From: Sphingomonas sp.
GTDB taxonomy: Bacteria > Pseudomonadota > Alphaproteobacteria > Sphingomonadales > Sphingomonadaceae
NCBI GenBank assembly: GCA_035776635.1
Contig: DASTWI010000020.1
Location: 3,483 to 67,482 of the forward strand
DNA length: 64,000 nucleotides
Direction: 5' to 3'
Below the pieces are notes generated by a model. The model did no database searches. It was not told the DNA's origin and saw only the letters and a list, made by a program, of their open reading frames with translations. Shown here piece by piece: positions 1 to 64,000 of the stretch. Numbering within the stretch: the stretch's first letter is position 1; each line of letters begins with the position of its first letter. Made by a program: the position numbers and the translations under genes.

Positions 1-1948
1 GAGCGCCGATGCGCCGCAGATCGGCACGTTCGGCTTCGACGAGAAGGGCATGGATCGCGCGGTCAAGCCTGGCGACGATTTCTACGAATATGCCAACGGC
101 ACCTGGGCGAAAACCACCGTGATCCCGGCCGACAAGTCGAACTACGGTGCGTTCGACGTGCTGCAGGATCTCTCGCGAACGCGTACCCGCGGCATCCTGG
201 AGGCGGCGAAAAGCGATCCCAATTCGAAGATCGGGACGGCCTATGCGACCTATCTCGACACCGCGGCGATTGATGCCAAGGGACTGGCGCCGATCAGGCC
301 GTGGCTCGACTCAATCAAGGCGGCCGACAGCAAGACCGCTTATGTCGCGCTGCTCGGCCAGGCGGCGCGCGATGGCGTGCGCGGACCGTTCGGCGCCTAT
401 GTCGGGCAAGACGACAAGGACCCCGAGAATTACGCGGTGAGCATCGTCCAAGCCGGGCTCGGCATGCCCGATCGCGATTATTACCTGTCGAACGACCCCA
501 AGCTCGCCCAGACCAAGACCGCCTATCAGGCGCATCTCGCCAAGATGCTGAGCCTTGCCGGAGAGCCGAACGCCGACGCACGTGCCAAGGCGATCGTCGA
601 TTTCGAAACGCAGATTGCCCAAGTCAGCTGGACCCGGATCGACAGCCGCGACGCCACGAAAACCTACAACAAGATGACCGTCGCGCAATTGCAGCAGCAG
701 GCGCCGGGTTTCGACTTCGGCGCATGGCTGACCGACAGCGGCACGCCAGTTTCGAGCGTCATCGTCGCGCAACCTTCGGCGGTGACGGGCATCGCAAAGC
801 TGGTCGCCGCGGCGCCGATGCAGGTGCTGCAGGACCAGCTGATCGCCCGTTCGCTCGACAGCTTCGCCGACGTATTGCCGAGCGCGTTCGACGCGGAGAA
901 TTTCCACTTCTACGGCACCGTCCTGTCGGGCACGCCCGAGCAGGAGGCGCGGTGGAAGCGCGGGGTCGACTTCACCACCGGCGCGCTGACCGACGACGTA
1001 TCGAAGCTCTACGTCGCCCAATATTTCCCGCCCGAAACCAAGGCGGCGGCGCTCGACTTGGTCCACAACCTGATCGACGCGATGAATGCGCGGATCGACA
1101 AGCTGACCTGGATGGCGCCTGAGACCAAGGTCAAGGCGCACGCCAAGCTCGCCGCCTTCACACCCAAGATCGGCTACCCCGACAAGTGGCACGATTATTC
1201 GAACTTGAAGATCGTCGTCGGCGATGCGTTCGGCAACGAACTGCGCGCCAACCAGTGGCAGCACGATTGGGACGCGGACAAGCTCGGCAAACCGATCTAC
1301 CGGTGGGAATGGGGCATGACGCCGATGACGGTGAACGCCTATTCGAATTTCGGCCAGGTCGAGATCGTCTTCCCGGCGGCGATCCTGCAGCCGCCGTTCT
1401 TCGACCCCAAGGCCGATCCGGCGATCAACTACGGCGGCATCGGCGCGGTGATCGGGCACGAGATGAGCCACCAGTTCGACGATCAGGGCTCCAAATACGA
1501 CGCGCACGGCAAGCTGACCGACTGGTGGACTCCGCAAGACGTCGCCAATTTCAAGAAGCTGACAGGCGAAATCGTCGCGCAATACGACGCCTATGAGCCG
1601 CTTCCGGGGATGCATGAAAAAGGCGCGTTGACGCAGGGCGAGAACATAGCCGACCTCGCCGGCCTCACTACTGCCTATGATGCCTACCATAAGGCGCTCG
1701 GCGGCAAGAAAGCCCCGGTGATCGACGGCTTCACTGGTGACCAGCGCTTCTACCTCGGGTGGGCCCAGGTGTGGCGGCGCAATTATCGCGAGGCGAATTT
1801 GCGCCAGCGCCTGCTGACCGACCCGCACTCGCCGTCGATCCAGCGCGCGTGGATCGTGCGCGACATGGACCCCTGGTATCCGGCGTTCGACGTCAAGCCC
1901 GGCGACAAGCTCTACCTGCCGTCCGACAAGCGCGTTCGGATCTGGTAA
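1..1948 (+). CDS. M13 family zinc metallopeptidase (PepO/neprilysin-like), 5' end outside window
   Basis: HEMSH zinc motif, ENIAD, NAY and HSP motifs. Frame is open from base 2 (SADAPQIGTFGFDEKG-MDRA), so ATG at 50 is internal. Confidence 0.93.
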   Translation, partial: SADAPQIGTFGFDEKGMDRAVKPGDDFYEYANGTWAKTTVIPADKSNYGAFDVLQDLSRTRTRGILEAAKSDPNSKIGTAYATYLDTAAIDAKGLAPIRPWLDSIKAADSKTAYVALLGQAARDGVRGPFGAYVGQDDKDPENYAVSIVQAGLGMPDRDYYLSNDPKLAQTKTAYQAHLAKMLSLAGEPNADARAKAIVDFETQIAQVSWTRIDSRDATKTYNKMTVAQLQQQAPGFDFGAWLTDSGTPVSSVIVAQPSAVTGIAKLVAAAPMQVLQDQLIARSLDSFADVLPSAFDAENFHFYGTVLSGTPEQEARWKRGVDFTTGALTDDVSKLYVAQYFPPETKAAALDLVHNLIDAMNARIDKLTWMAPETKVKAHAKLAAFTPKIGYPDKWHDYSNLKIVVGDAFGNELRANQWQHDWDADKLGKPIYRWEWGMTPMTVNAYSNFGQVEIVFPAAILQPPFFDPKADPAINYGGIGAVIGHEMSHQFDDQGSKYDAHGKLTDWWTPQDVANFKKLTGEIVAQYDAYEPLPGMHEKGALTQGENIADLAGLTTAYDAYHKALGGKKAPVIDGFTGDQRFYLGWAQVWRRNYREANLRQRLLTDPHSPSIQRAWIVRDMDPWYPAFDVKPGDKLYLPSDKRVRIW

Positions 1949-2046
1949 TGCGAAATCCAGCTTGCCCCGGGAACGGGTGAGGGGAGCGGCGTAGCAGGCG
2001 CTCCGAAGCTCCTTGACGCTGGCCCGTGGCGCGCCAAAGAGGGCTT

Positions 2047-4422
2047 ATGGCCTCGCACTCGGCATTCCCGGCATCGCTCGATCCCACGCGCAGTGCCGCG
2101 CTGATCGCCGGCACCGCCGGGCTCGCCGCGGCGCTCGTGATTCTGTGGCTGGTCGGGAGCGCCGTCGTCGCCGCGGGCTTTCTTGCGACGGCGCTCGTGC
2201 TGTTCGGTTTCGTCCTCGCCTGGCGACGATTGGCTCCGGCCAGGGTCGCGGCGCAGGAGAGTGCGGTCGACTGGTCGGTCGCCCACGCGCTCGCCGAGGC
2301 CAGCCCCGACGCGGTCGCCGTTACCGATCGCGCGGGGAGGCTGGTCTGCGCCAACGACCGCTACGAAGCGTTATTCGGCGGCTTCCCGACGCCGCCCGGC
2401 CTGCCGCTCGCGGAGGACGGCATCAACGCGCTGACTGCCGCGGGACGAGCTGCGTGGCGCGACGGGCGCGGGCGACTCGACCGTCTGCTGTCGCGCGGCA
2501 CGCCGCTCGCCGTCGACATCGTTCGCGCCGGGGCCGAGCAGGACATGCTGGTCTGGCGCTTCTCTGGTGCCGAGGGGCTCGATCTTGCAGCAAGCGCCGC
2601 GACGCTGATCGACGGACGCCACGGAGACCGGCTCGCAGCATCGGGGATCATGCTCGCCCTGGTTTCCCCGGAGGGCCGCATCCGCGCCGCGAATCGCGTG
2701 TTCCGCGCGCGCGCCATGGGGCATGAAGAGGCCGCGGTTGCGGGCGGCGATTTCGCGCGCTTCCTCGTCACCGACTCGCGCGGACTGGTGCGCTTCGAGC
2801 GCGAGGGGTTGACCGGCGTGCCGGTGCGCGTCCTCCAGATTCCGTTCCTCGACGGCGAGGATGCGCCGCTGCTGGTCGCCCTGGTCGACGAGGAAGAGCC
2901 GGTCTCGGGCGGTGCCGGCACGGCACAGCCGGTCAAAAGCCTGATCTCCCTGCTGCCCGTGGGGCTGGCATTGGTCGACCGCGACGGCCGCTTCGTCCAG
3001 ATGAACGATGCCTTCGCGCGCGCCGCCGATGCCGATCCCGCCAATCCGCCGGTCTATCCCGGCGATCTTGTCGTGCGCGAGGACAAAACCGCGGTCGCCG
3101 ACGCCGTCCGCCGTTTTGCCAACGGCAGCGGCCACGTTTCGGACATTGCGGTGCGGCTGAAGGGGCATCCCGACGAGCCGGTCGCGCTCACCATTGCCGG
3201 TGCGCGCGGGCTCGGCGACGCCGCGGTGCTGCTCAGCCTCAAGGACAACAGCGAGGAAAGCAGGCTCAAGCGCGAGGTCGAGCAAGCGACCAAGATGCGC
3301 GCGGTCGGCCAGCTCGCCGGCGGCGTCGCGCACGATTTCAACAACGTCCTCACCGCGATCATCGGCCATTGCGACCTGATGCTGATGCGCCATTCCCCGG
3401 GCGACAGCGACTATGACGATATCCAGCAGGTCAAGGCCAATTCCAACCGCGCCGCCAGCCTGACGCGGCAGCTGCTCGCCTTCTCCCGGCAGCAGACGCT
3501 GCGTCCGCAGGTGCTGCAGCTGCCCGACGTTATTTCCGAGGTGTCGAACCTGTTGAAGCGGCTGCTCGGCGAAACGGTGACGCTGATGGTCAAGCACGGC
3601 CGCAACCTGGGGCCGGTACGCGCCGATCCGGGGCAGCTTGAGCAGGTCGTCGTCAACCTCGCGGTCAACGCGCGCGACGCGATCGGCCTGGGCGGCGGCA
3701 CCCTGACGATCGAGACGCTGGCGGTCTCGGCGGCCGAAGTGCGGCGGATGGATTCGGAGCTGCTGCCGATCGGCGACTATACCGCGCTGCGCCTGACCGA
3801 CACCGGCGCCGGCATCCCGCCCGACGTGCTGCCCAAGATCTTCGAGCCGTTCTTCACAACGAAGGACGTGGGCAAGGGGACCGGACTCGGCCTTTCGACC
3901 GTCTACGGCATCGTCAAACAGTCGGGCGGCTATATCTTCGCCGAATCGAAGCCGGGGAGGGGGGCGACCTTCACCATCTATTTTCCGGTCCATGCGGAGG
4001 GCGCCACGGCGCCGGCCGCTCGTTCCCCCTCGCGCGGCAAGCCGGGCGACCTGTGGGGGTCGGGCACGATCCTGCTGGTCGAGGACGAGGACATGGTGCG
4101 TGCGGTCGCCGAGCGGGCGCTCACGCGGCAGGGCTATACCGTGCTCACCGCTGAGAATGGCGAGGCGGCGCTCGAGCTGATCGCGACCGCCGACCGGCCC
4201 GACCTGCTCATTTCCGACGTCGTCATGCCGTCGATGGACGGACCGACCATGGTCGCCCGCGTGCGCAAGCGCTACCCCGACCTGCCGATCCTGTTCATGT
4301 CGGGCTACGCCGAGGAGCAGCTGCGCCGGTCGATCGATATCGACCACGTCGCGTTTCTGCCGAAACCCTTTTCCGTCCAGCAGCTTGCCGAAGCTGCGCG
4401 CGATGCTTTGACGATGAAATAG
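2047..4422 (+). CDS. cckA: Hybrid sensor histidine kinase/response regulator CckA
   Basis: Two N-terminal TM helices, PAS-like region, H-box [12 protein letters not shown], HATPase motifs ([14 protein letters not shown]), C-terminal receiver domain. Confidence 0.88.
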
Positions 4423-4462
4423 CGGCTGGCGCACTGGCCGCACCGCCGGTAATGAACGCGCG

Positions 4463-4816
4463 ATGAGCACGACCCGCCGCATTCTCGTCGTCGAAGACGA
4501 ACCGTTGATCTCGATGATGCTCGAGGATTTTCTCGACATGCTCGGGCACGAGGTCGCCGGCGCCGTCGACAGCGTCGGCGATGCGCTGGCTGCGGTCGAG
4601 GCGGGGGGTGTCGATGCGGCCATTCTCGACGTCAATTTGCGCGGAGGAGAGAAAAGCTGGGCGGTCGCCGACATGCTGGCCAGGGATGGCATTCCCTTCG
4701 TGCTCGCGACCGGCGATGGCGGCGATTCGATCGCCGAGCCGCACCGCGATCGGCCGACGCTGACCAAGCCGTTCACGATGGACGGGGTGAAACAGGCGCT
4801 GGAGGAACTCGAATAG
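4463..4816 (+). CDS. Single-domain response regulator (CheY-like)
   Basis: ILVVEDE, AAILDVNL (phosphoacceptor Asp), LATG and KPF motifs; 117 aa. Confidence 0.9.
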   Translation: MSTTRRILVVEDEPLISMMLEDFLDMLGHEVAGAVDSVGDALAAVEAGGVDAAILDVNLRGGEKSWAVADMLARDGIPFVLATGDGGDSIAEPHRDRPTLTKPFTMDGVKQALEELE

Positions 4817-4819
4817 CTG

Positions 4820-5335
4820 CTATTCGATCCGCTGAGGTACCTCCGCGGCATCCTGATCGAGGGAATCCTGCGGCGCGACGGCTTCCCACGGGAAGACGAA
4901 CCAGTCCTTGGTTTGCTCACGGTCGATCGTGCAGGCGCGGTAATCGACACGCTCGGCCGAGCCCGAATTGTCGATCAGCGTGGCGAAGCGCACGTTTGCC
5001 GCAACCGCGCCGGCCTCGACCAGCGCGCGGCGCAGCCTGGCGATCGTGCGGCCGCTGTCGTTGATGTCGTCGAGGAACAGCAGCCGCTCGCCCTCGCGAG
5101 TGCGCGCGGCGAGACGGATCAGCGGGGCGTCGGCGAAGTCGGGCACCTCGCTCGAATGATCGACCGACAGCATCGGCAACCCGGTCGCATGGCTGAGGTA
5201 TACCGCCGGCGCCAGCCCGCCGCGGCCGATGCCGATGACGAACGACGGCGTCCAGTCGCCGGCGCCGATCTGCTCGGCGAGCGACAACACCATCGCGACA
5301 TAATCGTCGTGCGTGATACGAGTGAAGGTCGGCAT
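4820..5335 (-). CDS. Type I phosphoribosyltransferase (purine PRT-like)
   Basis: IGRGG loop and PRPP motif LLFLDDINDSGRTI, FPWE near the C-terminus. ATG overlaps the deaminase stop codon (TGATG). Confidence 0.85.
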   Translation of the reverse strand: MPTFTRITHDDYVAMVLSLAEQIGAGDWTPSFVIGIGRGGLAPAVYLSHATGLPMLSVDHSSEVPDFADAPLIRLAARTREGERLLFLDDINDSGRTIARLRRALVEAGAVAANVRFATLIDNSGSAERVDYRACTIDREQTKDWFVFPWEAVAPQDSLDQDAAEVPQRIE

Positions 5336-6351
5336 CAGCCGTTCGCCGCGACATAGGCGTCGAGCCGGGCGCAATGCGCGGCGACTTCGTCGTCGGTGAG
5401 GAACGATCCCAGGAAGCTGTTGCGCGCCAGCGTGACGAGATCGCCGCGCGTCAGCCCGCGCGCCTCGGCGACGGCAAGGTAGTTGTCGGCGATATAGCCG
5501 CCGAAATAAGCCGGGTCGTCCGAATTGACCGTCGCGCGCAGGCCGAGCCGCAGCATTCGGTCGATCGGGTGGTGCGCCATGTCGTCGACCACGCACAGCT
5601 TGAGGTTGGAGAGCGGACAGACCGTCAGCGTCATGCCGGTGCGGGCAAGGCGGGCGGTCAGCACCGCGTCCTCAAGGCTGCGGTTGCCGTGGTCGAGCCG
5701 GTCGATGTCGAGCAGGTCGAGCGCCTGGTGGACATAGTCCGGCGGCCCTTCCTCGCCGGCGTGCGCAACCAGCCTCAGCCCCTTGGCGCGTGCGGCGGCG
5801 AAGACGCGGGCGAATTTCTCGGGCGGGTGGCCGAGCTCGGACGAATCGAGCCCGACCCCGGCGATGCGGTCGAGCCACGGTTCGGCGGCATCCAGCGCCG
5901 CGAATGCTGAGTCCTCGTCGAGATGGCGCAGGAAGCACAGAATCAGCTTCGAGGTGAGGCCATGCTTTGCCTCCGCCTCCCCCATCGCCGACAACAGCCC
6001 CTCGATCACCGTGCCGAACGCGATCCCGCGATCGGTGTGGGTCTGCGGGTCGAAGAAGATCTCGGCATGGACGACCCCGTCGGCCGCGGCGCGGTCGAAA
6101 TAGGCGGCGGCGAGGTCGTGGAAATCCTGTTGCTCGCGCAGAACGTTGGCGCCCTGATAATAGATGTCGAGGAAGTCCTGCAGGTTAGTGAAGCTGTAGG
6201 CGGCCCGCACTTCCTCGACGCTGTCGAACGGGATTGTCACCCCGTTGCGCTTCGCAAGCGCGACCATCAGCTCGGGCTCGAGGCTGCCTTCGATGTGAAG
6301 GTGGAGCTCGGCCTTGGGCAGGCCGGTGATGAAGCTGGCGAGGTCGGTCAT
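5335..6351 (-). CDS. add: Adenosine/adenine deaminase
   Basis: PKAELHLHIEGSLE, HAGEEG, HGNR, CPLSN and NSDDPAYF motifs. Confidence 0.92.
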   Translation of the reverse strand: MTDLASFITGLPKAELHLHIEGSLEPELMVALAKRNGVTIPFDSVEEVRAAYSFTNLQDFLDIYYQGANVLREQQDFHDLAAAYFDRAAADGVVHAEIFFDPQTHTDRGIAFGTVIEGLLSAMGEAEAKHGLTSKLILCFLRHLDEDSAFAALDAAEPWLDRIAGVGLDSSELGHPPEKFARVFAAARAKGLRLVAHAGEEGPPDYVHQALDLLDIDRLDHGNRSLEDAVLTARLARTGMTLTVCPLSNLKLCVVDDMAHHPIDRMLRLGLRATVNSDDPAYFGGYIADNYLAVAEARGLTRGDLVTLARNSFLGSFLTDDEVAAHCARLDAYVAANG

Positions 6352-6367
6352 GCGCTCCTCTTCGAGA

Positions 6368-7971
6368 TCAGCCGCCGCCGGGGCCGTGCGGGCCCTCGGC
6401 CGGGGTGCGGGGCGCGACCTTGTGCGGCACATGCTGGTCGAAGTCGATGCGGTAGAGGTCGAACCGGCGGTCGGTGAGGTTGCGCACGGTGCCCTCGGTC
6501 CGCGCCCAGGTGAGGTCGGCGAGGTTGACGTCGCTGATCGTCAGCGTCTCGACATTCTCGCTCGCCTCGGCGGCGATGCCGTCGCGGGCGAAGGGGAAGT
6601 CGCACGGCGTCAGGATGCAGCTCTGCGCATATTGGATGTCCATGTTGTCGACATTGGGCAGGTTGCCGACATTGCCCGACAGCACGACGTAGCATTGGTT
6701 CTCGATCGCACGCGCCTGGCAGCAATAGCGCACGCGCAGATAGCCCTGGCGATTGTCGGTGCAGAAGGGGACGAACAGGATGCGCGCCCCTTCGTCGACC
6801 AGGCGGCGGGCGAGCTCGGGGAATTCGCTGTCGTAGCAGATGAGCACGCCGACCGGTCCGCAATCGGTCTGGATGACATCGACCTCGTCGCCGCCCTTGA
6901 TGTTCCACCAATAGCGTTCGTTGGGCGTGGGTGGATCTTCTCGCGGGCATGGACCGATCCGTCGCGCAGGCAGACATAGGCGACGTTCTGGATATCGCCG
7001 TCGTCGGTGCGGGTCGGGTGCGAACCGCCGATGATGTTGATATTGTATTCGAGCGCCATCCGGCTGAGTTCCTTGACCAGCCGGGGCGTATGCGCGGTCA
7101 GCGCGTCGATCGCCTCCGCCGGGCTCAGCTCGCGCTTTTCATAGGCGAGCAGCGGCAGCGTGAAGAGCTCGGGAAAGACGACGAAGTCGGAACGATAATC
7201 CGCAGCGACATCAACGAAATATTCGATGTTACCGAGAAAGTCCTCGAAGTCGCTGACCGCCCGCGCCTGGAGCTGGACGGTGGCGAGGCGGACGCTTTCG
7301 ACGTCGCGCGGCAAGGCATAGCGCGTATCGGCGTCGTCGGGGACATAGGGGTTGCGCCAGACGAGCAGCGCGGCGTTGCCCGCCGACCGCTTGTCCTCGG
7401 GCAGGTAGTTTTCAAGGACGCCCTTGATCTCGAATCCGTTGCGCAGCTGAAAGCTGACCACCGGATCGCGCAGCTTGCGGGTGGCGATCGCCTCCAGATA
7501 GCCGGCGGGGCCATCGACCTTGCGCCGGTTGCGCTGATAGCCGGGCATACGCCCGCCGATGACGATGCCCTTGAGCTCGAGCCGTTCGGCGAGCGCCTTG
7601 CGCGCGTCGTAGAGCCGCTGGCCGATGCGGACCCCGCGCACCTTGGGATCGACGCACATCTCGTAGCCGTAGAGCCAGGCGCCGGTCGGGTCGTGGCGCG
7701 AGCCGAAGCCATTGGCGGTGATCTCTTCCCAATCGTGCGGCGCGAAGGCGATATCCTCATCGACGCGCATCGAGGCACAATAGCCGACGATCCGGCCGTC
7801 GTAGAGCGCGATGAACTGGCCTTCGGGGAAATGGTTGATCTGCCCCCGCACCTGGCCGCGGCTGTAGCCCGAGATGCGGTCGTAGGCGCGCTCGACGAGG
7901 TCGATGATGCCGGGGACGTCGGCGGTCCGGGCGACGCGGACTTCGAGGCGTTTGGTGGTGGAGCGGGGCAT
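6368..7971 (-). pseudogene. Bifunctional GNAT acetyltransferase / carbon-nitrogen hydrolase, interrupted by a 1-nt frameshift (true lesion or sequencing error)
   Basis: GNAT half (RGVRIGQRLY), then FPELF and EKIHP in one frame; TPNERYWW...ICYDSEFPE continues in another. Adding one base at 6929-6931 gives a single 534-aa ORF. Confidence 0.85.
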
Positions 7972-7979
7972 TCGGTTAT

Positions 7980-8075
7980 TCACCCTCACCCTTCCGGCGC
8001 TTCGCGCCTCCCTCCCTCTCCCAATGGGAGAGGGAAGGGGCCCGCCCGGCACAGCCGGGTGGGAAGGGAGAGGGT
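7980..8075. repeat. Palindromic intergenic repeat (CCCTCTCCC-N3-GGGAGAGGG family)
   Basis: ACCCTCACCCTTCC...CCCTCTCCCAATGGGAGAGGG...GGAAGGGAGAGGGT nested inverted repeats; related arms occur at 13473-13706. Confidence 0.75.
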
Positions 8076-8091
8076 CTGGTCGTCATTCCAT

Positions 8092-9318
8092 TTAGCTCAG
8101 CCCTTGCGCCGCCATCGCGGTTTCGAGATTGGAGCGGATCGCTTCGAAGAATTGCTCGGTGGTCATCCACGGCTGATCGGGGCCGATCAGGATCGCGAGG
8201 TCCTTGGTCATCTGGCCCTTTTCAACCGTCTCGACGCACACCCGTTCCAGCGTTTCGGCGAACTTCGTCACGTCGGGCGTGCCGTCGAACTTGCCGCGGA
8301 ACTTGAGCCCGCCGGTCCAGGCGAAGATCGAGGCGATCGGGTTGGTCGAGGTCGCCTTGCCCTGCTGGTGCTGGCGATAGTGGCGGGTGACGGTGCCGTG
8401 CGCCGCCTCGGCCTCGATCGTCTTGCCGTCGGGGGTCATCAGCACCGAGGTCATCAAACCGAGGCTGCCGAAGCCCTGCGCGACCTGGTCCGACTGGACG
8501 TCGCCGTCATAATTCTTGCACGCCCAGACAAACTCGCCGCTCCACTTGAGCGCCGAGGCGACCATGTCGTCGATCAGGCGGTGCTGATATTCGATGCCGG
8601 CTTCTTTGAACTTCGCCTCGAACTCGGCCTCGTAGATTTCCTGGAACAGGTCCTTGAAGCGGCCATCATAGGCTTTGAGGATGGTGTTCTTGGTCGACAG
8701 GTACACCGGCCACTTGCGGTTGAGCCCGTAATTCATCGACGCCCGCGCGAAATCGCGGATCGAATCGTCGAGGTTATACATGCCCATCGCGACGCCCGAC
8801 GACGGGAAGTCGAACACGTCGAAATCAAGGCTGTCGCCGTTCTCGCCTTCCCATTTCATGGTCAGCTTGCCGGGGCCGGGGACGCGGAAGTCGGTGGCGC
8901 GATACTGGTCGCCGAAGGCGTGGCGGCCGACGACGATCGGCTTGGTCCAGCCGGGGATTAGCCGCGGCACGTTGTTGATGACGATCGGCTCGCGGAAGAT
9001 CGTGCCGCCCAGGATGTTGCGGATCGTGCCGTTGGGCGATTTCCACATCTTTTTGAGGTGAAATTCCTCGACGCGGGCCTCGTCGGGGGTAATCGTCGCG
9101 CACTTCACGCCGACGCCGTATTTCTGGATCGCCCTGGCCGAATCGATCGTGATCTGGTCGTTGGTCTCGTCGCGCTTCTCGACCGAGAGGTCGTAATATT
9201 CGAGGCCGATGTCGAGATAGGGCTTGATCAGGCGCTCGCGGATCCATTCCCAGATGATCCGCGTCATTTCGTCGCCGTCGATCTCCACGACGGGGTTCTT
9301 CACCGTGATCTTCGCCAT
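8092..9318 (-). CDS. icd: NADP-dependent isocitrate dehydrogenase
   Basis: [38 protein letters not shown] and [12 protein letters not shown] motifs. Confidence 0.97.
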
Positions 9319-9495
9319 TGTCTCTCTCTCGTCAAAGGATGGGGTCGCGGAGGCCCCTAAGGGCAGGCCGTCGCGCGATCAAGCCGCGGCTCGTCCGCCG
9401 GTGAAGTGGAGAAAGTGGAGAGTGTCGCACGGTTTCGCCCGCTTCGCTGCGATCCTCGGGAAAGGAGAGAGATGCAATCGGGGACGAGACGATTG

Positions 9496-9510
9496 GAACA
9501 TAAAGCGAAC
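9496..9510. promoter_or_regulatory. Alphaproteobacterial LexA (SOS) box in the icd/psd divergent intergenic region
   Basis: Exact GAAC-N7-GAAC (GAACATAAAGCGAAC). Confidence 0.6.
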
Positions 9511-9597
9511 ATAGCGCAAAGCGGGTCTGTAGGAAAGCAATTTCGCCGTTTTGAGGCGCGTTGTGTTAGGCGGGCGACACAGCTACACCTCGCGCGC

Positions 9598-10326
9598 ATG
9601 GGGTCACTCGAAAAACCGCCGGTCGGCACCTCGACCGTGAAGTGGCGCTTTCCGGCCATGCATCCGGAAGGCCGCAAATATGTCCTGATCGCCGGCGCCC
9701 TGGCGCTGGCGTCGATCTGGATCTGGGATTTCGCGACATGGCCGCTGATCGGCCTCGCAGCCTGGGTCGCAGCGTTCTTCCGCGACCCGGTACGCGTCAC
9801 GCCGCAGGGCGACGACCTGATCGTCGCGCCCGCCGACGGGCTGGTGACGATGATCGAGCGGGTGCCGGTACCGGTCGAGCTCGCCGGGCCCAACGGGCTG
9901 GGGGACGCGCCGCTGGTGCGCGTCTCGATCTTCATGAGCGTGTTCGACGTGCATGTGAACCGCACGCCCATCGCCGGCACGATCCGGCAGGTCGTCTATA
10001 TCTCCGGCAAGTTCCTCAACGCCGACCTCGACAAGGCGAGCGAGGAGAACGAGCGGCAGCACATCCTGGTTGAAGGCCATGACGGGCGGCGGATCGGCTT
10101 CACTCAGATCGCCGGGCTGGTCGCGCGGCGGATCGTCACCTTCGTCAAGCCCGGCGACATCGTCGCGGCGGGACAGCGCGTCGGCCTGATCCGGTTCGGC
10201 AGCCGCGTCGACGTCTACCTGCCCGACGGCATCGAGCCGCAGGTCGCGCTCGGCCAGCGCAGCGTCGCCGGAGAAACCGTGCTCGGGCGGATCGGCGCAC
10301 CGATGGCGGTCGGTGTGGCGCAGTGA
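9598..10326 (+). CDS. psd: Phosphatidylserine decarboxylase proenzyme
   Basis: [27 protein letters not shown] and RFGSRVD (autocleavage GS) motifs. Confidence 0.95.
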
Positions 10327-10343
10327 GGCCAAACCTCCCCGGA

Positions 10344-10421
10344 TATTCCTGCGAAGGCAGGAATCCAGGAGCCGCGGGCGATAACGCCGGTGGCTCCGGG
10401 CTCCTGCTTCCGCGGGAGCAC
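10344..10421. repeat. REP-like doublet, family A (TCCTGCGAARGCAGGA)
   Basis: TATTCCTGCGAAGGCAGGAATCCA...GGGCTCCTGCTTCCGCGGGAGCAC; same family at 36274, 50104, 54304, 55854 and 60123. Confidence 0.8.
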
Positions 10422-10429
10422 AAGGGCCG

Positions 10430-11221
10430 ATGAAACCGCCGATCCGCCGCCCGGTGCGCGGATTGCCGCTGCGCGCGGTCGCGCCCAATGCGGTTACCGC
10501 GCTCGCGCTTTGCTTCGGTCTCTCGGGAATCCGCTTCGCGATCGGCGGGGAGTGGGAGCGGGCGGTGCTGATGATCATGGTCGCCGGCGTGCTCGATGGG
10601 CTAGACGGGCGCGTCGCGCGGATGCTGCACGGGGCGAGCCGGTTCGGCGCCGAGCTCGATTCGCTCAGCGACGTGGTGTCGTTCGGCGTGTCGCCGGCAT
10701 TGGTCGTCTATCTCTGGTCGCTGATCGGCTTGCCCAAGGTCGGCTGGATCTGCGCGTTGATCCTCGCGGTGTTCTGCGCGCTGCGTCTCGCGCGGTTCAA
10801 CGCCAACATCGACGTTACCGAACAGCCGCATAAATCGGCCGGCTTTCTGACCGGCATTCCGGCGCCGGCGGGCGCGCTGCTCGCGATGCTGCCGATGTAC
10901 TGCTGGTTCTCGAGCGAGCTCGACATGTTCCGCTCGCCGTTGCTGGTCGCGCCCTGGGTCGCCTTCGTCGCGCTGATGATGGTGTCCAGCATCGCCACCT
11001 TCAGCTGGTCGTCGCTGCGGCTGCGCGCCAACATCCGCTTCGAGGCGCTGGCGGTGGTCGTGCTGTTCGGCGCCGCACTGCTCACCGCGCCCTGGCAGAC
11101 GCTGACGGTGATCTGCGTCGCGTATCTGGCGACGATCCCGTTCAGCATCCGCGCCTATGGCCGGATCAGGCGGCTTCGCGTCGCCGCCCTGCGAGACGAG
11201 TTGCCGGGCGATCACCCCTGA
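10430..11221 (+). CDS. pssA: CDP-diacylglycerol--serine O-phosphatidyltransferase
   Basis: CDP-alcohol phosphotransferase motif DGLDGRVAR...FGAELDSLSD, RLARFN, FLTGIPAP; lies next to psd. Confidence 0.93.
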   Translation: MKPPIRRPVRGLPLRAVAPNAVTALALCFGLSGIRFAIGGEWERAVLMIMVAGVLDGLDGRVARMLHGASRFGAELDSLSDVVSFGVSPALVVYLWSLIGLPKVGWICALILAVFCALRLARFNANIDVTEQPHKSAGFLTGIPAPAGALLAMLPMYCWFSSELDMFRSPLLVAPWVAFVALMMVSSIATFSWSSLRLRANIRFEALAVVVLFGAALLTAPWQTLTVICVAYLATIPFSIRAYGRIRRLRVAALRDELPGDHP

Positions 11222-11381
11222 CGATCCGATGCCGCCGGGCCGGCGCCAGTCGGCGCGCGGGTGCCGGCCGTCCGGTCAGCGCCTCGGCCATGCGCGGCCA
11301 GGCCGGTATCAGCGTGCCCGCGGCCACCGTGACGATCAGCGCCAGCGCGCCTGCGAAAACCAGAGCCGATACAATCGCCAT
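11166..11381 (-). CDS. Small (71 aa) predicted single-pass membrane protein, LexA-regulated candidate
   Basis: AGGAGG ribosome-binding site 5 nt before ATG; hydrophobic N-terminus AIVSALVFAGALALIVTVAAGTLI; basic tail; its own promoter and LexA boxes upstream. Confidence 0.65.
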   Translation of the reverse strand: MAIVSALVFAGALALIVTVAAGTLIPAWPRMAEALTGRPAPARRLAPARRHRIVRGDRPATRLAGRRREAA

Positions 11382-11437
11382 GACCACCTCCTGACATCGG
11401 GCGGAACCGTCCAGGGCAATCCCCGCGCCCCGCGATC

Positions 11438-11481
11438 GTTCCTCGTTCGTTCCGTGTTTGCTCTATGTTCCATCGATGTTC
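11438..11481 (-). promoter_or_regulatory. LexA box array overlapping a sigma70-type promoter
   Basis: GTTC-N7-GTTC at 11438-11452 and 11467-11481; 11-bp phased GTTC/GTTT/GTTC/GTTC at 11445, 11456, 11467, 11478; minus-strand TTGACA at 11486-11491. Confidence 0.75.
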
Positions 11482-11494
11482 CGCTTGTCAACGC

Positions 11495-11521
11495 TTGATT
11501 TGCGTGGCGCGCTCGGCTAAG
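11495..11521 (+). promoter_or_regulatory. Putative rpsB-tsf promoter
   Basis: TTGATT (11495-11500) and GCTAAG (11516-11521) resemble the alphaproteobacterial housekeeping promoter consensus. Confidence 0.5.
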
Positions 11522-11542
11522 CGCGCCGCCTCAACCCCGCAT

Positions 11543-11610
11543 GGGAAGCGCACATACCGGTGCTCTGGGTCCGCCCAGGGTCACTGCTTCCCAGAGGTCT
11601 AACCGGAAAG
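11543..11610 (+). promoter_or_regulatory. Structured rpsB 5' leader (possible S2 autoregulatory element)
   Basis: ACCGG/CCGG and CTCTGGG/CCCAGAG pairings immediately before rpsB. S2 leader autoregulation is established in other Proteobacteria. Confidence 0.5.
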
Positions 11611-11619
11611 GAAACGATT

Positions 11620-12441
11620 ATGGCGGCTCCCGTCGTCACCATGCAGCAGTTGCTCGAGACCGGCGCGCACTTCGGTCACCAGACGCACCGCTGGAACCCC
11701 AAGATGAAGCCGTACATCTTCGGCGATCGCAACGGCGTCCACATCATCGACCTGTCGCAGACGGTGCCGCTGTTCGCGCGCGCGCTGGAGTTCGTGAACT
11801 CGACCGTCGCCGCGGGCGGCAAGGTGCTGTTCGTCGGCACCAAGCGCCAGGCGCAGGAGCCGATCGCCGAGGCCGCGCGCAAGGCCGGCCAGCATTTCGT
11901 CAACCACCGCTGGCTCGGCGGCATGCTGACCAACTGGAAGACGATCTCGCAGTCGATCAAGCGGCTGAAGACGCTCGAGGAGCGGCTGTCGGGCGACACC
12001 GCCGGCCTCACCAAGAAGGAAGTGCTGCAGCTGACCCGCGAGCGCGACAAGCTCGAGCTGAGCCTCGGCGGTATCCGCGACATGGGCGGCATTCCCGACG
12101 TGATGTTCGTGATCGACGCCAACAAGGAAGAGCTGGCGATCAAGGAAGCCAATACGCTGGGCATTCCGGTCGTCGCGGTCCTCGATACCAACGTCTCGCC
12201 CGACGGCATCGCCTTCCCGGTGCCGGCGAACGACGACGCGAGCCGTGCGATCCGCCTCTATTGCGAGGCGATCTCGATCGCTGCGACGCGCGGCGGCCAG
12301 GACGCTGCCGTGATGAGCGGGCAGGACTTCGGCGCGATGGCCGAGCCGCCGGTCGAGGCCGCGGTCGCCGAGCCCGAGCAGCCGGCGGCTGCGACCGAGC
12401 CGGAGACCGCCGAAGAGGGCGAGCGCCAGATCGACGCCTGA
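11620..12441 (+). CDS. rpsB: 30S ribosomal protein S2
   Basis: [30 protein letters not shown] and PANDDA motifs. Confidence 0.98.
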
Positions 12442-12530
12442 TCCGTCGCCGAACTGACATACGGGCGGGGTAGGGCGGCGCGCTTTACCTCGCCCGCACC
12501 CATATTCACGAAGTTACGAGGAATAGAAAA

Positions 12531-13463
12531 ATGGCCGAGATCACGGCAGCGATGGTCAAGGACCTGCGCGAGAAGAGCGGCGCGGGCATGATGGATTGCA
12601 AGAAGGCGCTGACCGAGGCGGGCGGCGACATGGACGCGGCGATCGATTGGCTGCGCACCAAGGGCCTCGCCGCCGCGCAGAAGAAGTCGAGCCGCACCGC
12701 GGCCGAGGGCCTGGTCGGGGTCGCCGTCGCGGGCACCGCGGGCGCCGCGGTCGAGGTCAATTCGGAGACCGACTTCGTCGCCAAGAACGAGCGCTTCCAG
12801 GATTTCGTCCGCGAGGTGACTCAGATCGTGCTCGCCACGGGCGACGATCTCGCCGCCGTGCGCGCCGAGGCGATGCCGTCGGGCACCTCGGTCGAGGAGA
12901 CGCTGACCAACAACATCGCGACGATCGGCGAGAACCAGTCGCTGCGCCGTGCCAAGCGGCTCGAAGTGGCGAAGGGCGCGGTCGTGCCCTACGTCCACAA
13001 TGCGCAGGCGCCGGGGCTCGGCAAGATCGGCGTGCTGGTCGCGCTGGAGAGCGAGGCGGGCGCCGACGTGCTCGAACCGCTCGGCAAGCAGATCGCGATG
13101 CACATCGCCGCGGCGTTCCCGCTGGCGCTGAGCGAGGACGGGCTCGACGCCGAGGTGATCGAGCGCGAGCGTGCGATCGCGACCGAAAAGGCCGCCGAAT
13201 CGGGAAAGCCCGCCGAGATCGTCGCCAAGATGGTCGACGGCGCGGTCAAGAAGTTCGCCAAGGAAAACGCGCTCCTGTCGCAGCTGTTCGTGATGGACAA
13301 CAAGACCCCCATAGCCGACGTCGTCGCCAAGGCCGGCAAGGACGCCGGTGCGACGATCACGCTGAAGGATTATGTCCGTTTCCAGCTCGGCGAAGGGATC
13401 GAGAAGGAAGAGAGCGACTTCGCCGCGGAAGTGGCGGCAACGGCTCGTCTGAAGAAGGGCTGA
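12531..13463 (+). CDS. tsf: Elongation factor Ts
   Basis: [19 protein letters not shown] and [12 protein letters not shown] motifs. Confidence 0.98.
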
Positions 13464-13472
13464 TGTATATTT

Positions 13473-13706
13473 CCCTCTCCCCTTGCGGGAGTTCGAGGTC
13501 GGCCATGCCCCCGGCATGGCCTAAACAATGCGGGGCATGGTTTACCTCGAACTGGATACGGAGACTTGGCGGCTCTGCCGCCTAGTCGAGTTTGGGTGAG
13601 GGGGCGAGCCACAGGCTCGCGCGGCGCATTCGCGCCGCTCACCCTCACCAAGCTTCGCTAGCGCACGCGCGCAAGCTCCGCTATCCTCTCCCGTAACGGG
13701 AGAGGA
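13473..13706. repeat. Composite nested palindromic element between tsf and pyrH
   Basis: Outer CCCTCTCCCCTTGCGGGA...CCTCTCCCGTAACGGGAGAGG arms; inner inverted repeat GTTCGAGGT...ACCTCGAAC at 13491-13552. Confidence 0.7.
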
Positions 13707-13807
13707 GCAAAATCTCCTGCACCATATCTGCACGGCATCAGCGCTTGGCAGCCGGGCGGCGCGCCGATAAGGTCCGCGCCGCTCCGCCTCATTGCCTCGA
13801 AGGTTTC

Positions 13808-14545
13808 ATGACCCCCCGTTTCAAGCGCATCCTTCTCAAATTGTCTGGCGAGGTCCTGATGGGCGAGGGCGGCCTCGCGATCGACCCGGCGGTCACCGGG
13901 CGAGTTGCGCAGGAGATCGCCGATACGCGCGCGATGGGGCACGAGCTGTGCGTCGTCGTCGGTGGGGGCAATATCTTCCGCGGCATTTCGGGCGCGGCGC
14001 GTGGGATGGACCGTGCGACCGGCGACTATATGGGGATGCTGGCGACGGTGATGAATGCGCTCGCGGTGCAGAACGCGCTCGAGCAGATCGGCGTCGATAC
14101 CCGCGTTCAGTCGGCGATCCCGATGGCCAGCGTGTGCGAACCCTTCATCCGCCGCCGCGCCGAACGCCACCTCGAAAAGGGCCGGGTGGTGATCTTCGCC
14201 GCCGGAGTCGGCAGCCCGTATTTCACCACCGACACCGGCGCCGCGTTGCGCGCTGCCGAAATGAAATGCGACGCGCTGTTCAAGGGCACCTCGGTCGACG
14301 GCGTCTATGACGCCGACCCGAAGAAGGTTGCCACGGCGAAGCGATACGAAACAGTCTCTTACGACAAGGTCCTCGCGGACAATCTCAAGGTAATGGACGC
14401 GAGCGCCGTTGCCTTGTGCCGCGACAACCACATTCCGATCGTCGTCTTCAACATCCGCGGCGAGGGCAATCTCGCCGCCGTCCTCAGGGGCGAGGGCGTC
14501 TCGACGATCGTCACCGACAGCGCAGATTCCGGGGAGACCAACTGA
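13808..14545 (+). CDS. pyrH: UMP kinase
   Basis: [22 protein letters not shown] and YFTTDT motifs. Confidence 0.97.
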
Positions 14546-15102
14546 TGCCTGCCTATGACAAGGCCGATCTCGAACGCCGCATGGCCGGCAGCGTCGAGGC
14601 GTTGAAGCACGATCTCGCCGGCCTGCGCACCGGCCGCGCCTCGACCGCGCTGCTCGATCCGGTGACCGTCGAGGTCTACGGCGCGCAGATGCCGCTCAAC
14701 CAGGTCGCGACGATCTCGGCGCCCGAGCCCAGGATGCTTTCGGTGCAGGTGTGGGACAAGTCCAACGTGGGTCCGGTCGAGAAGGCGATCCGCTCGGCAG
14801 GGCTTGGCCTCAATCCGATCAACGACGGCACCACGCTGCGCCTGCCGATTCCCGATCTGACCGAGGAACGCCGCAAGGAACTCGCCAAGCTCGCCGGCCA
14901 ATATGCCGAAAAGGCGCGAATCGCCGCGCGCAACGTCCGCCGCGACGGGATGGACAGCCTCAAGACCGACGAGAAGAAGGGCGTCTATTCGGAGGATGAG
15001 CGCAAGCGGCTGGAAAACGAAGTCCAGAAGCTGACCGATTCGACGATCGCCGATATCGACGCGGCGGCGTCGGCCAAGGAAAAGGAAATCATGGGGCAGT
15101 GA
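14545..15102 (+). CDS. frr: Ribosome recycling factor
   Basis: [22 protein letters not shown] and RNVRRD motifs. Confidence 0.97.
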
Positions 15103-15142
15103 GCGATCCGATCGCCTCTATCCCGTTCGCGGGGGACCCGGC

Positions 15143-15877
15143 ATGAGCACGGTCCCCGCGTTCGTGAGTGGCGGCGAGGGCGCGTTGCCGCGTCACGTCG
15201 CCATCATCATGGACGGCAACGGGCGCTGGGCGAAGAAGCGCTTCCTGCCGCGCGCGGCCGGGCATCGTGCCGGGGTCGAGGCGGTGCGCAAGGTGACGCG
15301 CGCCGCCCGCGCGATCGGAATCGAGGTGCTGACGCTCTACGCCTTTTCATCGGAGAATTGGCGGCGTCCGGAGAGCGAAGTCAGCGACCTCATGGGCCTG
15401 CTCCGCCTGTTCATCCGCAGCGATCTCGACGAACTGGTGCGTGAGAACGTTCGCCTCAAGGTGATCGGCGACTATCGCCGCTTCGCGCCCGATCTCGTCG
15501 CGATGGTCGACGACGCGCTGGCGCGGACCGCCCAGAACACGGGCGCGACGCTGGTGATCGCGCTCAATTACGGCGCTCAGGCCGAGATCGTCGCCGCGAC
15601 GCAGGCGCTGGCCGAAGAGGCGAGGGCAGGGCGGCTCGACCCCGCCTCGATCGACGAGGCGGCGATCGAGGCGCGGCTGGAGACCAGCGGCCTGCCGCCG
15701 CTCGACCTCGTCATCCGCACCTCGGGCGAGCATCGGCTGTCGAACTTCCTGCTGTGGCAGGCGGCCTATGCCGAAATGCTGTTCGTCGACACGCTGTGGC
15801 CCGATTTCGACGGCGAGGCGCTGGCCGAGGCGATCGGCTGCTACGGCCGGCGGCAGCGGCGCTTCGGAGGCCTGTGA
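15143..15877 (+). CDS. uppS: Undecaprenyl diphosphate synthase
   Basis: HVAIIMDGNGRWA, FSSENWRRP and RTSGEHRLSNFLLWQ motifs. Confidence 0.96.
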   Translation: MSTVPAFVSGGEGALPRHVAIIMDGNGRWAKKRFLPRAAGHRAGVEAVRKVTRAARAIGIEVLTLYAFSSENWRRPESEVSDLMGLLRLFIRSDLDELVRENVRLKVIGDYRRFAPDLVAMVDDALARTAQNTGATLVIALNYGAQAEIVAATQALAEEARAGRLDPASIDEAAIEARLETSGLPPLDLVIRTSGEHRLSNFLLWQAAYAEMLFVDTLWPDFDGEALAEAIGCYGRRQRRFGGL

Positions 15878-16683
15878 GCGGCGAAACGCCTGCAGGGCAG
15901 ATGTCCGAACTCACGCTTCGGACGCTGGTCGGGATCGCGCTGATCGCCGTGGCGGCGGTCGCGCTGCTGGTCGGCGGGTTCGTCTTCTGGGCGCCGACCT
16001 GCATCGTCGCGCTGCTGATGATGGCCGAATGGAGCGACCTGTTCAGGATATCGCCGGCGCGCAAGCGACTTGCGCAATTCGCCCTCACGGTGCCGCTGGC
16101 GATACTGTGCCCCTGGGCCGCGGGCCCGGGATTCTTCGCGCTGGGGCTGCTGATCGGCGCGGGGTTCTTCATCGTCATCGTCACGCAGCGGCCACCGCTT
16201 GGCGGGGGCATCGTCTATTGCGGGCTCCCGGTGCTTTCGCTCCTCCTCATCCGGCAGCAGCACGACGGTCTCGTCTATGCCTTCTGGACGATGGCGCTGG
16301 TATGGGTGACCGACATCGGCGCCTATTTCGCCGGCCGCACGATCGGCGGGGCGAAGCTTGCGCCGGCGATCAGCCCGAACAAGACCTGGGCGGGGTTGAT
16401 CGGGGGGATGGTGCTCGCGGCGCTGTTCGGGATCGCCATGCACTATGCCTACGGCCTGGCGCTGCGGCTGACGCTCGCCTCGCCGCTGCTCGCGATCGTC
16501 GCGCAGGCGGGCGACCTCTACGAAAGCTGGCTGAAGCGGCGCGCCGGCGTCAAGGATTCGGGCAATATCCTGCCCGGCCATGGCGGCGTGCTCGACCGGA
16601 TCGACGGGCTGGTGCCGGTGGCGCCGGTCGCGGCGCTACTGGTGGTCGTCGTGCCGAAGCTGTATCCGCTGATCGGATGGTGA
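15874..16683 (+). CDS. cdsA: Phosphatidate cytidylyltransferase
   Basis: Multi-pass membrane protein; TDIGAYF, SPNKTWAG and DSGNILPGHGGVLDRIDG motifs. Confidence 0.95.
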   Translation: MSGETPAGQMSELTLRTLVGIALIAVAAVALLVGGFVFWAPTCIVALLMMAEWSDLFRISPARKRLAQFALTVPLAILCPWAAGPGFFALGLLIGAGFFIVIVTQRPPLGGGIVYCGLPVLSLLLIRQQHDGLVYAFWTMALVWVTDIGAYFAGRTIGGAKLAPAISPNKTWAGLIGGMVLAALFGIAMHYAYGLALRLTLASPLLAIVAQAGDLYESWLKRRAGVKDSGNILPGHGGVLDRIDGLVPVAPVAALLVVVVPKLYPLIGW

Positions 16684-17834
16684 AACGCGTTTCTGTTCTG
16701 GGAGCGACAGGATCGGTCGGGTGTTCGACGCTCGACCTGATCGAGCGCGCGCCCGAGGACTTCGAAGTGGTCGCGCTGACCGCAAACTGCAACGTCGCGG
16801 AGCTCGCCGCCGCGGCGATCCGCACCAACGCGCGGCGTGCGGTGGTGGCCGACCAGACCTGTTTCGGCGCCTTGCGCGAGCGCCTCGCGGGAACCGGCAT
16901 CGCCGTCGCGGCGGGCAGGCAGGCGATCTGCGAGGCGGCGGCCGATGCCGACTGGACGATGGCGGCGATCGTGGGGTGCGCAGGGCTAGAACCGGTCATG
17001 GCCGCGGTCGCCGGCGGCGGAACGGTGGTGCTCGCCAACAAGGAGCCGCTCGTCTCCGCCGGCGAACTCGTGCTGGCGGAAGCGAAGAAGCACGGCGCGA
17101 TCGTCCTACCGGCCGATTCGGAGCATAATGCGATCTTCCAATGCTTCGATTTCGCGCGGCCCGAGCGGGTGCGGCGCATCGTCCTTACCGCGTCCGGAGG
17201 CCCGTTTCGCGACTGGACGACGGAGGCGATGCGCGTCGTGACGCCCGCCGAGGCGGTGGCGCATCCCAACTGGTCGATGGGCGCCAAGATCTCGGTCGAT
17301 TCGGCGACGATGATGAACAAGGGGCTCGAGCTAATCGAGGCGGCGCGGCTGTTCCCGGTCCCGCCGGACCGGATCGAGATCGTCGTTCACCGCCAGTCGA
17401 TCATCCATTCGATCGTCGATTATGTCGACGGCTCGATGCTCGCGCAAATGGGGCCGTCCGACATGCGCGTGCCGATCGCGCACACGCTCGCCTGGCCGGA
17501 TCGCATTGCGACGCCGATGATGCCGCTCGACCTCGTGGCGGTGGGTCGGCTCGATTTCGAGGCGCCCGATCCCGCGCGCTTCCCTGCGCTGGCCCTCGCG
17601 CGCGAGGCGCTGGAGGCGGGCGGGGCTGCGCCGGCGATCCTCAACGCCGCCAACGAAGTGGCCGTCGCGGCCTTTCTTGACGGGCGCGTCGGCTTCCTCG
17701 AAATTGCCGCAATCGTCGCCGATACGATGGCGCGTTACCAGCCGGAGGCGCCGGACACGCTCGACGCGGTCCTGGCGGTGGACGCAGAAGCCAGGGCGGT
17801 GGCGCGTGCGCGTGTAGAGGATTGCCTCGTTTGA
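16677..17834 (+). CDS. dxr: 1-deoxy-D-xylulose-5-phosphate reductoisomerase
   Basis: LGATGSVG, LANKE, PADSEHNAIFQ and HPNWSMGAKIS motifs. Confidence 0.97.
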   Translation: MVKRVSVLGATGSVGCSTLDLIERAPEDFEVVALTANCNVAELAAAAIRTNARRAVVADQTCFGALRERLAGTGIAVAAGRQAICEAAADADWTMAAIVGCAGLEPVMAAVAGGGTVVLANKEPLVSAGELVLAEAKKHGAIVLPADSEHNAIFQCFDFARPERVRRIVLTASGGPFRDWTTEAMRVVTPAEAVAHPNWSMGAKISVDSATMMNKGLELIEAARLFPVPPDRIEIVVHRQSIIHSIVDYVDGSMLAQMGPSDMRVPIAHTLAWPDRIATPMMPLDLVAVGRLDFEAPDPARFPALALAREALEAGGAAPAILNAANEVAVAAFLDGRVGFLEIAAIVADTMARYQPEAPDTLDAVLAVDAEARAVARARVEDCLV

Positions 17835-18964
17835 CCCACAGTCCCGGTATTCTGTTCAGCATCCTGGCGTTCGTGCTGGTGATCGGGCCGCTCGTGTTCG
17901 TCCACGAATTCGGCCACTATCTCGCCGGACGCTGGTTCGGGGTGAAGGCGGAGGCCTTCTCGATCGGCTTCGGGCGCGAGATCGCCGGCTGGACCGATCG
18001 GCGCGGCACCCGGTGGAAACTCGGCTGGCTGCCGCTCGGCGGCTATGTCCGCTTCGCCGGCGACATGAACCCGGCGAGCCAGCCCAGCGCCGAATGGCTG
18101 GCGCTGCCCGCTGCAGAGCGTGCGCAGACCTTCCAGGCGAAGCCCGTGTGGCAGCGCGCGATCATCGTCGCGGCCGGCCCGGTGACCAATTTCGTCATCG
18201 CGATCGCGATCCTCGCCGGATTCGCGCTGGCCTATGGCGATCTGCGCACTCCGACGGTGGTCGGCGCAGTCGTGCCGGAGAGCGCGGCCGCGGTGGCGGG
18301 GCTCGAACCCGGCGACCGCATCACCGCGGTCGGCGGACGCCGGTTCGAGACATTCGACCGGCTTGCGCGCTACGTCGTGCTGAGGCCCGGCGAGCAGGTC
18401 GAGATCGACTTTGTTCGCGACGGCCGCGCGATGGCGCGGCAGGCGACGCTGGGCAAGACCGAATTCACCGACCGCTTCGGCAATCGCTTCGCGATCGGGC
18501 GGCTCGGCGTCGAAGCGACCGATCCGGTGGTGACTCCGGTCAGCCTCGCTCAGGCTCCGCTCGTCGGGCTGCGCCGCGCGGGTGAGCTCGTCCAGGTGAC
18601 GATCGACGGGATTGGGCAGATCGTCTCGGGCCGCCGGTCGGTCAAGGACCTCAACGGCCCCGTAGGCACCGCGCGGATCGCCGGCGAACAGATGACGCTC
18701 GGGCCCGACGCCTTCGTCGCGCTGATCGCGGTGGTGTCGATTAATCTGGGATTCATTAACTTGTTGCCAGTCCCGATGCTGGATGGCGGACACCTTCTCT
18801 TCTATGCAATCGAGGCGATCCGGCGTAGGCCGCTCCAGCCCGAGGCGCAGGAATGGGCGTTTCGCGGCGGTCTGGCGGCGCTGGTTGCGTTGATCCTGAT
18901 CGTGACGTTCAACGATCTGGGCGCATTCGGACTGTGGAGGAACCTCGCCGGGTTGATCGGGTGA
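17831..18964 (+). CDS. rseP: RIP metalloprotease RseP (M50 family)
   Basis: HEFGH motif, PDZ domain, NLLPVPMLDGGH motif. Confidence 0.95.
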   Translation: MTHSPGILFSILAFVLVIGPLVFVHEFGHYLAGRWFGVKAEAFSIGFGREIAGWTDRRGTRWKLGWLPLGGYVRFAGDMNPASQPSAEWLALPAAERAQTFQAKPVWQRAIIVAAGPVTNFVIAIAILAGFALAYGDLRTPTVVGAVVPESAAAVAGLEPGDRITAVGGRRFETFDRLARYVVLRPGEQVEIDFVRDGRAMARQATLGKTEFTDRFGNRFAIGRLGVEATDPVVTPVSLAQAPLVGLRRAGELVQVTIDGIGQIVSGRRSVKDLNGPVGTARIAGEQMTLGPDAFVALIAVVSINLGFINLLPVPMLDGGHLLFYAIEAIRRRPLQPEAQEWAFRGGLAALVALILIVTFNDLGAFGLWRNLAGLIG

Positions 18965-19025
18965 GGCGGTTAGGGCAGGCATGGCGCGCCGTTTCCGGCA
19001 AGGTGATTCCGTTTAGGGTGGGACT

Positions 19026-21809
19026 GTGACAGTAACCAACACTTCGATGCTCGGCACTCGGGCGGTGGCTTGGCTGCTCGCCGGCACGATCCTGTCCGGC
19101 CTCCCCGCGAGCGCCTATGCCCAGGCCGCGCCCGCACAGGCAGCGGCGCAAGGCCAGGCGGCGCCGGCGCCAGCTCCCGCTCCGGCACCTGCTCCCGCGG
19201 CAACGCCCGCCGCGACGGCGCCGGCCGCTGCGCCCGCCCCGCAGCAGCGGATCATCAAGTCGCTGCGCGTCAACGGCTCCGAACGTATCGAGCCCGAAAC
19301 GGTGTTGTCCTATACCAAGCTGCGCGTAGGCCAGCCCTATGACAACGCCACGCTCGACCAGGCGATCCGTGATCTTTACGACAGCGGCTTCTTCGCCGAC
19401 GTCAGCATCGACGGCGTCGAGACCGGCGATATCGTCATCAACATCAAGGAAAACCCGCTGATCAACCGGGTGATCCTGCAGGGCAACAAGCACCTCAAAT
19501 CCGACAAGATCACCAAGGAGATCAAGCTCGCCCCGCGGCAGATCTTCACGCGCACCGCGGTGCGGCAGGACGTGTCGCGCATCCTTGAGCTCTACCGCCG
19601 CGAGGGCCGGTTCGCCGCCAACGTCCAGCCGGAGATGGTCTCGCTCGACCAGAACCGAGTCGACGTGGTGTTCGATATTTCCGAAGGGCCGAAGTCGAAG
19701 GTCCGCCAGATCAACATCATCGGCAATCACGTCTTTTCCGACGGCAAGCTGCGCGGGCAGATGGCGACCAAGGAAGCCCGCCTGCTGACGATCCTGAGCC
19801 CGAACACGAGCTACGACCAGGATCGCATGGCCTATGACCAGCAGAAGCTCAGGCAGTTCTACCTGACCCAGGGCTATGCCGATTTCCGCGTGACCTCCGC
19901 GGTCGCCGAGCTGACCCCCGACAAGCGCGACTTCATCATCACCTACGTGATCCAGGAGGGTGAGCGCTACAAGTTCGGCGACGTCACCGTCGACAGCGAC
20001 ATCCGCGACTTCGACGACAAGCGGCTCGCCGCGACGCTGCCCTTCCACAAGGGCGACTGGTACAACGCCAAGCAGGTCGAAGATGCCGTCGACAGCCTGA
20101 CGCAGACTGCCGGCCTGTTCGGCTACGCCTTCGCCAACGTCGATCCGGAGTTCACGCCGGACCGCGACACCCATACGATGGATATCAACTTCCACATCTC
20201 GGAAGCGAAGCGGACCTACGTCGAGAAGATCGACATCAACGGCAACACCCAGACCAAGGACAAGGTGATCCGCCGCGAAATGCGGCTGGCCGAGGGCGAC
20301 GCGTTCAACACCTTCCAGGTCAAGCGCTCGTCCGACCGCATCAACTCGCTCGGCTTCTTCCAGGACAAGTTCGAGCTGAAGCAGGTGCAGGGCTCGGCGC
20401 CCGATCGCGTCATCCTGCAGGCCAATCTGGAGGAGAAGTCGACCGGCGAGCTGCAGCTGTCGGCGGGCTATTCGGACCTCGAAGGCTTCATCATCCAGGG
20501 CGGCATCACCCAGCACAATTTCCGTGGCATGGGTCAGGAGCTGCGCGCCGACGTCAGCTGGTCCTATTATTCGAAGTCGATCGACCTCGGCTTCACCGAG
20601 CCCTATCTGTTCGACAAGAATATCGCGATCGGCGGCGACGTCTATCGGCGCGATTACAACGCATTCAACTATATCGGCGACAGCCGCGAGACGACCTATA
20701 GCGACGTTTCGACGGGCTTTCAGATCCGTTCGGGGATTCCGCTCACCGAATATTGGTCGCTGTCGGGCCGCTACACGCTCGAATATGATGAGGTCGGCCT
20801 GGAGAAGTCGATCTATTACACCGACGGCGCGTGCGATCCGCTCAAGGCCGGCCGCTATCTCTGCGATTCGCTCGGCAACCGCTGGAAGTCCGAGGTCGGT
20901 TATTCGCTGATCTATTCGAGCCTCAACAATGGCCTGCACCCCAGCGCCGGCACGCAATTGTCGTTCAGCCAGGATTTCGCCGGGCTGGGCGGCGATGTGA
21001 GGTACGTCCGTACCCGCGCCAATTTCGCGCATTACTGGGGATTCGGCGGCGGCTTCATCCTGTCGACCCGCGCCGAGGGCGGTTGGATCGCGCCGTTCGA
21101 GAAGGATCCGGGGCCGGGCATCGACGCAGTCAGGATCAACGACCGCTTCCTGCTCGGCGAGCCGCAGTTCCGCGGCTTCGACATTCGCGGCATCGGCCCG
21201 CGCGTGAAGCGCTTCTATTACACCACCGACGCCGACGGGAACCAGATCCTCAACACCGCCAAGAACTCGGTGGCGGACGATGCGCTGGGTGGCCGTGCTT
21301 ACTATCTCGGCCATCTCGAGCTCGAGCTGCCGCTCGGCGGGGGAGCATCGTCGCTCGGTCTGCGGCCGTCGATCTATGTCGATGTCGGCGCGCTGTTCGG
21401 GCTCAAGCGGCCGCTGCCGACCGCGACCTTCCCGACCCATGTCGATCCGACAACCGGCAAGACGATCGTCGATTCGCTGTTCATCGCGCAGAAAGACGAC
21501 AACGGTAATCCGCTCTACCAATATGTCGGTGCGAACGGCGTTGCCATCCAGACGACCTGCGCGGCCGGTATTCCGGACAGTTCGGGCGCGTGTAACGGCG
21601 TCACGCCCAATACCGCGCTCGGCCAGACGGTGCCGCCGTTCAAGGAAGTGTTCCTCGGCAACACGGCGAAGCCGCGCCTCTCGGTCGGCGTCGGCGTCAA
21701 CTGGAATTCCCCGTTCGGTCCGCTGCGTATCGACGTCGCAAAGGCGCTGATTACGCAACCGGGCGACGATCCCAAACTCATCACCTTCAATGTAGGGGCT
21801 TCATACTGA
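19026..21809 (+). CDS. bamA: Outer-membrane protein assembly factor BamA
   Basis: Signal peptide, POTRA repeats, FRGF..GIGP lid-loop motif, SPFGPLRID; conserved position after rseP. Confidence 0.96.
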   Translation: MTVTNTSMLGTRAVAWLLAGTILSGLPASAYAQAAPAQAAAQGQAAPAPAPAPAPAPAATPAATAPAAAPAPQQRIIKSLRVNGSERIEPETVLSYTKLRVGQPYDNATLDQAIRDLYDSGFFADVSIDGVETGDIVINIKENPLINRVILQGNKHLKSDKITKEIKLAPRQIFTRTAVRQDVSRILELYRREGRFAANVQPEMVSLDQNRVDVVFDISEGPKSKVRQINIIGNHVFSDGKLRGQMATKEARLLTILSPNTSYDQDRMAYDQQKLRQFYLTQGYADFRVTSAVAELTPDKRDFIITYVIQEGERYKFGDVTVDSDIRDFDDKRLAATLPFHKGDWYNAKQVEDAVDSLTQTAGLFGYAFANVDPEFTPDRDTHTMDINFHISEAKRTYVEKIDINGNTQTKDKVIRREMRLAEGDAFNTFQVKRSSDRINSLGFFQDKFELKQVQGSAPDRVILQANLEEKSTGELQLSAGYSDLEGFIIQGGITQHNFRGMGQELRADVSWSYYSKSIDLGFTEPYLFDKNIAIGGDVYRRDYNAFNYIGDSRETTYSDVSTGFQIRSGIPLTEYWSLSGRYTLEYDEVGLEKSIYYTDGACDPLKAGRYLCDSLGNRWKSEVGYSLIYSSLNNGLHPSAGTQLSFSQDFAGLGGDVRYVRTRANFAHYWGFGGGFILSTRAEGGWIAPFEKDPGPGIDAVRINDRFLLGEPQFRGFDIRGIGPRVKRFYYTTDADGNQILNTAKNSVADDALGGRAYYLGHLELELPLGGGASSLGLRPSIYVDVGALFGLKRPLPTATFPTHVDPTTGKTIVDSLFIAQKDDNGNPLYQYVGANGVAIQTTCAAGIPDSSGACNGVTPNTALGQTVPPFKEVFLGNTAKPRLSVGVGVNWNSPFGPLRIDVAKALITQPGDDPKLITFNVGASY

Positions 21810-22462
21810 TGACCACGTTCTCCAAGTTCCTCCTGGCGGCCGCCGTGGCCGTTCCGGGCCTCCTCGCGGCGGCGGCGCCGGCCAGCGCGCAGTCGGTCGC
21901 GGTGCTCGACCCCAATGCGGCGGTCGGCAATTCGAATGCGTGGAAGACCGCCGCGCAGACCATCCAGACCACCTACAAGACGCAGATCAGCCAGGCGCAG
22001 GCTCGCCAGACGGCGCTCGCGGCCGAGCTCAAGACCGCCGCGGCTCCCCTCGACACCAACAAGGACGGCCAGATCTCGCAGGCCGAGGCTCAGGCCAACC
22101 CGAACGCGCTGCGTGCGCTGCAGACCAAACAGCAGTCCGCGCAGGCCGAGTTGCAGCGTCTGTCGCTGCCGTTCGACCGCGCCAAGGATTATGCGCTCGA
22201 GCAGATCACCAATCGTGAGGACGAGGCTGTCTCCAACGTGGTCAAGCAGCGCCGCATCACCGTGCTGCTGCGCCCCGAGGCGACCTTCGTCGCCGACCCG
22301 TCGGCCGATGTCACGGGGGCAGTGACCGCCGAACTCGACCGTCTGATCACCGCTCCGGTCAGCGTGACGCCGCCCGCCAACTGGCAGCCGGGCCAGCAGC
22401 AGGCCGCGCCTGCCGCCGCTGCGGCGCCCGCCACGGGCAACACGCAGACGCAGGGCCGGTGA
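21809..22462 (+). CDS. skp: OmpH/Skp periplasmic chaperone carrying an EF-hand-like loop
   Basis: Signal peptide, Gln/Ala coiled coil, D(V)TxAVxAELD C-terminal motif; directly after bamA. Confidence 0.85.
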
Positions 22463-22941
22463 GCGAAGGCGAAACGGCAGCCGAGCGCCGCACCGGGCCG
22501 ATGGACATCGGCCGGGTGATGACCGCGCTGCCGCACCGCTATCCGGTGCTGCTGGTCGACCGTGTCGAGGACATCGTCCTCGACCGGTCGATCACCGCGG
22601 TAAAGGCGGTGACGATCAACGAGAGCTTTTTCCAGGGTCATTTCCCCGGCCGCCCGATCATGCCCGGCGTGCTGATCGTCGAGGCGCTGGCGCAGGCCGC
22701 CGGCGTGCTCGCGGTCGAAAGCCTTGGCCTCGCCGGTTCGGGCAAGCTCGTCTATTTCATGGCGATCGACGGGGCGAAGTTCAGGAAGCCGGTCGAACCC
22801 GGCGTGCTCCTGAAGCTCGAGGTCGAGTTCGTCCAGAAACGCGCCACCGTCTGCAAATTCGCCGGCCGCGCGACGATCGACGGCCAGATCGCGGCGGAGG
22901 CGAACTTCACCGCGATGATCGCCGACCCGCCGAGCAAGTAA
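22459..22941 (+). CDS. fabZ: 3-hydroxyacyl-ACP dehydratase
   Basis: [11 protein letters not shown] and [22 protein letters not shown] motifs. Confidence 0.97.
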
Positions 22942-22948
22942 AGTTCCT

Positions 22949-23019
22949 CCGTTCGCCCTGAGCGTCTCGAAGAGCAGCTGCGGGGCATGATCGTGCTTCG
23001 ACAGGCTCGGCACGAACGG
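22949..23019. repeat. REP-like element, family B (CCGTTCG..CTGAGC..GTCGAAG / CTTCGAC..GCTCAG..CGAACGG)
   Basis: Imperfect inverted repeat; same family at 38320, 45661, 45755, 50704, 53957 and 60269-60443. Confidence 0.8.
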
Positions 23020-23112
23020 GCGGGGGAGGGCTGGCCTTGCCCCGGCCCGCATCGCCGTGTAGAGGCGCGCCTCCGGCTGGTCGGAAACCAGCCGCATCCG
23101 GAGTTTCGTGAC

Positions 23113-23343
23113 GTGAAAAAGAACACCCACCCCGATTACCACATGATCAAGGTGCAGATGACCGACGGCACCGTGTTCGAGACGCGCTCCACCTGGGGCA
23201 GCGAAGGCGACACGCTGGCGCTCGACATCGATCCCACCTCGCATCCGGCGTGGACCGGCGGCAACCAGCGCCTGGTCGATTCGGGCGGGCAGGTCGCGCG
23301 CTTCAACAAGCGCTTCGGCGGCCTTTCCCTCGGCAAGAAGTAA
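23113..23343 (+). CDS. rpmE: 50S ribosomal protein L31 (zinc-free form)
   Basis: [22 protein letters not shown] and [10 protein letters not shown] motifs; no Cys. Confidence 0.95.
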
Positions 23344-23428
23344 GCGCGGTCGGCGCGTCGTCGTTGACGACGCGTTAACCTTTGCGAGCTTAGCTTTCCC
23401 TCACGTTGTTGCGTTGAGGAGTAAGGCG

Positions 23429-23764
23429 ATGCTTGCCGCCGAAATCGAACCCGCCGTGCCGGTCGGCCGGCGCCGCAGCCTGCGCGAGCCGGTCTCGCTC
23501 GACGCGCGGATCGGGCGCGGCGGCCTCGAACGCGCGCTGTGCAAGGTCGTCGACCTGTCGCTCCACGGCGCACGGCTGCAAACCTGGTCGGCTTTGAAAC
23601 GCGGCGCGACGATCTGGCTGACGCTGCCGGTGGTCGGCCCGTTGGCTGCGACCGTGGTCTGGGCCGATGACTTCCGCGCCGGCTGCCAGTTCCTCAACGC
23701 GCTCGACGACGACGAATTCGAAACGCTCCTCGACCTCGACGAGACGCTCCGCCGCGACTGGTAA
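23429..23764 (+). CDS. PilZ domain protein
   Basis: RRSLR (RxxxR) and DLSLHG (DxSxxG) motifs; GAGGAG ribosome-binding site. Confidence 0.85.
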   Translation: MLAAEIEPAVPVGRRRSLREPVSLDARIGRGGLERALCKVVDLSLHGARLQTWSALKRGATIWLTLPVVGPLAATVVWADDFRAGCQFLNALDDDEFETLLDLDETLRRDW

Positions 23765-23768
23765 TAGG

Positions 23769-25536
23769 TCAGCGGCGCGCCCGAACGATTTCCGCTTCCT
23801 CAACCGGAGCTGCCACCGCTTCCCGGCGAAGCTCCACTCGGTTTCGTCCGGCGCGCTTGGCGGCATAGAGCGCCCGGTCGGCGAGACGATAGAGCCGCTG
23901 GAAACCGTCGGCGCACCGCGCTTCGGCGACACCGATGCTCGCCGTCACCACCTGATCGCCGATCGCCGCGCTATGGTCGCATATCGCGATCTCGGCCCGA
24001 ACGCCCTCGGCAAACCGCGCGAGCGCGAAGCCGTCGATCCCGACGATCATCATCGCCAGTTCCTCGCCGCCGAGCCGCGCGACCGCGCAGCTGTCGCTCT
24101 CCCACCGGCGAAGCCGCGCGGCGATCGTGCAGAGCACGATGTCGCCGGCCTCGTGTCCGTAAGCATCGTTGACCGCCTTGAACCGGTCGATGTCGATCAG
24201 CAGCAGCGCCACCGGCGCGTCCTCGGCTTTCGCCTGGCCGATCAGCCGCGCGACGCGCTTCACGAACCCGCGGCGGTTGTTGAGCCCGGTCAACGGATCG
24301 CGCGCGGCGAGTTCGCTCGCCAGCGCCTCGGCAGCGCGCGCGCGGTCGCGCTCGAGCCGTAGCCGCGCCAGCCGCCGGGTGGCGGCGACCGACAGCCACA
24401 GCGTCTGCCAGGCTGCCGCGAACAGCACCAGAACCTGCGCGCCGCCGCCCCACAAGGCGCCCCCGATGTCCGTCACCTGCGTCAGCGCCAGCGCGACCAT
24501 CGGCACCGCCCAGGCGGCGGCGAGGTCTCGCGCTTCGGCGCTCCCGCGGCGCCATGCCCAGCCGAGGCAGGCGATCACCGCCGCGAGATCGGCGAGCACG
24601 AGGACCGCGAGCACGTCGCCGACCGCGTCGAGCGCCGCGCTGCGGATGAGTGCGGCCGGAATGCCGACCAGCCCGACGATCACGCCGAGGGCGAGCGTCG
24701 CCGGCACCGCCCCGCGCGGCAGCGCCGTGTCGTCGAGCGAGGTGGTCGTGCTCACCGTCGCCAGGGTGATCGCGAGGCACGCGAGGAAGGTGCAGGTCTG
24801 CGACGAGGCGGTCCCCGCGAACCCGGGCACGATCAGGAGATCAAGCTGCGACCAGATCGTGCCCCAGACCAGCACACATGCCGCCCAGGCGCCGTGCCAG
24901 GCGAGGAATTGGCGGCGAACCGCGACGGCGAGCGAAAGATTGTAGATCGCGCCGGTCAGCAGCAGCGTGAGCGCGGCTCCGATCAGCGCGGCCAGCGCGG
25001 CCGATTGCTTCGCGCCTTCGCCGCGCGTCACCAGCCGCAGCCGCAGCAGCGACTGGCTGCGAGGTGGTCGAAGCGCATCGTCAGCCTCACCAGCGGCGCG
25101 TCGCGAACCGGCGCTTCGAAGGCGACCTGGCCGCCCGCGCGCCAGTGCGTTCCGAAGTCGCCGCTGCGCACCTGCTGCCGCACCACCACGCCGTCGGCAT
25201 AGGAAAACGCCACCGCGAGCCGGTCGAACCGGGTTTGGTGGACCATCAGCACCAGGTCGCCGCGATCGACCTTCAGTCGCCTCAGGTCGGCGCGCAGCCA
25301 CAAGCTGCCGCGTTGATAGCCGGCCGCCGTACCACGGCAGGCAAAGTGCCGCGGCGGCGGCGCATCCGCGCGCGCCACGTCGGTGACGGCATGGCACAAC
25401 GCCTCGCCGAGCCGCAGCGTCCCGGCTCCTGCCGCAGCCGGCAGGCAGGCGCCGACCAGGGCGATCGCCGCAAGCAGGATCCTGACGATGCCGATGTTTC
25501 GCCCCCCAAAGCCAGCTGCGCCTCGCGCACGACCAT
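23769..25536 (-). pseudogene. Membrane diguanylate cyclase (periplasmic domain + 7TM + GGDEF), broken by two apparent 1-nt deficits
   Basis: RDPLTGLNNRR, DIDRFKAVNDAYGHEAGD, RLGGEEL. N-terminal signal and periplasmic domain lie in other frames, with junctions at about 25058 and in the C6 run at 25502-25507. Confidence 0.75.
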
Positions 25537-25672
25537 TCCAGATGCTTTGTCAGAAGGGGGTGAGCAAAGCCTTACCATGGCGATCCCTGAAGTGGGCGAT
25601 CCGGCGGTCAGATTGTGCCCATGTTCGGTTCTGGGTAACGTCCGCTCGAGGCTTGGGAGGAGGTCCGGCAGC

Positions 25673-26203
25673 ATGGCGAAGCTCGTGTTCGCATTGAACC
25701 AGTCCCTGGACGGCTATGTCGACCACATGGAATTTGCGCCCGATCCCCAGCTTTTTCGCCATTTCATCGACGACGTGCGCGGCCTGGCCGGCAGCGTGTA
25801 CGGTCGTCGCATGTACGAGGTCATGCGATATTGGGACGACGATCGTTCCGAGTGGGACGCTGCGGAACGCGACTATGCCGCGGCGTGGCGAAGCCAGCCG
25901 AAATGGGTCGTGTCGCGCTCGTTGAAGTCCGTCGGCCCCAATGCCACGCTGGTCGCGAATGACGTCGAGGCGGTGATCCGCGGGCTGAAGGCTCGCCTGG
26001 ACGGCGAGATCGAGGTTTCCGGCCCGGAGCTGGCGCAAAGCCTGGCCGATCTCGGCCTTATCGACGAGTACCGACTCTATCTCCACCCCGTAGTGCTTGG
26101 CCGCGGCAAGCCGTTGTTCGCCGGCCCAAGGCCGCCGCTACGCCTTGTCGCCAGCGATCGCATCGGCGCCAACGTGATCAGGCTGACGTACGTTCCTGCC
26201 TGA
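25673..26203 (+). CDS. Dihydrofolate reductase-like / RibD C-terminal domain protein
   Basis: NQSLDGYVD, YGRRMYE, LIDEYRLYLHPVVLGRGKPLF; GGAGG ribosome-binding site. Confidence 0.88.
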   Translation: MAKLVFALNQSLDGYVDHMEFAPDPQLFRHFIDDVRGLAGSVYGRRMYEVMRYWDDDRSEWDAAERDYAAAWRSQPKWVVSRSLKSVGPNATLVANDVEAVIRGLKARLDGEIEVSGPELAQSLADLGLIDEYRLYLHPVVLGRGKPLFAGPRPPLRLVASDRIGANVIRLTYVPA

Positions 26204-26225
26204 TCCGGAGCGGTCTTGGTGCCCT

Positions 26226-26315
<90 letters not shown>

Positions 26316-26409
26316 GACCTGCGGCGCATAAGCGGCAAGCGGCATTTTGTGCAAGGGGCGCGTCCGCAAGGGGTTCATCCCGCGGCCTTGCTGTGGCACT
26401 GTCCCCGGC

Positions 26410-27459
26410 ATGTGGGGCGTACCGACACAAGCGAAGCGATTTCTGACACTCAGCGCCGGCGTCCTCGCCTGCGCATTGACCGGCGGTTCCGCCGCGGCGC
26501 AGACCGAGGACGGGTTCCAGGCCTATCTGCCGAACCTGCGCGCCAAGGCCGAGGCGGCCGGCGTGTCGCCGCGGACGATCGCCAGCGTGTTCCCGACGCT
26601 GACGATGAGCGACCGCGTGATCGAGCTCGACCGCGATCAGCCCGGCGGCAATCCCAACGCGCCGATCCCGATGTTCGCGCCGTACAAGGCCAGGCACGTC
26701 GATGCCGCGCGGATCAGCCGCGGCCGCGCCGCCTATCAGGCCAACCGCGCCAAGCTCGCGCGGATCGAGGACGAGACCGGGGTTCCCGAATCGATCATGG
26801 TGTCGATCTGGGGGCACGAGACCAATTACGGCGGCTACACCGGCAATTTCGACCTGCCCAATTCACTGGCAACGCTCGCTTACGAAGGGCGCCGGCGCGA
26901 CCTGTTCGAGAAGGAATTCGTCGCCGCGCTCAAGATTATGGACAAGGGCGTGTCGCGCGACACGCTGCAGGGAAGCTGGGCGGGCGCGACCGGCGGGCCG
27001 CAATTCCTGCCGTCGGTCTATCTGCGCCTCGCGCGCGACGGCGACGGCGACGGCCGCGCCGACATCTGGCATTCGGACGCCGACACGCTCGCGTCGATCG
27101 CCAATTATTTCGTCAACGCCGGTTGGCGGAAGGGACAGCCGTGGGGCTTCGCCGTCTCGGTGCCGTCGAGCATCAATGCCGACGCGATGCCGGGCCGCAC
27201 CGTCTCGCCGCGCTGCCCGCGGGTCTATGCGCGGCACAGCACATGGAAGACGATGGCCGAATGGCGCGCGCTGGGACTGGTCCCGCTCGACCGCAGCTGG
27301 CCCGCGAACAGTCAGATGCTGGCGACGCTGCTCCAGCCCGACGGGCCGGGACGGACCGCCTATCTGTTGACCGGAAATTATCGGGTCATCCTCGATTACA
27401 ATTGCTCGAACTTCTATGCATTGTCGGTGGGGCTGTTGGCGGATGCGGTATCGCAATAG
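26410..27459 (+). CDS. mltB: Lytic murein transglycosylase (MltB/SLT_2 family)
   Basis: IWGHETNYG (catalytic Glu), GSWAGATGGPQFLPS, DGDGDGRAD EF-hand, YNCSNFYALSV. Confidence 0.9.
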   Translation: MWGVPTQAKRFLTLSAGVLACALTGGSAAAQTEDGFQAYLPNLRAKAEAAGVSPRTIASVFPTLTMSDRVIELDRDQPGGNPNAPIPMFAPYKARHVDAARISRGRAAYQANRAKLARIEDETGVPESIMVSIWGHETNYGGYTGNFDLPNSLATLAYEGRRRDLFEKEFVAALKIMDKGVSRDTLQGSWAGATGGPQFLPSVYLRLARDGDGDGRADIWHSDADTLASIANYFVNAGWRKGQPWGFAVSVPSSINADAMPGRTVSPRCPRVYARHSTWKTMAEWRALGLVPLDRSWPANSQMLATLLQPDGPGRTAYLLTGNYRVILDYNCSNFYALSVGLLADAVSQ

Positions 27460-28342
27460 GGCGCTCGGGGCGCTGATCGCAGTGGGAATGCTGGCGAGCG
27501 GCGCGGCGGCGCAGCAGCACGGCGCCGGCGTGCCGTCGGTACCGACGCCGGGCGACGCGATCCCGCCGCCCGACCTGCCGGTCGCCAAGGGTCCCAGCGG
27601 CACGTCGAACGACGCCGCCGCGGCGCGCTACGACCGCGTCGGCTATGCCGCGATCGACGCGGGCCTGCATGGCGTCAGCGCGGCAAGCGGCGCGCTGCCC
27701 GCGGGCGCCTATGCCGAAGTGACCGCGCTCGACAGCGGCAAGATCGTGCTGACCCGCGTCGCCATCGGCGCGCCGCCGGCGGGGCGGCTCGCGGCGCTCT
27801 CGCCCGATGCCGCGCGGCTGCTCGGGGTGGCCGCCGCCAAGCCCGCCGCGATCCGCATCCGCGAGGTCGCGCCGCAAGCCGCCGACGAGGCGGCGCTGAC
27901 CCGCGGCCAGCCCGCCGCTCCGCGGCTCGACGCGCCGCCGATCCTGCTCAACGGCCTGCGCGCGCGGCTCGCCGCGGTGGCGACGCCGCCCGCAGCGGCC
28001 GCAGCTCCGCCGCCGCCGGCTGCTGCGAAGGCGCCCGCTGCCGCCAAGCCTGTGCCAGCGCCCGCGCCCAAGCCTATGGCCGCTCCCGCCAAGGCGCCGC
28101 CCGTCAAGGCCGCGCCGGCGAAGCCCGCCGCCGCCACCGGCCGCTACCGCGTCCAGGTCGCGACCTTCTCCAGCCAGGCTAACGCGAAAACGCTCGCCGC
28201 GCGAATCGACGGGCATGTCGTCCCGGCCGGTCGCTACTGGCGCGTCGAGCTCGGCCCGTTCGCCGATGCCGCCACCGCGCAACGCGCGCGTGACGGCGCC
28301 GCCAAGCGCGGCTATGGCGATGCTCGCGTCCGCAAGGACTGA
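27443..28342 (+). CDS. RlpA-like protein: degenerate DPBB domain, Ala/Pro linker, C-terminal SPOR domain
   Basis: YDRVGYA...AEVTALDSGK...LSPDAARLLG; C-terminal YRVQVATFSS...WRVELGPF; sits between mltB and dacA. Confidence 0.8.
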   Translation: MRYRNRALGALIAVGMLASGAAAQQHGAGVPSVPTPGDAIPPPDLPVAKGPSGTSNDAAAARYDRVGYAAIDAGLHGVSAASGALPAGAYAEVTALDSGKIVLTRVAIGAPPAGRLAALSPDAARLLGVAAAKPAAIRIREVAPQAADEAALTRGQPAAPRLDAPPILLNGLRARLAAVATPPAAAAAPPPPAAAKAPAAAKPVPAPAPKPMAAPAKAPPVKAAPAKPAAATGRYRVQVATFSSQANAKTLAARIDGHVVPAGRYWRVELGPFADAATAQRARDGAAKRGYGDARVRKD

Positions 28343-28379
28343 ACCTCACCCTCCAGCGTAACGGAAACCAAGAGTCCCG

Positions 28380-29534
28380 ATGAAAGCCTTGATCGCCGCA
28401 CCGGCCGCCATAATCCTTCTGTCGACCCCGACCATGGCGGAGGCGCCGCCCTTCGACACCCCGGCGACGGTAGCGTTCATGAAGGACTTGTCGTCGGGCG
28501 CGGTGCTCTATGCCAAGAACCCCGACCAGCGCGTCCCCCCGGCGTCGCTCGCCAAGACGATGACCGTCTATGTCGTGTTCGACATGATCAAGCATGGCGA
28601 CGTCAAGCTCGACCAGATGATCACCTTCCGGCCCGACACCTGGAAGAAATGGCACAGCCAGGGTTCGACGATGTTCATCTCGCCCAACGAGAGCATCAGC
28701 GTCGCCAACCTGCTCTACGGCATCATCACCTTGTCGGGGAACGACGCCTGCGTCGATCTCGCCGAGGGCGTGTCGGGCACCGAGGCCGCGTTCGTCCAGC
28801 GGATGAACGCCGAGGCGAAGAAGCTCGGCATGACCAACAGCCATTTCGGCACCTCGAACGGCTGGCCGGACGAGGGCGTCACCTATGTCACCGCGCGCGA
28901 CATGGTGACGCTGGCGACCGCGACGATCCAGAATTTCCCGAAACTCTACAAGCAGTTCTACGCCAAGCCCGACTTCACCTGGGGCCAGACGATGGGCGGC
29001 GAGGCGATCACGCAGGAGAATCGCGACCCGCTACTCGGCCGCGTCGCCGGGGCGGACGGGCTCAAGACCGGCCATACCGAGGAATCGGGCTACAGCGTGG
29101 TCGGCTCGGCCGAGCAGGACGGCCGCCGCCTCGTCATGATGATGAGCGGGATGCAGAGCTTCAACCAGCGGATCGAGCAGTCGGTCGCGTTCATGAACTG
29201 GGGCTTCCGCGCGTGGCAGGCGCGGCCGATCGTCGCCAAGGGCAAGCTGGTCGAGAAGGCTGCGGTGCAGGGCGGCGATTCGTCGACCGTGGCGCTGGTC
29301 GCGCCCGAGGACATCAAGGTGACGGTGCCCTCCGGTTCGTCGCCCGACATGCAGATCAAGGTGGTCTATCAGGGCCCGATCCAGGCGCCGATCAAGGCGG
29401 GCGACCACGTCGCCGACCTCGTCGTCACCACGCCGGATACCGGCGCGCAGACCATGCCGCTGGTCGCCGCGAACGACGTCGGCAAGGCCGGCTTCTTCCG
29501 CCGCGCGTGGAACGGCCTGCTGTCGCTGCTGTGA
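28380..29534 (+). CDS. dacA: D-alanyl-D-alanine carboxypeptidase
   Basis: SLAK (SxxK), SGN and KTG motifs; signal peptide. Confidence 0.93.
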   Translation: MKALIAAPAAIILLSTPTMAEAPPFDTPATVAFMKDLSSGAVLYAKNPDQRVPPASLAKTMTVYVVFDMIKHGDVKLDQMITFRPDTWKKWHSQGSTMFISPNESISVANLLYGIITLSGNDACVDLAEGVSGTEAAFVQRMNAEAKKLGMTNSHFGTSNGWPDEGVTYVTARDMVTLATATIQNFPKLYKQFYAKPDFTWGQTMGGEAITQENRDPLLGRVAGADGLKTGHTEESGYSVVGSAEQDGRRLVMMMSGMQSFNQRIEQSVAFMNWGFRAWQARPIVAKGKLVEKAAVQGGDSSTVALVAPEDIKVTVPSGSSPDMQIKVVYQGPIQAPIKAGDHVADLVVTTPDTGAQTMPLVAANDVGKAGFFRRAWNGLLSLL

Positions 29535-30160
29535 GCCGCGGCCGCTTCATCTCGCTCGAGGGCGGGGAGGGGGCCGGCAAGTCCACGCAGGCGACACGGC
29601 TGGCCGAGGCGCTGGCCGCACGCGGCATCGAGACGCTGGTGACGCGCGAGCCCGGCGGCAGCGAGGGCGCCGAGGCGATCCGGTCGCTCCTCATGCAGGG
29701 AGCCGTGACGCGGTGGAGCGCGCATAGCGAGGCGCTGCTGTTCGCCGCGGCGCGCGCGGATCATGTCGAAAAGCGCATCAGCCCCGCGCTCGGCGCCGGC
29801 CTGTGGGTGATCTCCGATCGCTTTATCGATTCGAGCCGCGCCTATCAGGGCCTCGCCGGCGGGATCGACGACGCCGCGATCCTCGCGCTGCACGGCTTCG
29901 GCTCGCGCGGCCTGCTCCCCGACCGCACCTTCGTCCTCGAAGTGCCGCACGACGAGGGCGCGGCGCGCGCGACCGGGCGCGACGGCGCCGCCGCCGACCG
30001 CTTCGCCGCGCGGGGGGAGGGGTTCCACGCCGACGTCGCCGCAGCCTTCCGCCGCTTCGCCGCCGACGAGCCCGACCGCATCCGCCTGATCGACGCAACC
30101 GGCACGCCCGAGGCCGTCACCATGCGCCTGCTCACCGGCCTCGCCGACCTGCTGCCATGA
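29531..30160 (+). CDS. tmk: Thymidylate kinase
   Basis: FISLEGGEGAGKST, TREPGG and DRFIDSSRAYQG motifs. Confidence 0.96.
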   Translation: MSRGRFISLEGGEGAGKSTQATRLAEALAARGIETLVTREPGGSEGAEAIRSLLMQGAVTRWSAHSEALLFAAARADHVEKRISPALGAGLWVISDRFIDSSRAYQGLAGGIDDAAILALHGFGSRGLLPDRTFVLEVPHDEGAARATGRDGAAADRFAARGEGFHADVAAAFRRFAADEPDRIRLIDATGTPEAVTMRLLTGLADLLP

Positions 30161-31227
30161 CGCCACTCGTCGGCAACGCCCGCGCGCAGCAGACCTTTCT
30201 CGCCGCGATGCATAGCGGCGCGCTCCACCACGCCTGGCTGTTCGCCGGCCCGCAAGGCGTGGGGAAGGGCGCCTTCGCCCGCTTGGCGGCGATGCGGATG
30301 CTGGCGGAAGCCGCCGGCGATCTCCCCCCTTCGTCACCCCGGCCCCCGAGCCGGGGTGAGGCTTCTTCTTTTTCTTTAGAGGAAGAAGGCAGCCCAACCC
30401 CGGGTCAAGCCCGGGGTGACGAGGTAGGAACTCTCGAAGTCCCCGAAGGCACCCGAACCCGCTCCCTCATCGAAGCCGGCTCACACCCCGATTACCGCGT
30501 GCTCGGGCGCTTGCCCAAGGATCCCGACAAGCCCGGCGAGGATCTCGCCCGCTCGATCCCGATCGCGCAGGTCCGCAGCCTGCAGCCGCTGTTCGCGACC
30601 ACGCCGTCGCTGTCGCCGCGCCGCGTCGTCATCATCGACGCGATCGACGACCTCGAGCGCGCCGCCGCCAATGCGCTCCTTAAGAACCTCGAGGAGCCGC
30701 CCGCCGGCACCATCTTCCTGCTCGTCAGCCACGCGCCCGGCCGCCTGCTGCCGACGATCCGCTCGCGCTGCCGTATCCTGCGCTTCGAGCCGCTGCCGGC
30801 GGACGTGCTGGCCGACGAGCTCGCCCGCCGCCTGCCCGACGCCCCGCGCGAGGAGATCGCCGCGGTCGTCGCCAGCGCCAAGGGCTCGCTCGGCCGCGCG
30901 CTCGATTTCGCCGGCCTCGACATCTCCGGCCTCGAAAAGGCGCTGCACACCATCGCGGCCACCGGCGACCCGACCAACGCCGAACGCTCTGCCCTCGCGA
31001 AGAGCCTCGCCCTCAAGGCCCAGCAACACCGCTACGAAGCCTTCCTCGACCGCGCCCCCGCCTTCATCGCCGAAGCCGCAACGACGCGGGCAGGGGAGGC
31101 CCTGCGCACCGCCCTCGACGCCCACGAAGCCGCCCGCGCGCTGGCGGCAAGCGCCCGCGGCCTGTCGCTCGACCAGCGGGCGAGCGTGTATGAGATGGCG
31201 GGGCTGGTGGCGCGGTTGAGCCGCTAG
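30157..31227 (+). CDS. holB: DNA polymerase III subunit delta-prime with an in-frame repeat-derived insertion
   Basis: HHAWLFAGPQGVGK, GSHPD, NALLKNLEEPP, LLPTIRSRC; lies between tmk and metG. Confidence 0.93.
   Translation: MTPLVGNARAQQTFLAAMHSGALHHAWLFAGPQGVGKGAFARLAAMRMLAEAAGDLPPSSPRPPSRGEASSFSLEEEGSPTPGQARGDEVGTLEVPEGTRTRSLIEAGSHPDYRVLGRLPKDPDKPGEDLARSIPIAQVRSLQPLFATTPSLSPRRVVIIDAIDDLERAAANALLKNLEEPPAGTIFLLVSHAPGRLLPTIRSRCRILRFEPLPADVLADELARRLPDAPREEIAAVVASAKGSLGRALDFAGLDISGLEKALHTIAATGDPTNAERSALAKSLALKAQQHRYEAFLDRAPAFIAEAATTRAGEALRTALDAHEAARALAASARGLSLDQRASVYEMAGLVARLSR
30331..30422. repeat. 92-bp palindromic element (TCGTCACCCCGG...CCGGGGTGACGA) inside holB
   Basis: 12-bp perfect terminal inverted repeats, two GC hairpins and an AT-rich centre. 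Confidence 0.85.
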
Positions 31228-31230
31228 AGC

Positions 31231-31611
31231 TTAGCGCCAGTCATCAGTGTAATCTCGGACTGGGTTGAGACGCTCGGTTAGGCGAGCAATCCCATTTTGT
31301 AGGTCATATGACTGACTTTGGAGCTGCTGAACCTGCTGTTCCAGCAATTGAGCACGCCGTTCAGTAATTAGTGCGAAGGTATGTGTCTCGAATAAAGCTT
31401 TTTCGGTGGACCACTGAATGACACCGGACAAACTGAAAATTACTATGGCTAATGCGACGTGAGAACCTGTCATGCCAAACCAGATGAGGCATGGAAGGAA
31501 CGGTAGTCCGGAAAACAGAGAGGCTCTGCGCACCCATTTCCGGTCTTCTTTGCGGTCCCTAATGATGGCGCTAGCGTTGATGTCGCCGTCGACTGACCCC
31601 CACTCGTCCAT
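31231..31611 (-). CDS. Low-GC hypothetical protein (two hydrophobic segments, C-terminal coiled coil)
   Basis: 126-aa ORF filling the gap between holB and metG; GGAG ribosome-binding site; 25/60 GC at 31381-31440. Confidence 0.65.
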   Translation of the reverse strand: MDEWGSVDGDINASAIIRDRKEDRKWVRRASLFSGLPFLPCLIWFGMTGSHVALAIVIFSLSGVIQWSTEKALFETHTFALITERRAQLLEQQVQQLQSQSYDLQNGIARLTERLNPVRDYTDDWR

Positions 31612-31742
31612 GCTTCATCTCCATATCGGGTTCCCGGTCTAGTGGGAGCTTGGTTTCTATCCCGTTAGCTCGGCATATTGCATTTAGAATGTTCTCGTCT
31701 CGTCCCCTTTGCCCCCGCCCATCAATCGGCTAACAGCCGCGC

Positions 31743-33302
31743 ATGGCCGAGCCCTATTACATCACCACCGCGATCAATTATCCCAATGGCCGCCCGCATA
31801 TCGGCCATGCCTATGAGGCGATCGCCGCCGACGCGATCGCGCGCTTTCACCGCCAGGCGGGGCGTGACGTGCGCTTCCAGACCGGCACCGACGAGCACGG
31901 CCTCAAGATGGTCCAGACCGCGCGCGCCCGCGGCGTCGAGGTGCGCGCGCTCGCCGACGAAATGTCGGGATATTTTCAGGAGATGGCGGCGAAACTGAAC
32001 ATCTTGTACGATCGCTTCATCCGCACCGTCGAGCCCGATCACCACGCCGCCAGCCGGGCGCTGTGGAAAGCGATGGAGGTCGCCGGCGACCTTTATCTCG
32101 ATCGCTACGAGGGCTGGTATTCGGTTCGCGACGAGGCGTTCTACGATGAGAAGGAACTGGTCGACGGGGAAGGGGGCAAGCTCTCGCCCAACGGCACGCC
32201 GGTCGAATGGACCGCCGAGGAAACCTGGTTCTTCGGCCTCTCGAAATACCAGCAGAAGCTGCTCGACCATTACGCCGCCCACCCCGAGTTCATCCAGCCC
32301 GAGAGCCGCCGCAACGAGATCCTCCGCTTCGTCGAGGGCGGCCTGTCGGACCTCTCGGTCTCGCGCACCAGCTTCGATTGGGGCGTCAAGGTGCCGGGCA
32401 GCGACGGCCACGTCATGTACGTCTGGGTCGATGCGCTGACCAATTACATCACCGGCCTCGGCTATCCCGATACGAGCGGCGATTTCGCGCGCTGGTGGCC
32501 CGCCGACCTCCATTTGATCGGCAAGGACATCGTCCGCTTCCACAGCGTCTATTGGCCCGCGTTCCTGATGTCGGCGGGGCTGGCGCTGCCCAAGGCAGTC
32601 TTCGGCCACGGCTTCGTCCTCAACCGCGGCGAGAAGATGTCGAAATCGACCGGCAACATCGTCGATCCGATCGAGCTCGCCGACCGCTTCGGCGTCGATG
32701 CGCTGCGCTATTTCCTGTTGCGCGACATCAGCTTCGGGCAGGATGGCAGCTTCTCGGCCGAAGCGATTGTAACACGAGCCAATTCCGATCTCGCCAACAG
32801 CTTCGGCAATCTCGCCCAGCGCACGCTGACGCAGATCTTCAAGAATCTCGGCGGCGGCCTGCCCGAAATCCACGGCCACAACGACGCCGACAACGCGCTG
32901 TTCGATGTGGTTTGCAAGGCCGTGGAGACAACCATCCCGCAAGCCTATGCCGATCTCGCGCTCAGCCAGGCGACCGAGGCGTGGGTGCAGGCGGTGTTCG
33001 CGTGCAACGCCTATATCGACGAGCAGGCGCCCTGGGCGCTGCGCAAGACCGACCCCGAGCGGATGGAGACGGTGCTGGCGACGCTCTATATTGCGATCGC
33101 GATGTTGGCCGTGGCGATCCGCCCGGTGATCCCGGCGAGCGCCGACACGCTGCTCGATACGATGGGCGTCGCGCCGGAACTGCGCAGTTTCGAGGGCATC
33201 GTCAGCCACTGGTATTCGCCGCTCGCCGAAAGCGACTTCACGCTCGCCCAGCCGACGCCGCTGTTCCCGCGGCTCGAACTGCCCGAGGAGGCCGCCGCCT
33301 GA
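31743..33302 (+). CDS. metG: Methionine--tRNA ligase (short form)
   Basis: YPNGRPHIGH, TGTDEHG, YVWVDAL and KMSKS motifs. Confidence 0.97.
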   Translation: MAEPYYITTAINYPNGRPHIGHAYEAIAADAIARFHRQAGRDVRFQTGTDEHGLKMVQTARARGVEVRALADEMSGYFQEMAAKLNILYDRFIRTVEPDHHAASRALWKAMEVAGDLYLDRYEGWYSVRDEAFYDEKELVDGEGGKLSPNGTPVEWTAEETWFFGLSKYQQKLLDHYAAHPEFIQPESRRNEILRFVEGGLSDLSVSRTSFDWGVKVPGSDGHVMYVWVDALTNYITGLGYPDTSGDFARWWPADLHLIGKDIVRFHSVYWPAFLMSAGLALPKAVFGHGFVLNRGEKMSKSTGNIVDPIELADRFGVDALRYFLLRDISFGQDGSFSAEAIVTRANSDLANSFGNLAQRTLTQIFKNLGGGLPEIHGHNDADNALFDVVCKAVETTIPQAYADLALSQATEAWVQAVFACNAYIDEQAPWALRKTDPERMETVLATLYIAIAMLAVAIRPVIPASADTLLDTMGVAPELRSFEGIVSHWYSPLAESDFTLAQPTPLFPRLELPEEAAA

Positions 33303-34081
33303 TGCTTGCCGACAGCCATTGCCATCTCAATTACAAAGGGTTGGCTGAAGAACAGCAAGCGGTGCTCGAACGCGCCCGGGCCCGCGGCGTGACGGCGATG
33401 CTCAACATCTCGACCCGCGAGAGCGAGTGGAACGACGTCCTCGCCACCGCGACGCGCGAGCCCGACGTGTGGGCCACCGTCGGCATTCACCCGCACGAGG
33501 CCGACCAGCATCCGCATGTCGATACCGCCAAGCTCGTCGAACGCGCGCGGCACCCGCGCGTCGTCGGCATCGGCGAAAGCGGGCTCGATTATTATTACGA
33601 CCATAGCGACCGCGCCCGCCAGCAGGCGAGCTTCCGCGCGCACATCGCCGCCGCGCGCGAGACCGGCCTGCCGCTCGTCGTCCACACTCGCGACGCCGAG
33701 GAAGACACCGCCGCGATCCTCAGCGACGAAATGGGGAAGGGGGCCTATCCGGGCGTCATCCACTGTTTCACCGCGAGCCAGGCGTTCGCCGACATCGCGC
33801 TCGATCTCGGCTTCTACATCTCGATCTCGGGCATCGTCACGTTCAAGAACGCCAAGGACCTGCAGGCGACCGCGGCCCAGCTCCCGATCGAGCGCCTGTT
33901 GATCGAGACCGACGCGCCCTTCCTCGCGCCCGTGCCGCATCGCGGCAAGACCGGCGAGCCGAGCTTCGTCGCCGACACCGCGGCGTTCCTCGCCGATCTC
34001 CGCGGCGAAGAAGTCGAGCAACTGAAGGACGTTACGGCGCGAAACTTCCACGCGCTCTTCGCCAAAACGGCGGCTGCGTGA
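33302..34081 (+). CDS. tatD: TatD family hydrolase
   Basis: DSHCH, GIHPH, IGESGLDY, VHTR and IETDAPFLAP motifs. Confidence 0.95.
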   Translation: MLADSHCHLNYKGLAEEQQAVLERARARGVTAMLNISTRESEWNDVLATATREPDVWATVGIHPHEADQHPHVDTAKLVERARHPRVVGIGESGLDYYYDHSDRARQQASFRAHIAAARETGLPLVVHTRDAEEDTAAILSDEMGKGAYPGVIHCFTASQAFADIALDLGFYISISGIVTFKNAKDLQATAAQLPIERLLIETDAPFLAPVPHRGKTGEPSFVADTAAFLADLRGEEVEQLKDVTARNFHALFAKTAAA

Positions 34082-34842
34082 AGGTCCGCATCCTCGGCTC
34101 GGGAACCTCGTCGGGGGTGCCGCGGATCGGCAACGATTGGGGCGCGTGCGATCCGAACGAGCCGCGGAACCGCCGCACCCGCGTGTCGATCCTGGTCGAG
34201 ACCGCGACGACGCGCATCCTGGTCGACACCACTCCCGACATGCGCGAGCAGCTGCTTGCGGCCAACGTCTCGGACGTCGATGCGGTCATCTGGACCCACG
34301 ACCATGCCGACCATTGCCACGGCATCGACGACCTTCGCCAAATCTATCACCTGCGCGGCGCCCCGGTGCGCGGCTTCGCCCGGCCAGACACGCTGGCGGC
34401 GCTGGTCGAGCGCTTCGCTTATGTCTTCAACGGCCGCGACGGCTATCCTTCTAGCGTCGCCGCCGAACCGCTGCCGGATATGCTGACGATCGGCGATATC
34501 CGTCTGCGTGTCGTCGATCAGCCGCACGGATCGATCACCAGCGCCGGCCTGCGCTTCGAGTCGAGTGGAAAGACGGTCGGTTATGCAACCGATTTCAGCG
34601 ACATGACCGACGATATGAAGGCGTTGTATCAAGGTTGCGACCTGTGGATCGCCGATGCGCTGCGCCGCCGCCCGCATCCGACCCATTCCACGCTCGAAGA
34701 CGTGCTCGGCTGGGCCGGGGAGCTCGCGGTCGGCCATAGCGTGCTGATCCACATGGACAATTCGATGGATTACCGGACTCTCGCGGCCGAACTGCCGCCG
34801 CGGGTCGAGCCCGGCTATGACGGACTGGAACTGGTGCCGTGA
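34078..34842 (+). CDS. MBL-fold metallohydrolase (PhnP-like)
   Basis: LGSGTSSGVP and THDHADHCHG motifs. Confidence 0.92.
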   Translation: MKVRILGSGTSSGVPRIGNDWGACDPNEPRNRRTRVSILVETATTRILVDTTPDMREQLLAANVSDVDAVIWTHDHADHCHGIDDLRQIYHLRGAPVRGFARPDTLAALVERFAYVFNGRDGYPSSVAAEPLPDMLTIGDIRLRVVDQPHGSITSAGLRFESSGKTVGYATDFSDMTDDMKALYQGCDLWIADALRRRPHPTHSTLEDVLGWAGELAVGHSVLIHMDNSMDYRTLAAELPPRVEPGYDGLELVP

Positions 34843-35459
34843 ACGACACCGGCGCCAACGCCTTGTTCCTGGCGCTGCTGCTGATCCTGCCGCTGTCGTC
34901 GTTGCTCGCACGCCGGCTGCCGCTGCGCAGCGTCGTCAAGATGACGCTCGCCTGGATCGCGATCTTCGCCGTGGCGCTGGTCGTCATCGCCGGACGGCAC
35001 CAACTCGCCGCCGGCTGGTCGGCGATCACGCGGACGATCATCGGCGACGACCAGAGCGTCACCGGCGGCACGGTGCGGATCGGCAAGGCCGACGACGGCC
35101 ATTTCTGGGCGACCGCGACGATCAATGGGGTCCGGCGGCGGATGCTGATCGACAGTGGCGCGACCTATACCGCGATTTCCAGCGGCACCGCTGCAGCCGC
35201 GCAGCTCGATCTCGGCGAAAGCCCGTTCGGATCGATCCTGTCGACTGCCAACGGCGACATCGCGGTTACGCGCGCGACGGTCGGCACGCTCGAGGTCGGC
35301 TCGATCACCACGCACGACCTGCCGGTGGTCGTCTCGCCGGCGTTCGGCGACACCGACGTGCTCGGCATGAACTTCCTGTCGCGCTTGGAAAGCTGGCGCG
35401 TCGAGGGGGACACGCTGATTCTCCAACCGGCCCCGGGCAGCGGAGTTAATTTAACATAA
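34839..35459 (+). CDS. Membrane-anchored retropepsin-like (clan AA, TIGR02281-type) aspartyl protease
   Basis: Two TM helices, DGHFW, LIDSGAT, VLGMNFL. The last codons overlap the dif site. Confidence 0.88.
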   Translation: MNDTGANALFLALLLILPLSSLLARRLPLRSVVKMTLAWIAIFAVALVVIAGRHQLAAGWSAITRTIIGDDQSVTGGTVRIGKADDGHFWATATINGVRRRMLIDSGATYTAISSGTAAAAQLDLGESPFGSILSTANGDIAVTRATVGTLEVGSITTHDLPVVVSPAFGDTDVLGMNFLSRLESWRVEGDTLILQPAPGSGVNLT

Positions 35460-35476
35460 TGTATATTATCGGACTT
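35449..35476 (-). other. dif site (XerC/XerD chromosome dimer resolution site)
   Basis: Minus strand reads AAGTCCGATAA-TATACA-TTATGTTAAAT. The right arm is identical to the E. coli XerD arm TTATGTTAAAT; 11-6-11 geometry. Confidence 0.92.
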
Positions 35477-35484
35477 TGTGTGAG

Positions 35485-36261
35485 ATGAATCCGGAGCCCC
35501 CCTGCCGCCCGATCGATCGCCTTCTGGCCGTCATGGCGCGGCTGCGCGATCCGATGCGCGGCTGCGAATGGGACACGGTCCAGACCTTCGCGACGATCGC
35601 GCCGTACACGATCGAAGAAGCTTATGAGGTCGCCGACGCGATCCAGCGTGACGACATGGCCGAGCTCAAGGATGAGCTCGGCGATCTGCTGCTCCAGGTC
35701 GTGTTCCACGCCCGCATGGCCGAGGAATCGGGGCTGTTCGGCTTCGACGACGTCGCCACCGCGATCGCCGACAAGATGGAGCGCCGCCACCCGCACATCT
35801 TCGGCGATCGCGCCGAGGGCGGCCATCATCTGTGGGAGCAGATCAAGGCCGAGGAGCGCGCCGCCAGGGGCAAGCCGGACGCGCCGACAAGCGCGCTCGA
35901 CGGCGTCGCGCTCGGCCTGCCGGCGCTGCTCCGCGCCGAAAAGCTCCAGAAGCGCGCCGCGCACACCGGCTTCGACTGGCCCGACCCATCCGGCGCGCGC
36001 GCCAAGATCGACGAAGAGCTCGCCGAAGTGGAGACCGCCGCCACCGCAGCCGAACGCGAGGAGGAAATCGGCGACCTGCTGTTCGCCGTGGTCAACTGGG
36101 CGCGCAAGCTCGGCATCGATCCCGAAGCCGCGCTGCGCGCCGCCAACACCAAATTCGAACGCCGCTTCCGCGCGATGGAGCAGACTGCCGGCGACGCTTT
36201 CGCCGCGCTCGACCTCGACGCCAAGGAGGCGCTGTGGGTCAGCGCGAAGAAGGGCGGATAG
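35485..36261 (+). CDS. mazG: Nucleoside triphosphate pyrophosphohydrolase MazG
   Basis: LRDP..GCEWD, IEEAYEV, ELGDLLLQVVFH and EEIGDLLF motifs. Confidence 0.95.
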   Translation: MNPEPPCRPIDRLLAVMARLRDPMRGCEWDTVQTFATIAPYTIEEAYEVADAIQRDDMAELKDELGDLLLQVVFHARMAEESGLFGFDDVATAIADKMERRHPHIFGDRAEGGHHLWEQIKAEERAARGKPDAPTSALDGVALGLPALLRAEKLQKRAAHTGFDWPDPSGARAKIDEELAEVETAATAAEREEEIGDLLFAVVNWARKLGIDPEAALRAANTKFERRFRAMEQTAGDAFAALDLDAKEALWVSAKKGG

Positions 36262-36273
36262 AACAGAGCTTCC

Positions 36274-36350
36274 GTGCTCCTGCGAAAGCAGGAGCCCAGG
36301 GAACAAGCGGCGTTCCCCGAGATTCTGGGCTCCTGCTTTCGCAGGAGCAC
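36274..36350. repeat. REP-like doublet, family A, between convergent mazG and hflX (likely bidirectional terminator/stabiliser)
   Basis: Perfect 26-bp inverted arms GTGCTCCTGCGAAAGCAGGAGCCCAG. Confidence 0.85.
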
Positions 36351-36371
36351 CGTTTTCATCAAAACATCGGG

Positions 36372-37670
36372 CTACGACCCCGCAAACCGGGTCGCGAAGC
36401 GCTCGTAATCCGCGGGCGCCATCCGCACTTCGTAGACCGTCCGGTCGCCCTCGACCTCCTGCTCCAGCACTGCGCCATGCTGGTGCAGCCATGCCGCGCC
36501 GGCGCCGTCGGCGGGGTCGAGCGCGATGCGATAGCGGCGGTGGCCGGCGGTGAGCTTCGCCGCGACCTGGTCAAGCAGGCGATCGACCCCCTCCCCGGTC
36601 AGCGCCGACACCGCGACGACGTCATCGCGCCGCGCGGCTTCGGCGATCACCTCGGCGCGCCGCTCGGGTTCGAGCAGGTCGAGCTTGTTCCACGCCTCGA
36701 TCCGCGGCGTGGTCTCCTCGACGCCGATCTCGCCGAGCACCGCCTCGACATCGGCGCGCTGCGCCTCGCTGTCGGGATGCGCGATGTCGCGGACGTGGAT
36801 CAGGAGGTCGGCCGAGACCACCTCCTCCAGCGTCGCCTTGAACGCGGCGACGAGCTGGGTCGGCAGCTCGGAGACGAACCCCACCGTGTCGGACAGGATC
36901 GCCTTGTCGATGCCGGGCAGCGAAATCTGCCGCAGCGTCGGGTCGAGTGTTGCGAACAGCAAATCTTCCGCCATGACGTCGGCGCCGGTCAAGCGGTTGA
37001 ACAGCGTCGATTTTCCGGCATTGGTATAGCCGACCAGCGCGATTACCGGCCACGGCGCGCGCTGCCGCCGCTCGCGGTGCAGCCCGCGCGTGCGCTTGAC
37101 CTGGTCGAGTTCGCGCCTCAGCCGCGCCATGCGGTCGCGGATCAGCCGGCGGTCGGCCTCGATCTGCGTCTCGCCGGGGCCGCCGAGAAAGCCGAAGCCG
37201 CCGCGCTGGCGTTCAAGGTGCGTCCAGCTCCGTACCAGCCGCCCCGCCTGATAGTCGAGGTGCGCGAGCTCGACCTGCAGCCGCCCCTCGGCGGTCGCGG
37301 CGCGTTCGCCGAAGATCTCGAGGATCAGTCCGGTGCGGTCGATCACCTTGGCTTCGAGCGCGGTTTCGAGGTTGCGCTGCTGCACCGGCGTCAGCGCGGC
37401 GTCGAATACGACCAGCCCCGCCTCCTCCATCCGCACGTTGGCGGCGAGCGCCTCGACCTGGCCCGAGCCGATCAGCGTCGCCGGCTTGGGATTGCGCACG
37501 CGGAGCGCGACGGTGTCGGCGACGACCACGCCGATCGCCGCGGCCAGCCCGGCGGTCTCCTCGAGCCGCGCGTCGGCGTCGCGGCGCGACTCGCCCTGGT
37601 CGGGATAGACGACGATCGCGCGAGCGCCGCGCGCGAATTCGCCGCGGTCGCGTTCGAACCCTGTGCTCAA
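36372..37670 (-). CDS. hflX: GTPase HflX
   Basis: [36 protein letters not shown] and NKLD motifs. Confidence 0.97.
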
Positions 37671-38158
37671 TCCGCGTCCGAACCCGCTGTTTCGTCAGCC
37701 AGATTCAGCGGATGCGCCGGCTGGATCGTCGATACCGCATGCTTGTAGACCAGTTGCGACAGTCCTTCGCGCTGCAGCAGCATACAAAACAGGTCGAACG
37801 CGGCGATCTGGCCCTGCAGCATTACCCCGTTGACCAGGAACATGGTGACGTTGTCGTCCGACTTGCGCACCGCATTCAGGAAGATTTCCTGGAGCAGCGG
37901 CTGTTTCTTGCCCGGCTCGCCCATCTGGTCGACGATCGGACTGACGTCGATCGACCCCGACGGCATGATCGTCGAGATCGCGTGCTTGTAGATCAGCTGC
38001 GACTGCCCGTCGCGGCGCAGCAGCACCGAGAAATTGTCGAACCAGGTGACGATTCCCTGCAATTTCACGCCCTTGACGAGGAACATCGTCACCGGCGTCT
38101 TCGATTTGCGCAGCGCATTGAGGAACAGGTCCTGGAGCGAGGTCTGCTTGTCGGCCAT
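37667..38158 (-). CDS. hfq: RNA chaperone Hfq with two tandem Sm domains
   Basis: LQDLFLN...IYKHAISTI followed by LQEIFLN...VYKHAVSTI; 163 aa; directly upstream of hflX. Confidence 0.96.
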
Positions 38159-38319
38159 GCGTGATAACCTTGTTCTTGGCGGGTCATGAGCCCGCATTGC
38201 GCCGGTTCCCGGCGTCGGAAGGGCGCGCATCGTGCGCGCACGCCAGCAATTTAGGGCTGAAGGGGGCCGGCGTCCATATGGCGTTAGCGCGTAGGGGCTA
38301 TTCGTTCGCGCACGTCCCT

Positions 38320-38388
38320 CCGTTCGCCCTGAGCGTGTCGAAGGCGATTTCCCCCGCGCATCGCTTCGACTTCGCTCAGCACGAACGG
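38320..38388. repeat. REP-like element, family B
   Basis: CCGTTCGCCCTGAGCGTGTCGAAG...CTTCGACTTCGCTCAGCACGAACGG. Confidence 0.8.
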
Positions 38389-38404
38389 AGTATTGCGAAA
38401 GCCC

Positions 38405-39781
38405 CTACTCTTCCCCGCGCGTGTCGGTGATGCCGAGCAGCTTCAGCTTGCGGTGCAGCGCCGACCGCTCCATCCCGATGAAGCTCGCAGTGCGCGAGAT
38501 GTTGCCCGAAAAGCGGCGGATCTGCACCCGCAGATACTCCCGCTCGAACGTCTCGCGAGCCTCGCGCAGCGGCGCGCCCATGATCGCGCTGGTCCCCGCC
38601 CCGTTCTCGCCCTGCTGGCCGAGCACCTCGGCGGGGAGCAGGTCGAGATCGATCCGCCCGATGCGATCGCCGGGCGCCAGGATCACCGTCCGCTCGACCA
38701 CGTTGCGCAGCTGGCGGACGTTGCCCGGCCAGTCGTAGGACTGCAGCGCGACCATCGCGTCGGGCGCCACCTCGGGGGTCGGCACGCGGCGCTCGGCGGC
38801 GTAATGCGCGACGAAATGCCCGACCAGCGGCGGAATGTCCTCGCGGCGCTGCGACAGCGGCGGGATCTCCACCGGCACGACGTTGAGCCGGTAATAGAGG
38901 TCCTCGCGGAACCGCCCCTCGGCGATCTCGGCGGTGAGGTCGCGCGCGGTCGCCGAGACGACCCGGACGTCGACCTTCACCGTCCGCTGCCCGCCGATCC
39001 GCGTGAAGCTCTGGTCGGTCAGCACGCGCAGGATCCGCGCTTGCGTCGCGACCGGCATGTCGGCGATCTCGTCGAGGAACAAGGTCCCGCCGTGCGCCTG
39101 TTCGAGCAGGCCGGGCCGGACGAGGTCGCCCCCCTCCTCCACCCCGAACAATTCCTCCTCGACGCGCTCGGGCGTCATCCGCGCGGCGCTGACGATCACG
39201 AACGGCGCGCCCGCGCGCTGGCTCCAGCCATGGAGCAGCCGTGCGGCGACTTCCTTGCCGACCCCCGCCGGTCCCATCACCATCACCCGGCTGCCGGTCG
39301 AGGCGACGCGCTTCAGCGTCGCGCGCACCCCGTTGATCGCCCCCGACGAGCCGGTGAGGTCGGTGTCGCGCCCCGCGCTCTGCCTGAGCGATTCGACCTC
39401 GCGCTTCAGCCGCTCGGTCTCGGTCGCGCGCGCGACCATCAGCAGCAGCCGCTCGGCCTCGAACGGTTTCTCGATGAAGTCCGCCGCGCCGCGCCGGATC
39501 GCCGCCACCGCGGTGTCGAGATTGCCGTGGCCCGAGATCACCAGCACCGGGATCGAGGCATCGCGCCGCTTGATCTCGTCGAGCAGGTCGAGCCCGTCGA
39601 GCCGCGACCCCTGCAACCACACGTCGAGCAGCACCAGGCTGGGCCGCCGTGCGGCGATCGCCTCCAGCGCAGCATCGCTGTCGGCGGCGGCGCGCGTCTC
39701 ATAGCCTTCGTCCTCGAGCACGCCCCCCACCAGTTCGCGGATGTCGAGTTCGTCGTCGACGACAAGGATGTCGAGCGCCAT
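38405..39781 (-). CDS. ntrX: Response regulator NtrX
   Basis: Receiver + AAA+ domain lacking GAFTGA + HTH (MERSALHRKLK); follows ntrY. Confidence 0.93.
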   Translation of the reverse strand: MALDILVVDDELDIRELVGGVLEDEGYETRAAADSDAALEAIAARRPSLVLLDVWLQGSRLDGLDLLDEIKRRDASIPVLVISGHGNLDTAVAAIRRGAADFIEKPFEAERLLLMVARATETERLKREVESLRQSAGRDTDLTGSSGAINGVRATLKRVASTGSRVMVMGPAGVGKEVAARLLHGWSQRAGAPFVIVSAARMTPERVEEELFGVEEGGDLVRPGLLEQAHGGTLFLDEIADMPVATQARILRVLTDQSFTRIGGQRTVKVDVRVVSATARDLTAEIAEGRFREDLYYRLNVVPVEIPPLSQRREDIPPLVGHFVAHYAAERRVPTPEVAPDAMVALQSYDWPGNVRQLRNVVERTVILAPGDRIGRIDLDLLPAEVLGQQGENGAGTSAIMGAPLREARETFEREYLRVQIRRFSGNISRTASFIGMERSALHRKLKLLGITDTRGEE

Positions 39782-39784
39782 GGG

Positions 39785-42016
39785 TCAGCTGTTCCGGGTT
39801 CGAGTAAGTGCAGGAAGCGGAGCATCGTCCGCGGGGGTATCGCCGCTGCCGTCGAGGCCGGCGAGCATCTTGGCGTCGAAGCGCATCGCGATGATCGTGC
39901 CGCCGCCGGGCCGATCGGCGAAGGTAATCTCGCCGAAATGCTCCTCGGCGATCTTCTTGACGATGGCGAGGCCCAGACCGGTGCCCCGCGCGCGAGTCGT
40001 GACATAGGGCTCGACCAGCCGGTTGCGTTCGCTGGGCAGGCCGACACCATCGTCCTCGACGGTGATCGTGGTCGTGCCGTCATGCTCGGCGAGCATCATC
40101 GTCACCTCGCCGTGCGCATCCTCGCCTTTCGCCTCGATCGCCTCGACCGCATTCTTGACAAGGTTGGTGAGCGCCTGCCCGATCTGCCGGCGGTCGCAGA
40201 CCAGCATCGGGGGCGGCTCGTCATACTCGAGCCGGAAGCGCACATTGGGATGCGCCACTTCGTGGAGGAACAGCGCCTGACGTCCGATATCGACCAGCGA
40301 TTCCTCGCGGAACACCGGCTTGGGCATCCGCGCGAACGAGGAGAATTCGTCGACCATCCGGCGCAAGTCGCCGACCTGCCGCACGATCGTGTCGGTCAGG
40401 CGGTTGAAGGTCGCGTCCTGCCCGTCGAATTGCTTGCCGTAGCGGCGCTGGAGCCGCTCGGCGGCGAGCTGGATCGGGGTCAGCGGGTTCTTGATCTCGT
40501 GCGCAATCCGCCGCGCGACGTCGGACCAGGCGGCGCGGCGCTGGTCGAGCAGCTGCTGGGTGATATCGTCGAAGGTCAGCACCTGCCCTTCGGCATCGCC
40601 GGTGATCTTGACCGCGAGCGTCTTGGGCTGGCTGTCGCCGGCGACCTGGACGATCGCCTCGCGCGTGTCGCTGTCGAGCAGCGCGTCGAGCTCGGGCGCA
40701 ACCGCCGCCAGCGGCCGCCCGACCGGATCGCCGCCTCCGGTGTTGAGCAACGCCGCCGCCGAGCTGTTGACCAGCTGGATCGTCCGATCGGCGTCGATCG
40801 AGATGACCCCCGCGCTCACTCCCGACATCACCGCCTCGATCAGCGCGCGGCGGTTCTCCAGCGCATTGGTCTGCGCCTCGAGCGTGCTCGTCATCCGGTT
40901 GAAGGCCAGCGCGAGCGTGCCGATCTCGTCGTCGCGACTCGGCGGTGAGACGCGCGCGGCAAGGTCGCCCTCCTCGATTCGCTGCGCCGCGCCGACCAGC
41001 TCGCTGAGCGGGCGGACCAGGCGATCCGCCACCAGCAGCGCAATCCAGACGGCGATGCCGACGATCAGCAGCGATACGAGCAGCAACGCCGTGTTGAACT
41101 TGATCTGCAGCGATCGCGACCGCGCAAGCAGCGAGCGATAGTCCTTGAGCACCGCATCCGCCCGTCGTGTCTGCGCGCGCATCAGCTTCACGTTGATGAC
41201 CCGCGCCGCGTACAGGTAGAGATTGTCCTCGCCCGGGACCTTGGCGATCGTCTCGATGCGATCGGAGGTGACCTTCTGAACCGCTGGAGAACCGGCATTC
41301 AGGCTGGCGATGACTTTGGGGTCGATCTGGTTGAGCGGATTGATTCCATAAGGATTCATCACGTCGAGGCGGGGATTCTCCAGCGCGAGGTTGCGCACCT
41401 CGTTGCCCGGACCGACCGAGAACAGAATCCCTTCCGAAAGGCTGCGGTAATAGATCTGCTGGCCAAAGAAGGCGGGAAACTGCGGATCGTCCATCGGCGC
41501 TTCGTTCAGGAATCCGGAGATGTCGTGCGCGGCGGTGATCGTCGCCTGCCGCCATCTGTCGAGCATCTGGTCGTACGAAATGCGCGCCAGCGTCGTCGTG
41601 TTTTCGAGCATCCCGCGCGCGCGATCGGAAAACCAGAACTCGACGCCGTACTGAAACAGCAACGACGCAAAGATCGTGACCAGCAGCATCGGAACCGCGG
41701 CAGTCACCGAAAACAGCGCGACGAGCCGGACGTGCAGCCTGCCGCCGCCGAAATGCGACTTCGCCGCCCGCCGGATCGCGATCCGGCGCCCCACCAGCAC
41801 CAGCAGCGCGATTTCGGGCGCGAGATTGGCGACGAGCAACAGCGCGACCAGCGGCGGCGTCAACAGCCGCTGCGTTTCGTGACCGCTGGCGATGATGAAA
41901 TAGCTCGCGACGGCAACGCCGATCACGGTGGCGAGGACCAGGAGTTCGACCAGCGGCGTGACGGTGAACCACCGCCTGCCGATTCCCGGCCGGATCGCCT
42001 CAACCTTGCCCGTCAT
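39785..42016 (-). CDS. ntrY: Sensor histidine kinase NtrY
   Basis: TM helices, WF motif, [27 protein letters not shown]. Confidence 0.93.
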   Translation of the reverse strand: MTGKVEAIRPGIGRRWFTVTPLVELLVLATVIGVAVASYFIIASGHETQRLLTPPLVALLLVANLAPEIALLVLVGRRIAIRRAAKSHFGGGRLHVRLVALFSVTAAVPMLLVTIFASLLFQYGVEFWFSDRARGMLENTTTLARISYDQMLDRWRQATITAAHDISGFLNEAPMDDPQFPAFFGQQIYYRSLSEGILFSVGPGNEVRNLALENPRLDVMNPYGINPLNQIDPKVIASLNAGSPAVQKVTSDRIETIAKVPGEDNLYLYAARVINVKLMRAQTRRADAVLKDYRSLLARSRSLQIKFNTALLLVSLLIVGIAVWIALLVADRLVRPLSELVGAAQRIEEGDLAARVSPPSRDDEIGTLALAFNRMTSTLEAQTNALENRRALIEAVMSGVSAGVISIDADRTIQLVNSSAAALLNTGGGDPVGRPLAAVAPELDALLDSDTREAIVQVAGDSQPKTLAVKITGDAEGQVLTFDDITQQLLDQRRAAWSDVARRIAHEIKNPLTPIQLAAERLQRRYGKQFDGQDATFNRLTDTIVRQVGDLRRMVDEFSSFARMPKPVFREESLVDIGRQALFLHEVAHPNVRFRLEYDEPPPMLVCDRRQIGQALTNLVKNAVEAIEAKGEDAHGEVTMMLAEHDGTTTITVEDDGVGLPSERNRLVEPYVTTRARGTGLGLAIVKKIAEEHFGEITFADRPGGGTIIAMRFDAKMLAGLDGSGDTPADDAPLPALTRTRNS

Positions 42017-42104
42017 CGTTGCGTCGATACAACGGCCGCGTTGCAGGGAAAACACAATAATGCTGCGGCCCGGCGCTGGCGGACCTCATCCTGTCGCGCG
42101 CGAT

Positions 42105-43522
<1,418 letters not shown>

Positions 43523-43526
<4 letters not shown>

Positions 43527-44599
43527 CGCGGCGCCCTCGGCAGCAGGATGCGGAACACGGTCATCTCCGGCTCGCCTTCGCGCGCATATTGGACGACCCC
43601 GCCCATGTCGCGCACCAGCTTGTCGACCAGGGCGAGGCCGAGTCCCTGCCCTTCGGGCTTCCCCGACACGAACGGATCGAACAGATGCCCGGCGATGTCG
43701 GCGGGCGCGCCGGGGCCGCTGTCGATCACGCAGACCTCGATCGGCAGCGGCACGCGCGGCGTGTCGGGCGCGGTGCTCACCGCCATGCCGTGACGATAGG
43801 CGGTGGTCAGCGCCACTTGCCCGTCGCCCGAGCCGCGCACCGCCTCGCACGCATTCTTGAGCAGGTTGAGCACCACCTGAAGCAGCGCATCGCGGTCGAT
43901 CAGCGCCGGCGGCAAGGAGGGGTCGAACCGCTCCTCGATCGCAATCCCCTGCCCGAACCCGGCGAGCGCGACGCGCCGGGCATGGTCGAGCAGCGGATAG
44001 ATATTCTCCGCCGCGAGGCTTAGCGGGCGCGTGTCGGTGAAATCCTGCATCCGGTCGATCAACGCGGCGATGCGATCGACCTCGGTGGTGATCAGCGTCG
44101 TGAGCTCGCCCCCCGCATCGCCGCCGCGCGCGATCAGCTGCGCCGCACCGCGGATTCCCGACAGCGGGTTCTTGATCTCGTGCGCCAGCATCGCCGCCGC
44201 GCCGACCGCTGCCCTCGCTCCCGCGGCGCGGTCGGCGGTGACGCCGATCCGTCGCGACGTGGCGGCATGGTGCAGCGTGATCGTCCGCCACCCCGGCCGG
44301 TCGGCGAGCGGCACCTCCAGATAATCGAGCCGCATCCGCCCCGCTCGCCGCGTCTCGATCTCGGTATCGAAGGCGGCGAGCGCCTGGTCGTCGCGCTGCG
44401 CGAATCCCGGCGGGGTCAGCGCAGCCTCGATCGGCTGCCCGATCATCGCGCGCTCGGACATGTTGAGCAGTTGCTCGGCCTCGGCATTGACGTGCGCGAT
44501 GCGGCCGTCGGGCGCGACCGCCAGAACGGCGACGGGGAGCGCGGCGAGCAGCTCGCCCGCGCCCGGCGGATCGGCGCGGTCGCGCTCAGGCGGCTTCAC
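43523..44599 (-). CDS. ntrB: Nitrogen regulation histidine kinase NtrB
   Basis: PAS domain, [27 protein letters not shown] start overlaps the dusB end. Confidence 0.92.
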
Positions 44600-45584
44600 G
44601 CGCGCGCCAGGGCGCATAGAAATCGGCCAACATCGCCTTGACCACCTTGGGGTCGGGCTCCTGATTGACGCGGTTGCGGAACTCGGCCGAGCCGTGCAGC
44701 CCGCGCGTGTACCAGCCGATATGCTTGCGCGCCATGTTGACGCCGGTTTCCGTGCCGTAATGGTCGAGCATCGCGTCGTAATGCTCGATAATGACGCGAT
44801 ATTGTTCGTCCAGGTTCGGATCGGGCACCCGCCGCCCCTCGCCGAACCACACCATCATTTGATGGAGCAGCCACGGCCGCCCATAGGCGCCGCGCCCCAC
44901 CATGACCCCGTCCGCGCCCGACTGGTCGAGCGCAGTCTCGGCGTCCTCGATCGAATTGATGTCGCCGTTGACCAGCACCGGAACCGACACCGCGTCCTTC
45001 ACCCGCCGTACGAAGGCCCAGTCGGCAACGCCCTTGTAGAGCTGGCACCGCGTGCGCCCGTGGATGGTGATCATCCTGACGCCAAGGTCCTCGGCGATTC
45101 GCGCAAGCTCGGGCGCGTTGAGGCTGTCGTGGTCCCACCCCATCCGCGTCTTGAGCGTCACCGGAACATCGACAGCTTTCACCACGGCTTCAATGATATC
45201 CGACGCAAGCTTGACGTCACGCATCAGCGCCGATCCGGCCCAGCCGTTGACGATCTTGCGCACCGGGCAGCCCATGTTGATGTCGATGATCGCCGCGCCC
45301 TTGTCGGCCGCAAGCTTCGCCGCCTCGCCCATTTCGCGCGCGGTGCAGCCGACCAGTTGCATCGACACCGGCTCCTCGAGCGGATGCCATGCCGCCTTCT
45401 GGATCGACTGCCGCGTCTCGCGGATCGCCGCCTGGCTCGCGATCATCTCGGTGACGTTGAGCCCCGAGCCGTAGAGCCGCACCTGCATCCGAAACGGCAT
45501 GTCGCTCACCCCCGTCATCGGCGCGAGCACGACGGGGCTGTCGATCCGGACAGGGCCGACCTGGATGGGCGCGAGCTTGGTCAT
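44586..45584 (-). CDS. dusB: tRNA-dihydrouridine synthase DusB (NifR3)
   Basis: [26 protein letters not shown] and GRGAYGRPW motifs. Confidence 0.96.
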
Positions 45585-45588
45585 AATG

Positions 45589-45605
45589 TGCCTGAAAATT
45601 GGGCA
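45589..45605. promoter_or_regulatory. Putative NtrC/Fis-type binding site just upstream of dusB-ntrBC
   Basis: TGCCTGAAAATTGGGCA: 17-bp TGC-N11-GCA dyad with an AT core, 4 nt before the dusB ATG. Confidence 0.55.
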
Positions 45606-45660
45606 GCCCTCTACGCGAGACAAGCCCAATGCGCAAGGCTGGCCGCGCGGGCTCCCCCTT

Positions 45661-45840
45661 TCGCTCGCCCTGAGCCTGTCGAAGGGCGTTTCAACCCTTT
45701 CGGCAGGGTGGCGACCCCGTTGGGTTTGGGTTAAGGCGCGAGCCCCTATCCCCTCCGTTCGCCCTGAGCTTGTCGAAGGGCGGTTCTTGGCTTTGGCAAT
45801 GGAGCTCGCAATCGTGCTTCGACAGGCTCAGCACGAACGG
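45661..45840. repeat. Family B repeat cluster (one half-unit plus one full element)
   Basis: TCGCTCGCCCTGAGCCTGTCGAAGGG at 45661; full element at 45755-45840. Confidence 0.78.
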
Positions 45841-45848
45841 CTGTGGAA

Positions 45849-46985
45849 ATGACCAACGAGACCGTCGCCCTCATCGTCGCCGCCGGCCAGGGCAGCCGCA
45901 TGGGCGGCCCCCCCAAGCAGTTCCTGCCGCTCGGCGGCAAGCCGGTGCTCGCGCACAGCTACGCCGCACTCGCCGCGCACCCCGCCATCGACGCGGTGCT
46001 GGTGGTGATCGGCGCCGGCCAGGAAGCGGCTCTCGAAGCAGCCCTCGACACCGTCTCCGCCGTCACCGGCGGCGCCACCCGCCGCGAATCGGTGCTGAAC
46101 GGCCTCGAAGCCCTCGCCGCCGACCCGCCCGCGCGCGTGCTGATCCACGACGCCGCCCGCCCCTTCATTCCCACGCGCGTGATCGATGCGTTGCTGGCAG
46201 CACTCGACGGCCACGACGGCGCGGTCCCCACGCTCGCCGTCGCCGACACGCTCGCGCGCAGCGACGGTGCGCTCGGCGACGTGGTGCCCCGCACAGGCCT
46301 CGTCCGCGTCCAGACTCCGCAGGCGTTCCGCTTCGACGCCGTGCTCGCCGCGCACCGCGCCTGGCCGGCAGGCGAAGAGGCGACCGACGATGCGCAGATG
46401 GTCCGCCGCCATGGCGGCACCGTCGCGCTGGTGGAAGGCGATTCCATGCTCGACAAGCTCACCGTCCCCGCCGATCTCGCCGCCGCCGAGGCGCGGCTGG
46501 CGCGCGGCCGCACGCGCTCGGCGAGCGGCTACGACGTCCACCGCCTCGTCTCCGGCGAGGAGTTGTGGCTCGGCGGCGTCCTTATCCCCCACGACAAGGG
46601 CCTGTCGGGCCACAGCGACGCCGATGTCGCGCTCCACGCGATCACCGACGCGCTGCTCGGCACGATCGCGGCGGGCGACATCGGCACGCATTTCCCGCCG
46701 AGCGACCCGCAATGGCGCGGCGCCGACTCGACGCAATTCCTCACCCACGCCGCCGGCCTGATCGCCGCGCGCGGCGGCATCATCGACTTCATCGACCTCA
46801 CCCTGATCTGCGAAGCGCCCAGGATCGGCCCGCACCGCGAGGCGATGCGCGCCCGCATCGCCGCCCTGCTCGCGCTCGCCCCCGACCAGGTCAGCGTCAA
46901 GGCGACCACCTCCGAGCGCCTCGGCTTCACCGGCCGCGGCGAAGGCATCGCCGCGCAAGCCATCGCCACCGTGAGACTGCCATGA
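45849..46985 (+). CDS. ispDF: Bifunctional IspD/IspF
   Basis: [29 protein letters not shown], then GYDVHRL, GHSDADV and [10 protein letters not shown]. Confidence 0.96.
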
Positions 46986-47512
46986 TTCGCACCGCCCTCG
47001 CCGCTCTGGCGCTCGCCGGCCTCTCCGCCAGCGCCGCCGCTCAAACCGCGACCCCTTGCGTCACCACGCCCGAGGCGACCTCGATCGCCCTCGTCGCCAT
47101 GCCCGCGGCGATCCGCCAGGTCGGTCAGATCTGCGCCGCCCAGCTCCCCGCGACTTCACTGCTCCGCCAGCCCGGCAGCGCCTTCCTCGTCCGCTATCAG
47201 GCCGAGGCCGACCGCGCCTGGCCCGCCGCGCGCGCCGCGCTCGCCCGCGTCGCCGGGCCCGACATCGCGCCGCTGCTGCAATCGGACTTCACCCGGCCGA
47301 TGCTCGTCTCGCTGCTCGCCCCCGCGCTCACCGATTTCGTTCAGCCCAGGGACTGCGCCGATCTCGACCATATCGTCACGCTCGCCCAGCCGCTCCCGCC
47401 GCGCAACGCCGCCGGGCTGATCGTCGCGGCGCTCAAGCTCACTCGCGACAAGCAGGCGCAGTTCGGCAATCAGACGCTCGACATTCCGATCTGCCGGGAC
47501 GATAGGCGCTGA
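46982..47512 (+). CDS. Secreted hypothetical protein (signal peptide, four Cys)
   Basis: [20 protein letters not shown] signal; translationally coupled to ispDF (ATGA); typical codon usage. Confidence 0.8.
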
Positions 47513-47517
47513 CCGTC

Positions 47518-48033
47518 ATGGACACATTGCTTCCCAAAGAGCTGCTCGACGCCGCAACCCGCGTGATCGAGGCCAACCGCGCCGCCGGCCGCCGCATCGC
47601 GGTCGCCGAAAGCTGCACCGGCGGGCTCGTCTCCGCCGCACTGACCGAGATCCCCGGCGCGTCCGACGTGTTCGATTGCGGCCTCGTCACCTATTCGAAC
47701 GACATGAAGCTTGCGCTGCTCAAGGTGTCGAGCGACGTGCTCGAGACGTTCGGCTCGGTCTCGGTCGCGGTCGCCTGGAGCATGGCGCAGGGCGCGCTCG
47801 AGCTGTCGGGCGCCGATACCGCGGTGGCGATCACCGGCGTCGCCGGCCCCGGCGGCGGCAGCGAGAAGAAGCCGGTCGGCACCGTCGTCTTCGCCCGCGC
47901 GGAAAAGGGCGGCGATCCGGCCGAGGTCGCGGCCGACCGCAAGGAATTCGGCGATTTGGGCCGCGGCGGCGTGCGGCTTCAGGCCGCGCTGTGCGCGCTC
48001 GACTTGCTGATGCCCTCGGCCGGCGAGCCGTAG
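47518..48033 (+). CDS. cinA: CinA-family protein (NMN deamidase PncC-like)
   Basis: AVAESCTGGL, TYSN and AITGVAGPGGG motifs. Confidence 0.92.
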   Translation: MDTLLPKELLDAATRVIEANRAAGRRIAVAESCTGGLVSAALTEIPGASDVFDCGLVTYSNDMKLALLKVSSDVLETFGSVSVAVAWSMAQGALELSGADTAVAITGVAGPGGGSEKKPVGTVVFARAEKGGDPAEVAADRKEFGDLGRGGVRLQAALCALDLLMPSAGEP

Positions 48034-48455
48034 AGCGCCGCCGCGCGCGCCTCGAACGCGCCGATCATCTTCCTCAGCGCGCGATCGAACACCTGCCCCG
48101 CCAGCATCTCGAACACGCGGTTGCGGAACGCGAAATCGACCGCGAAGTCGACGCAGCACCCGCCCTCCCCGTCGGGCCGGAACCGCCAGTCGTTGTGGAG
48201 GTATTTGAGCGGCCCCTCGACATAATCGACGTGGATTTCCTCCGGCCGCCGCTTTTCGACTCGCGAGGTGAAGGTCTCGCGCAGCCCCTTGAACCCGACG
48301 ATCATGTCGGCGACCATCTGCATGTCGCTGTCCGAGCGCACGCGGATCGCGCTGACCCACGGCAGGAATTCGCCATAGCGCCCGACGTCGGCGACCAGAT
48401 CGTACATCTGCTCGGGGCTATAGGGCAGGCGGCGCGTTTCGTGATGCTTGGGCAT
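47979..48455 (-). CDS. START/SRPBCC-fold RatA/Coq10-like protein
   Basis: YSPEQMYDLVADV..Y.EFLPW and FTSRV motifs; follows lipA. Confidence 0.9.
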   Translation of the reverse strand: MPKHHETRRLPYSPEQMYDLVADVGRYGEFLPWVSAIRVRSDSDMQMVADMIVGFKGLRETFTSRVEKRRPEEIHVDYVEGPLKYLHNDWRFRPDGEGGCCVDFAVDFAFRNRVFEMLAGQVFDRALRKMIGAFEARAAALYGSPAEGISKSSAHSAA

Positions 48456-48459
48456 GGGC

Positions 48460-49389
48460 TCAGCCGCGCGCCAGCTTCGCCTCGCGATTGGCGCGCATCC
48501 GCTCGAAATCGTCGCCGGCGTGATAGCTCGACCGCGTCAGCGGCGACGAGGCGACCAGCAGGAACCCCTTGGCGCGCGCGATCCCCGCATAGGCGTCGAA
48601 CGCTTGCGGGGTCACGAACTCCATCACCTTGGCGTGGCGCGGCGTCGGCTGCAGATACTGCCCCATCGTCAGGAAATCGACGTCGGCCGAGCGCATGTCG
48701 TCCATCACCTGATGGACCTCGAGCCGCTCCTCGCCGAGCCCGAGCATCACCCCCGACTTGGTGAAGATCGACGGATCGTGCTTCTTGACGCTCTCCAGCA
48801 GCCGCAGCGACGCATAATAGCGCGCGCCCGGCCGAATCGTCGGATAGAGCCGCGGCACCGTCTCCAGATTGTGATTATAGACGTCGGGCCGCGCCGCGAC
48901 GATCGCCTCGACCGCCGCCTCGGCCTTGTTGCGGAAATCGGGCGTCAGGATCTCGATCGTGGTGTCCGGCGCCGCCGCGCGCAGCGCCTGGATCACCTTG
49001 ACGAACTGGCCCGCCCCGCCGTCGGGCAGGTCGTCGCGATCGACCGAGGTGACGACGATATGGCTCAGCCCCATCTGCACCGCGACCTCGGCGACATGCG
49101 CGGGTTCCAGCGGATCGACCGCACGGGGCATCCCCGTCTTGACGTTGCAGAAGGCGCACGCCCGCGTGCAGGTGTCGCCCAGGATCATCACCGTCGCGTG
49201 CTTCTTGGTCCAGCATTCGCCGATGTTCGGACACGCCGCTTCCTCGCACACCGTCGCGAGGTTCTTCTCGCGCATCAGCTTGCGCGTTTCGGCGAAGCCG
49301 ACGCTGGTCGGCGCCTTGACCCGGATCCAGTCGGGCTTGCGTTGACGCGGAGGGCGCGCGAGGGGGGACATCTCGTTCATGCCGGCCAT
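48460..49389 (-). CDS. lipA: Lipoyl synthase
   Basis: [20 protein letters not shown] and RSSY motifs. Start may be 49389, 49380 or 49371. Confidence 0.97.
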
Positions 49390-49445
49390 CTAGCGACTGT
49401 CGCGGTGGCTTGCCACCCCTGACCGTAGCTGCAAAGGATGCATGC

Positions 49446-50075
49446 ATGGCTGACTTTTCCGACCTCGTCCGCGGATATCACCGCTTCCGTGACCGCGATT
49501 ACACGCGCCAGCACGCGCGCTGGATGGAGCTCGCCGAAGGGCAGAGCCCGCGCGTCATGGTGATCGCCTGCGCCGACAGCCGCACCGACCCGGCTTTGGT
49601 GTTCGACGCCGCGCCGGGCGAGATCTTCGTCGTCCGCAACATCGCCGCGCTCGTCCCCCCGTTCGAGCAGGGCGGCGGCCGCCACGGCGTCTCGGCGGCG
49701 ATCGAGTTCGCGGTCAACCAGCTCGAAGTGCCCGAGATCGTCATCATGGGCCACGGCTCGTGCGGCGGCGTCAACGCGGCGCTGACGCAGAGCTTCGCCG
49801 GCTGCGCGAATGGCGAGGGCGGCTTCCTCGGCCATTGGGTCGATTTGCTCGACGCCGCGCGCGACCGCATCGTCGCCGAGCACGGCGCCGGCCCCGAAGC
49901 GACCCGCGAGCTGGAGCTGGAGACCGTCCGCGTCTCGCTCACCAACCTGCGCACCTTTCCCCGCGTTGCCGAGCGCGAAGCCGCCGGCAAGCTCACCCTG
50001 CGCGGCGCCTATTTCGCGATCCGCGACGGCGTGCTGTGGGTGATGGGCGAAGACGGCCAGTTCGCCCCGGCCTGA
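49446..50075 (+). CDS. Beta-class carbonic anhydrase
   Basis: IACADSR, VRNIA and GHGSCGG motifs. Confidence 0.94.
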   Translation: MADFSDLVRGYHRFRDRDYTRQHARWMELAEGQSPRVMVIACADSRTDPALVFDAAPGEIFVVRNIAALVPPFEQGGGRHGVSAAIEFAVNQLEVPEIVIMGHGSCGGVNAALTQSFAGCANGEGGFLGHWVDLLDAARDRIVAEHGAGPEATRELELETVRVSLTNLRTFPRVAEREAAGKLTLRGAYFAIRDGVLWVMGEDGQFAPA

Positions 50076-50103
50076 AGGTCGCTCACCACCGAACTGCAAT
50101 CCC

Positions 50104-50127
50104 GTGCTCCTGCGAAAGCAGGAGCAC
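50104..50127. repeat. Single family A REP hairpin
   Basis: GTGCTCCTGC-GAAA-GCAGGAGCAC perfect stem between convergent genes. Confidence 0.8.
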
Positions 50128-50140
50128 ACGCTCCTCGCGG

Positions 50141-50629
50141 TCACCCCTGCTTCTCGATCACCGTGATCCGCCCGCTCGGCTCCAGCGTCACCTGCTTGAC
50201 CTTGCTCATGTCGGCGATCCCCGACCGCCGCAGCGCTTCGTCGAAGTCGGTCAGCGACACCGAATGCCGCTTGCGCATCGCCTGATCGATCCGCCCGTCA
50301 TGCGCGAGGTCGATCGAGCGCCCCTCCAGCACCCGCGCGACGCCCTGCCACCGCGCCGCCGCATTGGCGAGCAGCCCGTGCAGCGCGACGAAGATCACCG
50401 ACGCCGCCAGTGTTCCCATCAGCGGCGCGCTGCCGGTCAGCGCCCGGCTGAGGCTCGATCCGACGATGATCGACACGACGATGTCGAGCGCCGCCCATTT
50501 CCCGAACACCCGCCGCCCCGCCAGCCGCACCAGCACCAGCCCGAACGCGAAGATCAGCACCGCCCGCGCGCATTCCTGCCCGAAGCTGAGGTTATGCTGT
50601 TGCCCGAAGATCGCCTGCAGCGTTTCCAT
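50141..50629 (-). CDS. DUF421/YetF-like membrane protein
   Basis: Three TM helices, GRRVFGKWAALD, LEPSGRITV. Confidence 0.85.
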   Translation of the reverse strand: METLQAIFGQQHNLSFGQECARAVLIFAFGLVLVRLAGRRVFGKWAALDIVVSIIVGSSLSRALTGSAPLMGTLAASVIFVALHGLLANAAARWQGVARVLEGRSIDLAHDGRIDQAMRKRHSVSLTDFDEALRRSGIADMSKVKQVTLEPSGRITVIEKQG

Positions 50630-50703
50630 ACCGCAACAACCCGCGGAAGCGGGCGGCGTTCCCGCTGCCAGTCACGCTCGCCGCGATACAGAACGATCAT
50701 CAA

Positions 50704-50837
50704 CCGTTCGTGCTGAGTAGAGGCCGAGTAGCTGCGAAGCAGCGTATCGAGGCCTCGTATCGAAGCACTCCTATGTCCTTCGATACGCAGCCTCGATACG
50801 CCCTTCGGGCTACTCGGCAGCTACTCAGGACGAACGG
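50704..50837. repeat. Long family B-related palindromic element
   Basis: CCGTTCGTGCTGAGTAG...CTACTCAGGACGAACGG with internal CGAGTAGC/GCTACTCG and CGTATCGA/TCGATACG inverted repeats. Confidence 0.8.
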
Positions 50838-50844
50838 AAGGCCC

Positions 50845-52668
50845 TCACCCTGCGTGCGGCGCCACGATCGCGTCCACGTCGGTCTTCGCCGTCTTGACCG
50901 GCTCGATCACCCGAACGCTCAGCTCGCGCAGCTGCTTCAGGCTTGCCGGCGAGGGCGCGCCCATCAGCAAGTCCTCGGCGCGCTGGTTCATCGGGAACAG
51001 CGTGATCTCGCGCAAATTCTGCGCCCCGCACAGCAGCATGACGATGCGATCGACCCCCGCCGCCATTCCGCCGTGCGGCGGCGCGCCGTACTGGAACGCG
51101 CGATAGAGCCCGCCGAACCGCTCCTCGACGTCGGCCTTGCTGAGGCCCACCAGCTCGAAAGCCTTGACCATCGTCTCGGGCGACTGGTTGCGGATCGAGC
51201 CCGAGGCGATCTCGTAACCGTTACACACCATGTCGTATTGGAACGCCTTGATTCCCAGCGGGTCCTCGCCGTTCAGCGCCTCCAGCCCGCCCTGCGGCAT
51301 CGAGAACGGATTGTGCGCGAAGTCGAGCTTCTTCTCGTCCTCGTCATATTCGTAGAACGGGAAATCGACGATCCAGCACAATTCGAACCGGTCCTTGTCG
51401 ATCAGGTCGAGCTGCTCGCCGACCCGCACGCGCGCCAGCCCCGCCAGCTTGGCCGCCTGCGCTTCCTTGCCGGCGGCAAAGAACACGCCGTCGTTCGGCC
51501 CGAGCCCGAGCGCCGCGATCAGCTTCGCGGTCGCCTCGGGCCCGTGGTTCTTGGCGATCGGCCCGCCCGGCTCGCCGTCCTTGATGTTGATATAGCCGAG
51601 CCCCGAATAGCCTTCCGAGCGCGCCCAGTTGTTCATGTCGTCGAAGAACTTGCGGCTCCCGGCCCCCGCGCCCGGCGCCGGGATCGCGCGGATCACCCCG
51701 CCGCCCGCGACGATATTGGCGAAGATGCCAAAGCCGCTCCCGTGGAAATGATCGGTCACGTCGGTGATGATGATGGGGTTGCGCAGGTCCGGCTTGTCCG
51801 ACCCGTATTTGAGCATCGCCTCGCTGAACGGAATCCGCGGAAAGCTCCCCGCCGGCGTGACGTGCTTACCCTCGGCGAAGTCCTCGAACACCCCGGCGAT
51901 CACCGGCTCCATCGTGTTCCACACGTCTTCTTGGCGAACGAAGCTCATTTCGAGATCGAGCTGGTAGAACTCGCCCGGCAGGCGGTCGGCGCGCGGGTCC
52001 TCGTCGCGGAAGCATGGCGCGATCTGGAAATAGCGGTCGAAGCCGGCGACCATCAGCAGCTGCTTGTATTGCTGCGGCGCCTGCGGCAGCGCGTAGAACT
52101 TGCCGGCGTGGATGCGGCTCGGCACCAGGAAGTCGCGCGCGCCCTCGGGGCTCGACGCGGTGAGGATCGGCGTCGAATATTCGGTGAACCCGGCGGCCTC
52201 CATCCGCCGCCGCATGTCCGAGATGACCTTGGTCCGCTTGACGATATTGGCGTGCAGCGTCTCGCGCCTGAGGTCGAGGAACCGATACCGCAGCCGCACG
52301 TCCTCGGGATAATCCTGCTCGCCCGCGACCGGCAGCGGCAGCTCGGCGGCCTCGGACAGCACCACCGCCTCGAGCACGCGAATCTCGATCTCGCCCGTGG
52401 GCAGGTTCGGATTGATCGCCTCGCCCGCGCGCTTCTCGACCACGCCGGTGATCGTCACCACGCTCTCGGCGCGCAGCCGCTCGATCACCGGAAACGCCGG
52501 CCCGTCCACCTCGGTGACGACCTGCACCATCCCGTAATGGTCGCGCAGATCGACGAACACCAGGTCGCCATGGTCGCGCTTGCGATGGACCCAGCCCGAG
52601 ACGCGCACCGTCTCTCCGGCATTCGCGGCGCGCAGCTCGCCGCAGGTGTGGGTGCGATAGGCGTGCAT
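50845..52668 (-). CDS. aspS: Aspartate--tRNA ligase (probably the non-discriminating Asp/Asn type)
   Basis: [29 protein letters not shown] and PPHGG motifs. The His in RDHG is typical of the non-discriminating type. Confidence 0.97.
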
Positions 52669-52768
52669 GGTCGATCGTCTCGCTTCGTCGATGACGGTTG
52701 GAAAGGTGGCCGCGCTTCCCTTGCAACAGGCGCTTTGTCAACCCGCGCGTCATCGCTAAAGAGCCGCG

Positions 52769-53941
52769 ATGCACATCCACGACCTGATCGAAGACTCGGC
52801 GACCCTCGCCAATCTCTGCACCCGCCTTTCCGACTCGGCGTTCGTCTGCGTCGATACCGAGTTCATGCGCGAGAACAGCTACTGGCCCGAGCTCTGCCTG
52901 ATCCAGATCGCCGACGCGAACGAGGCCGCGGCGATCGACCCGATGGCCCCCGGTATCGACCTGACGCCCCTCCTCGACCTCCTCACGAAGAACGAGGACG
53001 TGCTCAAGGTCTTCCACGCCGGCGGCCAGGACCTCGAGATCATCTACAACCTCACCGGCACCACGCCGCACCCGCTGTTCGACACGCAGATCGCCGCGAT
53101 GGCGCTCGGCCAGGGCGAGCAGGTCGGCTACGGCAATCTGGTCGATGCCTGGCTCGGGATCACCGTCGACAAGGGCGCGCGCTTCACCGACTGGTCGCGC
53201 CGCCCGCTCGACACGCGCCAGATCGACTATGCCATCGCCGACGTCACGCATCTGGCGGCAATTTTCCCCAAGATGCTGCAACGCCTCAAGAAAACGGGCC
53301 GCGGCGCGTGGCTCGACCAGGAGATGGAGCGCCTCGCCGATCCCGCCAACTACGCCAACGACCCCGATTTGGCATGGAAGCGCGTCCGTATCCCCGGTCG
53401 CAAGCCCGAGGTGCTCGGCCGGTTGAAGGCGCTCGCCCGCTGGCGCGAGCTCGAGGCGCGGGGCAAGAACCTCCCCCGCGGCCGCATCATGAAGGACGAG
53501 ACGCTCGCCGACCTCGCCGGCTCGCCGCCGAAGAAGCAGGCCGATCTGTCGCGTGTCCGCGGCCTCTCCGGCGCCTGGGCGTCGAACGACATCGGCGCCC
53601 GCCTGATGGCCGCGCTCGCCGATGCGGGGCCCCTCCCCGCCGCCGAGATGCCCGCGCGCGACGACCGCAAGCCCGGCCTCGGCAAGGAAGGCGCGCTGGT
53701 CGCCGACCTCCTCAAGCTCCTCCTCAAGATTCGCGCGCGGGAGATCGATGTCGCGCCGAAACTCCTCGCCCGCAGCGACGACCTCGAAGCGCTCGCCGCC
53801 GGCCGCCGCGACGGCCTGTCTATCCTCGAAGGCTGGCGCTACGAGCAGTTCGGCCACGACGCGCTCGACCTCGTCGAAGGCCGCCTCGGCTTCGCGGTCA
53901 GGAACGGCAAGCTCAAGATGAGCCGAACGGAGGACGCATGA
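52769..53941 (+). CDS. rnd: Ribonuclease D
   Basis: VDTEFMRE, FHAGGQD, LFDTQIAA, YAIADV motifs and an HRDC domain. Confidence 0.96.
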   Translation: MHIHDLIEDSATLANLCTRLSDSAFVCVDTEFMRENSYWPELCLIQIADANEAAAIDPMAPGIDLTPLLDLLTKNEDVLKVFHAGGQDLEIIYNLTGTTPHPLFDTQIAAMALGQGEQVGYGNLVDAWLGITVDKGARFTDWSRRPLDTRQIDYAIADVTHLAAIFPKMLQRLKKTGRGAWLDQEMERLADPANYANDPDLAWKRVRIPGRKPEVLGRLKALARWRELEARGKNLPRGRIMKDETLADLAGSPPKKQADLSRVRGLSGAWASNDIGARLMAALADAGPLPAAEMPARDDRKPGLGKEGALVADLLKLLLKIRAREIDVAPKLLARSDDLEALAAGRRDGLSILEGWRYEQFGHDALDLVEGRLGFAVRNGKLKMSRTEDA

Positions 53942-54297
53942 AGTCGAATCCTGCAGCCGTTCGGGCTGAGCCTGTCGAAGCCCGGTTCCGCCGATCGCCC
54001 TTCGACACGCTCAGGGCGAACGGAGCGCTGGGACTGGGATTGTTCCTCGCCGCCTGCGCCGCCGCGCAACCGCCCCTCGCCCACGGCAGCGGCGCCATCT
54101 GCAAGGCGGACGGCCTATCGGATCTCGTCGGCCGGCCCGCCACCGCCGACCTCGGCGCCGCGGCGCTCAAGCGCTCCGGCGCGCGCACGCTGCGCTGGAT
54201 CCAGCCCGGCATGGCGGTGACGATGGACTATCGCCAGGACCGGCTCGACGTGCATCTCGACGCGCGCAACGTCGTCACCAAGCTGAGCTGCGGCTGA
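53938..54297 (+). CDS. I78 family peptidase-inhibitor-like lipoprotein with a repeat-derived signal-peptide extension
   Basis: GGAGGA ribosome-binding site, ATGA coupling to rnd, lipobox LAAC, MAVTMDYRQDRLDV...CG C-terminus. Confidence 0.85.
   Translation: MKSNPAAVRAEPVEARFRRSPFDTLRANGALGLGLFLAACAAAQPPLAHGSGAICKADGLSDLVGRPATADLGAAALKRSGARTLRWIQPGMAVTMDYRQDRLDVHLDARNVVTKLSCG
53957..54023. repeat. Family B element inside the I78 gene
   Basis: CCGTTCGGGCTGAGCCTGTCGAAG...CTTCGACACGCTCAGGGCGAACGG. Confidence 0.85.
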
Positions 54298-54303
54298 AAC
54301 CAG

Positions 54304-54376
54304 TATTCCTGCGAAAGCAGGAATCCAGGATCGCAAGCGCACCGCTCATCATCTGGGCTCCTGCTTTCGCAGGAGC
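54304..54376. repeat. Family A REP doublet between convergent I78 gene and ppx
   Basis: TATTCCTGCGAAAGCAGGAATCCAG...CTGGGCTCCTGCTTTCGCAGGAGC. Confidence 0.82.
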
Positions 54377-54384
54377 CCGGTGGC

Positions 54385-55938
54385 TCACCCCACCACCATC
54401 CGCGCCTCGCCGCCGAGCGCCGCGGCGAGCGCCTTGTGCCGCCGCTCGACCGTCTCGCCGTACAGCGCCGCATCGCTCCCCGCGAGCGTCAGCGTCACCG
54501 CCCCGCCCTCGCGCCCCAGCCGCGCGCGCTCCAGCGGCCCCGCGACCCCGCCGCTCAGCCGCTGCCCCAGCCGGACCGCCAGCCCCCACGCCGCCGCTCG
54601 CCTGAGCTCACGCTCGCCGGCCAGCCTGCCCAGCGGCTCGGGCGACTTCGCGCCACCGCCCAGCCCGGTGAACAGCGCCTGCGCCACCAGGGCCCGCCCG
54701 CGCGCGTCGATCGCCACCCAGTCGCCGTGCAACGCAACATCGAGCCCGCGCTCGGCGCGGAACTCGGGATTGGCATGCCATCCCACGTCGGCGAGCAGGC
54801 ACGCCGCATGTCTCAGCCGCGCCAGCTCCGGCGCATCCTCCCCGAATAGCGGCGCGATCCAGCGATCGAGCAAATCGCCATGCTCGGCGAACCGCCCCAG
54901 CCGCCGCCCCTCGTCGCGCGTCGCGACGATCAGCGGGTCCTCGCCCCGCGTCGCCTCGTCGAGCGCGCCGTAGAGCAGCCCCTCGCGCAAGCCGTAAGCC
55001 GACACCAATGTCGTCGCGCATCCCAGCTGCCGCAGCACCACGCCAAGCAGCGCCGCAGCATCGCCCAGCGTCGGAATCCGCGCGGCCGACAGATCGGGCA
55101 CCTCGCGCAGCCGCGCCTTGTCGAGATGCGCCAGCGCGCGCCCCAGCCGCGTCACCGTCGCCGCCGGCATCGAATAGGCGTGGACGATCGGCAGCGGATA
55201 GCCGGTCAGGTGCATGTCAAGCCGCGCCAGCGAGCGCCACGACCCGCCGACCAGGTAGAAGGGCCGCCCCGCTCCGCTCCCCGCCCAGCCGGTCTTCGCG
55301 AGCACCGTTGCGACATGCCGTTCGAGCGCGCCCTTGCCGCGCGCGCGGATCGCCGCGATCCTCAGCACGCCGAGCGGAAACGACGCCCGCTCGCCGACCG
55401 CACCGCCCGCAACGCGCACCAGCTCCAGGCTGCCGCCGCCGAGGTCGCCGACGATTCCCTCGGCCTCCGGAATCCCCGACAGCACGCCCCGCCCGGCCGC
55501 CAGCGCTTCCTCGTCCCCCGACAGCAGCGCGACGTCGAGCCCAAGGCCGCGCGCATGGTCGATCAGCTCGTGCCCGTTGGCCGCCTCGCGCACCGCGGCG
55601 GTGGCGACGGTGCTGAGCTCGGTGACGTCCATCTCGCGCGCGATCGCCGCGAACCGCGCCAGCGCTCCTTGCGCGCGCGCCATTGCCGCGGCGTCGATCG
55701 CGCCCTTCACCGCCAGCTCGCGGCCGAGCCCGGCCATCACCTTCTCGTTGAACAGGATCGAGGGCAGCCGCTTGGGTCCCTGATAGACGACGAGACGGAT
55801 CGAGTTCGATCCGATGTCGATGATCGCGGTGCGCGGGTGCGCCGCCGCCCGATGCTCCTGCGCAAGCAGGAGCCCGGGACCACCGGCCCGAACCTCGCCT
55901 TGGGCCCCTGCTTGCGCAGGAGCACGCGCCCCCGTCAT
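54385..55938 (-). CDS. ppx: Ppx/GppA exopolyphosphatase with a repeat-derived N-terminal segment
   Basis: IIDIGSNSIRL, ATAAVREA, DLGGGSLE and GLREG motifs; downstream of ppk. Confidence 0.93.
   Translation of the reverse strand: MTGARAPAQAGAQGEVRAGGPGLLLAQEHRAAAHPRTAIIDIGSNSIRLVVYQGPKRLPSILFNEKVMAGLGRELAVKGAIDAAAMARAQGALARFAAIAREMDVTELSTVATAAVREAANGHELIDHARGLGLDVALLSGDEEALAAGRGVLSGIPEAEGIVGDLGGGSLELVRVAGGAVGERASFPLGVLRIAAIRARGKGALERHVATVLAKTGWAGSGAGRPFYLVGGSWRSLARLDMHLTGYPLPIVHAYSMPAATVTRLGRALAHLDKARLREVPDLSAARIPTLGDAAALLGVVLRQLGCATTLVSAYGLREGLLYGALDEATRGEDPLIVATRDEGRRLGRFAEHGDLLDRWIAPLFGEDAPELARLRHAACLLADVGWHANPEFRAERGLDVALHGDWVAIDARGRALVAQALFTGLGGGAKSPEPLGRLAGERELRRAAAWGLAVRLGQRLSGGVAGPLERARLGREGGAVTLTLAGSDAALYGETVERRHKALAAALGGEARMVVG
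55854..55925. repeat. Family A REP doublet inside the ppx 5' coding region
   Basis: GCTCCTGCGCAAGCAGGAGCCC...GGGCCCCTGCTTGCGCAGGAGCAC; 72 bp. Confidence 0.85.
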
Positions 55939-55952
55939 GGCGTTCGTCTCCC

Positions 55953-58118
55953 CTACCCCCGCCGCCTGAGCGACAGTTTCGGCACCGAGTCGCTCGTTCT
56001 CAGCGCCGCGCCCCTGCCCGACAGCGACGGATTGGTCATGAAATAGCGGTGCAGGTTGAACGGCCGCTCGCCCGGATCGTCGCGCACGTAATTGCCGTCG
56101 GGCTGCAATTCCCAGCTCTGTTCGGTGTCGAGCAAATTGGCGACCATCACTTGGTCGAGGATCTGGTCATGCACCGTCGGGTTCTCGATCGGCAGCATAT
56201 ATTCGACGCGCCGGTCGAAATTGCGCGGCATCCAGTCGGCCGAGGAGATGAACAGCTTCGCCCCGTCGTTGGGCAATGCCTTGCCGTTGCCGAACGCGCA
56301 GATGCGGCCGTGCTCCAGAAACCGCCCGATCACCGACTTGACCCGGATCCGCTCCGACATCCCCGGCACCCCGGGCCTCAGGCAGCAAATGCCGCGCACG
56401 ATCAGGTCGATCTCGACCCCCGCGTTCGACGCCTCGTAGAGCTTCTCGATCACCGCGGGATCGACCAGCGAGTTCATCTTCGCCCAGATTGCCGCCGGCT
56501 TGCCCGCCGCGGCATTGGCGATCTCGGCATCGATCAGCGACACCAGCTTCGACCTCAGGTCGCGCGGCGACATGCTGACCAGCTCGAGATGCTCGGGCTC
56601 GACATAGCCGGTGACGTAATTGAACACATGCGCCGCATCGGCCCCGATACGAGGATCGGCGGTGAAGAAGCTCAAATCGGTATAGATTTTTGCCGTGACG
56701 GGATGATAATTCCCCGTCCCGAAATGGCAGTAGGTGCGATAGTCGCTGCCTTCGCGCCGCACCACCATCGAAATCTTGGCGTGGGTCTTCCAGTCGATGA
56801 AGCCGTAGACGACCTGCACCCCCGCCCGCTCCAGCGCGTTGGCCCAGAGCATGTTCTGCTCCTCGTCGAATCGCGCCTTCAGCTCGACCACCGCGGTCAC
56901 CGACTTGCCCGCCTCCGCCGCGGCGATCAGGGCGTTGATCACCGCAGGCTGCTTGCCTGCGCGATACAGCGTCTGCTTGATCGCCACCACGTCGGGATCG
57001 CCCGCCGCTTGCTTCAGGAAGGCGAGCACCACGTCGAACGTCTCGTAGGGGTGATGGACGACGATGTCCTTGGCCTTGATCGCGGCGAAGCAATCGCCGC
57101 CGAACTCGCGGATTCGTTCAGGAAATCGAGGGGAATAGGGCGGAAACTTCAAGTCCGGCCGATCCTCCTCGACCAGCCGCTCGAGGTCGCTGATCCCAAG
57201 GAACGCCGCGCTCTCGGTGATGATCGCATCGCCGCCGCCGAGCTCCTCGCGCAGCAGAACCGCCAGCTCCTCTTCGATTCCCGTCTCCAGGTCGAGCCGG
57301 ATCACGCGCCCCCGCCGCCGCCGCTTGATCGCGTTGGCGAAGTATCGGACCAGGTCCTCGGCCTCCTCCTCGATCTCGATATCGCTGTCGCGCAGCAGCC
57401 GGAACGCGGCGCAGTCCTTCACCCGGTATCCGGGAAAGATCAGCGCCGAGAAATGCTTGAGCAGCGTCTCCATCGCCACGTAGCGCGCCGCCTTGCCCGG
57501 CAGCCGCACGAACCGCGGCACCGTCGTCGGCAACAGCACCACCTCGCGGATCGGCTCGCCGTCGGACAGGCGAACGAGGTCGAAGATCAGGCTCGACCCG
57601 CGATTGGGCAGGAACGGGAAGGGATGCGCCGGGTCAAGCGCCTGGGGGGTCAGGATCGGGAAGATCTGGTCGCGGAAATGCGCTTCCAGCCAGCCTTCGT
57701 CCTCGCCCTGGAGATCGCCCGAATCGAGCACCGCGATGCCGTTCTCACCCAGTTCCTCGCACAACGACATCCACACCTGCTGCTGCGCCTGCATCAGCCG
57801 GTCCGCCTCGAGCGCGATCTCGCGAAGCTGCTCGGTCGGGGTGCGCCCGTCGACCGATTTGCGCTCGACGTCCTGAAGCTGCTGGCCCTTCAGCCCCGCG
57901 ACGCGGACCATGAAGAACTCGTCGAGGTTCGACCCCGAAATCGACAGGAATCTGAGCCGCTCGAGCAGCGGATGCGCGGGGTTCAGCGCTTCCTCCAGCA
58001 CGCGCCGGTTGAACGCCAGCCACGACAGCTCGCGATTGAAATAGCGTTCGCCGCCGCTCTCGCCGACGAACGGATCGTCGTCGTCGAAGATCGGGATATG
58101 CGCGGGCCGGGTCGTCAT
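55953..58118 (-). CDS. ppk: Polyphosphate kinase 1
   Basis: YFNRELSWLAFN, NLDEFFMVRVAGL, HHPY, TLYR, VELKARFDE, KTHAK and GRFLEH motifs. Confidence 0.97.
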   Translation of the reverse strand: MTTRPAHIPIFDDDDPFVGESGGERYFNRELSWLAFNRRVLEEALNPAHPLLERLRFLSISGSNLDEFFMVRVAGLKGQQLQDVERKSVDGRTPTEQLREIALEADRLMQAQQQVWMSLCEELGENGIAVLDSGDLQGEDEGWLEAHFRDQIFPILTPQALDPAHPFPFLPNRGSSLIFDLVRLSDGEPIREVVLLPTTVPRFVRLPGKAARYVAMETLLKHFSALIFPGYRVKDCAAFRLLRDSDIEIEEEAEDLVRYFANAIKRRRRGRVIRLDLETGIEEELAVLLREELGGGDAIITESAAFLGISDLERLVEEDRPDLKFPPYSPRFPERIREFGGDCFAAIKAKDIVVHHPYETFDVVLAFLKQAAGDPDVVAIKQTLYRAGKQPAVINALIAAAEAGKSVTAVVELKARFDEEQNMLWANALERAGVQVVYGFIDWKTHAKISMVVRREGSDYRTYCHFGTGNYHPVTAKIYTDLSFFTADPRIGADAAHVFNYVTGYVEPEHLELVSMSPRDLRSKLVSLIDAEIANAAAGKPAAIWAKMNSLVDPAVIEKLYEASNAGVEIDLIVRGICCLRPGVPGMSERIRVKSVIGRFLEHGRICAFGNGKALPNDGAKLFISSADWMPRNFDRRVEYMLPIENPTVHDQILDQVMVANLLDTEQSWELQPDGNYVRDDPGERPFNLHRYFMTNPSLSGRGAALRTSDSVPKLSLRRRG

Positions 58119-58744
58119 CGCTTTTCAACCGTTCCGGCCGGCTCGACGATCAGCCCGGCCTCGGTCAATGTGGACCGGGCCAGCGGAATCGACAAGCGCT
58201 TGCGCCGTTCGAGGATCTCCTGATCGAGCACATCGACCGCGCGGATGACAGCGATATGACTGCGCTCGACTCGCGCGATCAGCCAGTCGATCAGCTCGGG
58301 CCGGGCATCGAGCCCGCGCTTGTAGAACTGCCGCTCGAACAGCGCGCGCATCAGCACGTCGTCGGGCGCCCCCAGCGTCAGCACCGGCGTCGCCGCCAGC
58401 CGCGAGCGGAGATCGGGCAGCTTGACGACCCATTCGGGCGGGGCTGCATCGGCGACGATCAGCAACGGGTGCCGCTCGGCCTGCGCTCGGTTCCAGGCGT
58501 GGAAGATCGCCGCCTCGCTCTGCCGCTCCGCATCGTCGATGATCGCGCCGCCGCACTTGCCGGCGAAAATCCGCGCGAGCAGGCTCCGTCCCGATTTGCG
58601 CGGCCCGACGAGCAGCGACGCCATGACCGGCCACGCGCCCCAATGTTCGATGCCATGGACCGCGCGGGCGTTCGAATCGCTGACCAGGAATTCGTCGTCG
58701 CGCGGGTCCGCCGGCCATTCGAACGGCAGGGCGAACTGGCTCAT
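58115..58744 (-). CDS. hdaA: HdaA/Hda (DnaA regulatory inactivator) family protein
   Basis: N-terminal clamp-binding-like QFALPF, GPRKSGRS, PDLRSRL; upstream of ppk. Confidence 0.85.
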   Translation of the reverse strand: MSQFALPFEWPADPRDDEFLVSDSNARAVHGIEHWGAWPVMASLLVGPRKSGRSLLARIFAGKCGGAIIDDAERQSEAAIFHAWNRAQAERHPLLIVADAAPPEWVVKLPDLRSRLAATPVLTLGAPDDVLMRALFERQFYKRGLDARPELIDWLIARVERSHIAVIRAVDVLDQEILERRKRLSIPLARSTLTEAGLIVEPAGTVEKR

Positions 58745-59982
58745 CCGGCCTTTTGCCCGGTCGGCGCCGGCGGCGGGGCCGGTGCGGCGGCGCGGCGGAT
58801 GCGCAGCACGCCGGGCCCGCTCTGCACTTGCCACCCGCGCGCTTGCAACTGTGCGGCGAGCGCGCCCTGATCGCCCGAATAGACCACGCGCATCACCGAA
58901 ATGCCGCCCATCGCCAGGCTGGTGGTCAGCGCCGAGCTCACCCCCGGCACCGCGCGCAGCGCCGCTTCGCCGGCATTGACCGCGGCCGCGTCGGGCGTGT
59001 CGAACTGGACGTCGATTTGCGTGCCCTGAACCGCGTTGGTCTGGTCGGTCACCACCGGCAGCGTTTCCATGTCGACCGGCGTCGGAGTCGGCGTGGGGGT
59101 CGGGACATAGGCCAGCCCCGGATCGGTGCGCAGGATGCCGCCGTTCAAGGCGCTCTGATAGATCGCGTCGATCCGCTTGACGCCGGCGTCGAGCAGCGCG
59201 TCGATCCCGTCGGCATTGGCGACGCGCAGCGTTGCGCTGCCCGCCAGGCGATTGTCGGGGCCGTAACGCGCCTCGAAATGCCCGATCACCGGCCCGCCCG
59301 GATATTGCCGATAGAGATGCACTGTCGGAATCAGCACGTCCGACGCGCCGTACTGGTCGAGGATCGCCTTCCACCAGCCGCGGCCCGGCCGCCCGGCCTG
59401 CCCCACGTTGAGCAGCAGCGAATCGGGGCCGGTCCCGGTCGGCCGCACGTAATCGATCGAGGAATTGCCGGTGCGGAATCGCGCCCAGGCCTGATGCCAG
59501 CCGGTCTCCTGCTCGAACGCCTCGCCGACCCCGCCGGTCCACTCGATCGGCAGCACCAGCATCGGCGGCGAGCGGAACCCGCCGCCCGCGACGCCCAGCA
59601 GAGGTCCGGCGCGCGCGCGGCTGAACGTCACGCCCAGCCGCGCGATATAGCGGTTGGGCCCGATCTTCTCGTCCTCGACGATGATTCCCGATACCAGCCC
59701 GTTGAGCGTCGAGTCCGAAACCAGCCCGCCGCCCTGCCCCAGCCGCTTCGACAGCATCTGCCACGCCTTGCGCTGCGCCAGCCGCCATCCCGCCTGACGC
59801 GCGTCGTCGGAGGTCTTGCCCGTCACGTCGACGGTGATGCCGTCGACCTCGAAATTCGCCGAATCGTCGATCGGCGCGGCCGGCGCCCCGCTCTCGGCCT
59901 GCCCCAGCACCACGCCGGCGGAGCCGATCGCAACAAGACCGATGAGCGGAGTGAGCGCGCGCGAAAGCCGTGACCGGGTCAT
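58741..59982 (-). CDS. Periplasmic hypothetical protein (DUF2066-like, C-terminal HMA-like fold)
   Basis: Signal/TM N-terminus, AR..GW..AQRKAW, Y.ARLGVTF; conserved position divergent from purM. Confidence 0.75.
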   Translation of the reverse strand: MTRSRLSRALTPLIGLVAIGSAGVVLGQAESGAPAAPIDDSANFEVDGITVDVTGKTSDDARQAGWRLAQRKAWQMLSKRLGQGGGLVSDSTLNGLVSGIIVEDEKIGPNRYIARLGVTFSRARAGPLLGVAGGGFRSPPMLVLPIEWTGGVGEAFEQETGWHQAWARFRTGNSSIDYVRPTGTGPDSLLLNVGQAGRPGRGWWKAILDQYGASDVLIPTVHLYRQYPGGPVIGHFEARYGPDNRLAGSATLRVANADGIDALLDAGVKRIDAIYQSALNGGILRTDPGLAYVPTPTPTPTPVDMETLPVVTDQTNAVQGTQIDVQFDTPDAAAVNAGEAALRAVPGVSSALTTSLAMGGISVMRVVYSGDQGALAAQLQARGWQVQSGPGVLRIRRAAAPAPPPAPTGQKAG

Positions 59983-60082
59983 ACCGCCGCCCTTTTGGCG
60001 AAGCAGGCGCGGAAATCCAAGCGCGATGTGCGCTCTCTCATCCGCCCGCCGCAAAACCCCCGCGTCCGCGCGAAGCCTTCAC

Positions 60083-60443
60083 ACCGTGCTCCTGCCCCAC
60101 GACCGTGCGCCTGCCCCACCACCGTGCTCCTGCGAAAGCAGGAGCCCAGAGTCGCCAGCGCCGCCGCTCAACTGCGTTGTGCTCCCCAGCCAGCCCGAGC
60201 CCGTCGAATGCGTATTCCGCGAAGCAGCCATGGAACTTCATTCTTAATCCTGCCAGCGCCACCCAATGCCCGTTCGTGTCGAGCGAAGTCGAAGCACCAC
60301 CCTTTCCCAGCCCGCTCCCAGGCCCCCCCTCCGTTCGCCCTGAGCGTGTCGAAGGGCGCTCTCGCGAACCAGCAATGGAAATCCCCCCACAATCCCGCTA
60401 CGCGCCACCCAACACCCGTTCGTGCTGAGCTTGTCGAAGCACC
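60083..60443. repeat. Mixed repeat cluster upstream of purM
   Basis: Three 19-bp-period ACCGTGC(T/G)CCTGC units; an 80-bp degenerate direct repeat (60219-60298 and 60364-60443); head-to-tail family B half-units. Confidence 0.75.
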
Positions 60444-60475
60444 GCTCTTCTCTATCTGCTATGAGCCCCGCGAGC

Positions 60476-61570
60476 ATGACCGAATCCCCCTCCTACACTT
60501 ATGCCGAAGCCGGCGTGTCGATCGCCGCCGGAAATGCGCTGGTCAAAGCCATTGCGCCGCTCGCCAAGGCCACTCGCCGCCCCGGCGCCGCCGCCGATCT
60601 GGGCGGTTTCGGCGGTTTCTTCGACCTCAAGGCCGCCGGCTTCACCGATCCGCTGCTCGTCGCGGCCAACGACGGCGTCGGCACCAAGCTCAAGCTCGCG
60701 ATCGAGAGCGGCCATCACGACGGCGTCGGCATCGACCTCGTCGCGATGTGCGCCAATGACCTTATCGTCCAGGGCGCCGAGCCGCTGTTCTTCCTCGACT
60801 ATTACGCGACCGGAAAGCTCGATCCCGAAGTCGCGGAGCGCGTCGTCGCCTCAATCGCCGAGGGCTGCCGCCAAGCCGGCTGCGCGCTGATCGGCGGCGA
60901 GACCGCCGAGATGCCGGGCATGTACGCCGCCGGCGACTACGACCTCGCCGGCTTCTGCGTCGGCGCGGTCGAGCGCGACCAGGTCCTGACCGGCGAAATG
61001 ATCGAGGCCGGCGACGTCATTCTCGGGCTGGCGTCGTCGGGCGTCCATTCGAACGGATTCTCGCTCGTCCGCCGCCTCGCCGCCGACAAAGGCTGGAAAC
61101 TCGACCGTCCGGCGCTGTTCGATCACGAAATGCGGCTTATCGAATCACTGATGGCCCCGACCCGCATTTACGTGAAGAGCTTGCTCCCGCTGATTCGCGA
61201 GCACAAAATCAAGGGCTTGGCGCACATTACCGGCGGCGGATTGCTCGAAAACATTCCGCGCGTTCTTCCGCACGAAAAGCGAGCCCGAATCGACGCCGAC
61301 AGCTGGACTCAGCCGCGCCTGATGGCTTTTCTCCAGGCGCAGGGCGCGATCGAGCCGCAAGAAATGGCGCGCACCTTCAACTGCGGAATCGGCATGGTTG
61401 TGATTGTAAGCCACGATAAAGTCGCGGAAATTTCCGCGAGCTTGCGCGCCGCCAACGAAACCGTCGAAACCATCGGCACGATCGAGAAGGGCAAGCGCGG
61501 CTGCACCGTCACTGGCTCCGCGGGAACCTGGAGCGCACGTGAAGACTGGTCGGCAAGCCACGATGCCTAA
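60476..61570 (+). CDS. purM: Phosphoribosylformylglycinamidine cyclo-ligase
   Basis: [41 protein letters not shown] and TFNCGIGM motifs. Confidence 0.97.
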
Positions 61571-62144
61571 AGCAAAAATTGCCATCCTGATTTCGGGCCG
61601 AGGCTCCAACATGATGGCCTTGGTCGAGGCGTCGCGTGCCGAGGATTGCCCCTACGAAATCGCGATTGTCGCCTCCGACAAGCCCGACGCGCCCGGCCTC
61701 GCCTGGGCGCGTCAGCAAAATATCGTGACTTTTGCGCTACCTACGAAGGGAATCGCAAAGCCCGTCTATGAAGCGGCGATCGACGCCGCGCTGCGCGAGG
61801 CCGGCGCCGAGCTGATCGCCCTGGCCGGCTATATGCGCTTGCTTTCGAACGATTTCCTCTCAGGTTGGCATGGCCGGATCGTCAACATCCATCCGTCGCT
61901 GCTCCCCAAATACAAGGGCCTCGACACCCACCAGCGCGCGCTCGACGCGGGCGATCCGGTGGCCGGATGTTCGGTTCATATCGTCACCGAGGAGCTCGAC
62001 GCAGGCGAAGTTCTCGGCCAAATTCAAGTACCTGTCGAACCGGGCGACGACGCCGAAACGCTCGCGGCGCGCGTCCTCGACGCGGAACATCGCCTTTACC
62101 CGCGGGTTCTGGCAGAATTCGCACGATCATGGACAACCTCCTGA
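61563..62144 (+). CDS. purN: Phosphoribosylglycinamide formyltransferase
   Basis: [29 protein letters not shown] and [14 protein letters not shown] motifs. Confidence 0.97.
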
Positions 62145-62491
62145 CCCGCCTCCGCTCGACCTGCCTGTCGCTCCCCGAAACGAGCGAACGGAATTCGCAC
62201 GGACAGCCGACCTTTTTCGTTGCAAACAAGCAGTTTGCGCAATTTCGTGACAATCATCACGGCGACGGCCGAACCGTCGTCTGCGTCCGCACGAGCGGCG
62301 TCGACGAACAGGAAATGCTGATCGAGGCCGACCCCGGCGCCTACAGCCGCCCCGCCTATCTCGGCCCGTCGGGCTGGGTCTCGCTCAACCTCGCGCGGCC
62401 CGACCTGGATTGGACGCAGGTTGAAGAACGCATCGCAACCAGCTGGGAACTGGCCGCTCCCGCGCGCTTGCTCGAGGCGGGAGGACGATGA
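62129..62491 (+). CDS. MmcQ/YjbR family DNA-binding protein
   Basis: HGQPTFFV..KQFA and PAYLGPSGWV motifs. Confidence 0.88.
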   Translation: MDNLLTRLRSTCLSLPETSERNSHGQPTFFVANKQFAQFRDNHHGDGRTVVCVRTSGVDEQEMLIEADPGAYSRPAYLGPSGWVSLNLARPDLDWTQVEERIATSWELAAPARLLEAGGR

Positions 62492-63126
62492 GCAGCTATC
62501 AGGAAGACCCGACCACGCCCGAAGCCAAGGCCGAGGCGGCCGCGACCCGCCGCCGCTGGCTGACGCTCGCCGAGATCGTGGCCATTGCCGGCGTTGTCAT
62601 TGCCGGTCTAACCCTTTGGAATAACTGGCAAGGCCGCGAGGCCGAGCAGGCGCAACGGATCGCCGAACGCGCCAATGCCGCGAGCGCGGCGCGGGCGAGC
62701 ACGATCGTCACCTTCGCCGGAATCCCTAGGGACGACGGCGCCCGCCTGGCGCTCAAGGATCCGGCGCACGATGTGCAGAGCATCGAAATCCGCTTCCCGA
62801 GCGCACTCGGCGTCGCGCCGCAATCGAGCACGCTCGACCTCGCGATCGACTCCGACTGGTTTCAGGACGCGCTGACGAAAGCGCTCGGCGACGGCCCCGC
62901 CGACCAGCAGGGCCGCCTGCCCGTCCTGATCACCGCCGATTATTGGGACGGCGAGCAGCACATGACCGACACCGCGATCTACGACATCATCTGGCAGACC
63001 CACGGCCGTTTCCTGCGCGGCCGCGCGCTGACGCTGAAGGGCATCGTCCTCGAACGCCGCCGCGGCGCCGCCCAGGCCGCGGTGGATAGCTTATGGGCGA
63101 AACAGCACCCGAAAACAAAGAAATAG
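62488..63126 (+). CDS. Hypothetical single-pass membrane protein
   Basis: RRRWLTLAEIVAIAGVVIAGLTLW TM segment; ATGA coupling; typical codon usage. Confidence 0.78.
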   Translation: MSSYQEDPTTPEAKAEAAATRRRWLTLAEIVAIAGVVIAGLTLWNNWQGREAEQAQRIAERANAASAARASTIVTFAGIPRDDGARLALKDPAHDVQSIEIRFPSALGVAPQSSTLDLAIDSDWFQDALTKALGDGPADQQGRLPVLITADYWDGEQHMTDTAIYDIIWQTHGRFLRGRALTLKGIVLERRRGAAQAAVDSLWAKQHPKTKK

Positions 63127-63131
63127 CTGCG

Positions 63132-63651
63132 TCAGATCGCCCGGGCGTAGATCGCGTCGTCGTGCAGGGTCTCGCCAACCAGGAACTGCCGCGCACCGGT
63201 GACCACAAAACCCTGCCGCTCATAGAACGCCCGCGCCCGCGCATTGCCGCCATAGACGCCGAGCAACACGCGGGTCTTGCCCATCGCGCGGGCGTCGGCG
63301 AGCGCGCGTTCCATCAGCTCGGCGCCCAGCCCCGAACCGTGCAGCCGCGACAGCATGTAGATGCGCCTCAGCTCGATATCGTCCGCGTCGGTTTCGACCG
63401 GCAGGTCGGGCGTGGTCAGCACGGAATAGCCGAGCGGCGCCCCGCCGTTCGCCGCTTCGGCGACCGTAACGACGCTGGCGGGATCGCCGATCAAGGCGGC
63501 GAATTTCGCGGGCGTATTGTGCCGCGCGCAATGCGCGACGAGATCGGCGCCGCTGAGGATGCCGGCGAACGCATCGAGCAGGGTCGCGCCGGCGACCAGC
63601 GACAGCGCGGCGGCGTCCTCCGCCACCGCACGGCGCACGACCGGCTTGAAA

Positions 63652-63662
<11 letters not shown>
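63132..63662 (-). CDS. GNAT family N-acetyltransferase
   Basis: ELRRIY...[23 protein letters not shown]. Start uncertain (TTG at 63662, or ATG at 63710 inside ndk). Confidence 0.88.

Positions 63663-64000
<338 letters not shown>

Follow-up and report, generated by a model that had tools for sequence, protein, structure and literature searches.

A fast-evolving small membrane protein gene that overlaps pssA in Sphingomonadaceae lies behind a conserved LexA-type operator and is a candidate SOS effector

In Caulobacter crescentus, SidA is a 29-aa inner-membrane division inhibitor that is repressed by LexA and acts on FtsW, and the LexA consensus in that organism is GTTC-N7-GTTC (PMC4211646). DidA, from the same species, is a 71-aa membrane protein with a single helix that blocks division via FtsN and is activated by DriD, independently of LexA and RecA (PMC4211646). 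SOS-induced, membrane-anchored division inhibitors are also described elsewhere, namely YneA in Bacillus, SosA in Staphylococcus and ChiZ in Mycobacterium (PMC13396833, PMC6851548). The Sphingomonadaceae, a large family, include plant-associated bacteria, pollutant degraders and inhabitants of clinical environments. To our knowledge, alphaproteobacterial SOS-linked division control has been worked out in Caulobacter only, with SidA and DidA, and we know of no effector described in this family. On balance, we consider it probable that the locus analyzed here encodes a single-pass, 71-residue inner-membrane protein of a fast-evolving Sphingomonadaceae family that is LexA-repressed and damage-induced, with a block of division or envelope growth as its likeliest effect.

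The window, a 64-kb stretch of DNA from a Sphingomonas sp. genome, had been predicted from its letters to hold a small membrane protein gene under an array of LexA boxes between pssA and rpsB. Direct reading of the DNA confirmed the two exact GTTC-N7-GTTC boxes, the 11-bp half-site chain, the TTGACA and the AGGAGG of that original prediction, all at the coordinates below.

10430..11221, plus strand: pssA, CDP-diacylglycerol--serine O-phosphatidyltransferase, the convergent partner (named as annotated in RefSeq at the orthologous locus)
11166..11221, both strands: convergent dual-coding overlap of 56 nt, small ORF ...REAA-stop antisense to PssA I-R-R-L-R
11381..11166, minus strand: coding sequence of the small membrane protein, 71 aa plus TGA (ORF, with homologues at the same site in about 140 loci)
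11392->11387, minus strand: Shine-Dalgarno AGGAGG, followed by 5 nt and then the ATG at 11381
11438-11452, given on the plus strand: distal predicted LexA operator GTTCCTCGTTCGTTC, an exact GTTC-N7-GTTC, predicted at about +3 to +17 of the transcript
11445-11470: overlapping one-mismatch sites GTTC-N7-GTTT and GTTT-N7-GTTC, forming the 11-bp half-site chain
11461-11468, minus strand: putative -10-like element ACATAGAG, from box-anchored comparison with relatives
11467-11481, given on the plus strand: proximal predicted LexA operator GTTCCATCGATGTTC, an exact GTTC-N7-GTTC (GAAC-N7-GAAC on the gene's strand)
11491->11486, minus strand: -35 hexamer TTGACA of the small gene, read from the sequence
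11495-11500, plus strand: putative rpsB -35 TTGATT, 3 bp from the small-gene -35 (context only)

The half-sites of the chain are GTTC at 11445, GTTT at 11456, GTTC at 11467 and GTTC at 11478. As had been proposed, the perfect minus-strand TTGACA lies 3 bp from an rpsB-side -35, and its partner hexamer is TTGATT, which is kept in several relatives. The predicted 71-aa ORF likewise overlaps the 3' end of pssA antisense by 56 nt, with its TGA stop at 11168-11166 and pssA ending at 11221. A GTG start at 11387, given in the ORF list and yielding 73 aa, was rejected because it overlaps the Shine-Dalgarno sequence.

Since the genome is 67% GC, a 71-codon frame means little by itself and conservation decides. 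The composition of the window's ORF is atypical, with a GC content per codon position of 0.80/0.66/0.74 compared with about 0.66/0.46/0.91 for pssA, rpsB and tsf, and its codon bias is weak (GC3 of 0.74 versus 0.90-0.93 in the neighbours). A tblastn search against 60 related genomes gave weak matches only (E of 3e-5 to 0.02), and in at least 15 congeners the best one fell in the same pssA-rpsB spacer. All of these spacers contain a minus-strand ORF (70-85 aa) built on the same plan: a hydrophobic helix from residue 2, P-x-(W/L)-x-R-I...L..G, a basic tail and ...R(A/E)AA-stop. A profile made from 16 members reached copies in other genera, with pssA present in 27 of 30 loci; a second profile set placed 41 of 41 matches at the pssA site; and a broader profile had matches in 96 of 251 genomes and in 46 of the 103 genera of Sphingomonadaceae. 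Homologues of 52-87 aa (median 78) were observed at this site in about 140 loci of the family, including Sphingomonas and Sphingopyxis. All have the N-terminal membrane helix and a tail rich in Arg, and among them the frame, the length, the start with its Shine-Dalgarno sequence (GGAG-type sites in relatives) and the hydropathy are kept at about 35% identity.

Sequence searches undercount this family because it evolves so fast; a single-protein query with a family member of another genus returned no matches. As a follow-up, we sampled 25 genomes of other genera in which the profile had no match; pssA adjoins rpsB in 17 of them, and all 17 of these genera have a minus-strand ORF of 70-98 aa with an N-terminal helix, usually ending in -AA. 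Beyond the genomes, a profile search of 1.84 billion cluster representatives recovered 695 proteins at E<=1e-3, and the best 150 of the 695 are mostly 70-80 residues long and matched end to end. The family-wide GC content at the three codon positions is 0.63/0.49/0.77. For close pairs we obtained dN/dS values of 0.15-0.57, which on this measure is purifying selection on the protein sequence. Distant pairs gave dN/dS of about 1, which is uninformative because the strong GC3 bias saturates synonymous sites, and close pairs alone were used. Judged by these comparisons, the small ORF is a conserved protein-coding gene.

We modelled the window protein with AlphaFold2 and the family alignment, which gave one helix at residues 2-36 (pLDDT >89) and a disordered tail, with a mean pLDDT of 82.6. 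For the main Sphingomonas subfamily the same method gave helices at 2-36, 45-64 and 69-77. The helix at 45-64 covers an invariant PL..L..AERRIAVRRWA motif, which is present in most Sphingomonas and degenerate in the window copy (ARRHRIVRGD). Across 130 unique sequences, the mean number of K/R residues is 0.04 ahead of the helix and 1.9 in the 15 positions that follow, and the tail has 9.6 K/R versus 3.1 D/E, a net charge of about +6.5. Given the absence of K/R before the helix and the several such residues immediately behind it, the positive-inside rule predicts a cytoplasmic tail. The C terminus is -AA in 120 of the 130 unique sequences (92%). A C-terminal -AA is a key determinant of ssrA-type ClpXP recognition, and a built-in -AA degron in the small protein is plausible. 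The -AA also lies antisense to a basic PssA motif, so it could follow from the overlap instead of serving as a degron.

Set beside the described inhibitors, the small protein shares with SidA an alphaproteobacterial host, the GTTC-N7-GTTC operator, small size, a single membrane helix and restriction to one lineage. It differs in its length of 71-87 aa (2.5-fold that of the 29-aa SidA), its long, predicted cytoplasmic basic tail and its different predicted topology. Searched with the family profile, 300 alphaproteobacterial genomes outside Sphingomonadaceae gave no relative. With DidA it shares a size class and a single-helix architecture, and DidA is induced by DNA damage, as the small gene is predicted to be. 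However, DidA depends on DriD and not on LexA or RecA, whereas the small gene's promoter has a conserved LexA operator, and no similarity between the two proteins was detected. An N-terminal membrane anchor of similar length recalls YneA, SosA and ChiZ, which are LexA-repressed and removed by proteolysis, both of which we infer here. In those three proteins the C-terminal part is exposed outside the cell. YneA and SosA are oriented N-in/C-out, unlike the small protein with its predicted cytoplasmic tail, which has no LysM or other domain match.

We then compared the promoters of relatives by anchoring them on the box. On the gene's strand, the typical arrangement is TTGAC(A/G)-N4-GAAC-N7-GAAC-ATAnAG. 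Conservation covers the hexamer, both half-sites and the ATA, but not the N7 spacer or the flanks, which vary freely. TTGAC lies 9-12 nt ahead of the start of the box in 37 of 43 loci, and in relatives (A)CATAnAG follows the operator directly. An exact box was present at the orthologous promoter in 42 of the 43 loci of this first set, the exception being GAAC-N7-GATC at the same place (one mismatch). Named Sphingomonas species gave 56 exact boxes in 56 evaluable cases (58 records, two of which were truncated on the upstream side), a further group of loci including Sphingopyxis gave 41 out of 41, and 15 of the 17 profile-negative genera with pssA beside rpsB also have one. The original prediction had proposed examining whether the ORF and the upstream GTTC-N7-GTTC are conserved together in sphingomonads, and the outcome is strongly positive. 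Its phased array fared less well: the array is present in the window, but neither its second box nor its 11-bp phasing holds generally, and of its parts only the box adjacent to the -35 is found throughout. Many Sphingomonas, though not all, have another exact box 23-30 nt away from that one, and the 11-bp half-site chain is a peculiarity of the window's genome.

Within the 64-kb window we counted 6 exact GTTC-N7-GTTC boxes against an expectation of 1.65 +/- 1.22, and none of 100 shuffles reached 6; the whole genome contains 103. In 29 pssA loci of other alphaproteobacterial families, no box was found between -100 and +500 of the pssA stop (0/29). The decisive evidence against chance boxes is, in our reading, this comparison between near-universal presence in relatives and 0/29 in outgroup loci. 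That GTTC-N7-GTTC serves as a LexA operator was part of the original prediction, and the identical motif at lexA, recA, uvrA and imuA of the same genome upholds it. The boxes found upstream of SOS genes in this genome, which occur in both orientations relative to the gene, are as follows.

lexA: GTTCCGTGTCTGTTC
recA: GTTCCCCTCTTGTTC
uvrA: GTTCTAGCTTTGTTC
imuA: GTTCACTATTTGTTC
radA, copy on C17: GTTCCCCTCTCGTTC
radA, copy on C54: GTTCGTGTATTGTTC
dinG/yoaA-like helicase: GTTCCCCAATCGTTC
dinB: GTTCTTATCCTGTTC

In a genome-wide scan, no other small membrane-helix ORF with a Shine-Dalgarno sequence lay behind an exact LexA box in an intergenic region. At the locus, the proximal box fills the promoter spacer and reaches the start of the -10, and the distal box is 29 nt away. 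From these comparisons, we hold it very likely that LexA represses the small gene by promoter occlusion. A consensus sigma-70 promoter scan of 10900-11900 called no site, so the small-gene -10 is assigned solely through its conservation. An EcfG-type promoter (GGAAC-N16-17-CGTT), hinted at by the GGAAC half-sites, was rejected, there being no CGTT at the right spacing here or in the relatives inspected. In Sphingopyxis granuli TFA, the anoxia transcriptome is reported to show induction of the SOS regulon (PMC6472365).

The gene had been described as lying back-to-back with rpsB. This holds in the window, where the LexA boxes are 140-180 nt upstream of the rpsB ATG, but the conserved partner is pssA, with which the unit stays when the two neighbours are separated. 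In 7 genomes in which pssA lies away from rpsB, a box was found 110-290 nt past the pssA stop in all 7, and the overlapping helix ORF was recovered in 4 of the 7 with a crude filter; conversely, in 8 genomes whose rpsB locus lacks pssA, none of the 8 rpsB upstream regions has a box. Since the box and the ORF follow pssA when it is separated from rpsB, their adjacency to rpsB is incidental. Spacing agrees, in that the box lies 40-192 nt from the ORF start and is fixed beside the -35, whereas anything from about 100 to about 640 nt separates it from rpsB. We rejected regulation of rpsB by the boxes on these grounds, the spacing being held to the small-gene -35 and not to rpsB and the box following pssA. 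With nothing credible for the family profile in the 300 alphaproteobacterial genomes outside Sphingomonadaceae, the small gene and its operator are, on this distribution, a Sphingomonadaceae invention tied to pssA. We also considered SOS control of psd-pssA, hinted at by a box at 9496-9510 upstream of psd. That box sits in an inserted repeat copy and is absent in 10 of the 11 relatives with a readable psd upstream region, so SOS control is not a general property of the psd-pssA operon.

The tie to pssA extends to the coding sequences themselves. A tail-to-tail overlap with pssA, of 17-206 nt, was observed in all 41 loci examined, and in 40 of the 41 the small-gene stop codon lies in the same phase, across the (I/V)-(R/K) codons of PssA. 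On the PssA side, the stop comes from an AGG codon in 26 loci and from AAG in 14, with no case of CGN; among the arginine codons of the genome, CGN makes up about 94% and AGG 4.9%. This makes the locus a clean example of a dual-coding overlap, with a rare AGG or AAG codon in pssA held by the stop codon of the opposite gene. The motif Y-A-R-(I/V)-(R/K)-R-(L/Q)-R is lacking in the PssA of other families, and its conservation probably reflects a joint constraint with the R-A-A-A-stop of the small protein, in which either strand may be the driver. We know of no SidA counterpart for this obligate overlap with pssA.

Taken as a mechanism, these features would work as follows. The promoter would consist of the TTGACA (11491-11486) and the -10-like ACATAGAG, and LexA on the proximal operator, from spacer to -10, would block RNA polymerase. 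Blocking is expected because the operator fills the spacer and reaches the -10, and the second operator would lie just past the start site, which is predicted near 11455. RecA-stimulated cleavage of LexA would free the small-gene promoter along with those of lexA, recA, uvrA, imuA, radA and dinB. The protein would insert with almost no N-terminal overhang, exposing a strongly basic, mostly disordered tail to the cytoplasm, and its -AA end, which resembles an ssrA-type ClpXP/FtsH signal, may lead to rapid removal once LexA returns. The outcome, by analogy with Caulobacter SidA and DidA, would be a transient, damage-induced stop of cell division or envelope growth. A transient brake of this SidA/DidA-like kind is our best guess, held tentatively, and the protein is a good candidate for the brake that halts sphingomonad division during DNA repair.

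The unit may instead target pssA and not the divisome, either because the protein binds PssA in the membrane and modulates it or because antisense transcription into pssA (and psd) cuts phosphatidylserine and phosphatidylethanolamine (PS/PE) synthesis; damage would then slow membrane growth. We regard this as unlikely, even though the overlap is found in every one of the 41 loci (17-206 nt), outlasts the loss of rpsB adjacency and fixes the phase of the stop codon within pssA; overlaps, once formed, are hard to undo and may persist without function. An intrinsic terminator scan of both strands of 10900-11900 predicted none, which makes read-through into pssA plausible, but the protein sequence is under selection, so antisense RNA alone would be insufficient, and the psd box comes from an inserted repeat that 10 of 11 relatives lack. 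It is common for small membrane proteins to regulate larger ones next to them, which counts in favour of an action on PssA. In a fuller form, which we think improbable, the overlap would be functional: upon damage, the small gene would shut PS/PE synthesis, through PssA binding or through transcript collision or pairing, and would arrest growth and division via lipid supply, the stop codon and the -AA degron having been co-selected. If true, such a link would connect DNA-damage signalling to phospholipid synthesis.

Two further explanations were weighed. The E. coli type I toxins TisB and DinQ are about 27-29 aa long and almost wholly hydrophobic, each with a dedicated antisense sRNA. The small protein resembles them in being small, hydrophobic, located in the inner membrane and, as we infer, LexA-controlled, with antisense transcription nearby. 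It might then be an SOS-induced membrane toxin that causes depolarisation, growth arrest or persistence, with the 3' end of the pssA mRNA as a limiting cis-antisense. Predicted LexA control, small size, a very hydrophobic N-terminal helix and a constitutive convergent transcript over the gene's 3' end would all suit such a toxin. However, the median length of 78 aa and the conserved basic tail, about 50 residues long, contrast with near-wholly hydrophobic toxins of about 30 aa, the pssA mRNA is the only antisense partner and no dedicated antisense RNA gene is evident. In addition, the gene occurs as a single copy at a fixed chromosomal site; phage genomes gave no match, a plasmid record of 853 kb has nothing but the gene's own pssA locus, and we give a toxin role little credence. 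Very improbable indeed is that the ORF is untranslated or functionless and that the boxes serve rpsB-tsf or a non-coding antisense RNA. The atypical codon-position GC of the window's ORF and the placement of the boxes 140-180 nt upstream of the rpsB ATG would be consistent with it, but frame, start, Shine-Dalgarno sequence, length and hydropathy are kept in about 140 loci at about 35% identity, and close pairs show purifying selection. Moreover, the distance of the box is fixed to the -35 of the ORF and variable to rpsB (about 100 to about 640 nt), the box follows pssA, and separated rpsB upstream regions are without it. With these explanations weighed, a brake on division or envelope growth remains our preferred reading.

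Searches of Pfam, NCBIfam, PADLOC and PDB sequences gave no match better than E of about 0.07, the window protein's exact sequence was absent from the sequence collections searched, and full-text literature searches yielded no description of the family. The phage genomes searched hold no copies of the gene, and the only plasmid match is a chromosomal-type pssA locus on the 853-kb replicon. We conclude that this is a new family inside the known class of LexA-controlled small membrane effectors and a member of no named family. Its family-wide conservation makes the question of an SOS effector testable in tractable strains such as Sphingomonas melonis and Sphingopyxis granuli. For annotators, the gain is a name and a correct start for a gene that at present is either overlooked or made too long: GenBank, RefSeq and UniProt name members "hypothetical protein", and one RefSeq record over-extends the start to give 159 aa.

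The spacer between icd and psd contains a LexA-type box (9496-9510; a GTTC-N7-GTTC direct repeat), and we found that this box is supplied by a diverged copy of an intergenic repeat of 125-150 nt that is present in 16-17 copies in the genome from which the window derives. The repeat has sharp ends and the layout CTTTCCTACA-N6-ATGTTCTGCTAATGTTCC-N5-8-GCTCTTTGACA-variable-TGACyTTTGTGACCTTT(G/C)G, within which ATGTTCTGCTAATGTTCC is a perfect LexA-type box. Approximately half of the copies are directed towards a convergent gene's 3' end. The window copy and examples of the further copies (loci L065-L072, in the same genome) are as follows.

9395-9540, window copy of the 125-150 nt element
C10:72780, further copy
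C12:16703, further copy
C22:21917, further copy
C35:61917, further copy
C47:33365, further copy

The exact form of the repeat was not found in 40 other Sphingomonas genomes, and Rfam gave no match for it; a related insert is present in the same icd-psd spacer of one relative. The repeat has the appearance of a MITE-like element specific to the lineage, or of a family of small RNAs, either of which would spread LexA operators.

Exact LexA boxes also precede other genes in this genome, including two radA/sms paralogues, each with a box of its own, and the gene of one additional protein whose S24 peptidase domain is LexA-like.

C17:25495-26865, radA/sms paralogue 1, exact LexA box
C54 from about 6390, radA/sms paralogue 2, exact LexA box
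C18:114540-115218, protein with LexA-like S24 peptidase domain, preceded by a further exact LexA box

In a published transcriptome of Sphingopyxis granuli TFA, lexA, recA, radA and dinG, and likewise two imuAB-dnaE2 operons, are up 4-12-fold during anoxic nitrate respiration (PMC6472365).

The rpsB 5' leader (11538-11617, plus strand) weakly matches the Rfam rpsB family RF01815, with a score of 23.6 bits (E 0.08) that lies below the gathering score of 40. An S2 autoregulatory leader would fit this sub-threshold match.

In one strain of Sphingomonas parapaucimobilis, the block icd-psd-pssA-small membrane protein gene-rpsB-tsf (locus L248) resides on a replicon of 853 kb that carries the label of a plasmid (NZ_CP155750.1), where the RefSeq frame of the small gene is over-extended, at 159 aa. 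Since the block includes core genes, this replicon seems closer to a second chromosome or chromid than to a plasmid.

Follow-up and report, generated by a model that had tools for sequence, protein, structure and literature searches.

In-frame REP-type palindromes of three repeat families in protein-coding genes of a Sphingomonas koreensis-group genome

Palindromic repeats from three families sit in frame within protein-coding genes of a Sphingomonas koreensis-group bacterium, and comparison of the host genes with their orthologues makes it highly probable that the ribosome reads through them and that repeat-encoded peptides are made. In the window, the 64,000-nt stretch of DNA analyzed here, one such element lies in each of holB, a gene for an I78 family lipoprotein, and ppx. 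Such behavior is on record for Rickettsia and for REP repeats in other alphaproteobacteria, to which the present genome adds a large and unambiguous case. It also indicates that selfish palindromes 'decorate' essential proteins in frame beyond the reduced genomes of intracellular bacteria: the bacterium here is free-living, GC-rich and of soil and water, and has over 20 inserts, drawn from three families, with several located in replisome proteins and tRNA synthetases.

Three families of head-to-head stem-loop dimers

Each element, 70-95 nt long, consists of two REP-type stem-loops placed head-to-head as a dimer. Using nhmmer profiles made from the window copies, with E-values computed against the whole 3.74-Mb genome, we located approximately 135 loci of family A, 305 of family B and 21 of family C. 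The units of family A (GCTCCTGC-GAAA-GCAGGAGC; 8-bp stem, 4-nt loop) and family C (ACCCCGGC-CTTGA-GCCGGGGT; 8-bp stem, 5-nt loop, or 6 nt in the holB copy) share the geometry of the CGTC-tagged REP superfamily, chiefly CGTC-1, which is characterized by an 8-9-bp stem, a 4-5-nt loop, an unpaired terminal CGTC tag (variants TGTC and CCTC) and, at the opposite end, a short CCA-like tail (Di Nocera, De Gregorio & Rocco 2013, BMC Genomics 14:522; PMC3733652). Family C carries the CGTC tag and the tail CCC. In family A, CGTG precedes the stem and the tail is CCCA, so that the tag letter deviates in most copies; a minority form, ATTCCTGC...GCAGGAAT-CCA, agrees with the canonical CGTC unit. The stem starts as AT...AT in 7 of 95 family A arms, whereas most have CGTG and GC...GC instead of CGTC and AT...AT. 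Family B lies outside the CGTC-type geometry, with a 6-bp CGCCCT/AGGGCG stem and an 11-nt loop, and its consensus is devoid of a CGTC-type tag. A terminal GTAG is absent from the consensus sequences of all three families. Close arm pairs were oriented +/- in 52 of 53 cases in family A and 13 of 19 in family C. The short C-rich tail, alphaproteobacterial hosts including Sphingomonadales, a location mostly downstream of genes and the lack of a dedicated transposase are further likenesses to the superfamily. By these sequence features, families A and C appear to fit the CGTC-tagged REP superfamily, which is typical of alphaproteobacteria, and family B is REP-like and untagged.

Intergenic family A dimers are located in the window at 10344..10421 (one arm with the canonical ATTCCTGC...GCAGGAAT stem), 36274..36350 (the best copy in the window) and 54303..54376 (in the gap separating the I78 and ppx genes, which converge on it), and a further intergenic family A copy spans 60124-60171. 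Intergenic family B dimers occupy 22947..23019, 38318..38390 and 45753..45841, the last of which was the profile seed, and two B arms are found at 60329..60453.

The lengths of all copies are evenly distributed modulo 3, and the families therefore show no built-in preference for staying in frame. Copies of families A, B and C have on average 4.9, 4.0 and 2.8 stop-free frames out of six, respectively. With this many stop-free frames, an open host frame carries little weight by itself, and comparison with orthologues is the decisive evidence for in-frame extra sequence.

Elements within holB, the I78 lipoprotein gene and ppx

A preliminary description of this DNA had placed palindromic elements inside these three genes, with open frames across each, and had reported intergenic copies of the I78 and ppx families in the window. 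Our nhmmer searches confirmed the positions and family membership, the host frame is open across all three elements, and intergenic copies were found for both families. In the orthologue alignments, proteins without the elements were shorter, not equal in length.

holB (30157..31227, + strand) encodes the 356-aa delta' subunit of DNA polymerase III (NCBIfam NF005677, E 2.5e-63) and contains a family C element at 30330..30422 on the same strand (nhmmer E 4e-17). The element is laid out as TTCGTC-ACCCCGGC...GCCGGGGT // ACCCCGGG...CCCGGGGT-GACGA, two CGTC-tagged stem-loops head-to-head around an AT-rich centre, with a predicted RNA fold of -67 kcal/mol (z -8.8), and reads as SSPRPPSRGEASSFSLEEEGSPTPGQARGDEVG, residues 59-91. 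HolB is longer than its orthologues by 33 aa in a loop, within the segment aligning between residues 44 and 66 of E. coli delta'. In the AlphaFold model (mean pLDDT 85), residues 60-90 are coil with a pLDDT of 31-38, compared with about 90 elsewhere. The 33-aa segment is missing in 22 species of the same genus, in Hephaestia mangrovi and in MAG bin680, the latter two showing an empty site. The orthologous insert is present in four close relatives, in frame in all five genomes; its hairpin has one compensatory G-C to A-T change in bin725, and the insert in bin723 has a nested in-frame addition of 48 nt.

The holB case bears on two explanations in which no mature protein would contain the repeat. 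If the host genes were pseudogene copies or the sequences assembly artefacts, nothing functional would be produced, and the assembly is indeed a 71-contig draft with an estimated contamination of 4.2%. We consider this very improbable: no strong delta' match besides holB exists in the genome, four independent assemblies carry its insert in frame, every host frame stays open for hundreds of codons, coding statistics are normal to either side, and the hosts include the single-copy essential DnaE, ValS, IleS, PheT and ParC. Less credible still is that the elements are excised from the transcript or the protein in the manner of introns or inteins, a reading that has strong hairpins in its favor and nothing more. 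An Rfam scan of the window returned only a tRNA, and none of the families in Rfam, group I and II introns among them, matches the elements; at 70-95 nt they lack intein motifs, and the amino acids encoded by the holB insert drift among orthologues like ordinary coding sequence. The Rickettsia analogues reportedly remain in the mRNA, which also counts against removal.

The I78 gene (53938..54297, + strand) encodes a 119-aa peptidase-inhibitor I78 family lipoprotein (Pfam PF11720, residues 55-119, E 5e-14), whose start is coupled (ATGA) to the stop codon of the upstream gene; relatives keep the start position, the ATGA coupling and the GGAGGA site. The family B element (53956..54025, + strand; nhmmer E 7e-15) has two stem-loop arms and a predicted RNA fold of -39.5 kcal/mol, and would be read as residues 7-29, within the n-region of the signal peptide. 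The alignment places about 26 additional aa in this n-region, and 40 residues precede the lipobox Cys, compared with signal peptides of 13-20 residues in relatives. The element is missing in bin725, S. koreensis S11.1Y, bin723, H. mangrovi and all genus relatives examined.

ppx (54385..55938, - strand) encodes a 517-aa exopolyphosphatase (NCBIfam TIGR03706, residues 37-326) downstream of ppk in one operon, and its ATG is located 14 nt past the ppk stop codon, preceded by a GGAGA site. The family A element, a CGTC-1-type head-to-head dimer (55853..55925, - strand; nhmmer E 3e-10; predicted RNA fold -59.7 kcal/mol, z -6.1), reads as approximately residues 5-29 (RAPAQAGAQGEVRAGGPGLLLAQEH). Ppx is longer by about 16 aa in the N-terminal tail, with 34 residues before PRTAIIDIGSNS versus 17-19 in relatives (MATLLFRKPR...). 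The site is without a copy in 15 congeners and in five of six close relatives. In bin725 it holds another REP dimer, which lies outside the reading frame: the ancestral frame is closed by a TGA, and a GTG in the REP tail provides a new start.

For I78 and ppx only, the elements could instead be structured 5' leaders, with translation beginning downstream and no repeat peptide being made. In Pseudomonas, Citrobacter and Stenotrophomonas, REPs at N-termini were for the most part judged untranslated (Di Nocera et al. 2013, PMC3733652). The new GTG start in bin725 ppx points the same way, as do the N-terminal BioB copy of the present genome, where a downstream GTG start fits the orthologue N-termini, and a crude codon-usage gene finder that picks TTG 54040 for I78. 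This in-frame TTG is the sole candidate start after the I78 element, but it leaves 5 residues before the lipobox Cys (MFLAAC), too few for a lipoprotein signal and fewer than in any of the relatives. In ppx, the stretch from the element to the essential DIGSNS motif contains no in-frame ATG, GTG or TTG, the next being at codons 67-68, past the motif. The earlier claim that no ATG or GTG separates element and conserved core thus stands for ppx, and is corrected for I78 by the TTG at 54040. Because the next ppx start lies beyond DIGSNS and the I78 TTG only 5 codons before the Cys, a start inside or after either element appears unworkable; moreover, both genes retain the ancestral ATG and ribosome-binding site at an unchanged distance from the upstream gene. 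Downstream initiation is therefore unlikely, and translation through the elements from the ancestral starts is favored. For annotation, repeat segments lengthen proteins, distort alignments and may mislead start-codon calls, and the ppx, I78 and BioB cases differ in behavior.

In-frame copies across the genome and its relatives

At least 22 in-frame copies lie in 21 conserved genes of the genome, at least 19 of them in addition to the three in the window. Outside the window, the gene calls come from our own simple finder and not from a validated annotation. The further hosts identified by NCBIfam or Pfam are DnaE, two DnaE2 proteins, an ImuB-like protein, MutS, ParC, ValS (with two copies), IleS, PheT, GcvPB, TsaC, malate synthase G, CoaBC, a Uup-type ABC-F protein, RNase R and a biotin carboxylase subunit; CcmF and a secreted protein were named solely from reading the sequences. 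The BioB copy probably lies in the 5' UTR and was removed from the count. A weak family B match (C41:50829; 33 nt, E 7e-4) is not among the 22, and an exact single family A arm in a 537-aa ORF (C18:140365) also stands outside this number. About 45 more copies in ORFs open upstream of the predicted start were counted as intergenic, since frames without stops are to be expected in repeats of this kind.

For Sphingomonadales, REPs lying within genes for replication, repair and tRNA synthetases have already been reported, with no dedicated transposase, and the published intragenic peptides include VAPAQAGA, AAPAFAGAT and, in dnaE2, RHPGLDPGSR...GDRGD (PMC3733652, Additional file 3). The peptides found here for family A (APAKAGAQG / PAFAGA) and family C (RHPG...RGD) match these CGTC-type peptides, and family B peptides are absent from Additional file 3. 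As in the superfamily, the intragenic copies code for 20-30 aa and often lie in genes of these classes. That catalogue, to the extent that it could be searched, lists neither holB, ppx or I78 as hosts nor this number of hits for a single free-living genome.

Intragenic copies account for approximately 22 of 461 loci (~5%), though ~87% of the genome is coding; the other ~95% of copies lie just outside genes, mostly downstream. The view that REPs are normally intergenic thus holds here for ~95% of copies, but the contrast with Rickettsia is less sharp than the preliminary description suggests, as intragenic REPs, some from Sphingomonadales, were catalogued in 2013 (PMC3733652). Degeneracy did not differ between intragenic and intergenic copies (Mann-Whitney p 0.15, 0.94 and 0.89).

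The intragenic copies are patchily distributed, being absent from some or all relatives as judged by explicit alignments or by split or shortened matches. Those in DnaE, ImuB, RNase R, malate synthase G, I78 and ppx are private to this genome, those in holB, IleS, ParC and MutS are common to two to six related genomes, and the loops of GcvPB, ValS, PheT and CcmF are occupied by different families in different species. Since the inserts are partly shared and partly private, gain has continued over time. The additional in-frame copies, their distribution, from clade-wide to private among six relatives, and the lack of a RAYT in the window, the genome and 15 congeners support the earlier proposal that several families are an ongoing source of peptide sequence. 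'Ongoing' applies at the time scale on which species diverge; there is no evident sign that whole dimers were copied in very recent bursts, because few full-length copies have near-identical partners (≥95%; 5 of 122 in family A and 9 of 239 in family B).

We infer translation through the elements, tolerance by the proteins and a selective filter as follows. Copies would enter DNA at many sites, with most survivors outside genes and ~5% inside. Survival inside a gene would require, all together, that the net length change preserves the reading frame, that the frame read has no stop codon, which is easily satisfied because most frames of GC-rich palindromes are open, and that the site tolerates 15-35 added, probably disordered, residues. 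The permissive sites in the window would be the HolB surface loop, the signal peptide n-region of I78 and the N-terminal tail of Ppx. The ribosome would read straight across, and the proteins would bear repeat-encoded peptides. In the S. koreensis clade the process is long-running, and in different species the same permissive loops have been filled repeatedly by different families.

Mobilization and related repeat systems

As claimed earlier, the window encodes no RAYT, and the RAYT/IS200 family (PF01797) was also without a match in the genome and 15 congeners (two with 1-2 contigs). The search covered the genome and 25 relatives, with no match within the genus, and control searches gave matches in E. 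coli, Caulobacter and four other genomes. Y1 transposases are thus absent here, and the spreading enzyme is not a RAYT. REPtron-like genes with inverted flanking arms were not found in the genome, where +/- arm pairs 150-4000 bp apart numbered one for family A and three for family B. No parent insertion sequence with matching ends or longer arm-flanked element was seen, and no target-site duplication was visible at six filled-versus-empty sites, whose boundaries are blurred by local replacement: the insert edges are not clean, local sequence being both replaced and added.

Like REPINs, they are inverted doublets of short hairpins with conserved arms and variable spacers, in hundreds per genome, but they lack the GTAG tag, a RAYT in the genome or congeners, and the gene between inverted arms of a REPtron. 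Like MITEs, they are small, non-autonomous, palindromic end to end and able to make in-frame fusions, as exemplified by intragenic ERIC elements (Delihas 2007, as cited in PMC10969869); in contrast to MITEs, neither a target-site duplication, as far as the blurred boundaries allow one to be seen, nor a matching parent insertion sequence was observed, and near-identical copies of whole elements are rare. The Rickettsia elements RPE-1 to RPE-10 are palindromic in-frame repeats (Ogata et al. 2000, as summarized in PMC10969869), and RPE-4 and RPE-6 are of the CGTC type according to Di Nocera et al. (PMC3733652). Judged from their description and this assignment, they resemble the present repeats in lying in frame in many unrelated housekeeping genes, in absence from orthologues, in fold-compatible sites and in inheritance across species. 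In contrast, the host here is free-living, with a genome of 3.7 Mb and 67% GC, the elements span 70-95 nt compared with ~100-150 nt, and ~5% are intragenic versus nearly half in some RPE families.

An unrecognized non-RAYT mechanism might still make or insert REP dimers in the S. koreensis clade, preferring DNA that is already like a REP arm or hairpin-forming over random entry followed by selection, although we hold this reading to be unlikely. If true, the clade would be a workable system in which to find the long-missing mobilizer of CGTC-type REPs. The presence/absence series among close relatives together with the expansion of family A in one species provides a comparative handle on the mobilization of CGTC-type REPs, for which no transposase is known. 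The suggestion of such a mechanism comes from ppx, where the native 5' codons of relatives (GCTCCTGTTCCGCAAG) look like a family A arm and two REP families have landed, from the loops of GcvPB, ValS, PheT and CcmF with their different families, from the expansion of family A to 180 arms in this genome versus at most 27 in 40 relatives, and from the stems of the repeats, whose pairing is preserved by compensatory changes.

Palindromic repeat families in the genome

The genome (G000) is a 3.74 Mb draft of 71 contigs with 67% GC, in which the window corresponds to C20:3483-67482. In a HolB search, the closest public relatives were the Sphingomonas MAGs bin725 (91% identity), bin130 and bin723 and S. 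koreensis S11.1Y (87%), followed by Hephaestia mangrovi and the MAG bin680, and the genome therefore falls in the S. koreensis group. Repeat finding revealed two dispersed palindromic families in the window: family A, whose arms of the form GTGCTCCTGCGAAAGCAGGAGC usually come in inverted pairs with a spacing of about 30 nt, and family B, with the arm form CCGTTCGCCCTGAGCNTGTCGAAGGGC. A third family, C (TTCGTCACCCCGG...CCGGGGTGACGA), was seeded from the holB element. Iterated nhmmer profiles located about 135, about 305 and 21-31 loci of families A, B and C, respectively, in the genome. The preliminary description had placed palindromic elements inside holB, the I78 lipoprotein gene and ppx, and the profiles confirmed them as members of family C (30330-30422, E 4e-17), family B (53956-54025, E 7e-15) and family A (55853-55925, E 3e-10), respectively. 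The predicted RNA folds of the holB, I78 and ppx elements (-67, -40 and -60 kcal/mol) lie far under those of shuffled controls. A weak family B match is also present at 50703-50838 (E 1e-5), between the predicted genes 50141-50629 and 50845-52668, both on the minus strand.

In the family A unit, an 8-bp stem is closed by a GAAA loop, and the tail is CCA-like. Of 53 close pairs, 52 are head-to-head, and the canonical stem ATTCCTGC...GCAGGAAT is found in a minority of units. The family C unit reads CGTC-ACCCCGGC-loop-GCCGGGGT. By their unit sequences, families A and C appear to fit the CGTC-tagged superfamily of REPs (short hairpin repeats), and their translations match published peptides of Sphingopyxis alaskensis, Sphingomonas wittichii and Erythrobacter litoralis (Di Nocera et al., 2013, PMC3733652). 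Family B carries no tag and differs from A and C in geometry. Its arm stem exists in three covarying versions, CC/GG (128 arms), TG/CA (50) and GG/CC (32), a pattern that points to upkeep of the hairpin. The dimers often mix two stem versions, so that each arm can fold by itself yet complementarity between the two arms is incomplete. The occurrence of family B is patchy, both within the genus and among four further genera of the order; it is expanded in G000 and in the genomes G002, G018 and G020. Family A has strongly expanded, with 180 arms in this genome versus at most 27 in 40 relatives.

CGTC repeats have been described without a dedicated transposase (PMC3733652). The preliminary description found no REP-associated tyrosine transposase (RAYT) in the window, and this absence was upheld on a larger scale: a PF01797 search, validated by matches in control genomes, returned no Y1/RAYT transposase in G000 or 15 congeners, including repeat-carrying genomes assembled in one or two contigs. 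Likewise, no genes bracketed by inverted arms were found in G000. Whole dimers are seldom near-identical; the arms are conserved and the spacers drift. Comparison of filled and empty sites revealed replacement as well as addition of sequence, and thus no insertion signature can be read.

Elements within holB, the I78 lipoprotein gene and ppx

On average 4.9, 4.0 and 2.8 of the six frames are stop-free in families A, B and C, respectively. As most repeat frames are open as a rule, an open host frame alone is little proof of translation. The host frames are indeed open across all three window elements, as the preliminary description had stated, and each segment is missing from most or all of the orthologues compared. 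From gene structure and conservation, we infer that translation passes through the elements.

The holB gene (30157-31227, plus strand) exists in one copy. HolB carries 33 additional residues (SSPRPP...GDEVG) relative to 22 species of the same genus, in which the orthologues follow the pattern ...MLAEAA-(5-8 residues)-VPE..RT..L..AGSHPDY; the junctions of the insert lie within …AAGDLPPSSPR / GDEVGTLEVPEGTR. The insert is found at the identical codon position in bin725, bin130, S. koreensis S11.1Y and bin723, the copy in bin723 being extended centrally by 48 nt without loss of frame, and the site is empty in H. mangrovi and bin680. In one hairpin of the bin725 copy, both sides of the stem are altered (CCGGGTCAAGCCCGG to CCGGATCAAGTCCGG) and the pairing is preserved. 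The segment is flanked by residues aligning to positions 44 and 66 of E. coli delta', which we take to be the zinc-module region of that protein. An AlphaFold model of HolB built with 34 orthologues folded well (mean pLDDT 85, pTM 0.75) with the sole exception of residues 60-90, a coil with pLDDT 31-38. Since holB is essential and single-copy, the insert must be translated, or the cell would be left without delta'.

The I78 lipoprotein gene (53938-54297, plus strand) encodes a Pfam I78 domain at residues 55-119. All relatives share a start ATG that overlaps the stop codon of the upstream gene (ATGA) and follows a GGAGG site, and their lipoprotein signal spans 13-20 residues, for example MIRLLPVLALLGAC in bin725. 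The G000 gene retains the same ATG, followed by a 40-residue stretch carrying the element. In bin725, the closest relative, the DNA of the upstream gene is nearly identical and the element is absent, indicating that the insertion is recent. The earlier claim that no ATG or GTG lies between the element and the conserved core holds, but the TTG at 54040 is an in-frame start past the element, the only one; it would leave five residues ahead of the lipobox cysteine.

The ppx gene (54385-55938, minus strand) lies downstream of ppk. The relatives start ppx 9-30 nt past the ppk stop codon and encode M(A/V)TLLFRKPR and about eight further residues, then PRTAIIDIGSNS. In G000, the ATG is located 14 nt past the ppk stop with GGAGA ahead of it, and PRT is preceded by 34 residues. 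The next in-frame ATG, GTG or TTG comes no earlier than codon 67, itself beyond the DIGSNS motif; hence the reported lack of an ATG or GTG between element and conserved core proved correct. Four or five of the six close relatives have the plain ancestral 5′ form. At the site of the family A dimer, bin725 has another, dissimilar REP dimer of CGTC type (…CATGCCAGCGAAGGCTGGCATCG…CCCCAGCCTTCGCTGGGGTGACG; about position 2075-2200 of locus L175, G041:C14:46300-48700, minus strand). A TGA interrupts the ancestral frame there, and the repeat tail supplies a GTG for a new short N-terminus. Thus, one site has been struck twice with differing outcomes. The native ppx 5′ codons of the relatives (GCTCCTGTTCCGCAAG, MATLLFRK) look like the family A arm (GCTCCTGCTTTCGCAGGAGC), and the arms of the G000 copy (55853-55925) enclose an unusual loop, CGCAAG/CTTGCG. 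The dimer may have been partly built on, or targeted to, an earlier arm-like sequence.

Genome-wide census of in-frame copies

Outside the window, approximate in-house gene calls (3279 genes, 87% of the genome) were combined with codon log-odds trained on 556 long high-GC3 ORFs. A locus was classed as in frame when both of its 150-nt flanks scored as coding within one continuous open frame, and the resulting set was inspected and named via NCBIfam or Pfam. Family A was found in frame in DnaE, DnaE2, GcvPB, TsaC, CcmF and a secreted protein, the last two named from sequence reading alone; in the secreted protein, the element directly follows the signal peptide. Family B was found in malate synthase G, an ImuB-like protein, MutS, CoaBC, PheT, a Uup-type ABC-F protein, RNase R, ValS (two sites), the biotin-carboxylase subunit of an acyl-CoA carboxylase and ParC, and family C in a second DnaE2 and IleS. 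Counting the three window elements as well, 21 genes contain a total of 22 in-frame copies.

With 87% of the genome coding, these copies make up about 5% of the 461 loci, indicating that insertions within genes are strongly depleted; the other loci lie mainly between co-directional or convergent genes. The statement that REPs are normally intergenic thus applies to about 95% of the loci here, although intragenic REPs have been known since 2013 (PMC3733652). Of the hosts, seven belong to DNA replication or repair and six to translation, a bias that Di Nocera et al. had also noted.

The imuB-dnaE2 mutagenesis cassette (G000:C17:63397-68288) bears an insert in each of the two genes, from family B in imuB and from family A in dnaE2, and the second dnaE2 with its family C insert (G000:C42:20929-22464) is cut by the contig end. 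Beyond the 22 copies, an exact single family A arm of 27 nt (G000:C18:140365-140391) lies in frame (…CAPAKAGAQS…) in a 537-aa ORF. In bioB (G000:C59:7309-8424), a family B dimer (8326-8404) occupies an open frame just after an upstream ATG, and a GTG right behind it agrees with where the orthologous proteins begin; the dimer here probably forms a 5′ leader rather than coding sequence.

Distribution among relatives and comparison with known repeats

For 13 copies, explicit alignment to close relatives revealed additional sequence: those of the window (three) and ten others in DnaE, ValS (both sites), IleS, ParC, ImuB, RNase R, malate synthase G, GcvPB and PheT. The other copies were assessed by searches with concatenated 120-170-residue segments, based on query versus target span or split adjacent matches. 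The inserts in DnaE, ImuB, RNase R, malate synthase G, I78 and ppx are private to G000. Those in IleS and MutS are shared with bin725 and bin723, that in ParC with bin725 and S. koreensis, that at ValS site 2 with bin725 and bin130, that in PheT, among close relatives, with S. koreensis only, and that in holB is common to four close-relative genomes. The carboxylase subunit insert is present in all six close relatives and missing from more distant congeners. The distribution as read from these alignments is graded, and the patchy cases would be compatible with gain or loss. The earlier proposal that the repeat families are an ongoing source of peptide sequence is supported by the 22 in-frame copies and this private-to-shared series.

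The first description of palindromic inserts read in frame came from Rickettsia (Ogata et al., 2000, as cited in PMC10969869). GTAG- and CGTC-tagged REPs were subsequently reported inside genes of several species, many of the hosts being replication/repair genes, DnaE2 and tRNA synthetases, some in Sphingomonadales, with a call for caution in N-terminal cases (Di Nocera et al., 2013, PMC3733652). The present genome matches this picture and is an unusually rich instance of a phenomenon already known. Additional host genes, a third, untagged family behaving alike, the high copy count in a free-living bacterium and the dated series of gains are new relative to that study.

Several loops are insertion hot spots. 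At ValS site 1 (valS, G000:C47:30409-33225), a recurrent hot spot, G000 has a family B dimer, and bin725, bin130 and S. koreensis S11.1Y have unrelated, longer repeat-like inserts. In bin725, a different CGTC dimer occupies the GcvPB site. In the CcmF-like gene (G000:C52:135666-137666), the family A dimer (137496-137572) lies in frame between predicted membrane helices one and two, the same protein region in which R. conorii CcmF carries a CGTC-1 unit at residues 26-33 (published table, PMC3733652).

What the first reader, a model, noticed from the sequence alone, without database searches (positions are those of the whole stretch)
30331..30422. 92-bp palindromic element translated inside DNA polymerase III delta-prime
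Seen: 12-bp terminal inverted repeats TCGTCACCCCGG/CCGGGGTGACGA, two GC hairpins and an AT-rich core (CTTCTTCTTTTTCTTTAGAGGAAGAAG). It encodes SSPRPPSRGEASSFSLEEEGSPTPGQARGDE between the Walker A-like motif and GSHPD. Known: this segment corresponds to the zinc-module region of E. coli HolB, and no Cys cluster is present here. Inference: a ~31-aa insertion tolerated in an exposed loop of an essential clamp-loader subunit.
Basis: partly seen in the sequence, partly recalled or inferred. Interest (0 to 1): 0.72.

Follow-up and report, generated by a model that had tools for sequence, protein, structure and literature searches.

The report
Known palindromic repeat inside holB
A 93-base copy of a small, genome-wide hairpin repeat (a CGTC-tagged REP doublet, a kind described in 2013) sits in frame in the essential clamp-loader gene holB of a Sphingomonas and is read as a 31-residue floppy loop. 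It is real and datable, but it is a new example of a published phenomenon.

Summary
Window 30331-30422 is a near-perfect palindrome (RNA fold -70 kcal/mol, z -7.3). It lies in frame in holB (30157-31227) as 31 extra codons (30331-30423).

All 23 same-genus reference HolB proteins lack it. Thirteen metagenome relatives (83-92% identical) carry it, in intact, decayed, expanded or internally deleted form. It is therefore an old, translated insertion and not an assembly artefact.

AlphaFold gives pLDDT below 50 for residues 60-91. These lie between the P-loop helix and the GSHPD helix, where E. coli delta-prime has its zinc module.

The element is a head-to-head dimer of CGTC-tagged REPs (Di Nocera et al. 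2013), built as CGTC tag, 8-bp stem, 5-6-nt loop and 39-nt spacer. The genome holds at least 25 such dimers. Two more are in frame, in ileS and a dnaE2-like gene, which are gene classes the 2013 paper already lists. I found no RAYT gene and no target duplication.

Small GIY-YIG (Ssn-like) genes are flanked by these REPs. One in a sister genome is flanked by exactly the holB-type REP.

One point stays unexplained: a separate HolB lineage carries a fresher copy at the same codon.

Verdict: new member of a known kind, modest interest.

The parts
30157..31227 (+). holB (DNA polymerase III delta-prime), 356 aa. Its start overlaps the tmk stop (ATGA).
   Evidence: PF13177, E 2e-35; E. coli delta-prime 1A5T, E 1.4e-15; top fold hit 1A5T.
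30331..30423 (+). The inserted segment: 93 nt, codons 59-89 (SSPRPPSRGEASSFSLEEEGSPTPGQARGDE).
   Evidence: It is absent from 23 same-genus HolB proteins and from P0017-19, 21-23 and 29, all with colinear flanks. pLDDT is below 50 for residues 60-91.
30332..30357 (+). Left REP unit: tag CGTC (30332-35), stem ACCCCGGC (30336-43), 6-nt loop CCCCGA (30344-49), stem GCCGGGGT (30350-57).
   Evidence: coordinates. The architecture follows PMC3733652. The loop is 1 nt longer than the canonical CTTGA, and this removes the in-frame TGA.
30358..30396 (.). 39-nt spacer with its own inverted repeat, CTTCTTC (30362-68) and GAAGAAG (30382-88). It is AT-rich relative to the genome.
   Evidence: Spacers differ between copies of the family.
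30397..30421 (-). Right REP unit, read on the minus strand: CGTC ACCCCGGG CTTGA CCCGGGGT. On the plus strand: stem 30397-404, loop TCAAG 30405-09, stem 30410-17, tag GACG 30418-21.
   Evidence: It is 100% identical over 25-26 nt to copies on contigs C64 and C30 of the same genome.
29531..30160 (+). tmk (thymidylate kinase), the upstream gene of the conserved dacC-tmk-holB-metG block. The start coordinate is approximate.
   Evidence: open frame ending at 30160 with the GGEGAGKST motif. The same gene order is called in the relatives' contigs.

Best explanation
**What it is.** The element is a head-to-head (tags outward) dimer of CGTC-tagged REP hairpins. This is the repeat class of Di Nocera, De Gregorio and Rocco (2013), which overlaps the Ssn-related motifs of the 2025 Ssn paper.

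**What happened (inferred).** One copy entered holB in an ancestor of this species-level clade. It survived in an essential gene for three reasons:
- it added a multiple of three bases (93 nt);
- this particular variant has no stop codon in the frame used, because the left loop is 6 nt rather than the canonical CTTGA, which would read TGA here;
- it landed in a short variable surface loop of domain I. That loop sits at the place where E. coli delta-prime has its zinc module, which Sphingomonas HolB lacks anyway.

**What it does now.** It is translated as a 31-residue hydrophilic, disordered loop and drifts as weakly constrained sequence.

**Shown here:** the insertion itself; family membership; in-frame persistence across many diverged orthologues; decay and partial deletion in some of them; the predicted disordered loop.

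**Inferred:** neutrality for clamp-loader function, and the way the copy got there.

**Most likely agent.** The element family is probably the cognate ssDNA hairpin of small GIY-YIG (Ssn-like) nucleases, whose genes are flanked by the same REPs. Whether those enzymes move the repeats is not shown, here or in print.
For: **It is an insertion.**
- All same-genus HolB matches split into residues 1-~54 and ~93-355, with 0-24 nt between the two pieces. These proteins are 313-346 aa against 356 here.
- The empty sites of P0017, P0018 and P0022 align codon for codon.

**It is translated and old.**
- Thirteen relatives at 83-92% identity keep an open frame through a segment that varies in length and sequence.
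- P0014's palindrome has decayed (-28.6 kcal/mol) and carries a TCT expansion. P0015 and P0016 keep 12- and 10-aa remnants.
- The insertion diverges faster than the rest of the gene: 80% vs 88% identity, and 61% vs 83%.

**It is a surface loop.** AlphaFold pLDDT is 26-35 for residues 60-91, between helices 37-53 and 100-106. The position maps to E. coli delta-prime residues 45-65.

**It belongs to the family.**
- CGTC tag, 8-bp stem beginning with A, 5-6-nt loop, tags outside, 39-nt spacer, matching PMC3733652.
- The genome has 107 CGTC hairpins against 21 in the control, and 25 head-to-head (HH) dimers plus 21 single units.
- The arm motif occurs in 20 of 24 same-genus genomes, 0-176 per genome, and on Sphingobium, Novosphingobium and Sphingomonas plasmids.

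**There are other in-frame copies.** One is in ileS and one in a dnaE2-like gene of this genome. Empty sites are seen in relatives or in a paralogue.

**There is a nuclease link.**
- Three small GIY-YIG ORFs in this genome are flanked on both sides by CGTC REPs.
- In sister genome G013, a 105-aa GIY-YIG ORF is flanked by CGTC-ACCCCGGCC-TTG-AGCCGGGGT-CCA, the holB-type unit.
Against: - Translation is inferred from frame conservation only.
- Neutrality is untested. A -70 kcal/mol hairpin 175 nt into an essential mRNA could affect expression.
- The holB arms do not match the published degenerate SRM search pattern, although a sister subfamily does.
- This genome has no GIY-YIG gene flanked by the ACCCCGGC-type REP itself.
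- P0020, in a separate HolB clade (support 100/98), has a near-consensus copy with the same rare 6-nt-loop variant at the same codon (+/-1). A single old passive insertion does not explain this.
Confidence: 0.9

Rival explanations
1. Co-opted insertion. The peptide (acidic, Ser/Pro-rich, ending in RGDE) or the mRNA or ssDNA hairpin now does something useful. It might tune holB expression in the tmk-holB operon, mark holB ssDNA for an Ssn-like nuclease, or modify the clamp loader.
For: The insertion has persisted across a clade down to about 83% HolB identity. The end motifs SPRP.SRG and RGD(E) are kept in most carriers. The hairpin is very stable. The 2013 paper notes an excess of intragenic REPs in replication and repair genes.
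Against: The kept motifs are simply the translated REP stems. P0014 has lost both the motifs and the hairpin. P0015 and P0016 deleted two thirds of the segment and kept the gene. The segment evolves faster than the gene. Close relatives and the whole genus do without it. The model is disordered there.
Confidence: 0.07
2. The holB site is a true insertion hotspot. The family inserts with sequence or structure preference, so the own clade and the P0020 lineage were hit independently at the same codon.
For: - P0020 groups with the empty P0022 and P0023 (support 100/98).
- Its flanks resemble P0022 on both sides right up to the insert.
- Its copy is near consensus (-67 kcal/mol), and it is more similar to the own-clade copies (81-85%) than the genes are to each other (71-72%).
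- Loops in IleS and DnaE2 are also hit repeatedly.
Against: - The repeatedly hit IleS and DnaE2 loops hold different repeat families and orientations. That pattern points to a selection filter (permissive loops) rather than targeting.
- Both holB copies share the rare 6-nt left loop, which is easier to explain by common descent or transfer.
- No target consensus or duplication was found at 25 dimers.
- The HolB tree is from one gene of about 310 columns.
Confidence: 0.35
3. Not an insertion. The segment is an ancestral HolB loop lost elsewhere, or it is an assembly artefact or chimera.
For: None beyond the fact that read support could not be checked.
Against: The same element is found in independent JGI and ENA metagenome contigs. 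The segment is a member of a dispersed, mostly intergenic repeat family. Empty orthologues align without a gap elsewhere. Sphingomonadales outside the genus also lack it.
Confidence: 0.02

Closest known systems
CGTC-tagged REPs, head-to-head dimers (Di Nocera, De Gregorio and Rocco 2013, BMC Genomics 14:522, PMC3733652)
   Same: - Terminal CGTC tag, 8-bp stem starting with A, about 5-nt loop, and dimers with the tags outside separated by 20-100 bp spacers that often have complementary ends.
- Mainly in Alphaproteobacteria, including S. wittichii, S. alaskensis, E. litoralis and N. aromaticivorans. No dedicated tyrosine transposase.
- Intragenic dimers encoding 20-30 aa, notably in dnaE2 and tRNA-synthetase genes. 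E. litoralis dnaE2 reads RHPGLDPGSRF...GPRLGDRGD, the same translated arms as here.
   Different: holB is not among the listed host genes. In this copy the left loop is 6 nt. The 3-nt tails (GAG and TGG) have drifted from the family's CCA/CCC. The second stem pair is C-G, not A-T.
Ssn-related motifs (SRM/NTS) and Ssn GIY-YIG ssDNA nucleases (Nat Commun 2025;16:2388, PMC11893778)
   Same: CGTC-tagged hairpins flank small single-domain GIY-YIG genes on both sides. This holds for three such genes in this genome and for one in sister genome G013, whose flanking hairpins are the holB-type REP. The paper names Sphingomonas and Rhizorhabdus wittichii among SRM-rich taxa.
   Different: The holB arms fail the paper's degenerate SRM pattern, while the ACCCCGGA sister subfamily passes. 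Membership of the local proteins in cd10448 could not be tested. The paper shows cleavage and an effect on transformation in Neisseria, not mobility or in-frame insertions.
Rickettsia palindromic elements (RPE; Ogata et al. 2000 Science 290:347, as reviewed in PMC10969869)
   Same: Palindromic repeats inserted in frame in conserved, often essential genes, read as extra surface peptides compatible with fold and function. RPE-4 and RPE-6 are themselves CGTC-4 and CGTC-1 REPs.
   Different: The host is a free-living, GC-rich soil-type bacterium. Only about 3 of 46 units are intragenic here, against nearly half for RPE-1. The sequence is unrelated to RPE-1.
REPINs mobilised by RAYT transposases (Bertels and Rainey 2011; Nunvar et al. 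2010; from my own knowledge)
   Same: Inverted REP doublets form one long hairpin. The arms are conserved and the spacer is variable. There is no target-site duplication.
   Different: The tag is CGTC, not GTAG. No Y1_Tnp/RAYT gene was found in this genome or in the two sister genomes with about 80 dimers each.

Membership tests
CGTC-tagged REP (Di Nocera 2013) | Unpaired CGTC (or TGTC/CCTC) tag at one end of the hairpin | tested here: met
   CGTC at 30332-35 and GACG at 30418-21. All 11 first-found copies end in (c/t)GTCA...TGACg.
CGTC-tagged REP (Di Nocera 2013) | Stem of 8-9 bp with A-T as first pair (and usually second), loop of 4-5 nt, 3-nt tail near CCA | tested here: inconclusive
   Both stems are 8 bp with A-T as the first pair. 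The second pair is C-G. The right loop is 5 nt and the left loop 6 nt. The tails are GAG and TGG in this copy, but CCC or CCA in other copies and in partner units such as CGTC-ATGCCGGA-CTTGT-TCCGGCAT-CCA.
CGTC-tagged REP (Di Nocera 2013) | Dispersed multi-copy family, mostly head-to-head (HH) dimers (tags outside) with 20-100 bp spacers, mostly extragenic | tested here: met
   107 tagged hairpins against 21 in the control. 25 HH dimers and 21 single units, no TT dimers (units listed). The spacer here is 39 nt. 3 units are intragenic. All 19 sampled copies in G008 are intergenic.
CGTC-tagged REP (Di Nocera 2013) | No associated tyrosine transposase | tested here: met
   PF01797 gave no hit in the own genome and hits in only 1 of 24 same-genus genomes, which is not one of the high-copy ones.
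Ssn/SRM system (PMC11893778) | Hairpin matches the published degenerate SRM pattern HGTCWYN(0-2)YYVSBRHN(0-5)WNVSBRGN(0-2)RNCYNB | tested here: not met
   Neither holB arm matches. The ACCCCGGA-stem sister subfamily does. Genome-wide there are 73 matches against 11 in the control.
Ssn/SRM system (PMC11893778) | Small single-domain GIY-YIG gene flanked on both sides by the motif | tested here: met
   In G000: C38:626-841, C44:16067-16282 and C15:81330-81554, flanked by related CGTC REPs. In G013: a 105-aa ORF flanked by the holB-type REP on both sides. Membership in cd10448 is not testable here, and NCBIfam gave no hit.
Ssn/SRM system (PMC11893778) | Nuclease cuts ssDNA next to its motif | not testable with these tools
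   Needs purified protein and oligonucleotides.
Rickettsia palindromic elements | Palindromic repeat inserted in frame in conserved genes and tolerated on the protein surface | tested here: met
   holB, ileS and a dnaE2-like gene. Disordered loop.
Rickettsia palindromic elements | Sequence membership in RPE-1 to RPE-10 | not tested
   Only the statement in print that RPE-4 and RPE-6 are CGTC-4 and CGTC-1.
REPIN/RAYT | GTAG-tagged REP doublets with a cognate RAYT gene | tested here: not met
   The tag is CGTC. No RAYT was found.
MITE | Terminal inverted repeats plus a target-site duplication, derived from an IS with matching ends | tested here: not met
   Inverted ends are present. 20 of 25 dimers have no flanking direct repeat and the longest is 3 nt. 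No annotated transposase lies next to copies on a Sphingomonas plasmid.

The most novel reading that the evidence does not exclude
The head-to-head dimers may be non-autonomous derivatives of REP-GIY-YIG(Ssn)-REP cassettes that still move in Sphingomonas. In this reading they move without target duplication and with a real target preference.

Two observations leave this open:
- The same holB codon was hit twice by the same rare stop-free variant, in two HolB lineages that are 72% identical.
- The 130-bp elements of G008 share the extended terminal repeat ...GGGGTCCATCG/CGATGGACCCC... with the G013 cassette.

If true, this would name the long-missing mobilising enzyme of CGTC REPs.
Probability: 0.2. 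Interest if true: 0.6.

Novelty: new member of a known kind. Interest (0 to 1): 0.3.

Why it matters
As an instance, it adds the clamp-loader subunit delta-prime to the replication and repair proteins known to carry translated REP dimers. It also comes with an unusually complete natural series: empty site, fresh copy, drifting copy, expanded copy and two internally deleted remnants. That series shows how selfish hairpin DNA turns into ordinary protein loop sequence.

It marks the former zinc-module loop of delta-prime as freely expandable. The side observations bear on an open question, namely what moves CGTC REPs. The relevant ones are the pairing of one REP type with one GIY-YIG gene, and the same codon being occupied in two lineages. 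None of this changes the class of the element.

Tried and rejected
- **Rfam.** A scan of 30200-30550 at E up to 10 gave only sub-threshold miRNA-like hairpin matches. No known RNA family fits.
- **RAYT/REPIN model.** No PF01797 hit where it would be needed.
- **MITE model.** No target-site duplications.
- **First motif search.** It used the wrong spacing and found nothing. It was replaced by BLAST and regular expressions.
- **Gene calling by GC3 alone.** This was misleading in a 67% GC genome. It was replaced by GC1/2/3 pattern plus inspection. One apparent fourth intragenic copy (C17:126863) proved to be a non-coding Arg-rich frame.
- **Literature search by raw sequence strings.** Nothing relevant was found.
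- **NCBIfam and PDB sequence searches of the small GIY-YIG proteins.** No hits.
- **Missing data.** Two relatives' contigs (P0007, P0012) returned no DNA.
- **Intein or intron.** Rejected. The segment is 93 nt with no such motifs, and the frame is kept open in every diverged carrier.

Full report
**1. The observation**

- As RNA the stretch folds into one long hairpin of -70.2 kcal/mol. Shuffles give -43.3 +/- 3.7, so z is -7.3 and 0 of 200 shuffles do as well.
- With DNA parameters the values are -32.2 kcal/mol and z -6.3.

holB runs from 30157 to 31227 (356 aa). Its ATG overlaps the tmk stop. It matches Pfam DNA_pol3_delta2 at 2e-35 and E. coli delta-prime by sequence and by fold (1A5T is the top hit).

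The element begins at the first base of codon 59. With base 30423 it makes 31 codons, SSPRPPSRGEASSFSLEEEGSPTPGQARGDE.

**2. It is an insertion, it is translated, and it is old**

In 23 same-genus reference genomes every HolB match breaks into residues 1-~54 and ~93-355, with 0-24 nt between the pieces. Those proteins are 313-346 aa.

A search of the large protein collection found a tight clade of metagenome HolBs that carry the segment. They are P0002-P0014, 83-92% identical and 348-374 aa long. It also found two with short remnants (P0015, P0016) and close relatives without it (P0017-19, P0021, 325 aa or less).

At the DNA level:
- P0002 and P0004 still fold well (-52 and -57 kcal/mol). P0004 is closer to the family consensus than the window's copy.
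- P0014 has lost the palindrome (-28.6 kcal/mol) and has grown a TCT run.
- P0015 keeps one hybrid hairpin (12 aa).
- P0016 keeps only the left unit (10 aa).
- P0017, P0018 and P0022 show the empty site, aligned codon for codon.

All carriers keep the frame open through sequences that differ by indels. That is what translation predicts and what an RNA-level removal does not.

Within the clade the segment diverges faster than the rest of the gene: 80% vs 88% identity to P0004, and 61% vs 83% to P0014. It is therefore weakly constrained.

The presence of the same insertion in independent JGI and ENA contigs excludes an assembly artefact.

**3. Where it sits in the protein**

AlphaFold2 on the 24-sequence alignment gave mean pLDDT 71.6. 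Residues 60-91 score below 50 (block means 26-35). They lie between helix 37-53, which follows the P-loop, and helix 100-106, which leads into GSHPD.

HMMER pairs query residue 44 with E. coli residue 44 and query 103 with E. coli 66. The insertion therefore lies where E. coli delta-prime has residues 45-65, the zinc module. The ligands C50, C59, C62 and C65 are from my own knowledge of the 1997 structure paper.

Sphingomonas HolB has 17 variable residues there and no cysteines. The insertion did not replace a zinc module; it expanded what was left of that loop.

**4. What the element is**

BLAST and pattern searches of the genome found a dispersed family. Each unit reads CGTC, then an 8-bp stem starting with A (ACCCCGGN or ATGCCGGA), then a 5-nt loop (CTTGA or CTTGT), then the return stem, then a 3-nt tail (CCC or CCA). 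Units are paired with the tags outward around a variable spacer of 20-70 nt that often has complementary ends.

This is the CGTC-tagged REP class of Di Nocera, De Gregorio and Rocco (PMC3733652). That paper describes:
- 8-9-bp stems beginning with A-T, 4-5-nt loops and CCA-like tails;
- mostly HH dimers, defined as tags outside, with 20-100 bp spacers;
- a distribution mainly in Alphaproteobacteria, including S. wittichii, S. alaskensis, E. litoralis and N. aromaticivorans;
- no dedicated transposase;

Its supplementary table lists an E. litoralis dnaE2 dimer that reads RHPGLDPGSRF...GPRLGDRGD, and an ileS dimer. RPE-4 and RPE-6 of Rickettsia belong to the same superfamily.

A strict census of this genome gives:
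- 107 tagged hairpins against 21 in a reversed-genome control;
- 25 HH dimers and 21 single units, many of which are half-decayed dimers.

The arm motif is present in 20 of 24 same-genus genomes at 0-176 copies per genome, with zero hits in the controls. Full elements occur on Sphingobium, Novosphingobium, Sphingomonas and Croceibacterium plasmids, where they are unannotated.

There is no RAYT gene in this genome, nor in the two sister genomes with about 80 dimers each. There are no target-site duplications: 20 of 25 dimers have none and the longest is 3 nt.

**5. Why this copy could survive in an essential gene**

In the frame used, a canonical left unit would read TCA CCC CGG CCT TGA, which ends in a stop. 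The holB copy has a 6-nt loop (CCCCGA), which removes the stop and makes the total length 93 nt. A similar 6-nt-loop variant exists intergenically, at C37:90893. Only 2 of the 6 frames of this copy are open (read directly from the sequence).

**6. Other in-frame copies**

- **ileS** (C50:70130-70212) carries LRHPGESRGRASSFEHGEGSPAPDQVRGDDG, from the same subfamily and the same right-arm frame. Four relatives have nothing at that site.
- **A dnaE2-like gene** at the end of contig C42 carries RHAGLVPAPTASQARSLRMEERPPEQVRGD. A paralogue on C17, 83-84% identical in the two flanking stretches, lacks it. G011 has a decayed copy in another orientation in the same loop, and G013 has a different repeat family there.
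- **A second IleS loop** holds a CGTC-1 dimer in G009, other repeat families in this genome, G007 and G008, and nothing in G014.

Permissive loops are therefore colonised repeatedly by several repeat families. A fourth candidate, C17:126863, is not coding. None of the 19 sampled copies in G008 is intragenic.

**7. The nuclease link**

Earlier notes of this scan pointed to Ssn GIY-YIG nucleases. The 2025 paper (PMC11893778) makes four relevant points:
- CGTC-tagged hairpins (NTS/SRM) flank ssnA homologues.
- Ssn proteins cut ssDNA next to their own motif.
- Sphingomonas is among the SRM-rich taxa.
- The motif-gene-motif layout looks like an insertion sequence.

I tested this here.
- This genome has eight small stand-alone GIY-YIG ORFs besides UvrC.
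- Three of them are flanked on both sides by CGTC REPs: C38:626-841 and C44:16067-16282 by dimers, and C15:81330-81554 by single units.
- In G013, a high-copy genome, a 105-aa GIY-YIG ORF is flanked by CGTC-ACCCCGGCC-TTG-AGCCGGGGT-CCA with the tags outward. That is the holB-type unit.
- Other GIY-YIG ORFs in G013 and G002 are each flanked by a different REP type.
- The G013 protein is 60% identical to the C44 and C38 proteins. This genome has no closer copy.
- The holB arms do not fit the paper's degenerate SRM pattern. The ACCCCGGA sister subfamily does.

Whether these nucleases move the repeats is not shown anywhere.

**8. What remains unexplained**

P0020 comes from a MAG whose HolB groups with the empty P0022 and P0023 (support 100/98). 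It has a near-consensus copy (-67 kcal/mol) at the same codon, within one position. The copy has the same rare 6-nt left loop, and its flanks resemble P0022 on both sides.

Three explanations remain open: independent hits on a preferred target, transfer of a very short tract, or an ancient gain with many precise losses and later homogenisation.

**9. Verdict**

The element is a new example (holB) of a published kind: intragenic CGTC REP dimers, the free-living counterpart of Rickettsia palindromic elements. Interest is modest. The useful extras are the natural decay series and the REP-to-nuclease pairing.

**Caveats**
- Coding and non-coding calls for the other copies rest on ORF and GC-position heuristics.
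- The genome is a 71-contig draft with 4.2% estimated contamination, so the C42 contig could come from a second strain.
- The HolB tree rests on about 310 columns.

Noticed in passing
genome contig C50:68671-72168 (ileS), outside the window: IleS carries two repeat-derived in-frame segments. One is a CGTC REP dimer at residues ~334-364. The other is a 40-aa segment (REREGPARVSAWEGEGRS...PLPKGEGN) from a different repeat family. The second segment sits in a loop that holds other repeats in sister genomes and in E. litoralis (per PMC3733652).
   Followed up: partly
genome contig C42:20932-22464 and C17:67290-67928: There are two dnaE2-like genes, 83-84% identical in the stretches flanking the insertion. 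Only the C42 copy, which is cut by the contig end, has the REP dimer. With 4.2% estimated contamination, C42 might come from a second strain.
   Followed up: partly
genome contigs C38:513-1006, C44:15953-16455, C15:81264-81662: REP-GIY-YIG-REP cassettes: ORFs of 102-114 aa flanked by CGTC REP dimers or single units. Five further small GIY-YIG ORFs were found: two of the same Ssn-like type (C13, C36) and three of a MAFWTYILRCADG... subtype, one of which (C41) is part of a longer 359-aa ORF.
   Followed up: partly
window 36274-36350, 54307-54374, 55853-55924: A second repeat family forms inverted doublets of GTGCTCCTGCGAAAGCAGGAGCCCAG. The copy at 55853-55924 lies at the 5' end of an ORF on the minus strand. 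An earlier first-stage note calls that ORF ppx.
   Followed up: no
window 50704-50837 and 53957-54023: A third family (CCGTTCG.GCTGAG...). Its translation ([10 protein letters not shown]-like) also appears inside DnaE2 of G013 and IleS of G008.
   Followed up: no
window 31231-31611 (minus strand): A low-GC 126-aa ORF lies between holB and metG. Relatives have different small ORFs (69-119 aa) or nothing in that gap.
   Followed up: no
L031-L044 (G008): G008 has a homogeneous 128-131-bp subfamily. Its 33-nt ends (CGTCACCCCGGACTTGTTCCGGGGTCCATCG) are perfectly conserved, but its ~70-nt centre is only loosely conserved and occurs in both orientations. The extended end matches the inner flanks of the G013 GIY-YIG cassette.
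   Followed up: partly
P0011, P0013, P0014 (HolB relatives); L073 (G011 DnaE2): Secondary growth inside resident insertions: a 20-aa extra block (P0011), a duplicated N-terminal part (P0013), a TCT/Ser run (P0014), and a (His-Ala)n run after the decayed copy in G011 DnaE2.
   Followed up: no

What the first reader, a model, noticed from the sequence alone, without database searches (positions are those of the whole stretch)
35449..35476. Chromosomal dif site whose XerD arm doubles as the last codons of a protease gene
Seen: ATTTAACATAA-TGTATA-TTATCGGACTT. The XerD arm matches E. coli dif exactly. On the plus strand it supplies most of AAT TTA ACA TAA (N-L-T-stop) of the aspartyl protease, and the mazG ATG follows 8 nt after the site. 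Known: dif is the single XerCD site at the terminus and an integration target for IMEX elements. Inference: the site is under dual coding constraint, no IMEX is integrated here, and crossover at dif would leave both flanking genes intact.
Basis: partly seen in the sequence, partly recalled or inferred. Interest (0 to 1): 0.65.

Follow-up and report, generated by a model that had tools for sequence, protein, structure and literature searches.

The report
Ordinary chromosomal dif site, Sphingomonas
This 28-base sequence is the genuine, single site where the XerC/XerD enzymes untangle joined sister chromosomes at the replication terminus of a Sphingomonas; its overlap with the end of a protease gene is real but incidental, so the finding is correct and mostly ordinary.

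Summary
The 28-mer ATTTAACATAA-TGTATA-TTATCGGACTT is at window 35449-35476 exactly as described. Its XerD arm is identical to that of E. coli dif. It is 21% G+C in a 68% G+C genome and is unique: it scores 53 bits on a genus matrix and the next best site scores 18. It lies inside the 2.9-kb interval where the FtsK-guiding motif GGGNAGGG switches strand (12/12 on + to the left, 17/19 on - to the right, p = 6e-7). This is the only strong convergent switch in the draft genome. In a closed relative the homologous site lies at the same switch, roughly opposite the divergent (origin) switch. The genome encodes XerD, XerC and an FtsK with a gamma domain. No second dif-like site exists, so no IMEX is integrated.

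The protease stop codon does lie in the XerD arm, but "dual coding constraint" is not supported. The last conserved protease residue is P197, and the tails after it are 2-18 unconserved residues. Among 78 species with the protease-dif junction, the stop lies inside, abuts or precedes the site.

One mildly new point: protease-dif-mazG is a fixed context across many Sphingomonadaceae genera, inside a tightly packed co-directional gene cluster. Published surveys report no specific genetic environment for dif.

Verdict: a real dif, a new member of a known kind, of low interest.

The parts
35449..35476 (.). dif, the 28-bp XerCD chromosome-dimer resolution site (11-6-11 layout)
   Evidence: PWM score 53 bits against 18 for the next best site in the genome; 21% G+C against 68% for the window.
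35449..35459 (.). XerD-binding arm ATTTAACATAA (reverse complement of TTATGTTAAAT)
   Evidence: Identical to the E. coli K12 XerD arm (PMC2731167 Table 1). Positions 6-11 are invariant in 78 species.
35460..35465 (.). central hexamer TGTATA (TATACA when read from the XerC arm to the XerD arm)
   Evidence: It varies among relatives: TGTATA, TATATA, TGCTTA and others.
35466..35476 (.). XerC-binding arm TTATCGGACTT (AAGTCCGATAA on the other strand)
   Evidence: The inner TTATC is invariant and the outer bases vary. It is the same GATAA type as the published Novosphingobium aromaticivorans dif AGGATTGATAATAATCATTATGTAAATA.
34839..35459 (+). membrane-anchored clan AA aspartic protease (TIGR02281); its last three codons and stop lie in the XerD arm
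   Evidence: The domain ends at aa 196 of 206 and the tail is unconserved.
35485..36261 (+). mazG nucleoside triphosphate pyrophosphohydrolase; the start region abuts the XerC arm
   Evidence: NF007113, 313.6 bits. The only in-frame upstream alternative start is the TTG at 35476, inside dif. The frame is closed by the TAA at 35452-35454.
31743..34842 (+). metG (31743-33302), tatD (33302-34081) and an MBL-fold hydrolase (34078-34842). Their starts and stops overlap by 1-4 nt and lead into the protease gene.
   Evidence: No promoter-like or terminator-like site on the + strand between 33092 and mazG.
36372..38230 (-). hflX (36372-37670) and hfq (37667-38230), which converge on mazG about 0.9 kb right of dif
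   Evidence: terminator-like hairpin on the - strand at 36289-36268.
3954..33741 (+). twelve GGGNAGGG (KOPS-type) motifs, all on the + strand and pointing towards dif; six of them lie in 29564-33741
36589..59739 (-). eight GGGNAGGG motifs on the - strand within the window, pointing back towards dif, with one stray + copy at 57616. On the whole contig, 17 of 19 to the right of dif are on the - strand.

Best explanation
The sequence is the one chromosomal dif site of this Sphingomonas. XerD binds the arm next to the protease gene and XerC binds the arm next to mazG. When sister chromosomes have become a dimer, septum-bound FtsK reads the oppositely oriented GGGNAGGG motifs on either side, pumps DNA until the two dif copies meet, and activates XerD through its gamma domain. 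Two pairs of strand exchanges across the 6-bp central region then turn the dimer into monomers. The reaction is conservative, so the flanking genes are untouched. The site fills the 25-nt gap between the protease and mazG genes in a co-directional, tightly packed cluster. The AT-rich XerD arm carries TAA in two frames, so it simply ends whichever protease reading frame runs into it. What is shown here is the site's identity, uniqueness, terminus position, enzyme genes and conservation. What is inferred is binding, FtsK dependence and dimer resolution.
For: The 11-6-11 layout has an XerD arm identical to E. coli's. The XerC arm is of the GATAA type published for Novosphingobium. The site is 21% G+C against 68% for the window. 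It is unique within 8 mismatches and by PWM (53 bits against 18). GGGNAGGG is 77% leading-strand genome-wide (330 against 101). On contig C20 it is 12/0 on the + strand left of the site and 2/17 to the right (Fisher p = 6.4e-7). The best change-point interval, 37216-40071, brackets the site at 38931, and C20 is the only contig with a strong convergent switch. In the closed relative G018 (3,376,213 bp) the homologous site at 603,756 lies between a 20-kb sample with 11+/0- and one with 1+/4-. The opposite switch there lies at about 2.06-2.21 Mb. The cumulative G-C maximum is 16.4 kb away, similar to the published 17.8 kb for N. aromaticivorans and 14.2 kb for C. crescentus. The XerD-like gene scores TIGR02225 261 bits and aligns over its full length to E. 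coli XerD 1a0p at E = 1e-47. The XerC-like gene scores TIGR02224 268 bits. Both keep the R..HxxR..H..Y motifs, and there is one FtsK with a gamma domain at 89.7 bits. A 28-mer of at least 37 bits follows the protease orthologue in the same orientation in 78 of 80 species.
Against: No experiment shows binding or recombination. The genome is a 71-contig draft, so a whole-genome skew curve could not be drawn, and GC skew along C20 is noisy (it turns positive again at 70-90 kb). Both Xer proteins score below the strict NCBIfam equivalog cut-offs; the XerD candidate does exceed the cut-off of the NF001399 tyrosine recombinase subfamily model (282 bits against 279). Eleven of the 28 bases lie inside a coding sequence, whereas 94-96% of predicted dif sites are non-coding.
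Confidence: 0.93

Rival explanations
1. The site is under true dual constraint: the protease needs the N-L-T tail, so the XerD arm is shaped jointly by recombinase binding and by protein function.
For: The stop codon lies at dif positions 9-11 in this genome and in 13 of 78 other species. In 47 of 78 species the stop overlaps or abuts the site.
Against: The tail lies outside the TIGR02281 domain and after the last conserved residue P197, and tails are 2-18 unconserved residues. The stop position floats from -139 to +9. The XerD-arm bases used as codons are invariant in species that do not translate them. In four relatives the whole protease domain is gone while dif stays in place.
Confidence: 0.04
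2. It is an attachment-site remnant of an IMEX or plasmid Xer site (cer/psi-like), not the functional chromosomal dif.
For: IMEX elements integrate at dif and leave dif-like sites. Several relatives carry extra dif-core matches on other contigs, and some carry 7-24 kb of accessory DNA between dif and mazG.
Against: This genome has no second dif-like site. The flanks are housekeeping genes in the same order as in most relatives, with only 25 nt between them. The site lies exactly at the KOPS convergence. No accessory-sequence arms of the kind cer and psi need are present.
Confidence: 0.02
3. It is chiefly a transcriptional or translational control element for mazG (an AT-rich operator or promoter in a GC-rich genome) that only resembles dif.
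For: It lies 8 nt from the mazG start in an otherwise GC-rich cluster. It contains a TATATT, which resembles a -10 hexamer.
Against: The consensus promoter scan finds nothing there. The conserved positions are exactly the Xer-binding inner arms. Dif stays with the protease gene, not with mazG, in relatives where the two are separated. A regulatory side effect is not excluded, but it would add to the dif function, not replace it.
Confidence: 0.02

Closest known systems
E. coli dif / XerCD / FtsK-KOPS chromosome dimer resolution system
   Same: It has the 28-bp 11-6-11 layout, an identical XerD arm and a low G+C content. It is single-copy and lies at the convergence of GGGNAGGG motifs. Paralogous XerC and XerD genes and an FtsK gamma domain are present.
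   Different: The XerC arm differs at 7 of 11 bases (AAGTCCGATAA against GGTGCGCATAA). The central hexamer is TATACA in XerC-to-XerD reading, against TGTATA. The site is wedged between core genes of one co-directional cluster and overlaps a stop codon, whereas 94-96% of predicted dif sites lie outside coding sequence.
Predicted dif of Novosphingobium aromaticivorans DSM 12444 (Carnoy and Roten 2009, PMC2731167, Table 1)
   Same: Same order. Both have the GATAA-type XerC inner arm and a TTATGT(A/T)AA XerD arm. The distance from the skew maximum is similar (17.8 kb against 16.4 kb here).
   Different: The central region differs (TAATCA) and so do the outer arm bases. That survey scored its site as intergenic and reported no specific genetic environment for dif sites in general.
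Caulobacter crescentus dif (functionally characterised alphaproteobacterial site, cited in PMC2731167)
   Same: An alphaproteobacterial XerCD site near the skew maximum (14.2 kb).
   Different: Its XerC arm is more divergent. No evidence was gathered here on whether its gene context is related.
IMEX integration sites (CTXphi/TLCphi-type elements at Vibrio dif)
   Same: The target would be this same kind of site.
   Different: No integrated element and no flanking hybrid site are present in this genome.

Membership tests
Chromosomal XerCD dif site | 28-bp site: two 11-bp arms with inverted inner parts around a 6-bp centre | tested here: met
   ATTTAACATAA-TGTATA-TTATCGGACTT; the inner arms ATAA/TTAT are inverted.
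Chromosomal XerCD dif site | Highly conserved XerD arm (TTATGTTAAAT type) | tested here: met
   Identical to the E. coli K12 arm.
Chromosomal XerCD dif site | G+C content well below that of the chromosome | tested here: met
   21% against 68%.
Chromosomal XerCD dif site | Single copy on the chromosome | tested here: met
   No other match within 8 mismatches. PWM 53 bits against a next best of 18. The assembly is a draft of 99.98% estimated completeness.
Chromosomal XerCD dif site | Located at the replication terminus, at the convergence of FtsK-orienting polar motifs | tested here: met
   GGGNAGGG is 12+/0- to the left and 2+/17- to the right. The change-point interval brackets the site, and this is the only strong convergent switch in the genome. 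The closed relative G018 shows the same. The cumulative G-C maximum is 16.4 kb away. A whole-genome skew curve is not possible on a 71-contig draft.
Chromosomal XerCD dif site | Genome encodes XerC, XerD and an FtsK with a gamma domain | tested here: met
   The Xer proteins score best against XerD and XerC respectively, but below the equivalog cut-offs.
Chromosomal XerCD dif site | Usually outside coding sequence (94-96% of predicted sites). This is typical, not defining. | tested here: not met
   Eleven of 28 bases are the last codons and stop of the protease ORF. Published surveys already list 4-6% of sites inside ORFs.
Chromosomal XerCD dif site | Bound and recombined by XerCD in an FtsK-dependent way; loss gives a recA-dependent dimer phenotype | not testable with these tools
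   Needs EMSA, a resolution assay and a deletion mutant.
IMEX integrated at dif | Element bounded by two dif-like sites, one functional and one hybrid | tested here: not met
   There is no second site of 19 bits or more anywhere in the genome. The protease-mazG gap is 25 nt.

The most novel reading that the evidence does not exclude
Dif has stayed locked in the short gap between the protease and mazG genes across many Sphingomonadaceae genera. It appears to be transcribed as part of a metG-tatD-hydrolase-protease-mazG unit. The position itself may therefore be selected. XerCD bound at dif could act as a roadblock that ties mazG expression to the state of the terminus. Conversely, transcription and translation running into the XerD arm could clear or gate recombinase occupancy.
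Probability: 0.08. Interest if true: 0.45.

Novelty: new member of a known kind. Interest (0 to 1): 0.22.

Why it matters
The main value is annotation. The site pins the replication terminus of a draft Sphingomonas genome to within 28 bp, and it gives a family-level dif consensus: (A/G)TTT(T/A)ACATAA-T(G/A)TATA-TTATC(G/A)NNCTN. It shows that GGGNAGGG serves as the polar FtsK-type motif in this group, which helps in ordering contigs and in spotting IMEX or island insertions at the terminus. The one point beyond the textbook is the fixed gene context, protease-dif-mazG, in 59 of 78 species spanning several genera. Dif there is packed into a co-directional core-gene cluster and often supplies the stop codon. 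Published surveys state that dif has no specific genetic environment. That makes these bacteria a convenient natural system for asking whether transcription through dif matters.

Tried and rejected
- **Whole-genome cumulative GC skew.** This is not possible on 71 unordered contigs. Skew along C20 alone is noisy. I replaced it with GGGNAGGG polarity and with sampling a closed relative.
- **My own faulty search patterns.** The dif core patterns had one N too many, and those calls gave no valid dif-site hits. The error was found on reading G012 and corrected. Conclusions rest only on the corrected calls.
- **IMEX reading of the 7-24 kb inserts in G005, G007, G010 and G015.** I rejected this as stated, because no second dif-like site of 10 bits or more lies in or beside them. 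They are mostly unrelated to this genome. I did not annotate them further.
- **The TTTCCCTA strand bias (64 against 2).** This turned out to be a CRISPR array on contig C52, not an architectural motif.
- **Literature on dif next to mazG.** No paper was found.
- **Age of the junction.** Whether it extends outside Sphingomonadales, for example to Caulobacter, was not tested.

Full report
**1. Observation**

Window 35449-35476 reads ATTTAACATAA-TGTATA-TTATCGGACTT. The first 11 bases are the exact reverse complement of the XerD arm of E. coli K12 dif, GGTGCGCATAATGTATATTATGTTAAAT (PMC2731167 Table 1).

The ORF 34839-35459 is a membrane-anchored clan AA aspartic protease (TIGR02281, 96.7 bits against a cut-off of 58; PF13975). 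It ends AAT TTA ACA TAA, with the stop at 35457-35459. The mazG gene (NF007113, 313.6 bits) most likely starts at the ATG at 35485, 8 nt after the site. The only upstream in-frame alternative is the TTG at 35476, inside the XerC arm. That frame is closed by the TAA at 35452-35454.

The site is 21% G+C in a 68% G+C window. No shuffle of the window gave a match with up to 3 mismatches. Read from the XerC arm to the XerD arm, the central hexamer is TATACA, the reverse complement of the E. coli centre.

**2. Is it the chromosomal dif?**

*Uniqueness.* Nothing else in the 3.74-Mb, 71-contig draft genome matches the site or E. coli dif within 8 mismatches. A position matrix built from 16 genus sites scores this site at 53 bits and the next best place in the genome at 18 bits.

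*Enzymes.* The genome has two Xer-type tyrosine recombinases.
- The one on C54 scores best as XerD (TIGR02225, 261 bits) and aligns end to end with E. coli XerD (PDB 1a0p, E = 1e-47).
- The one on C15 scores best as XerC (TIGR02224, 268 bits).
- Both keep the R, HxxR, H and Y motifs.
- Both fall below the strict equivalog cut-offs.
- One FtsK with a gamma domain is present (PF09397, 89.7 bits).

*Terminus position.* A whole-genome skew curve cannot be drawn on unordered contigs, so I used the FtsK-orienting motif instead.
- I oriented 27 other contigs by the sign of their GC skew. GGGNAGGG is then 330 against 101 in favour of the G-rich strand, and GGGCAGGG is 120 against 24.
- On contig C20 all 12 copies left of the site are on the + strand. 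Of the 19 copies to the right, 17 are on the - strand (Fisher p = 6.4e-7).
- The best change-point interval, C20:37216-40071 (window 33734-36589), brackets the site.
- C20 is the only contig with a strong convergent switch.
- Six of the motifs lie in the 4.2 kb just left of the site (Poisson P about 1e-3).
- The cumulative G-C maximum of C20 lies 16.4 kb to the left. Published distances are 17.8 kb for Novosphingobium aromaticivorans, 14.2 kb for Caulobacter crescentus and 39.1 kb for E. coli.

*Independent check in a closed relative.* In G018 (3,376,213 bp) the homologous site is at 603,756. The 20 kb to its left have 11+/0- motifs, and the 20 kb to its right have 1+/4-. Samples from 2.21 Mb through position 0 to 603 kb are + biased. 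Samples from 604 kb to 2.06 Mb are - biased. The site is therefore at the convergent switch, and the divergent switch (the origin) lies at about 2.06-2.21 Mb, roughly opposite.

**3. Context and conservation**

The genes metG (31743-33302), tatD (33302-34081), an MBL-fold hydrolase (34078-34842) and the protease (34839-35459) overlap start to stop by 1-4 nt. The mazG gene follows after 25 nt, a gap that dif fills. The consensus scan found no promoter-like or terminator-like site between them. The hflX-hfq pair converges from the right.

That dif is transcribed as part of this cluster is an inference.

Among 23 same-genus genomes, 16 have the 28-mer directly upstream of mazG. In G005, G007, G010 and G015 the protease-dif junction is kept, but 7-24 kb of species-specific DNA separates dif from mazG. 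That DNA is partly low in G+C and holds no second dif-like site. In G012, G001, G022 and G021 only the N-terminal membrane segment of the protease remains, and dif follows it directly.

A wider scan with a protease alignment returned 80 species. Their records are labelled Sphingomonas, Hephaestia, Stakelama, Parasphingorhabdus, Sphingorhabdus, Sphingopyxis and Rhizorhapis.
- 78 carry a 28-mer of at least 37 bits just downstream of the protease gene, in the same orientation.
- 59 have mazG within 300 nt beyond it.
- Positions 6-12, 17-20 and 22 of the site are invariant.
- The consensus is (A/G)TTT(T/A)ACATAA-T(G/A)TATA-TTATC(G/A)NNCTN.

These closest relatives also identify the organism as a Sphingomonas, which agrees with earlier notes on this genome.

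**4. The 'dual coding' claim**

The TIGR02281 domain ends at residue 196 of 206. In a 12-species alignment the last invariant residue is P197. The tails after it are 2-18 residues long with no conservation.

Across the 78 species the stop codon lies as follows:

| Position of the protease stop | Species |
|---|---|
| dif positions 9-11 (as in this window) | 13 |
| dif positions 4-6 | 6 |
| overlaps the site by 1-2 nt | 9 |
| abuts the site | 19 |
| 3-12 nt upstream | 18 |
| farther upstream | 13 |

The bases that serve as codons in this genome are invariant in species that do not translate them. The XerD arm is therefore shaped by the recombinase. It contains TAA in two frames, so it ends any frame that runs into it in a genome where stop codons are otherwise rare. 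The protein tail is a by-product. Partial overlap of dif with an ORF is uncommon but already recorded: 3.7% of 161 sites in PMC2731167 and about 6% in PMC3025954.

**5. Mechanism**

Binding, cleavage and FtsK dependence are inferred from the E. coli paradigm, which rests on established knowledge and was not tested here. XerD binds the protease-side arm and XerC binds the mazG-side arm. FtsK is guided by the converging GGGNAGGG motifs. It brings the two dif copies of a dimer together at the septum and activates XerD through its gamma domain. Sequential strand exchanges across the 6-bp centre then yield monomers.

No IMEX is present. There is no second dif-like site, and the junction is the ancestral 25-nt gap.

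**6. Comparison, novelty and verdict**

All sequence-level features that define a chromosomal dif are met. The only atypical feature is the 11-nt overlap with a coding sequence, which departs from a statistical tendency and not from a defining feature.

This is a new member of a well-known kind. Dif prediction in Sphingomonadales was already published, for N. aromaticivorans.

The modestly new point is the fixed context. [quoted passage not shown] I found no paper that links dif and mazG. Yet in Sphingomonadaceae the site has stayed between the same two core genes across genera, inside a co-directional cluster. Whether that position has any regulatory meaning is open and, in my estimate, unlikely (about 8%).

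Confidence that this is the functional dif is 0.93. Interest is 0.22.

**7. Caveats**

- The genome is a draft assembly.
- Motif counts per 20-kb sample in G018 are small, although they are consistent across 20 samples.
- The matrix used on the 80 loci was built from genus sites, so very divergent sites would be missed.
- Searches used a faulty core pattern of mine and should be ignored.

Noticed in passing
window 37667-38230 (-): The Hfq here is a 187-residue tandem double Hfq with two Sm-like domains. It matches NF010691 (292 bits) over its whole length, so this type is already catalogued.
   Followed up: partly
own genome, contig C52, about 23.3-23.8 kb and onward (outside the window): A CRISPR array with the 36-nt repeat GCCGTGGTTTCCCTACCGATTTGCCGATGGTAGGCT and a 66-nt period. 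It accounts for most of the 73 TTTCCCTA hits and explains the apparent strand bias of that octamer.
   Followed up: partly
L091+L092 (G010), L093 (G007), L094 (G005), L095 (G015): In four same-genus relatives, 7-24 kb of species-specific DNA lies between dif and mazG, on the XerC-arm side. It is partly low in G+C and has no second dif-like site. The G010 insert carries a groEL paralogue. The terminus side of dif looks like an insertion hot spot.
   Followed up: partly
L026 2894-3075 (G012); also L014 (G001), L019 (G022), L025 (G021): The protease gene is reduced to its N-terminal membrane segment (about 50 residues), which again ends in the TAA of the XerD arm. The protease domain has been lost while dif stays in place.
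   Followed up: partly
G004 contigs C3, C41, C50 (about nt 115 of each), C9 and C30; also G006, G008 and G003: Several relatives have 3-6 exact matches to the dif core with different central hexamers. Three matches in G004 lie about 115 nt from contig ends. These could be plasmid or chromid dif sites, or IMEX arrays that broke the assembly.
   Followed up: no
window 29564-33741 (+): Six GGGNAGGG motifs lie within 4.2 kb immediately left of dif, against a genome mean of one per 5.5 kb. G018 has 11 in the 20 kb left of its dif. The motif is locally enriched next to dif.
   Followed up: partly
L137 (NZ_QDFQ01000001.1) and L157 (JBPBQW010000135.1): Records titled 'Arthrobacter sp. TPD3018' and 'Janthinobacterium lividum' (a MAG) carry typical Sphingomonas protease-dif-mazG loci. 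They are probably mislabelled or contaminated records.
   Followed up: no
L096 about 2826 (G032, a different family of the order): A protease homologue (29% identity) is followed by ATTTAACATAA-TTATCC-TTATACGAAAT, which has an exact XerD arm. The mazG gene lies 1.4 kb further on. The matrix score is weak (13 bits), so whether this is that genome's dif is open.
   Followed up: no
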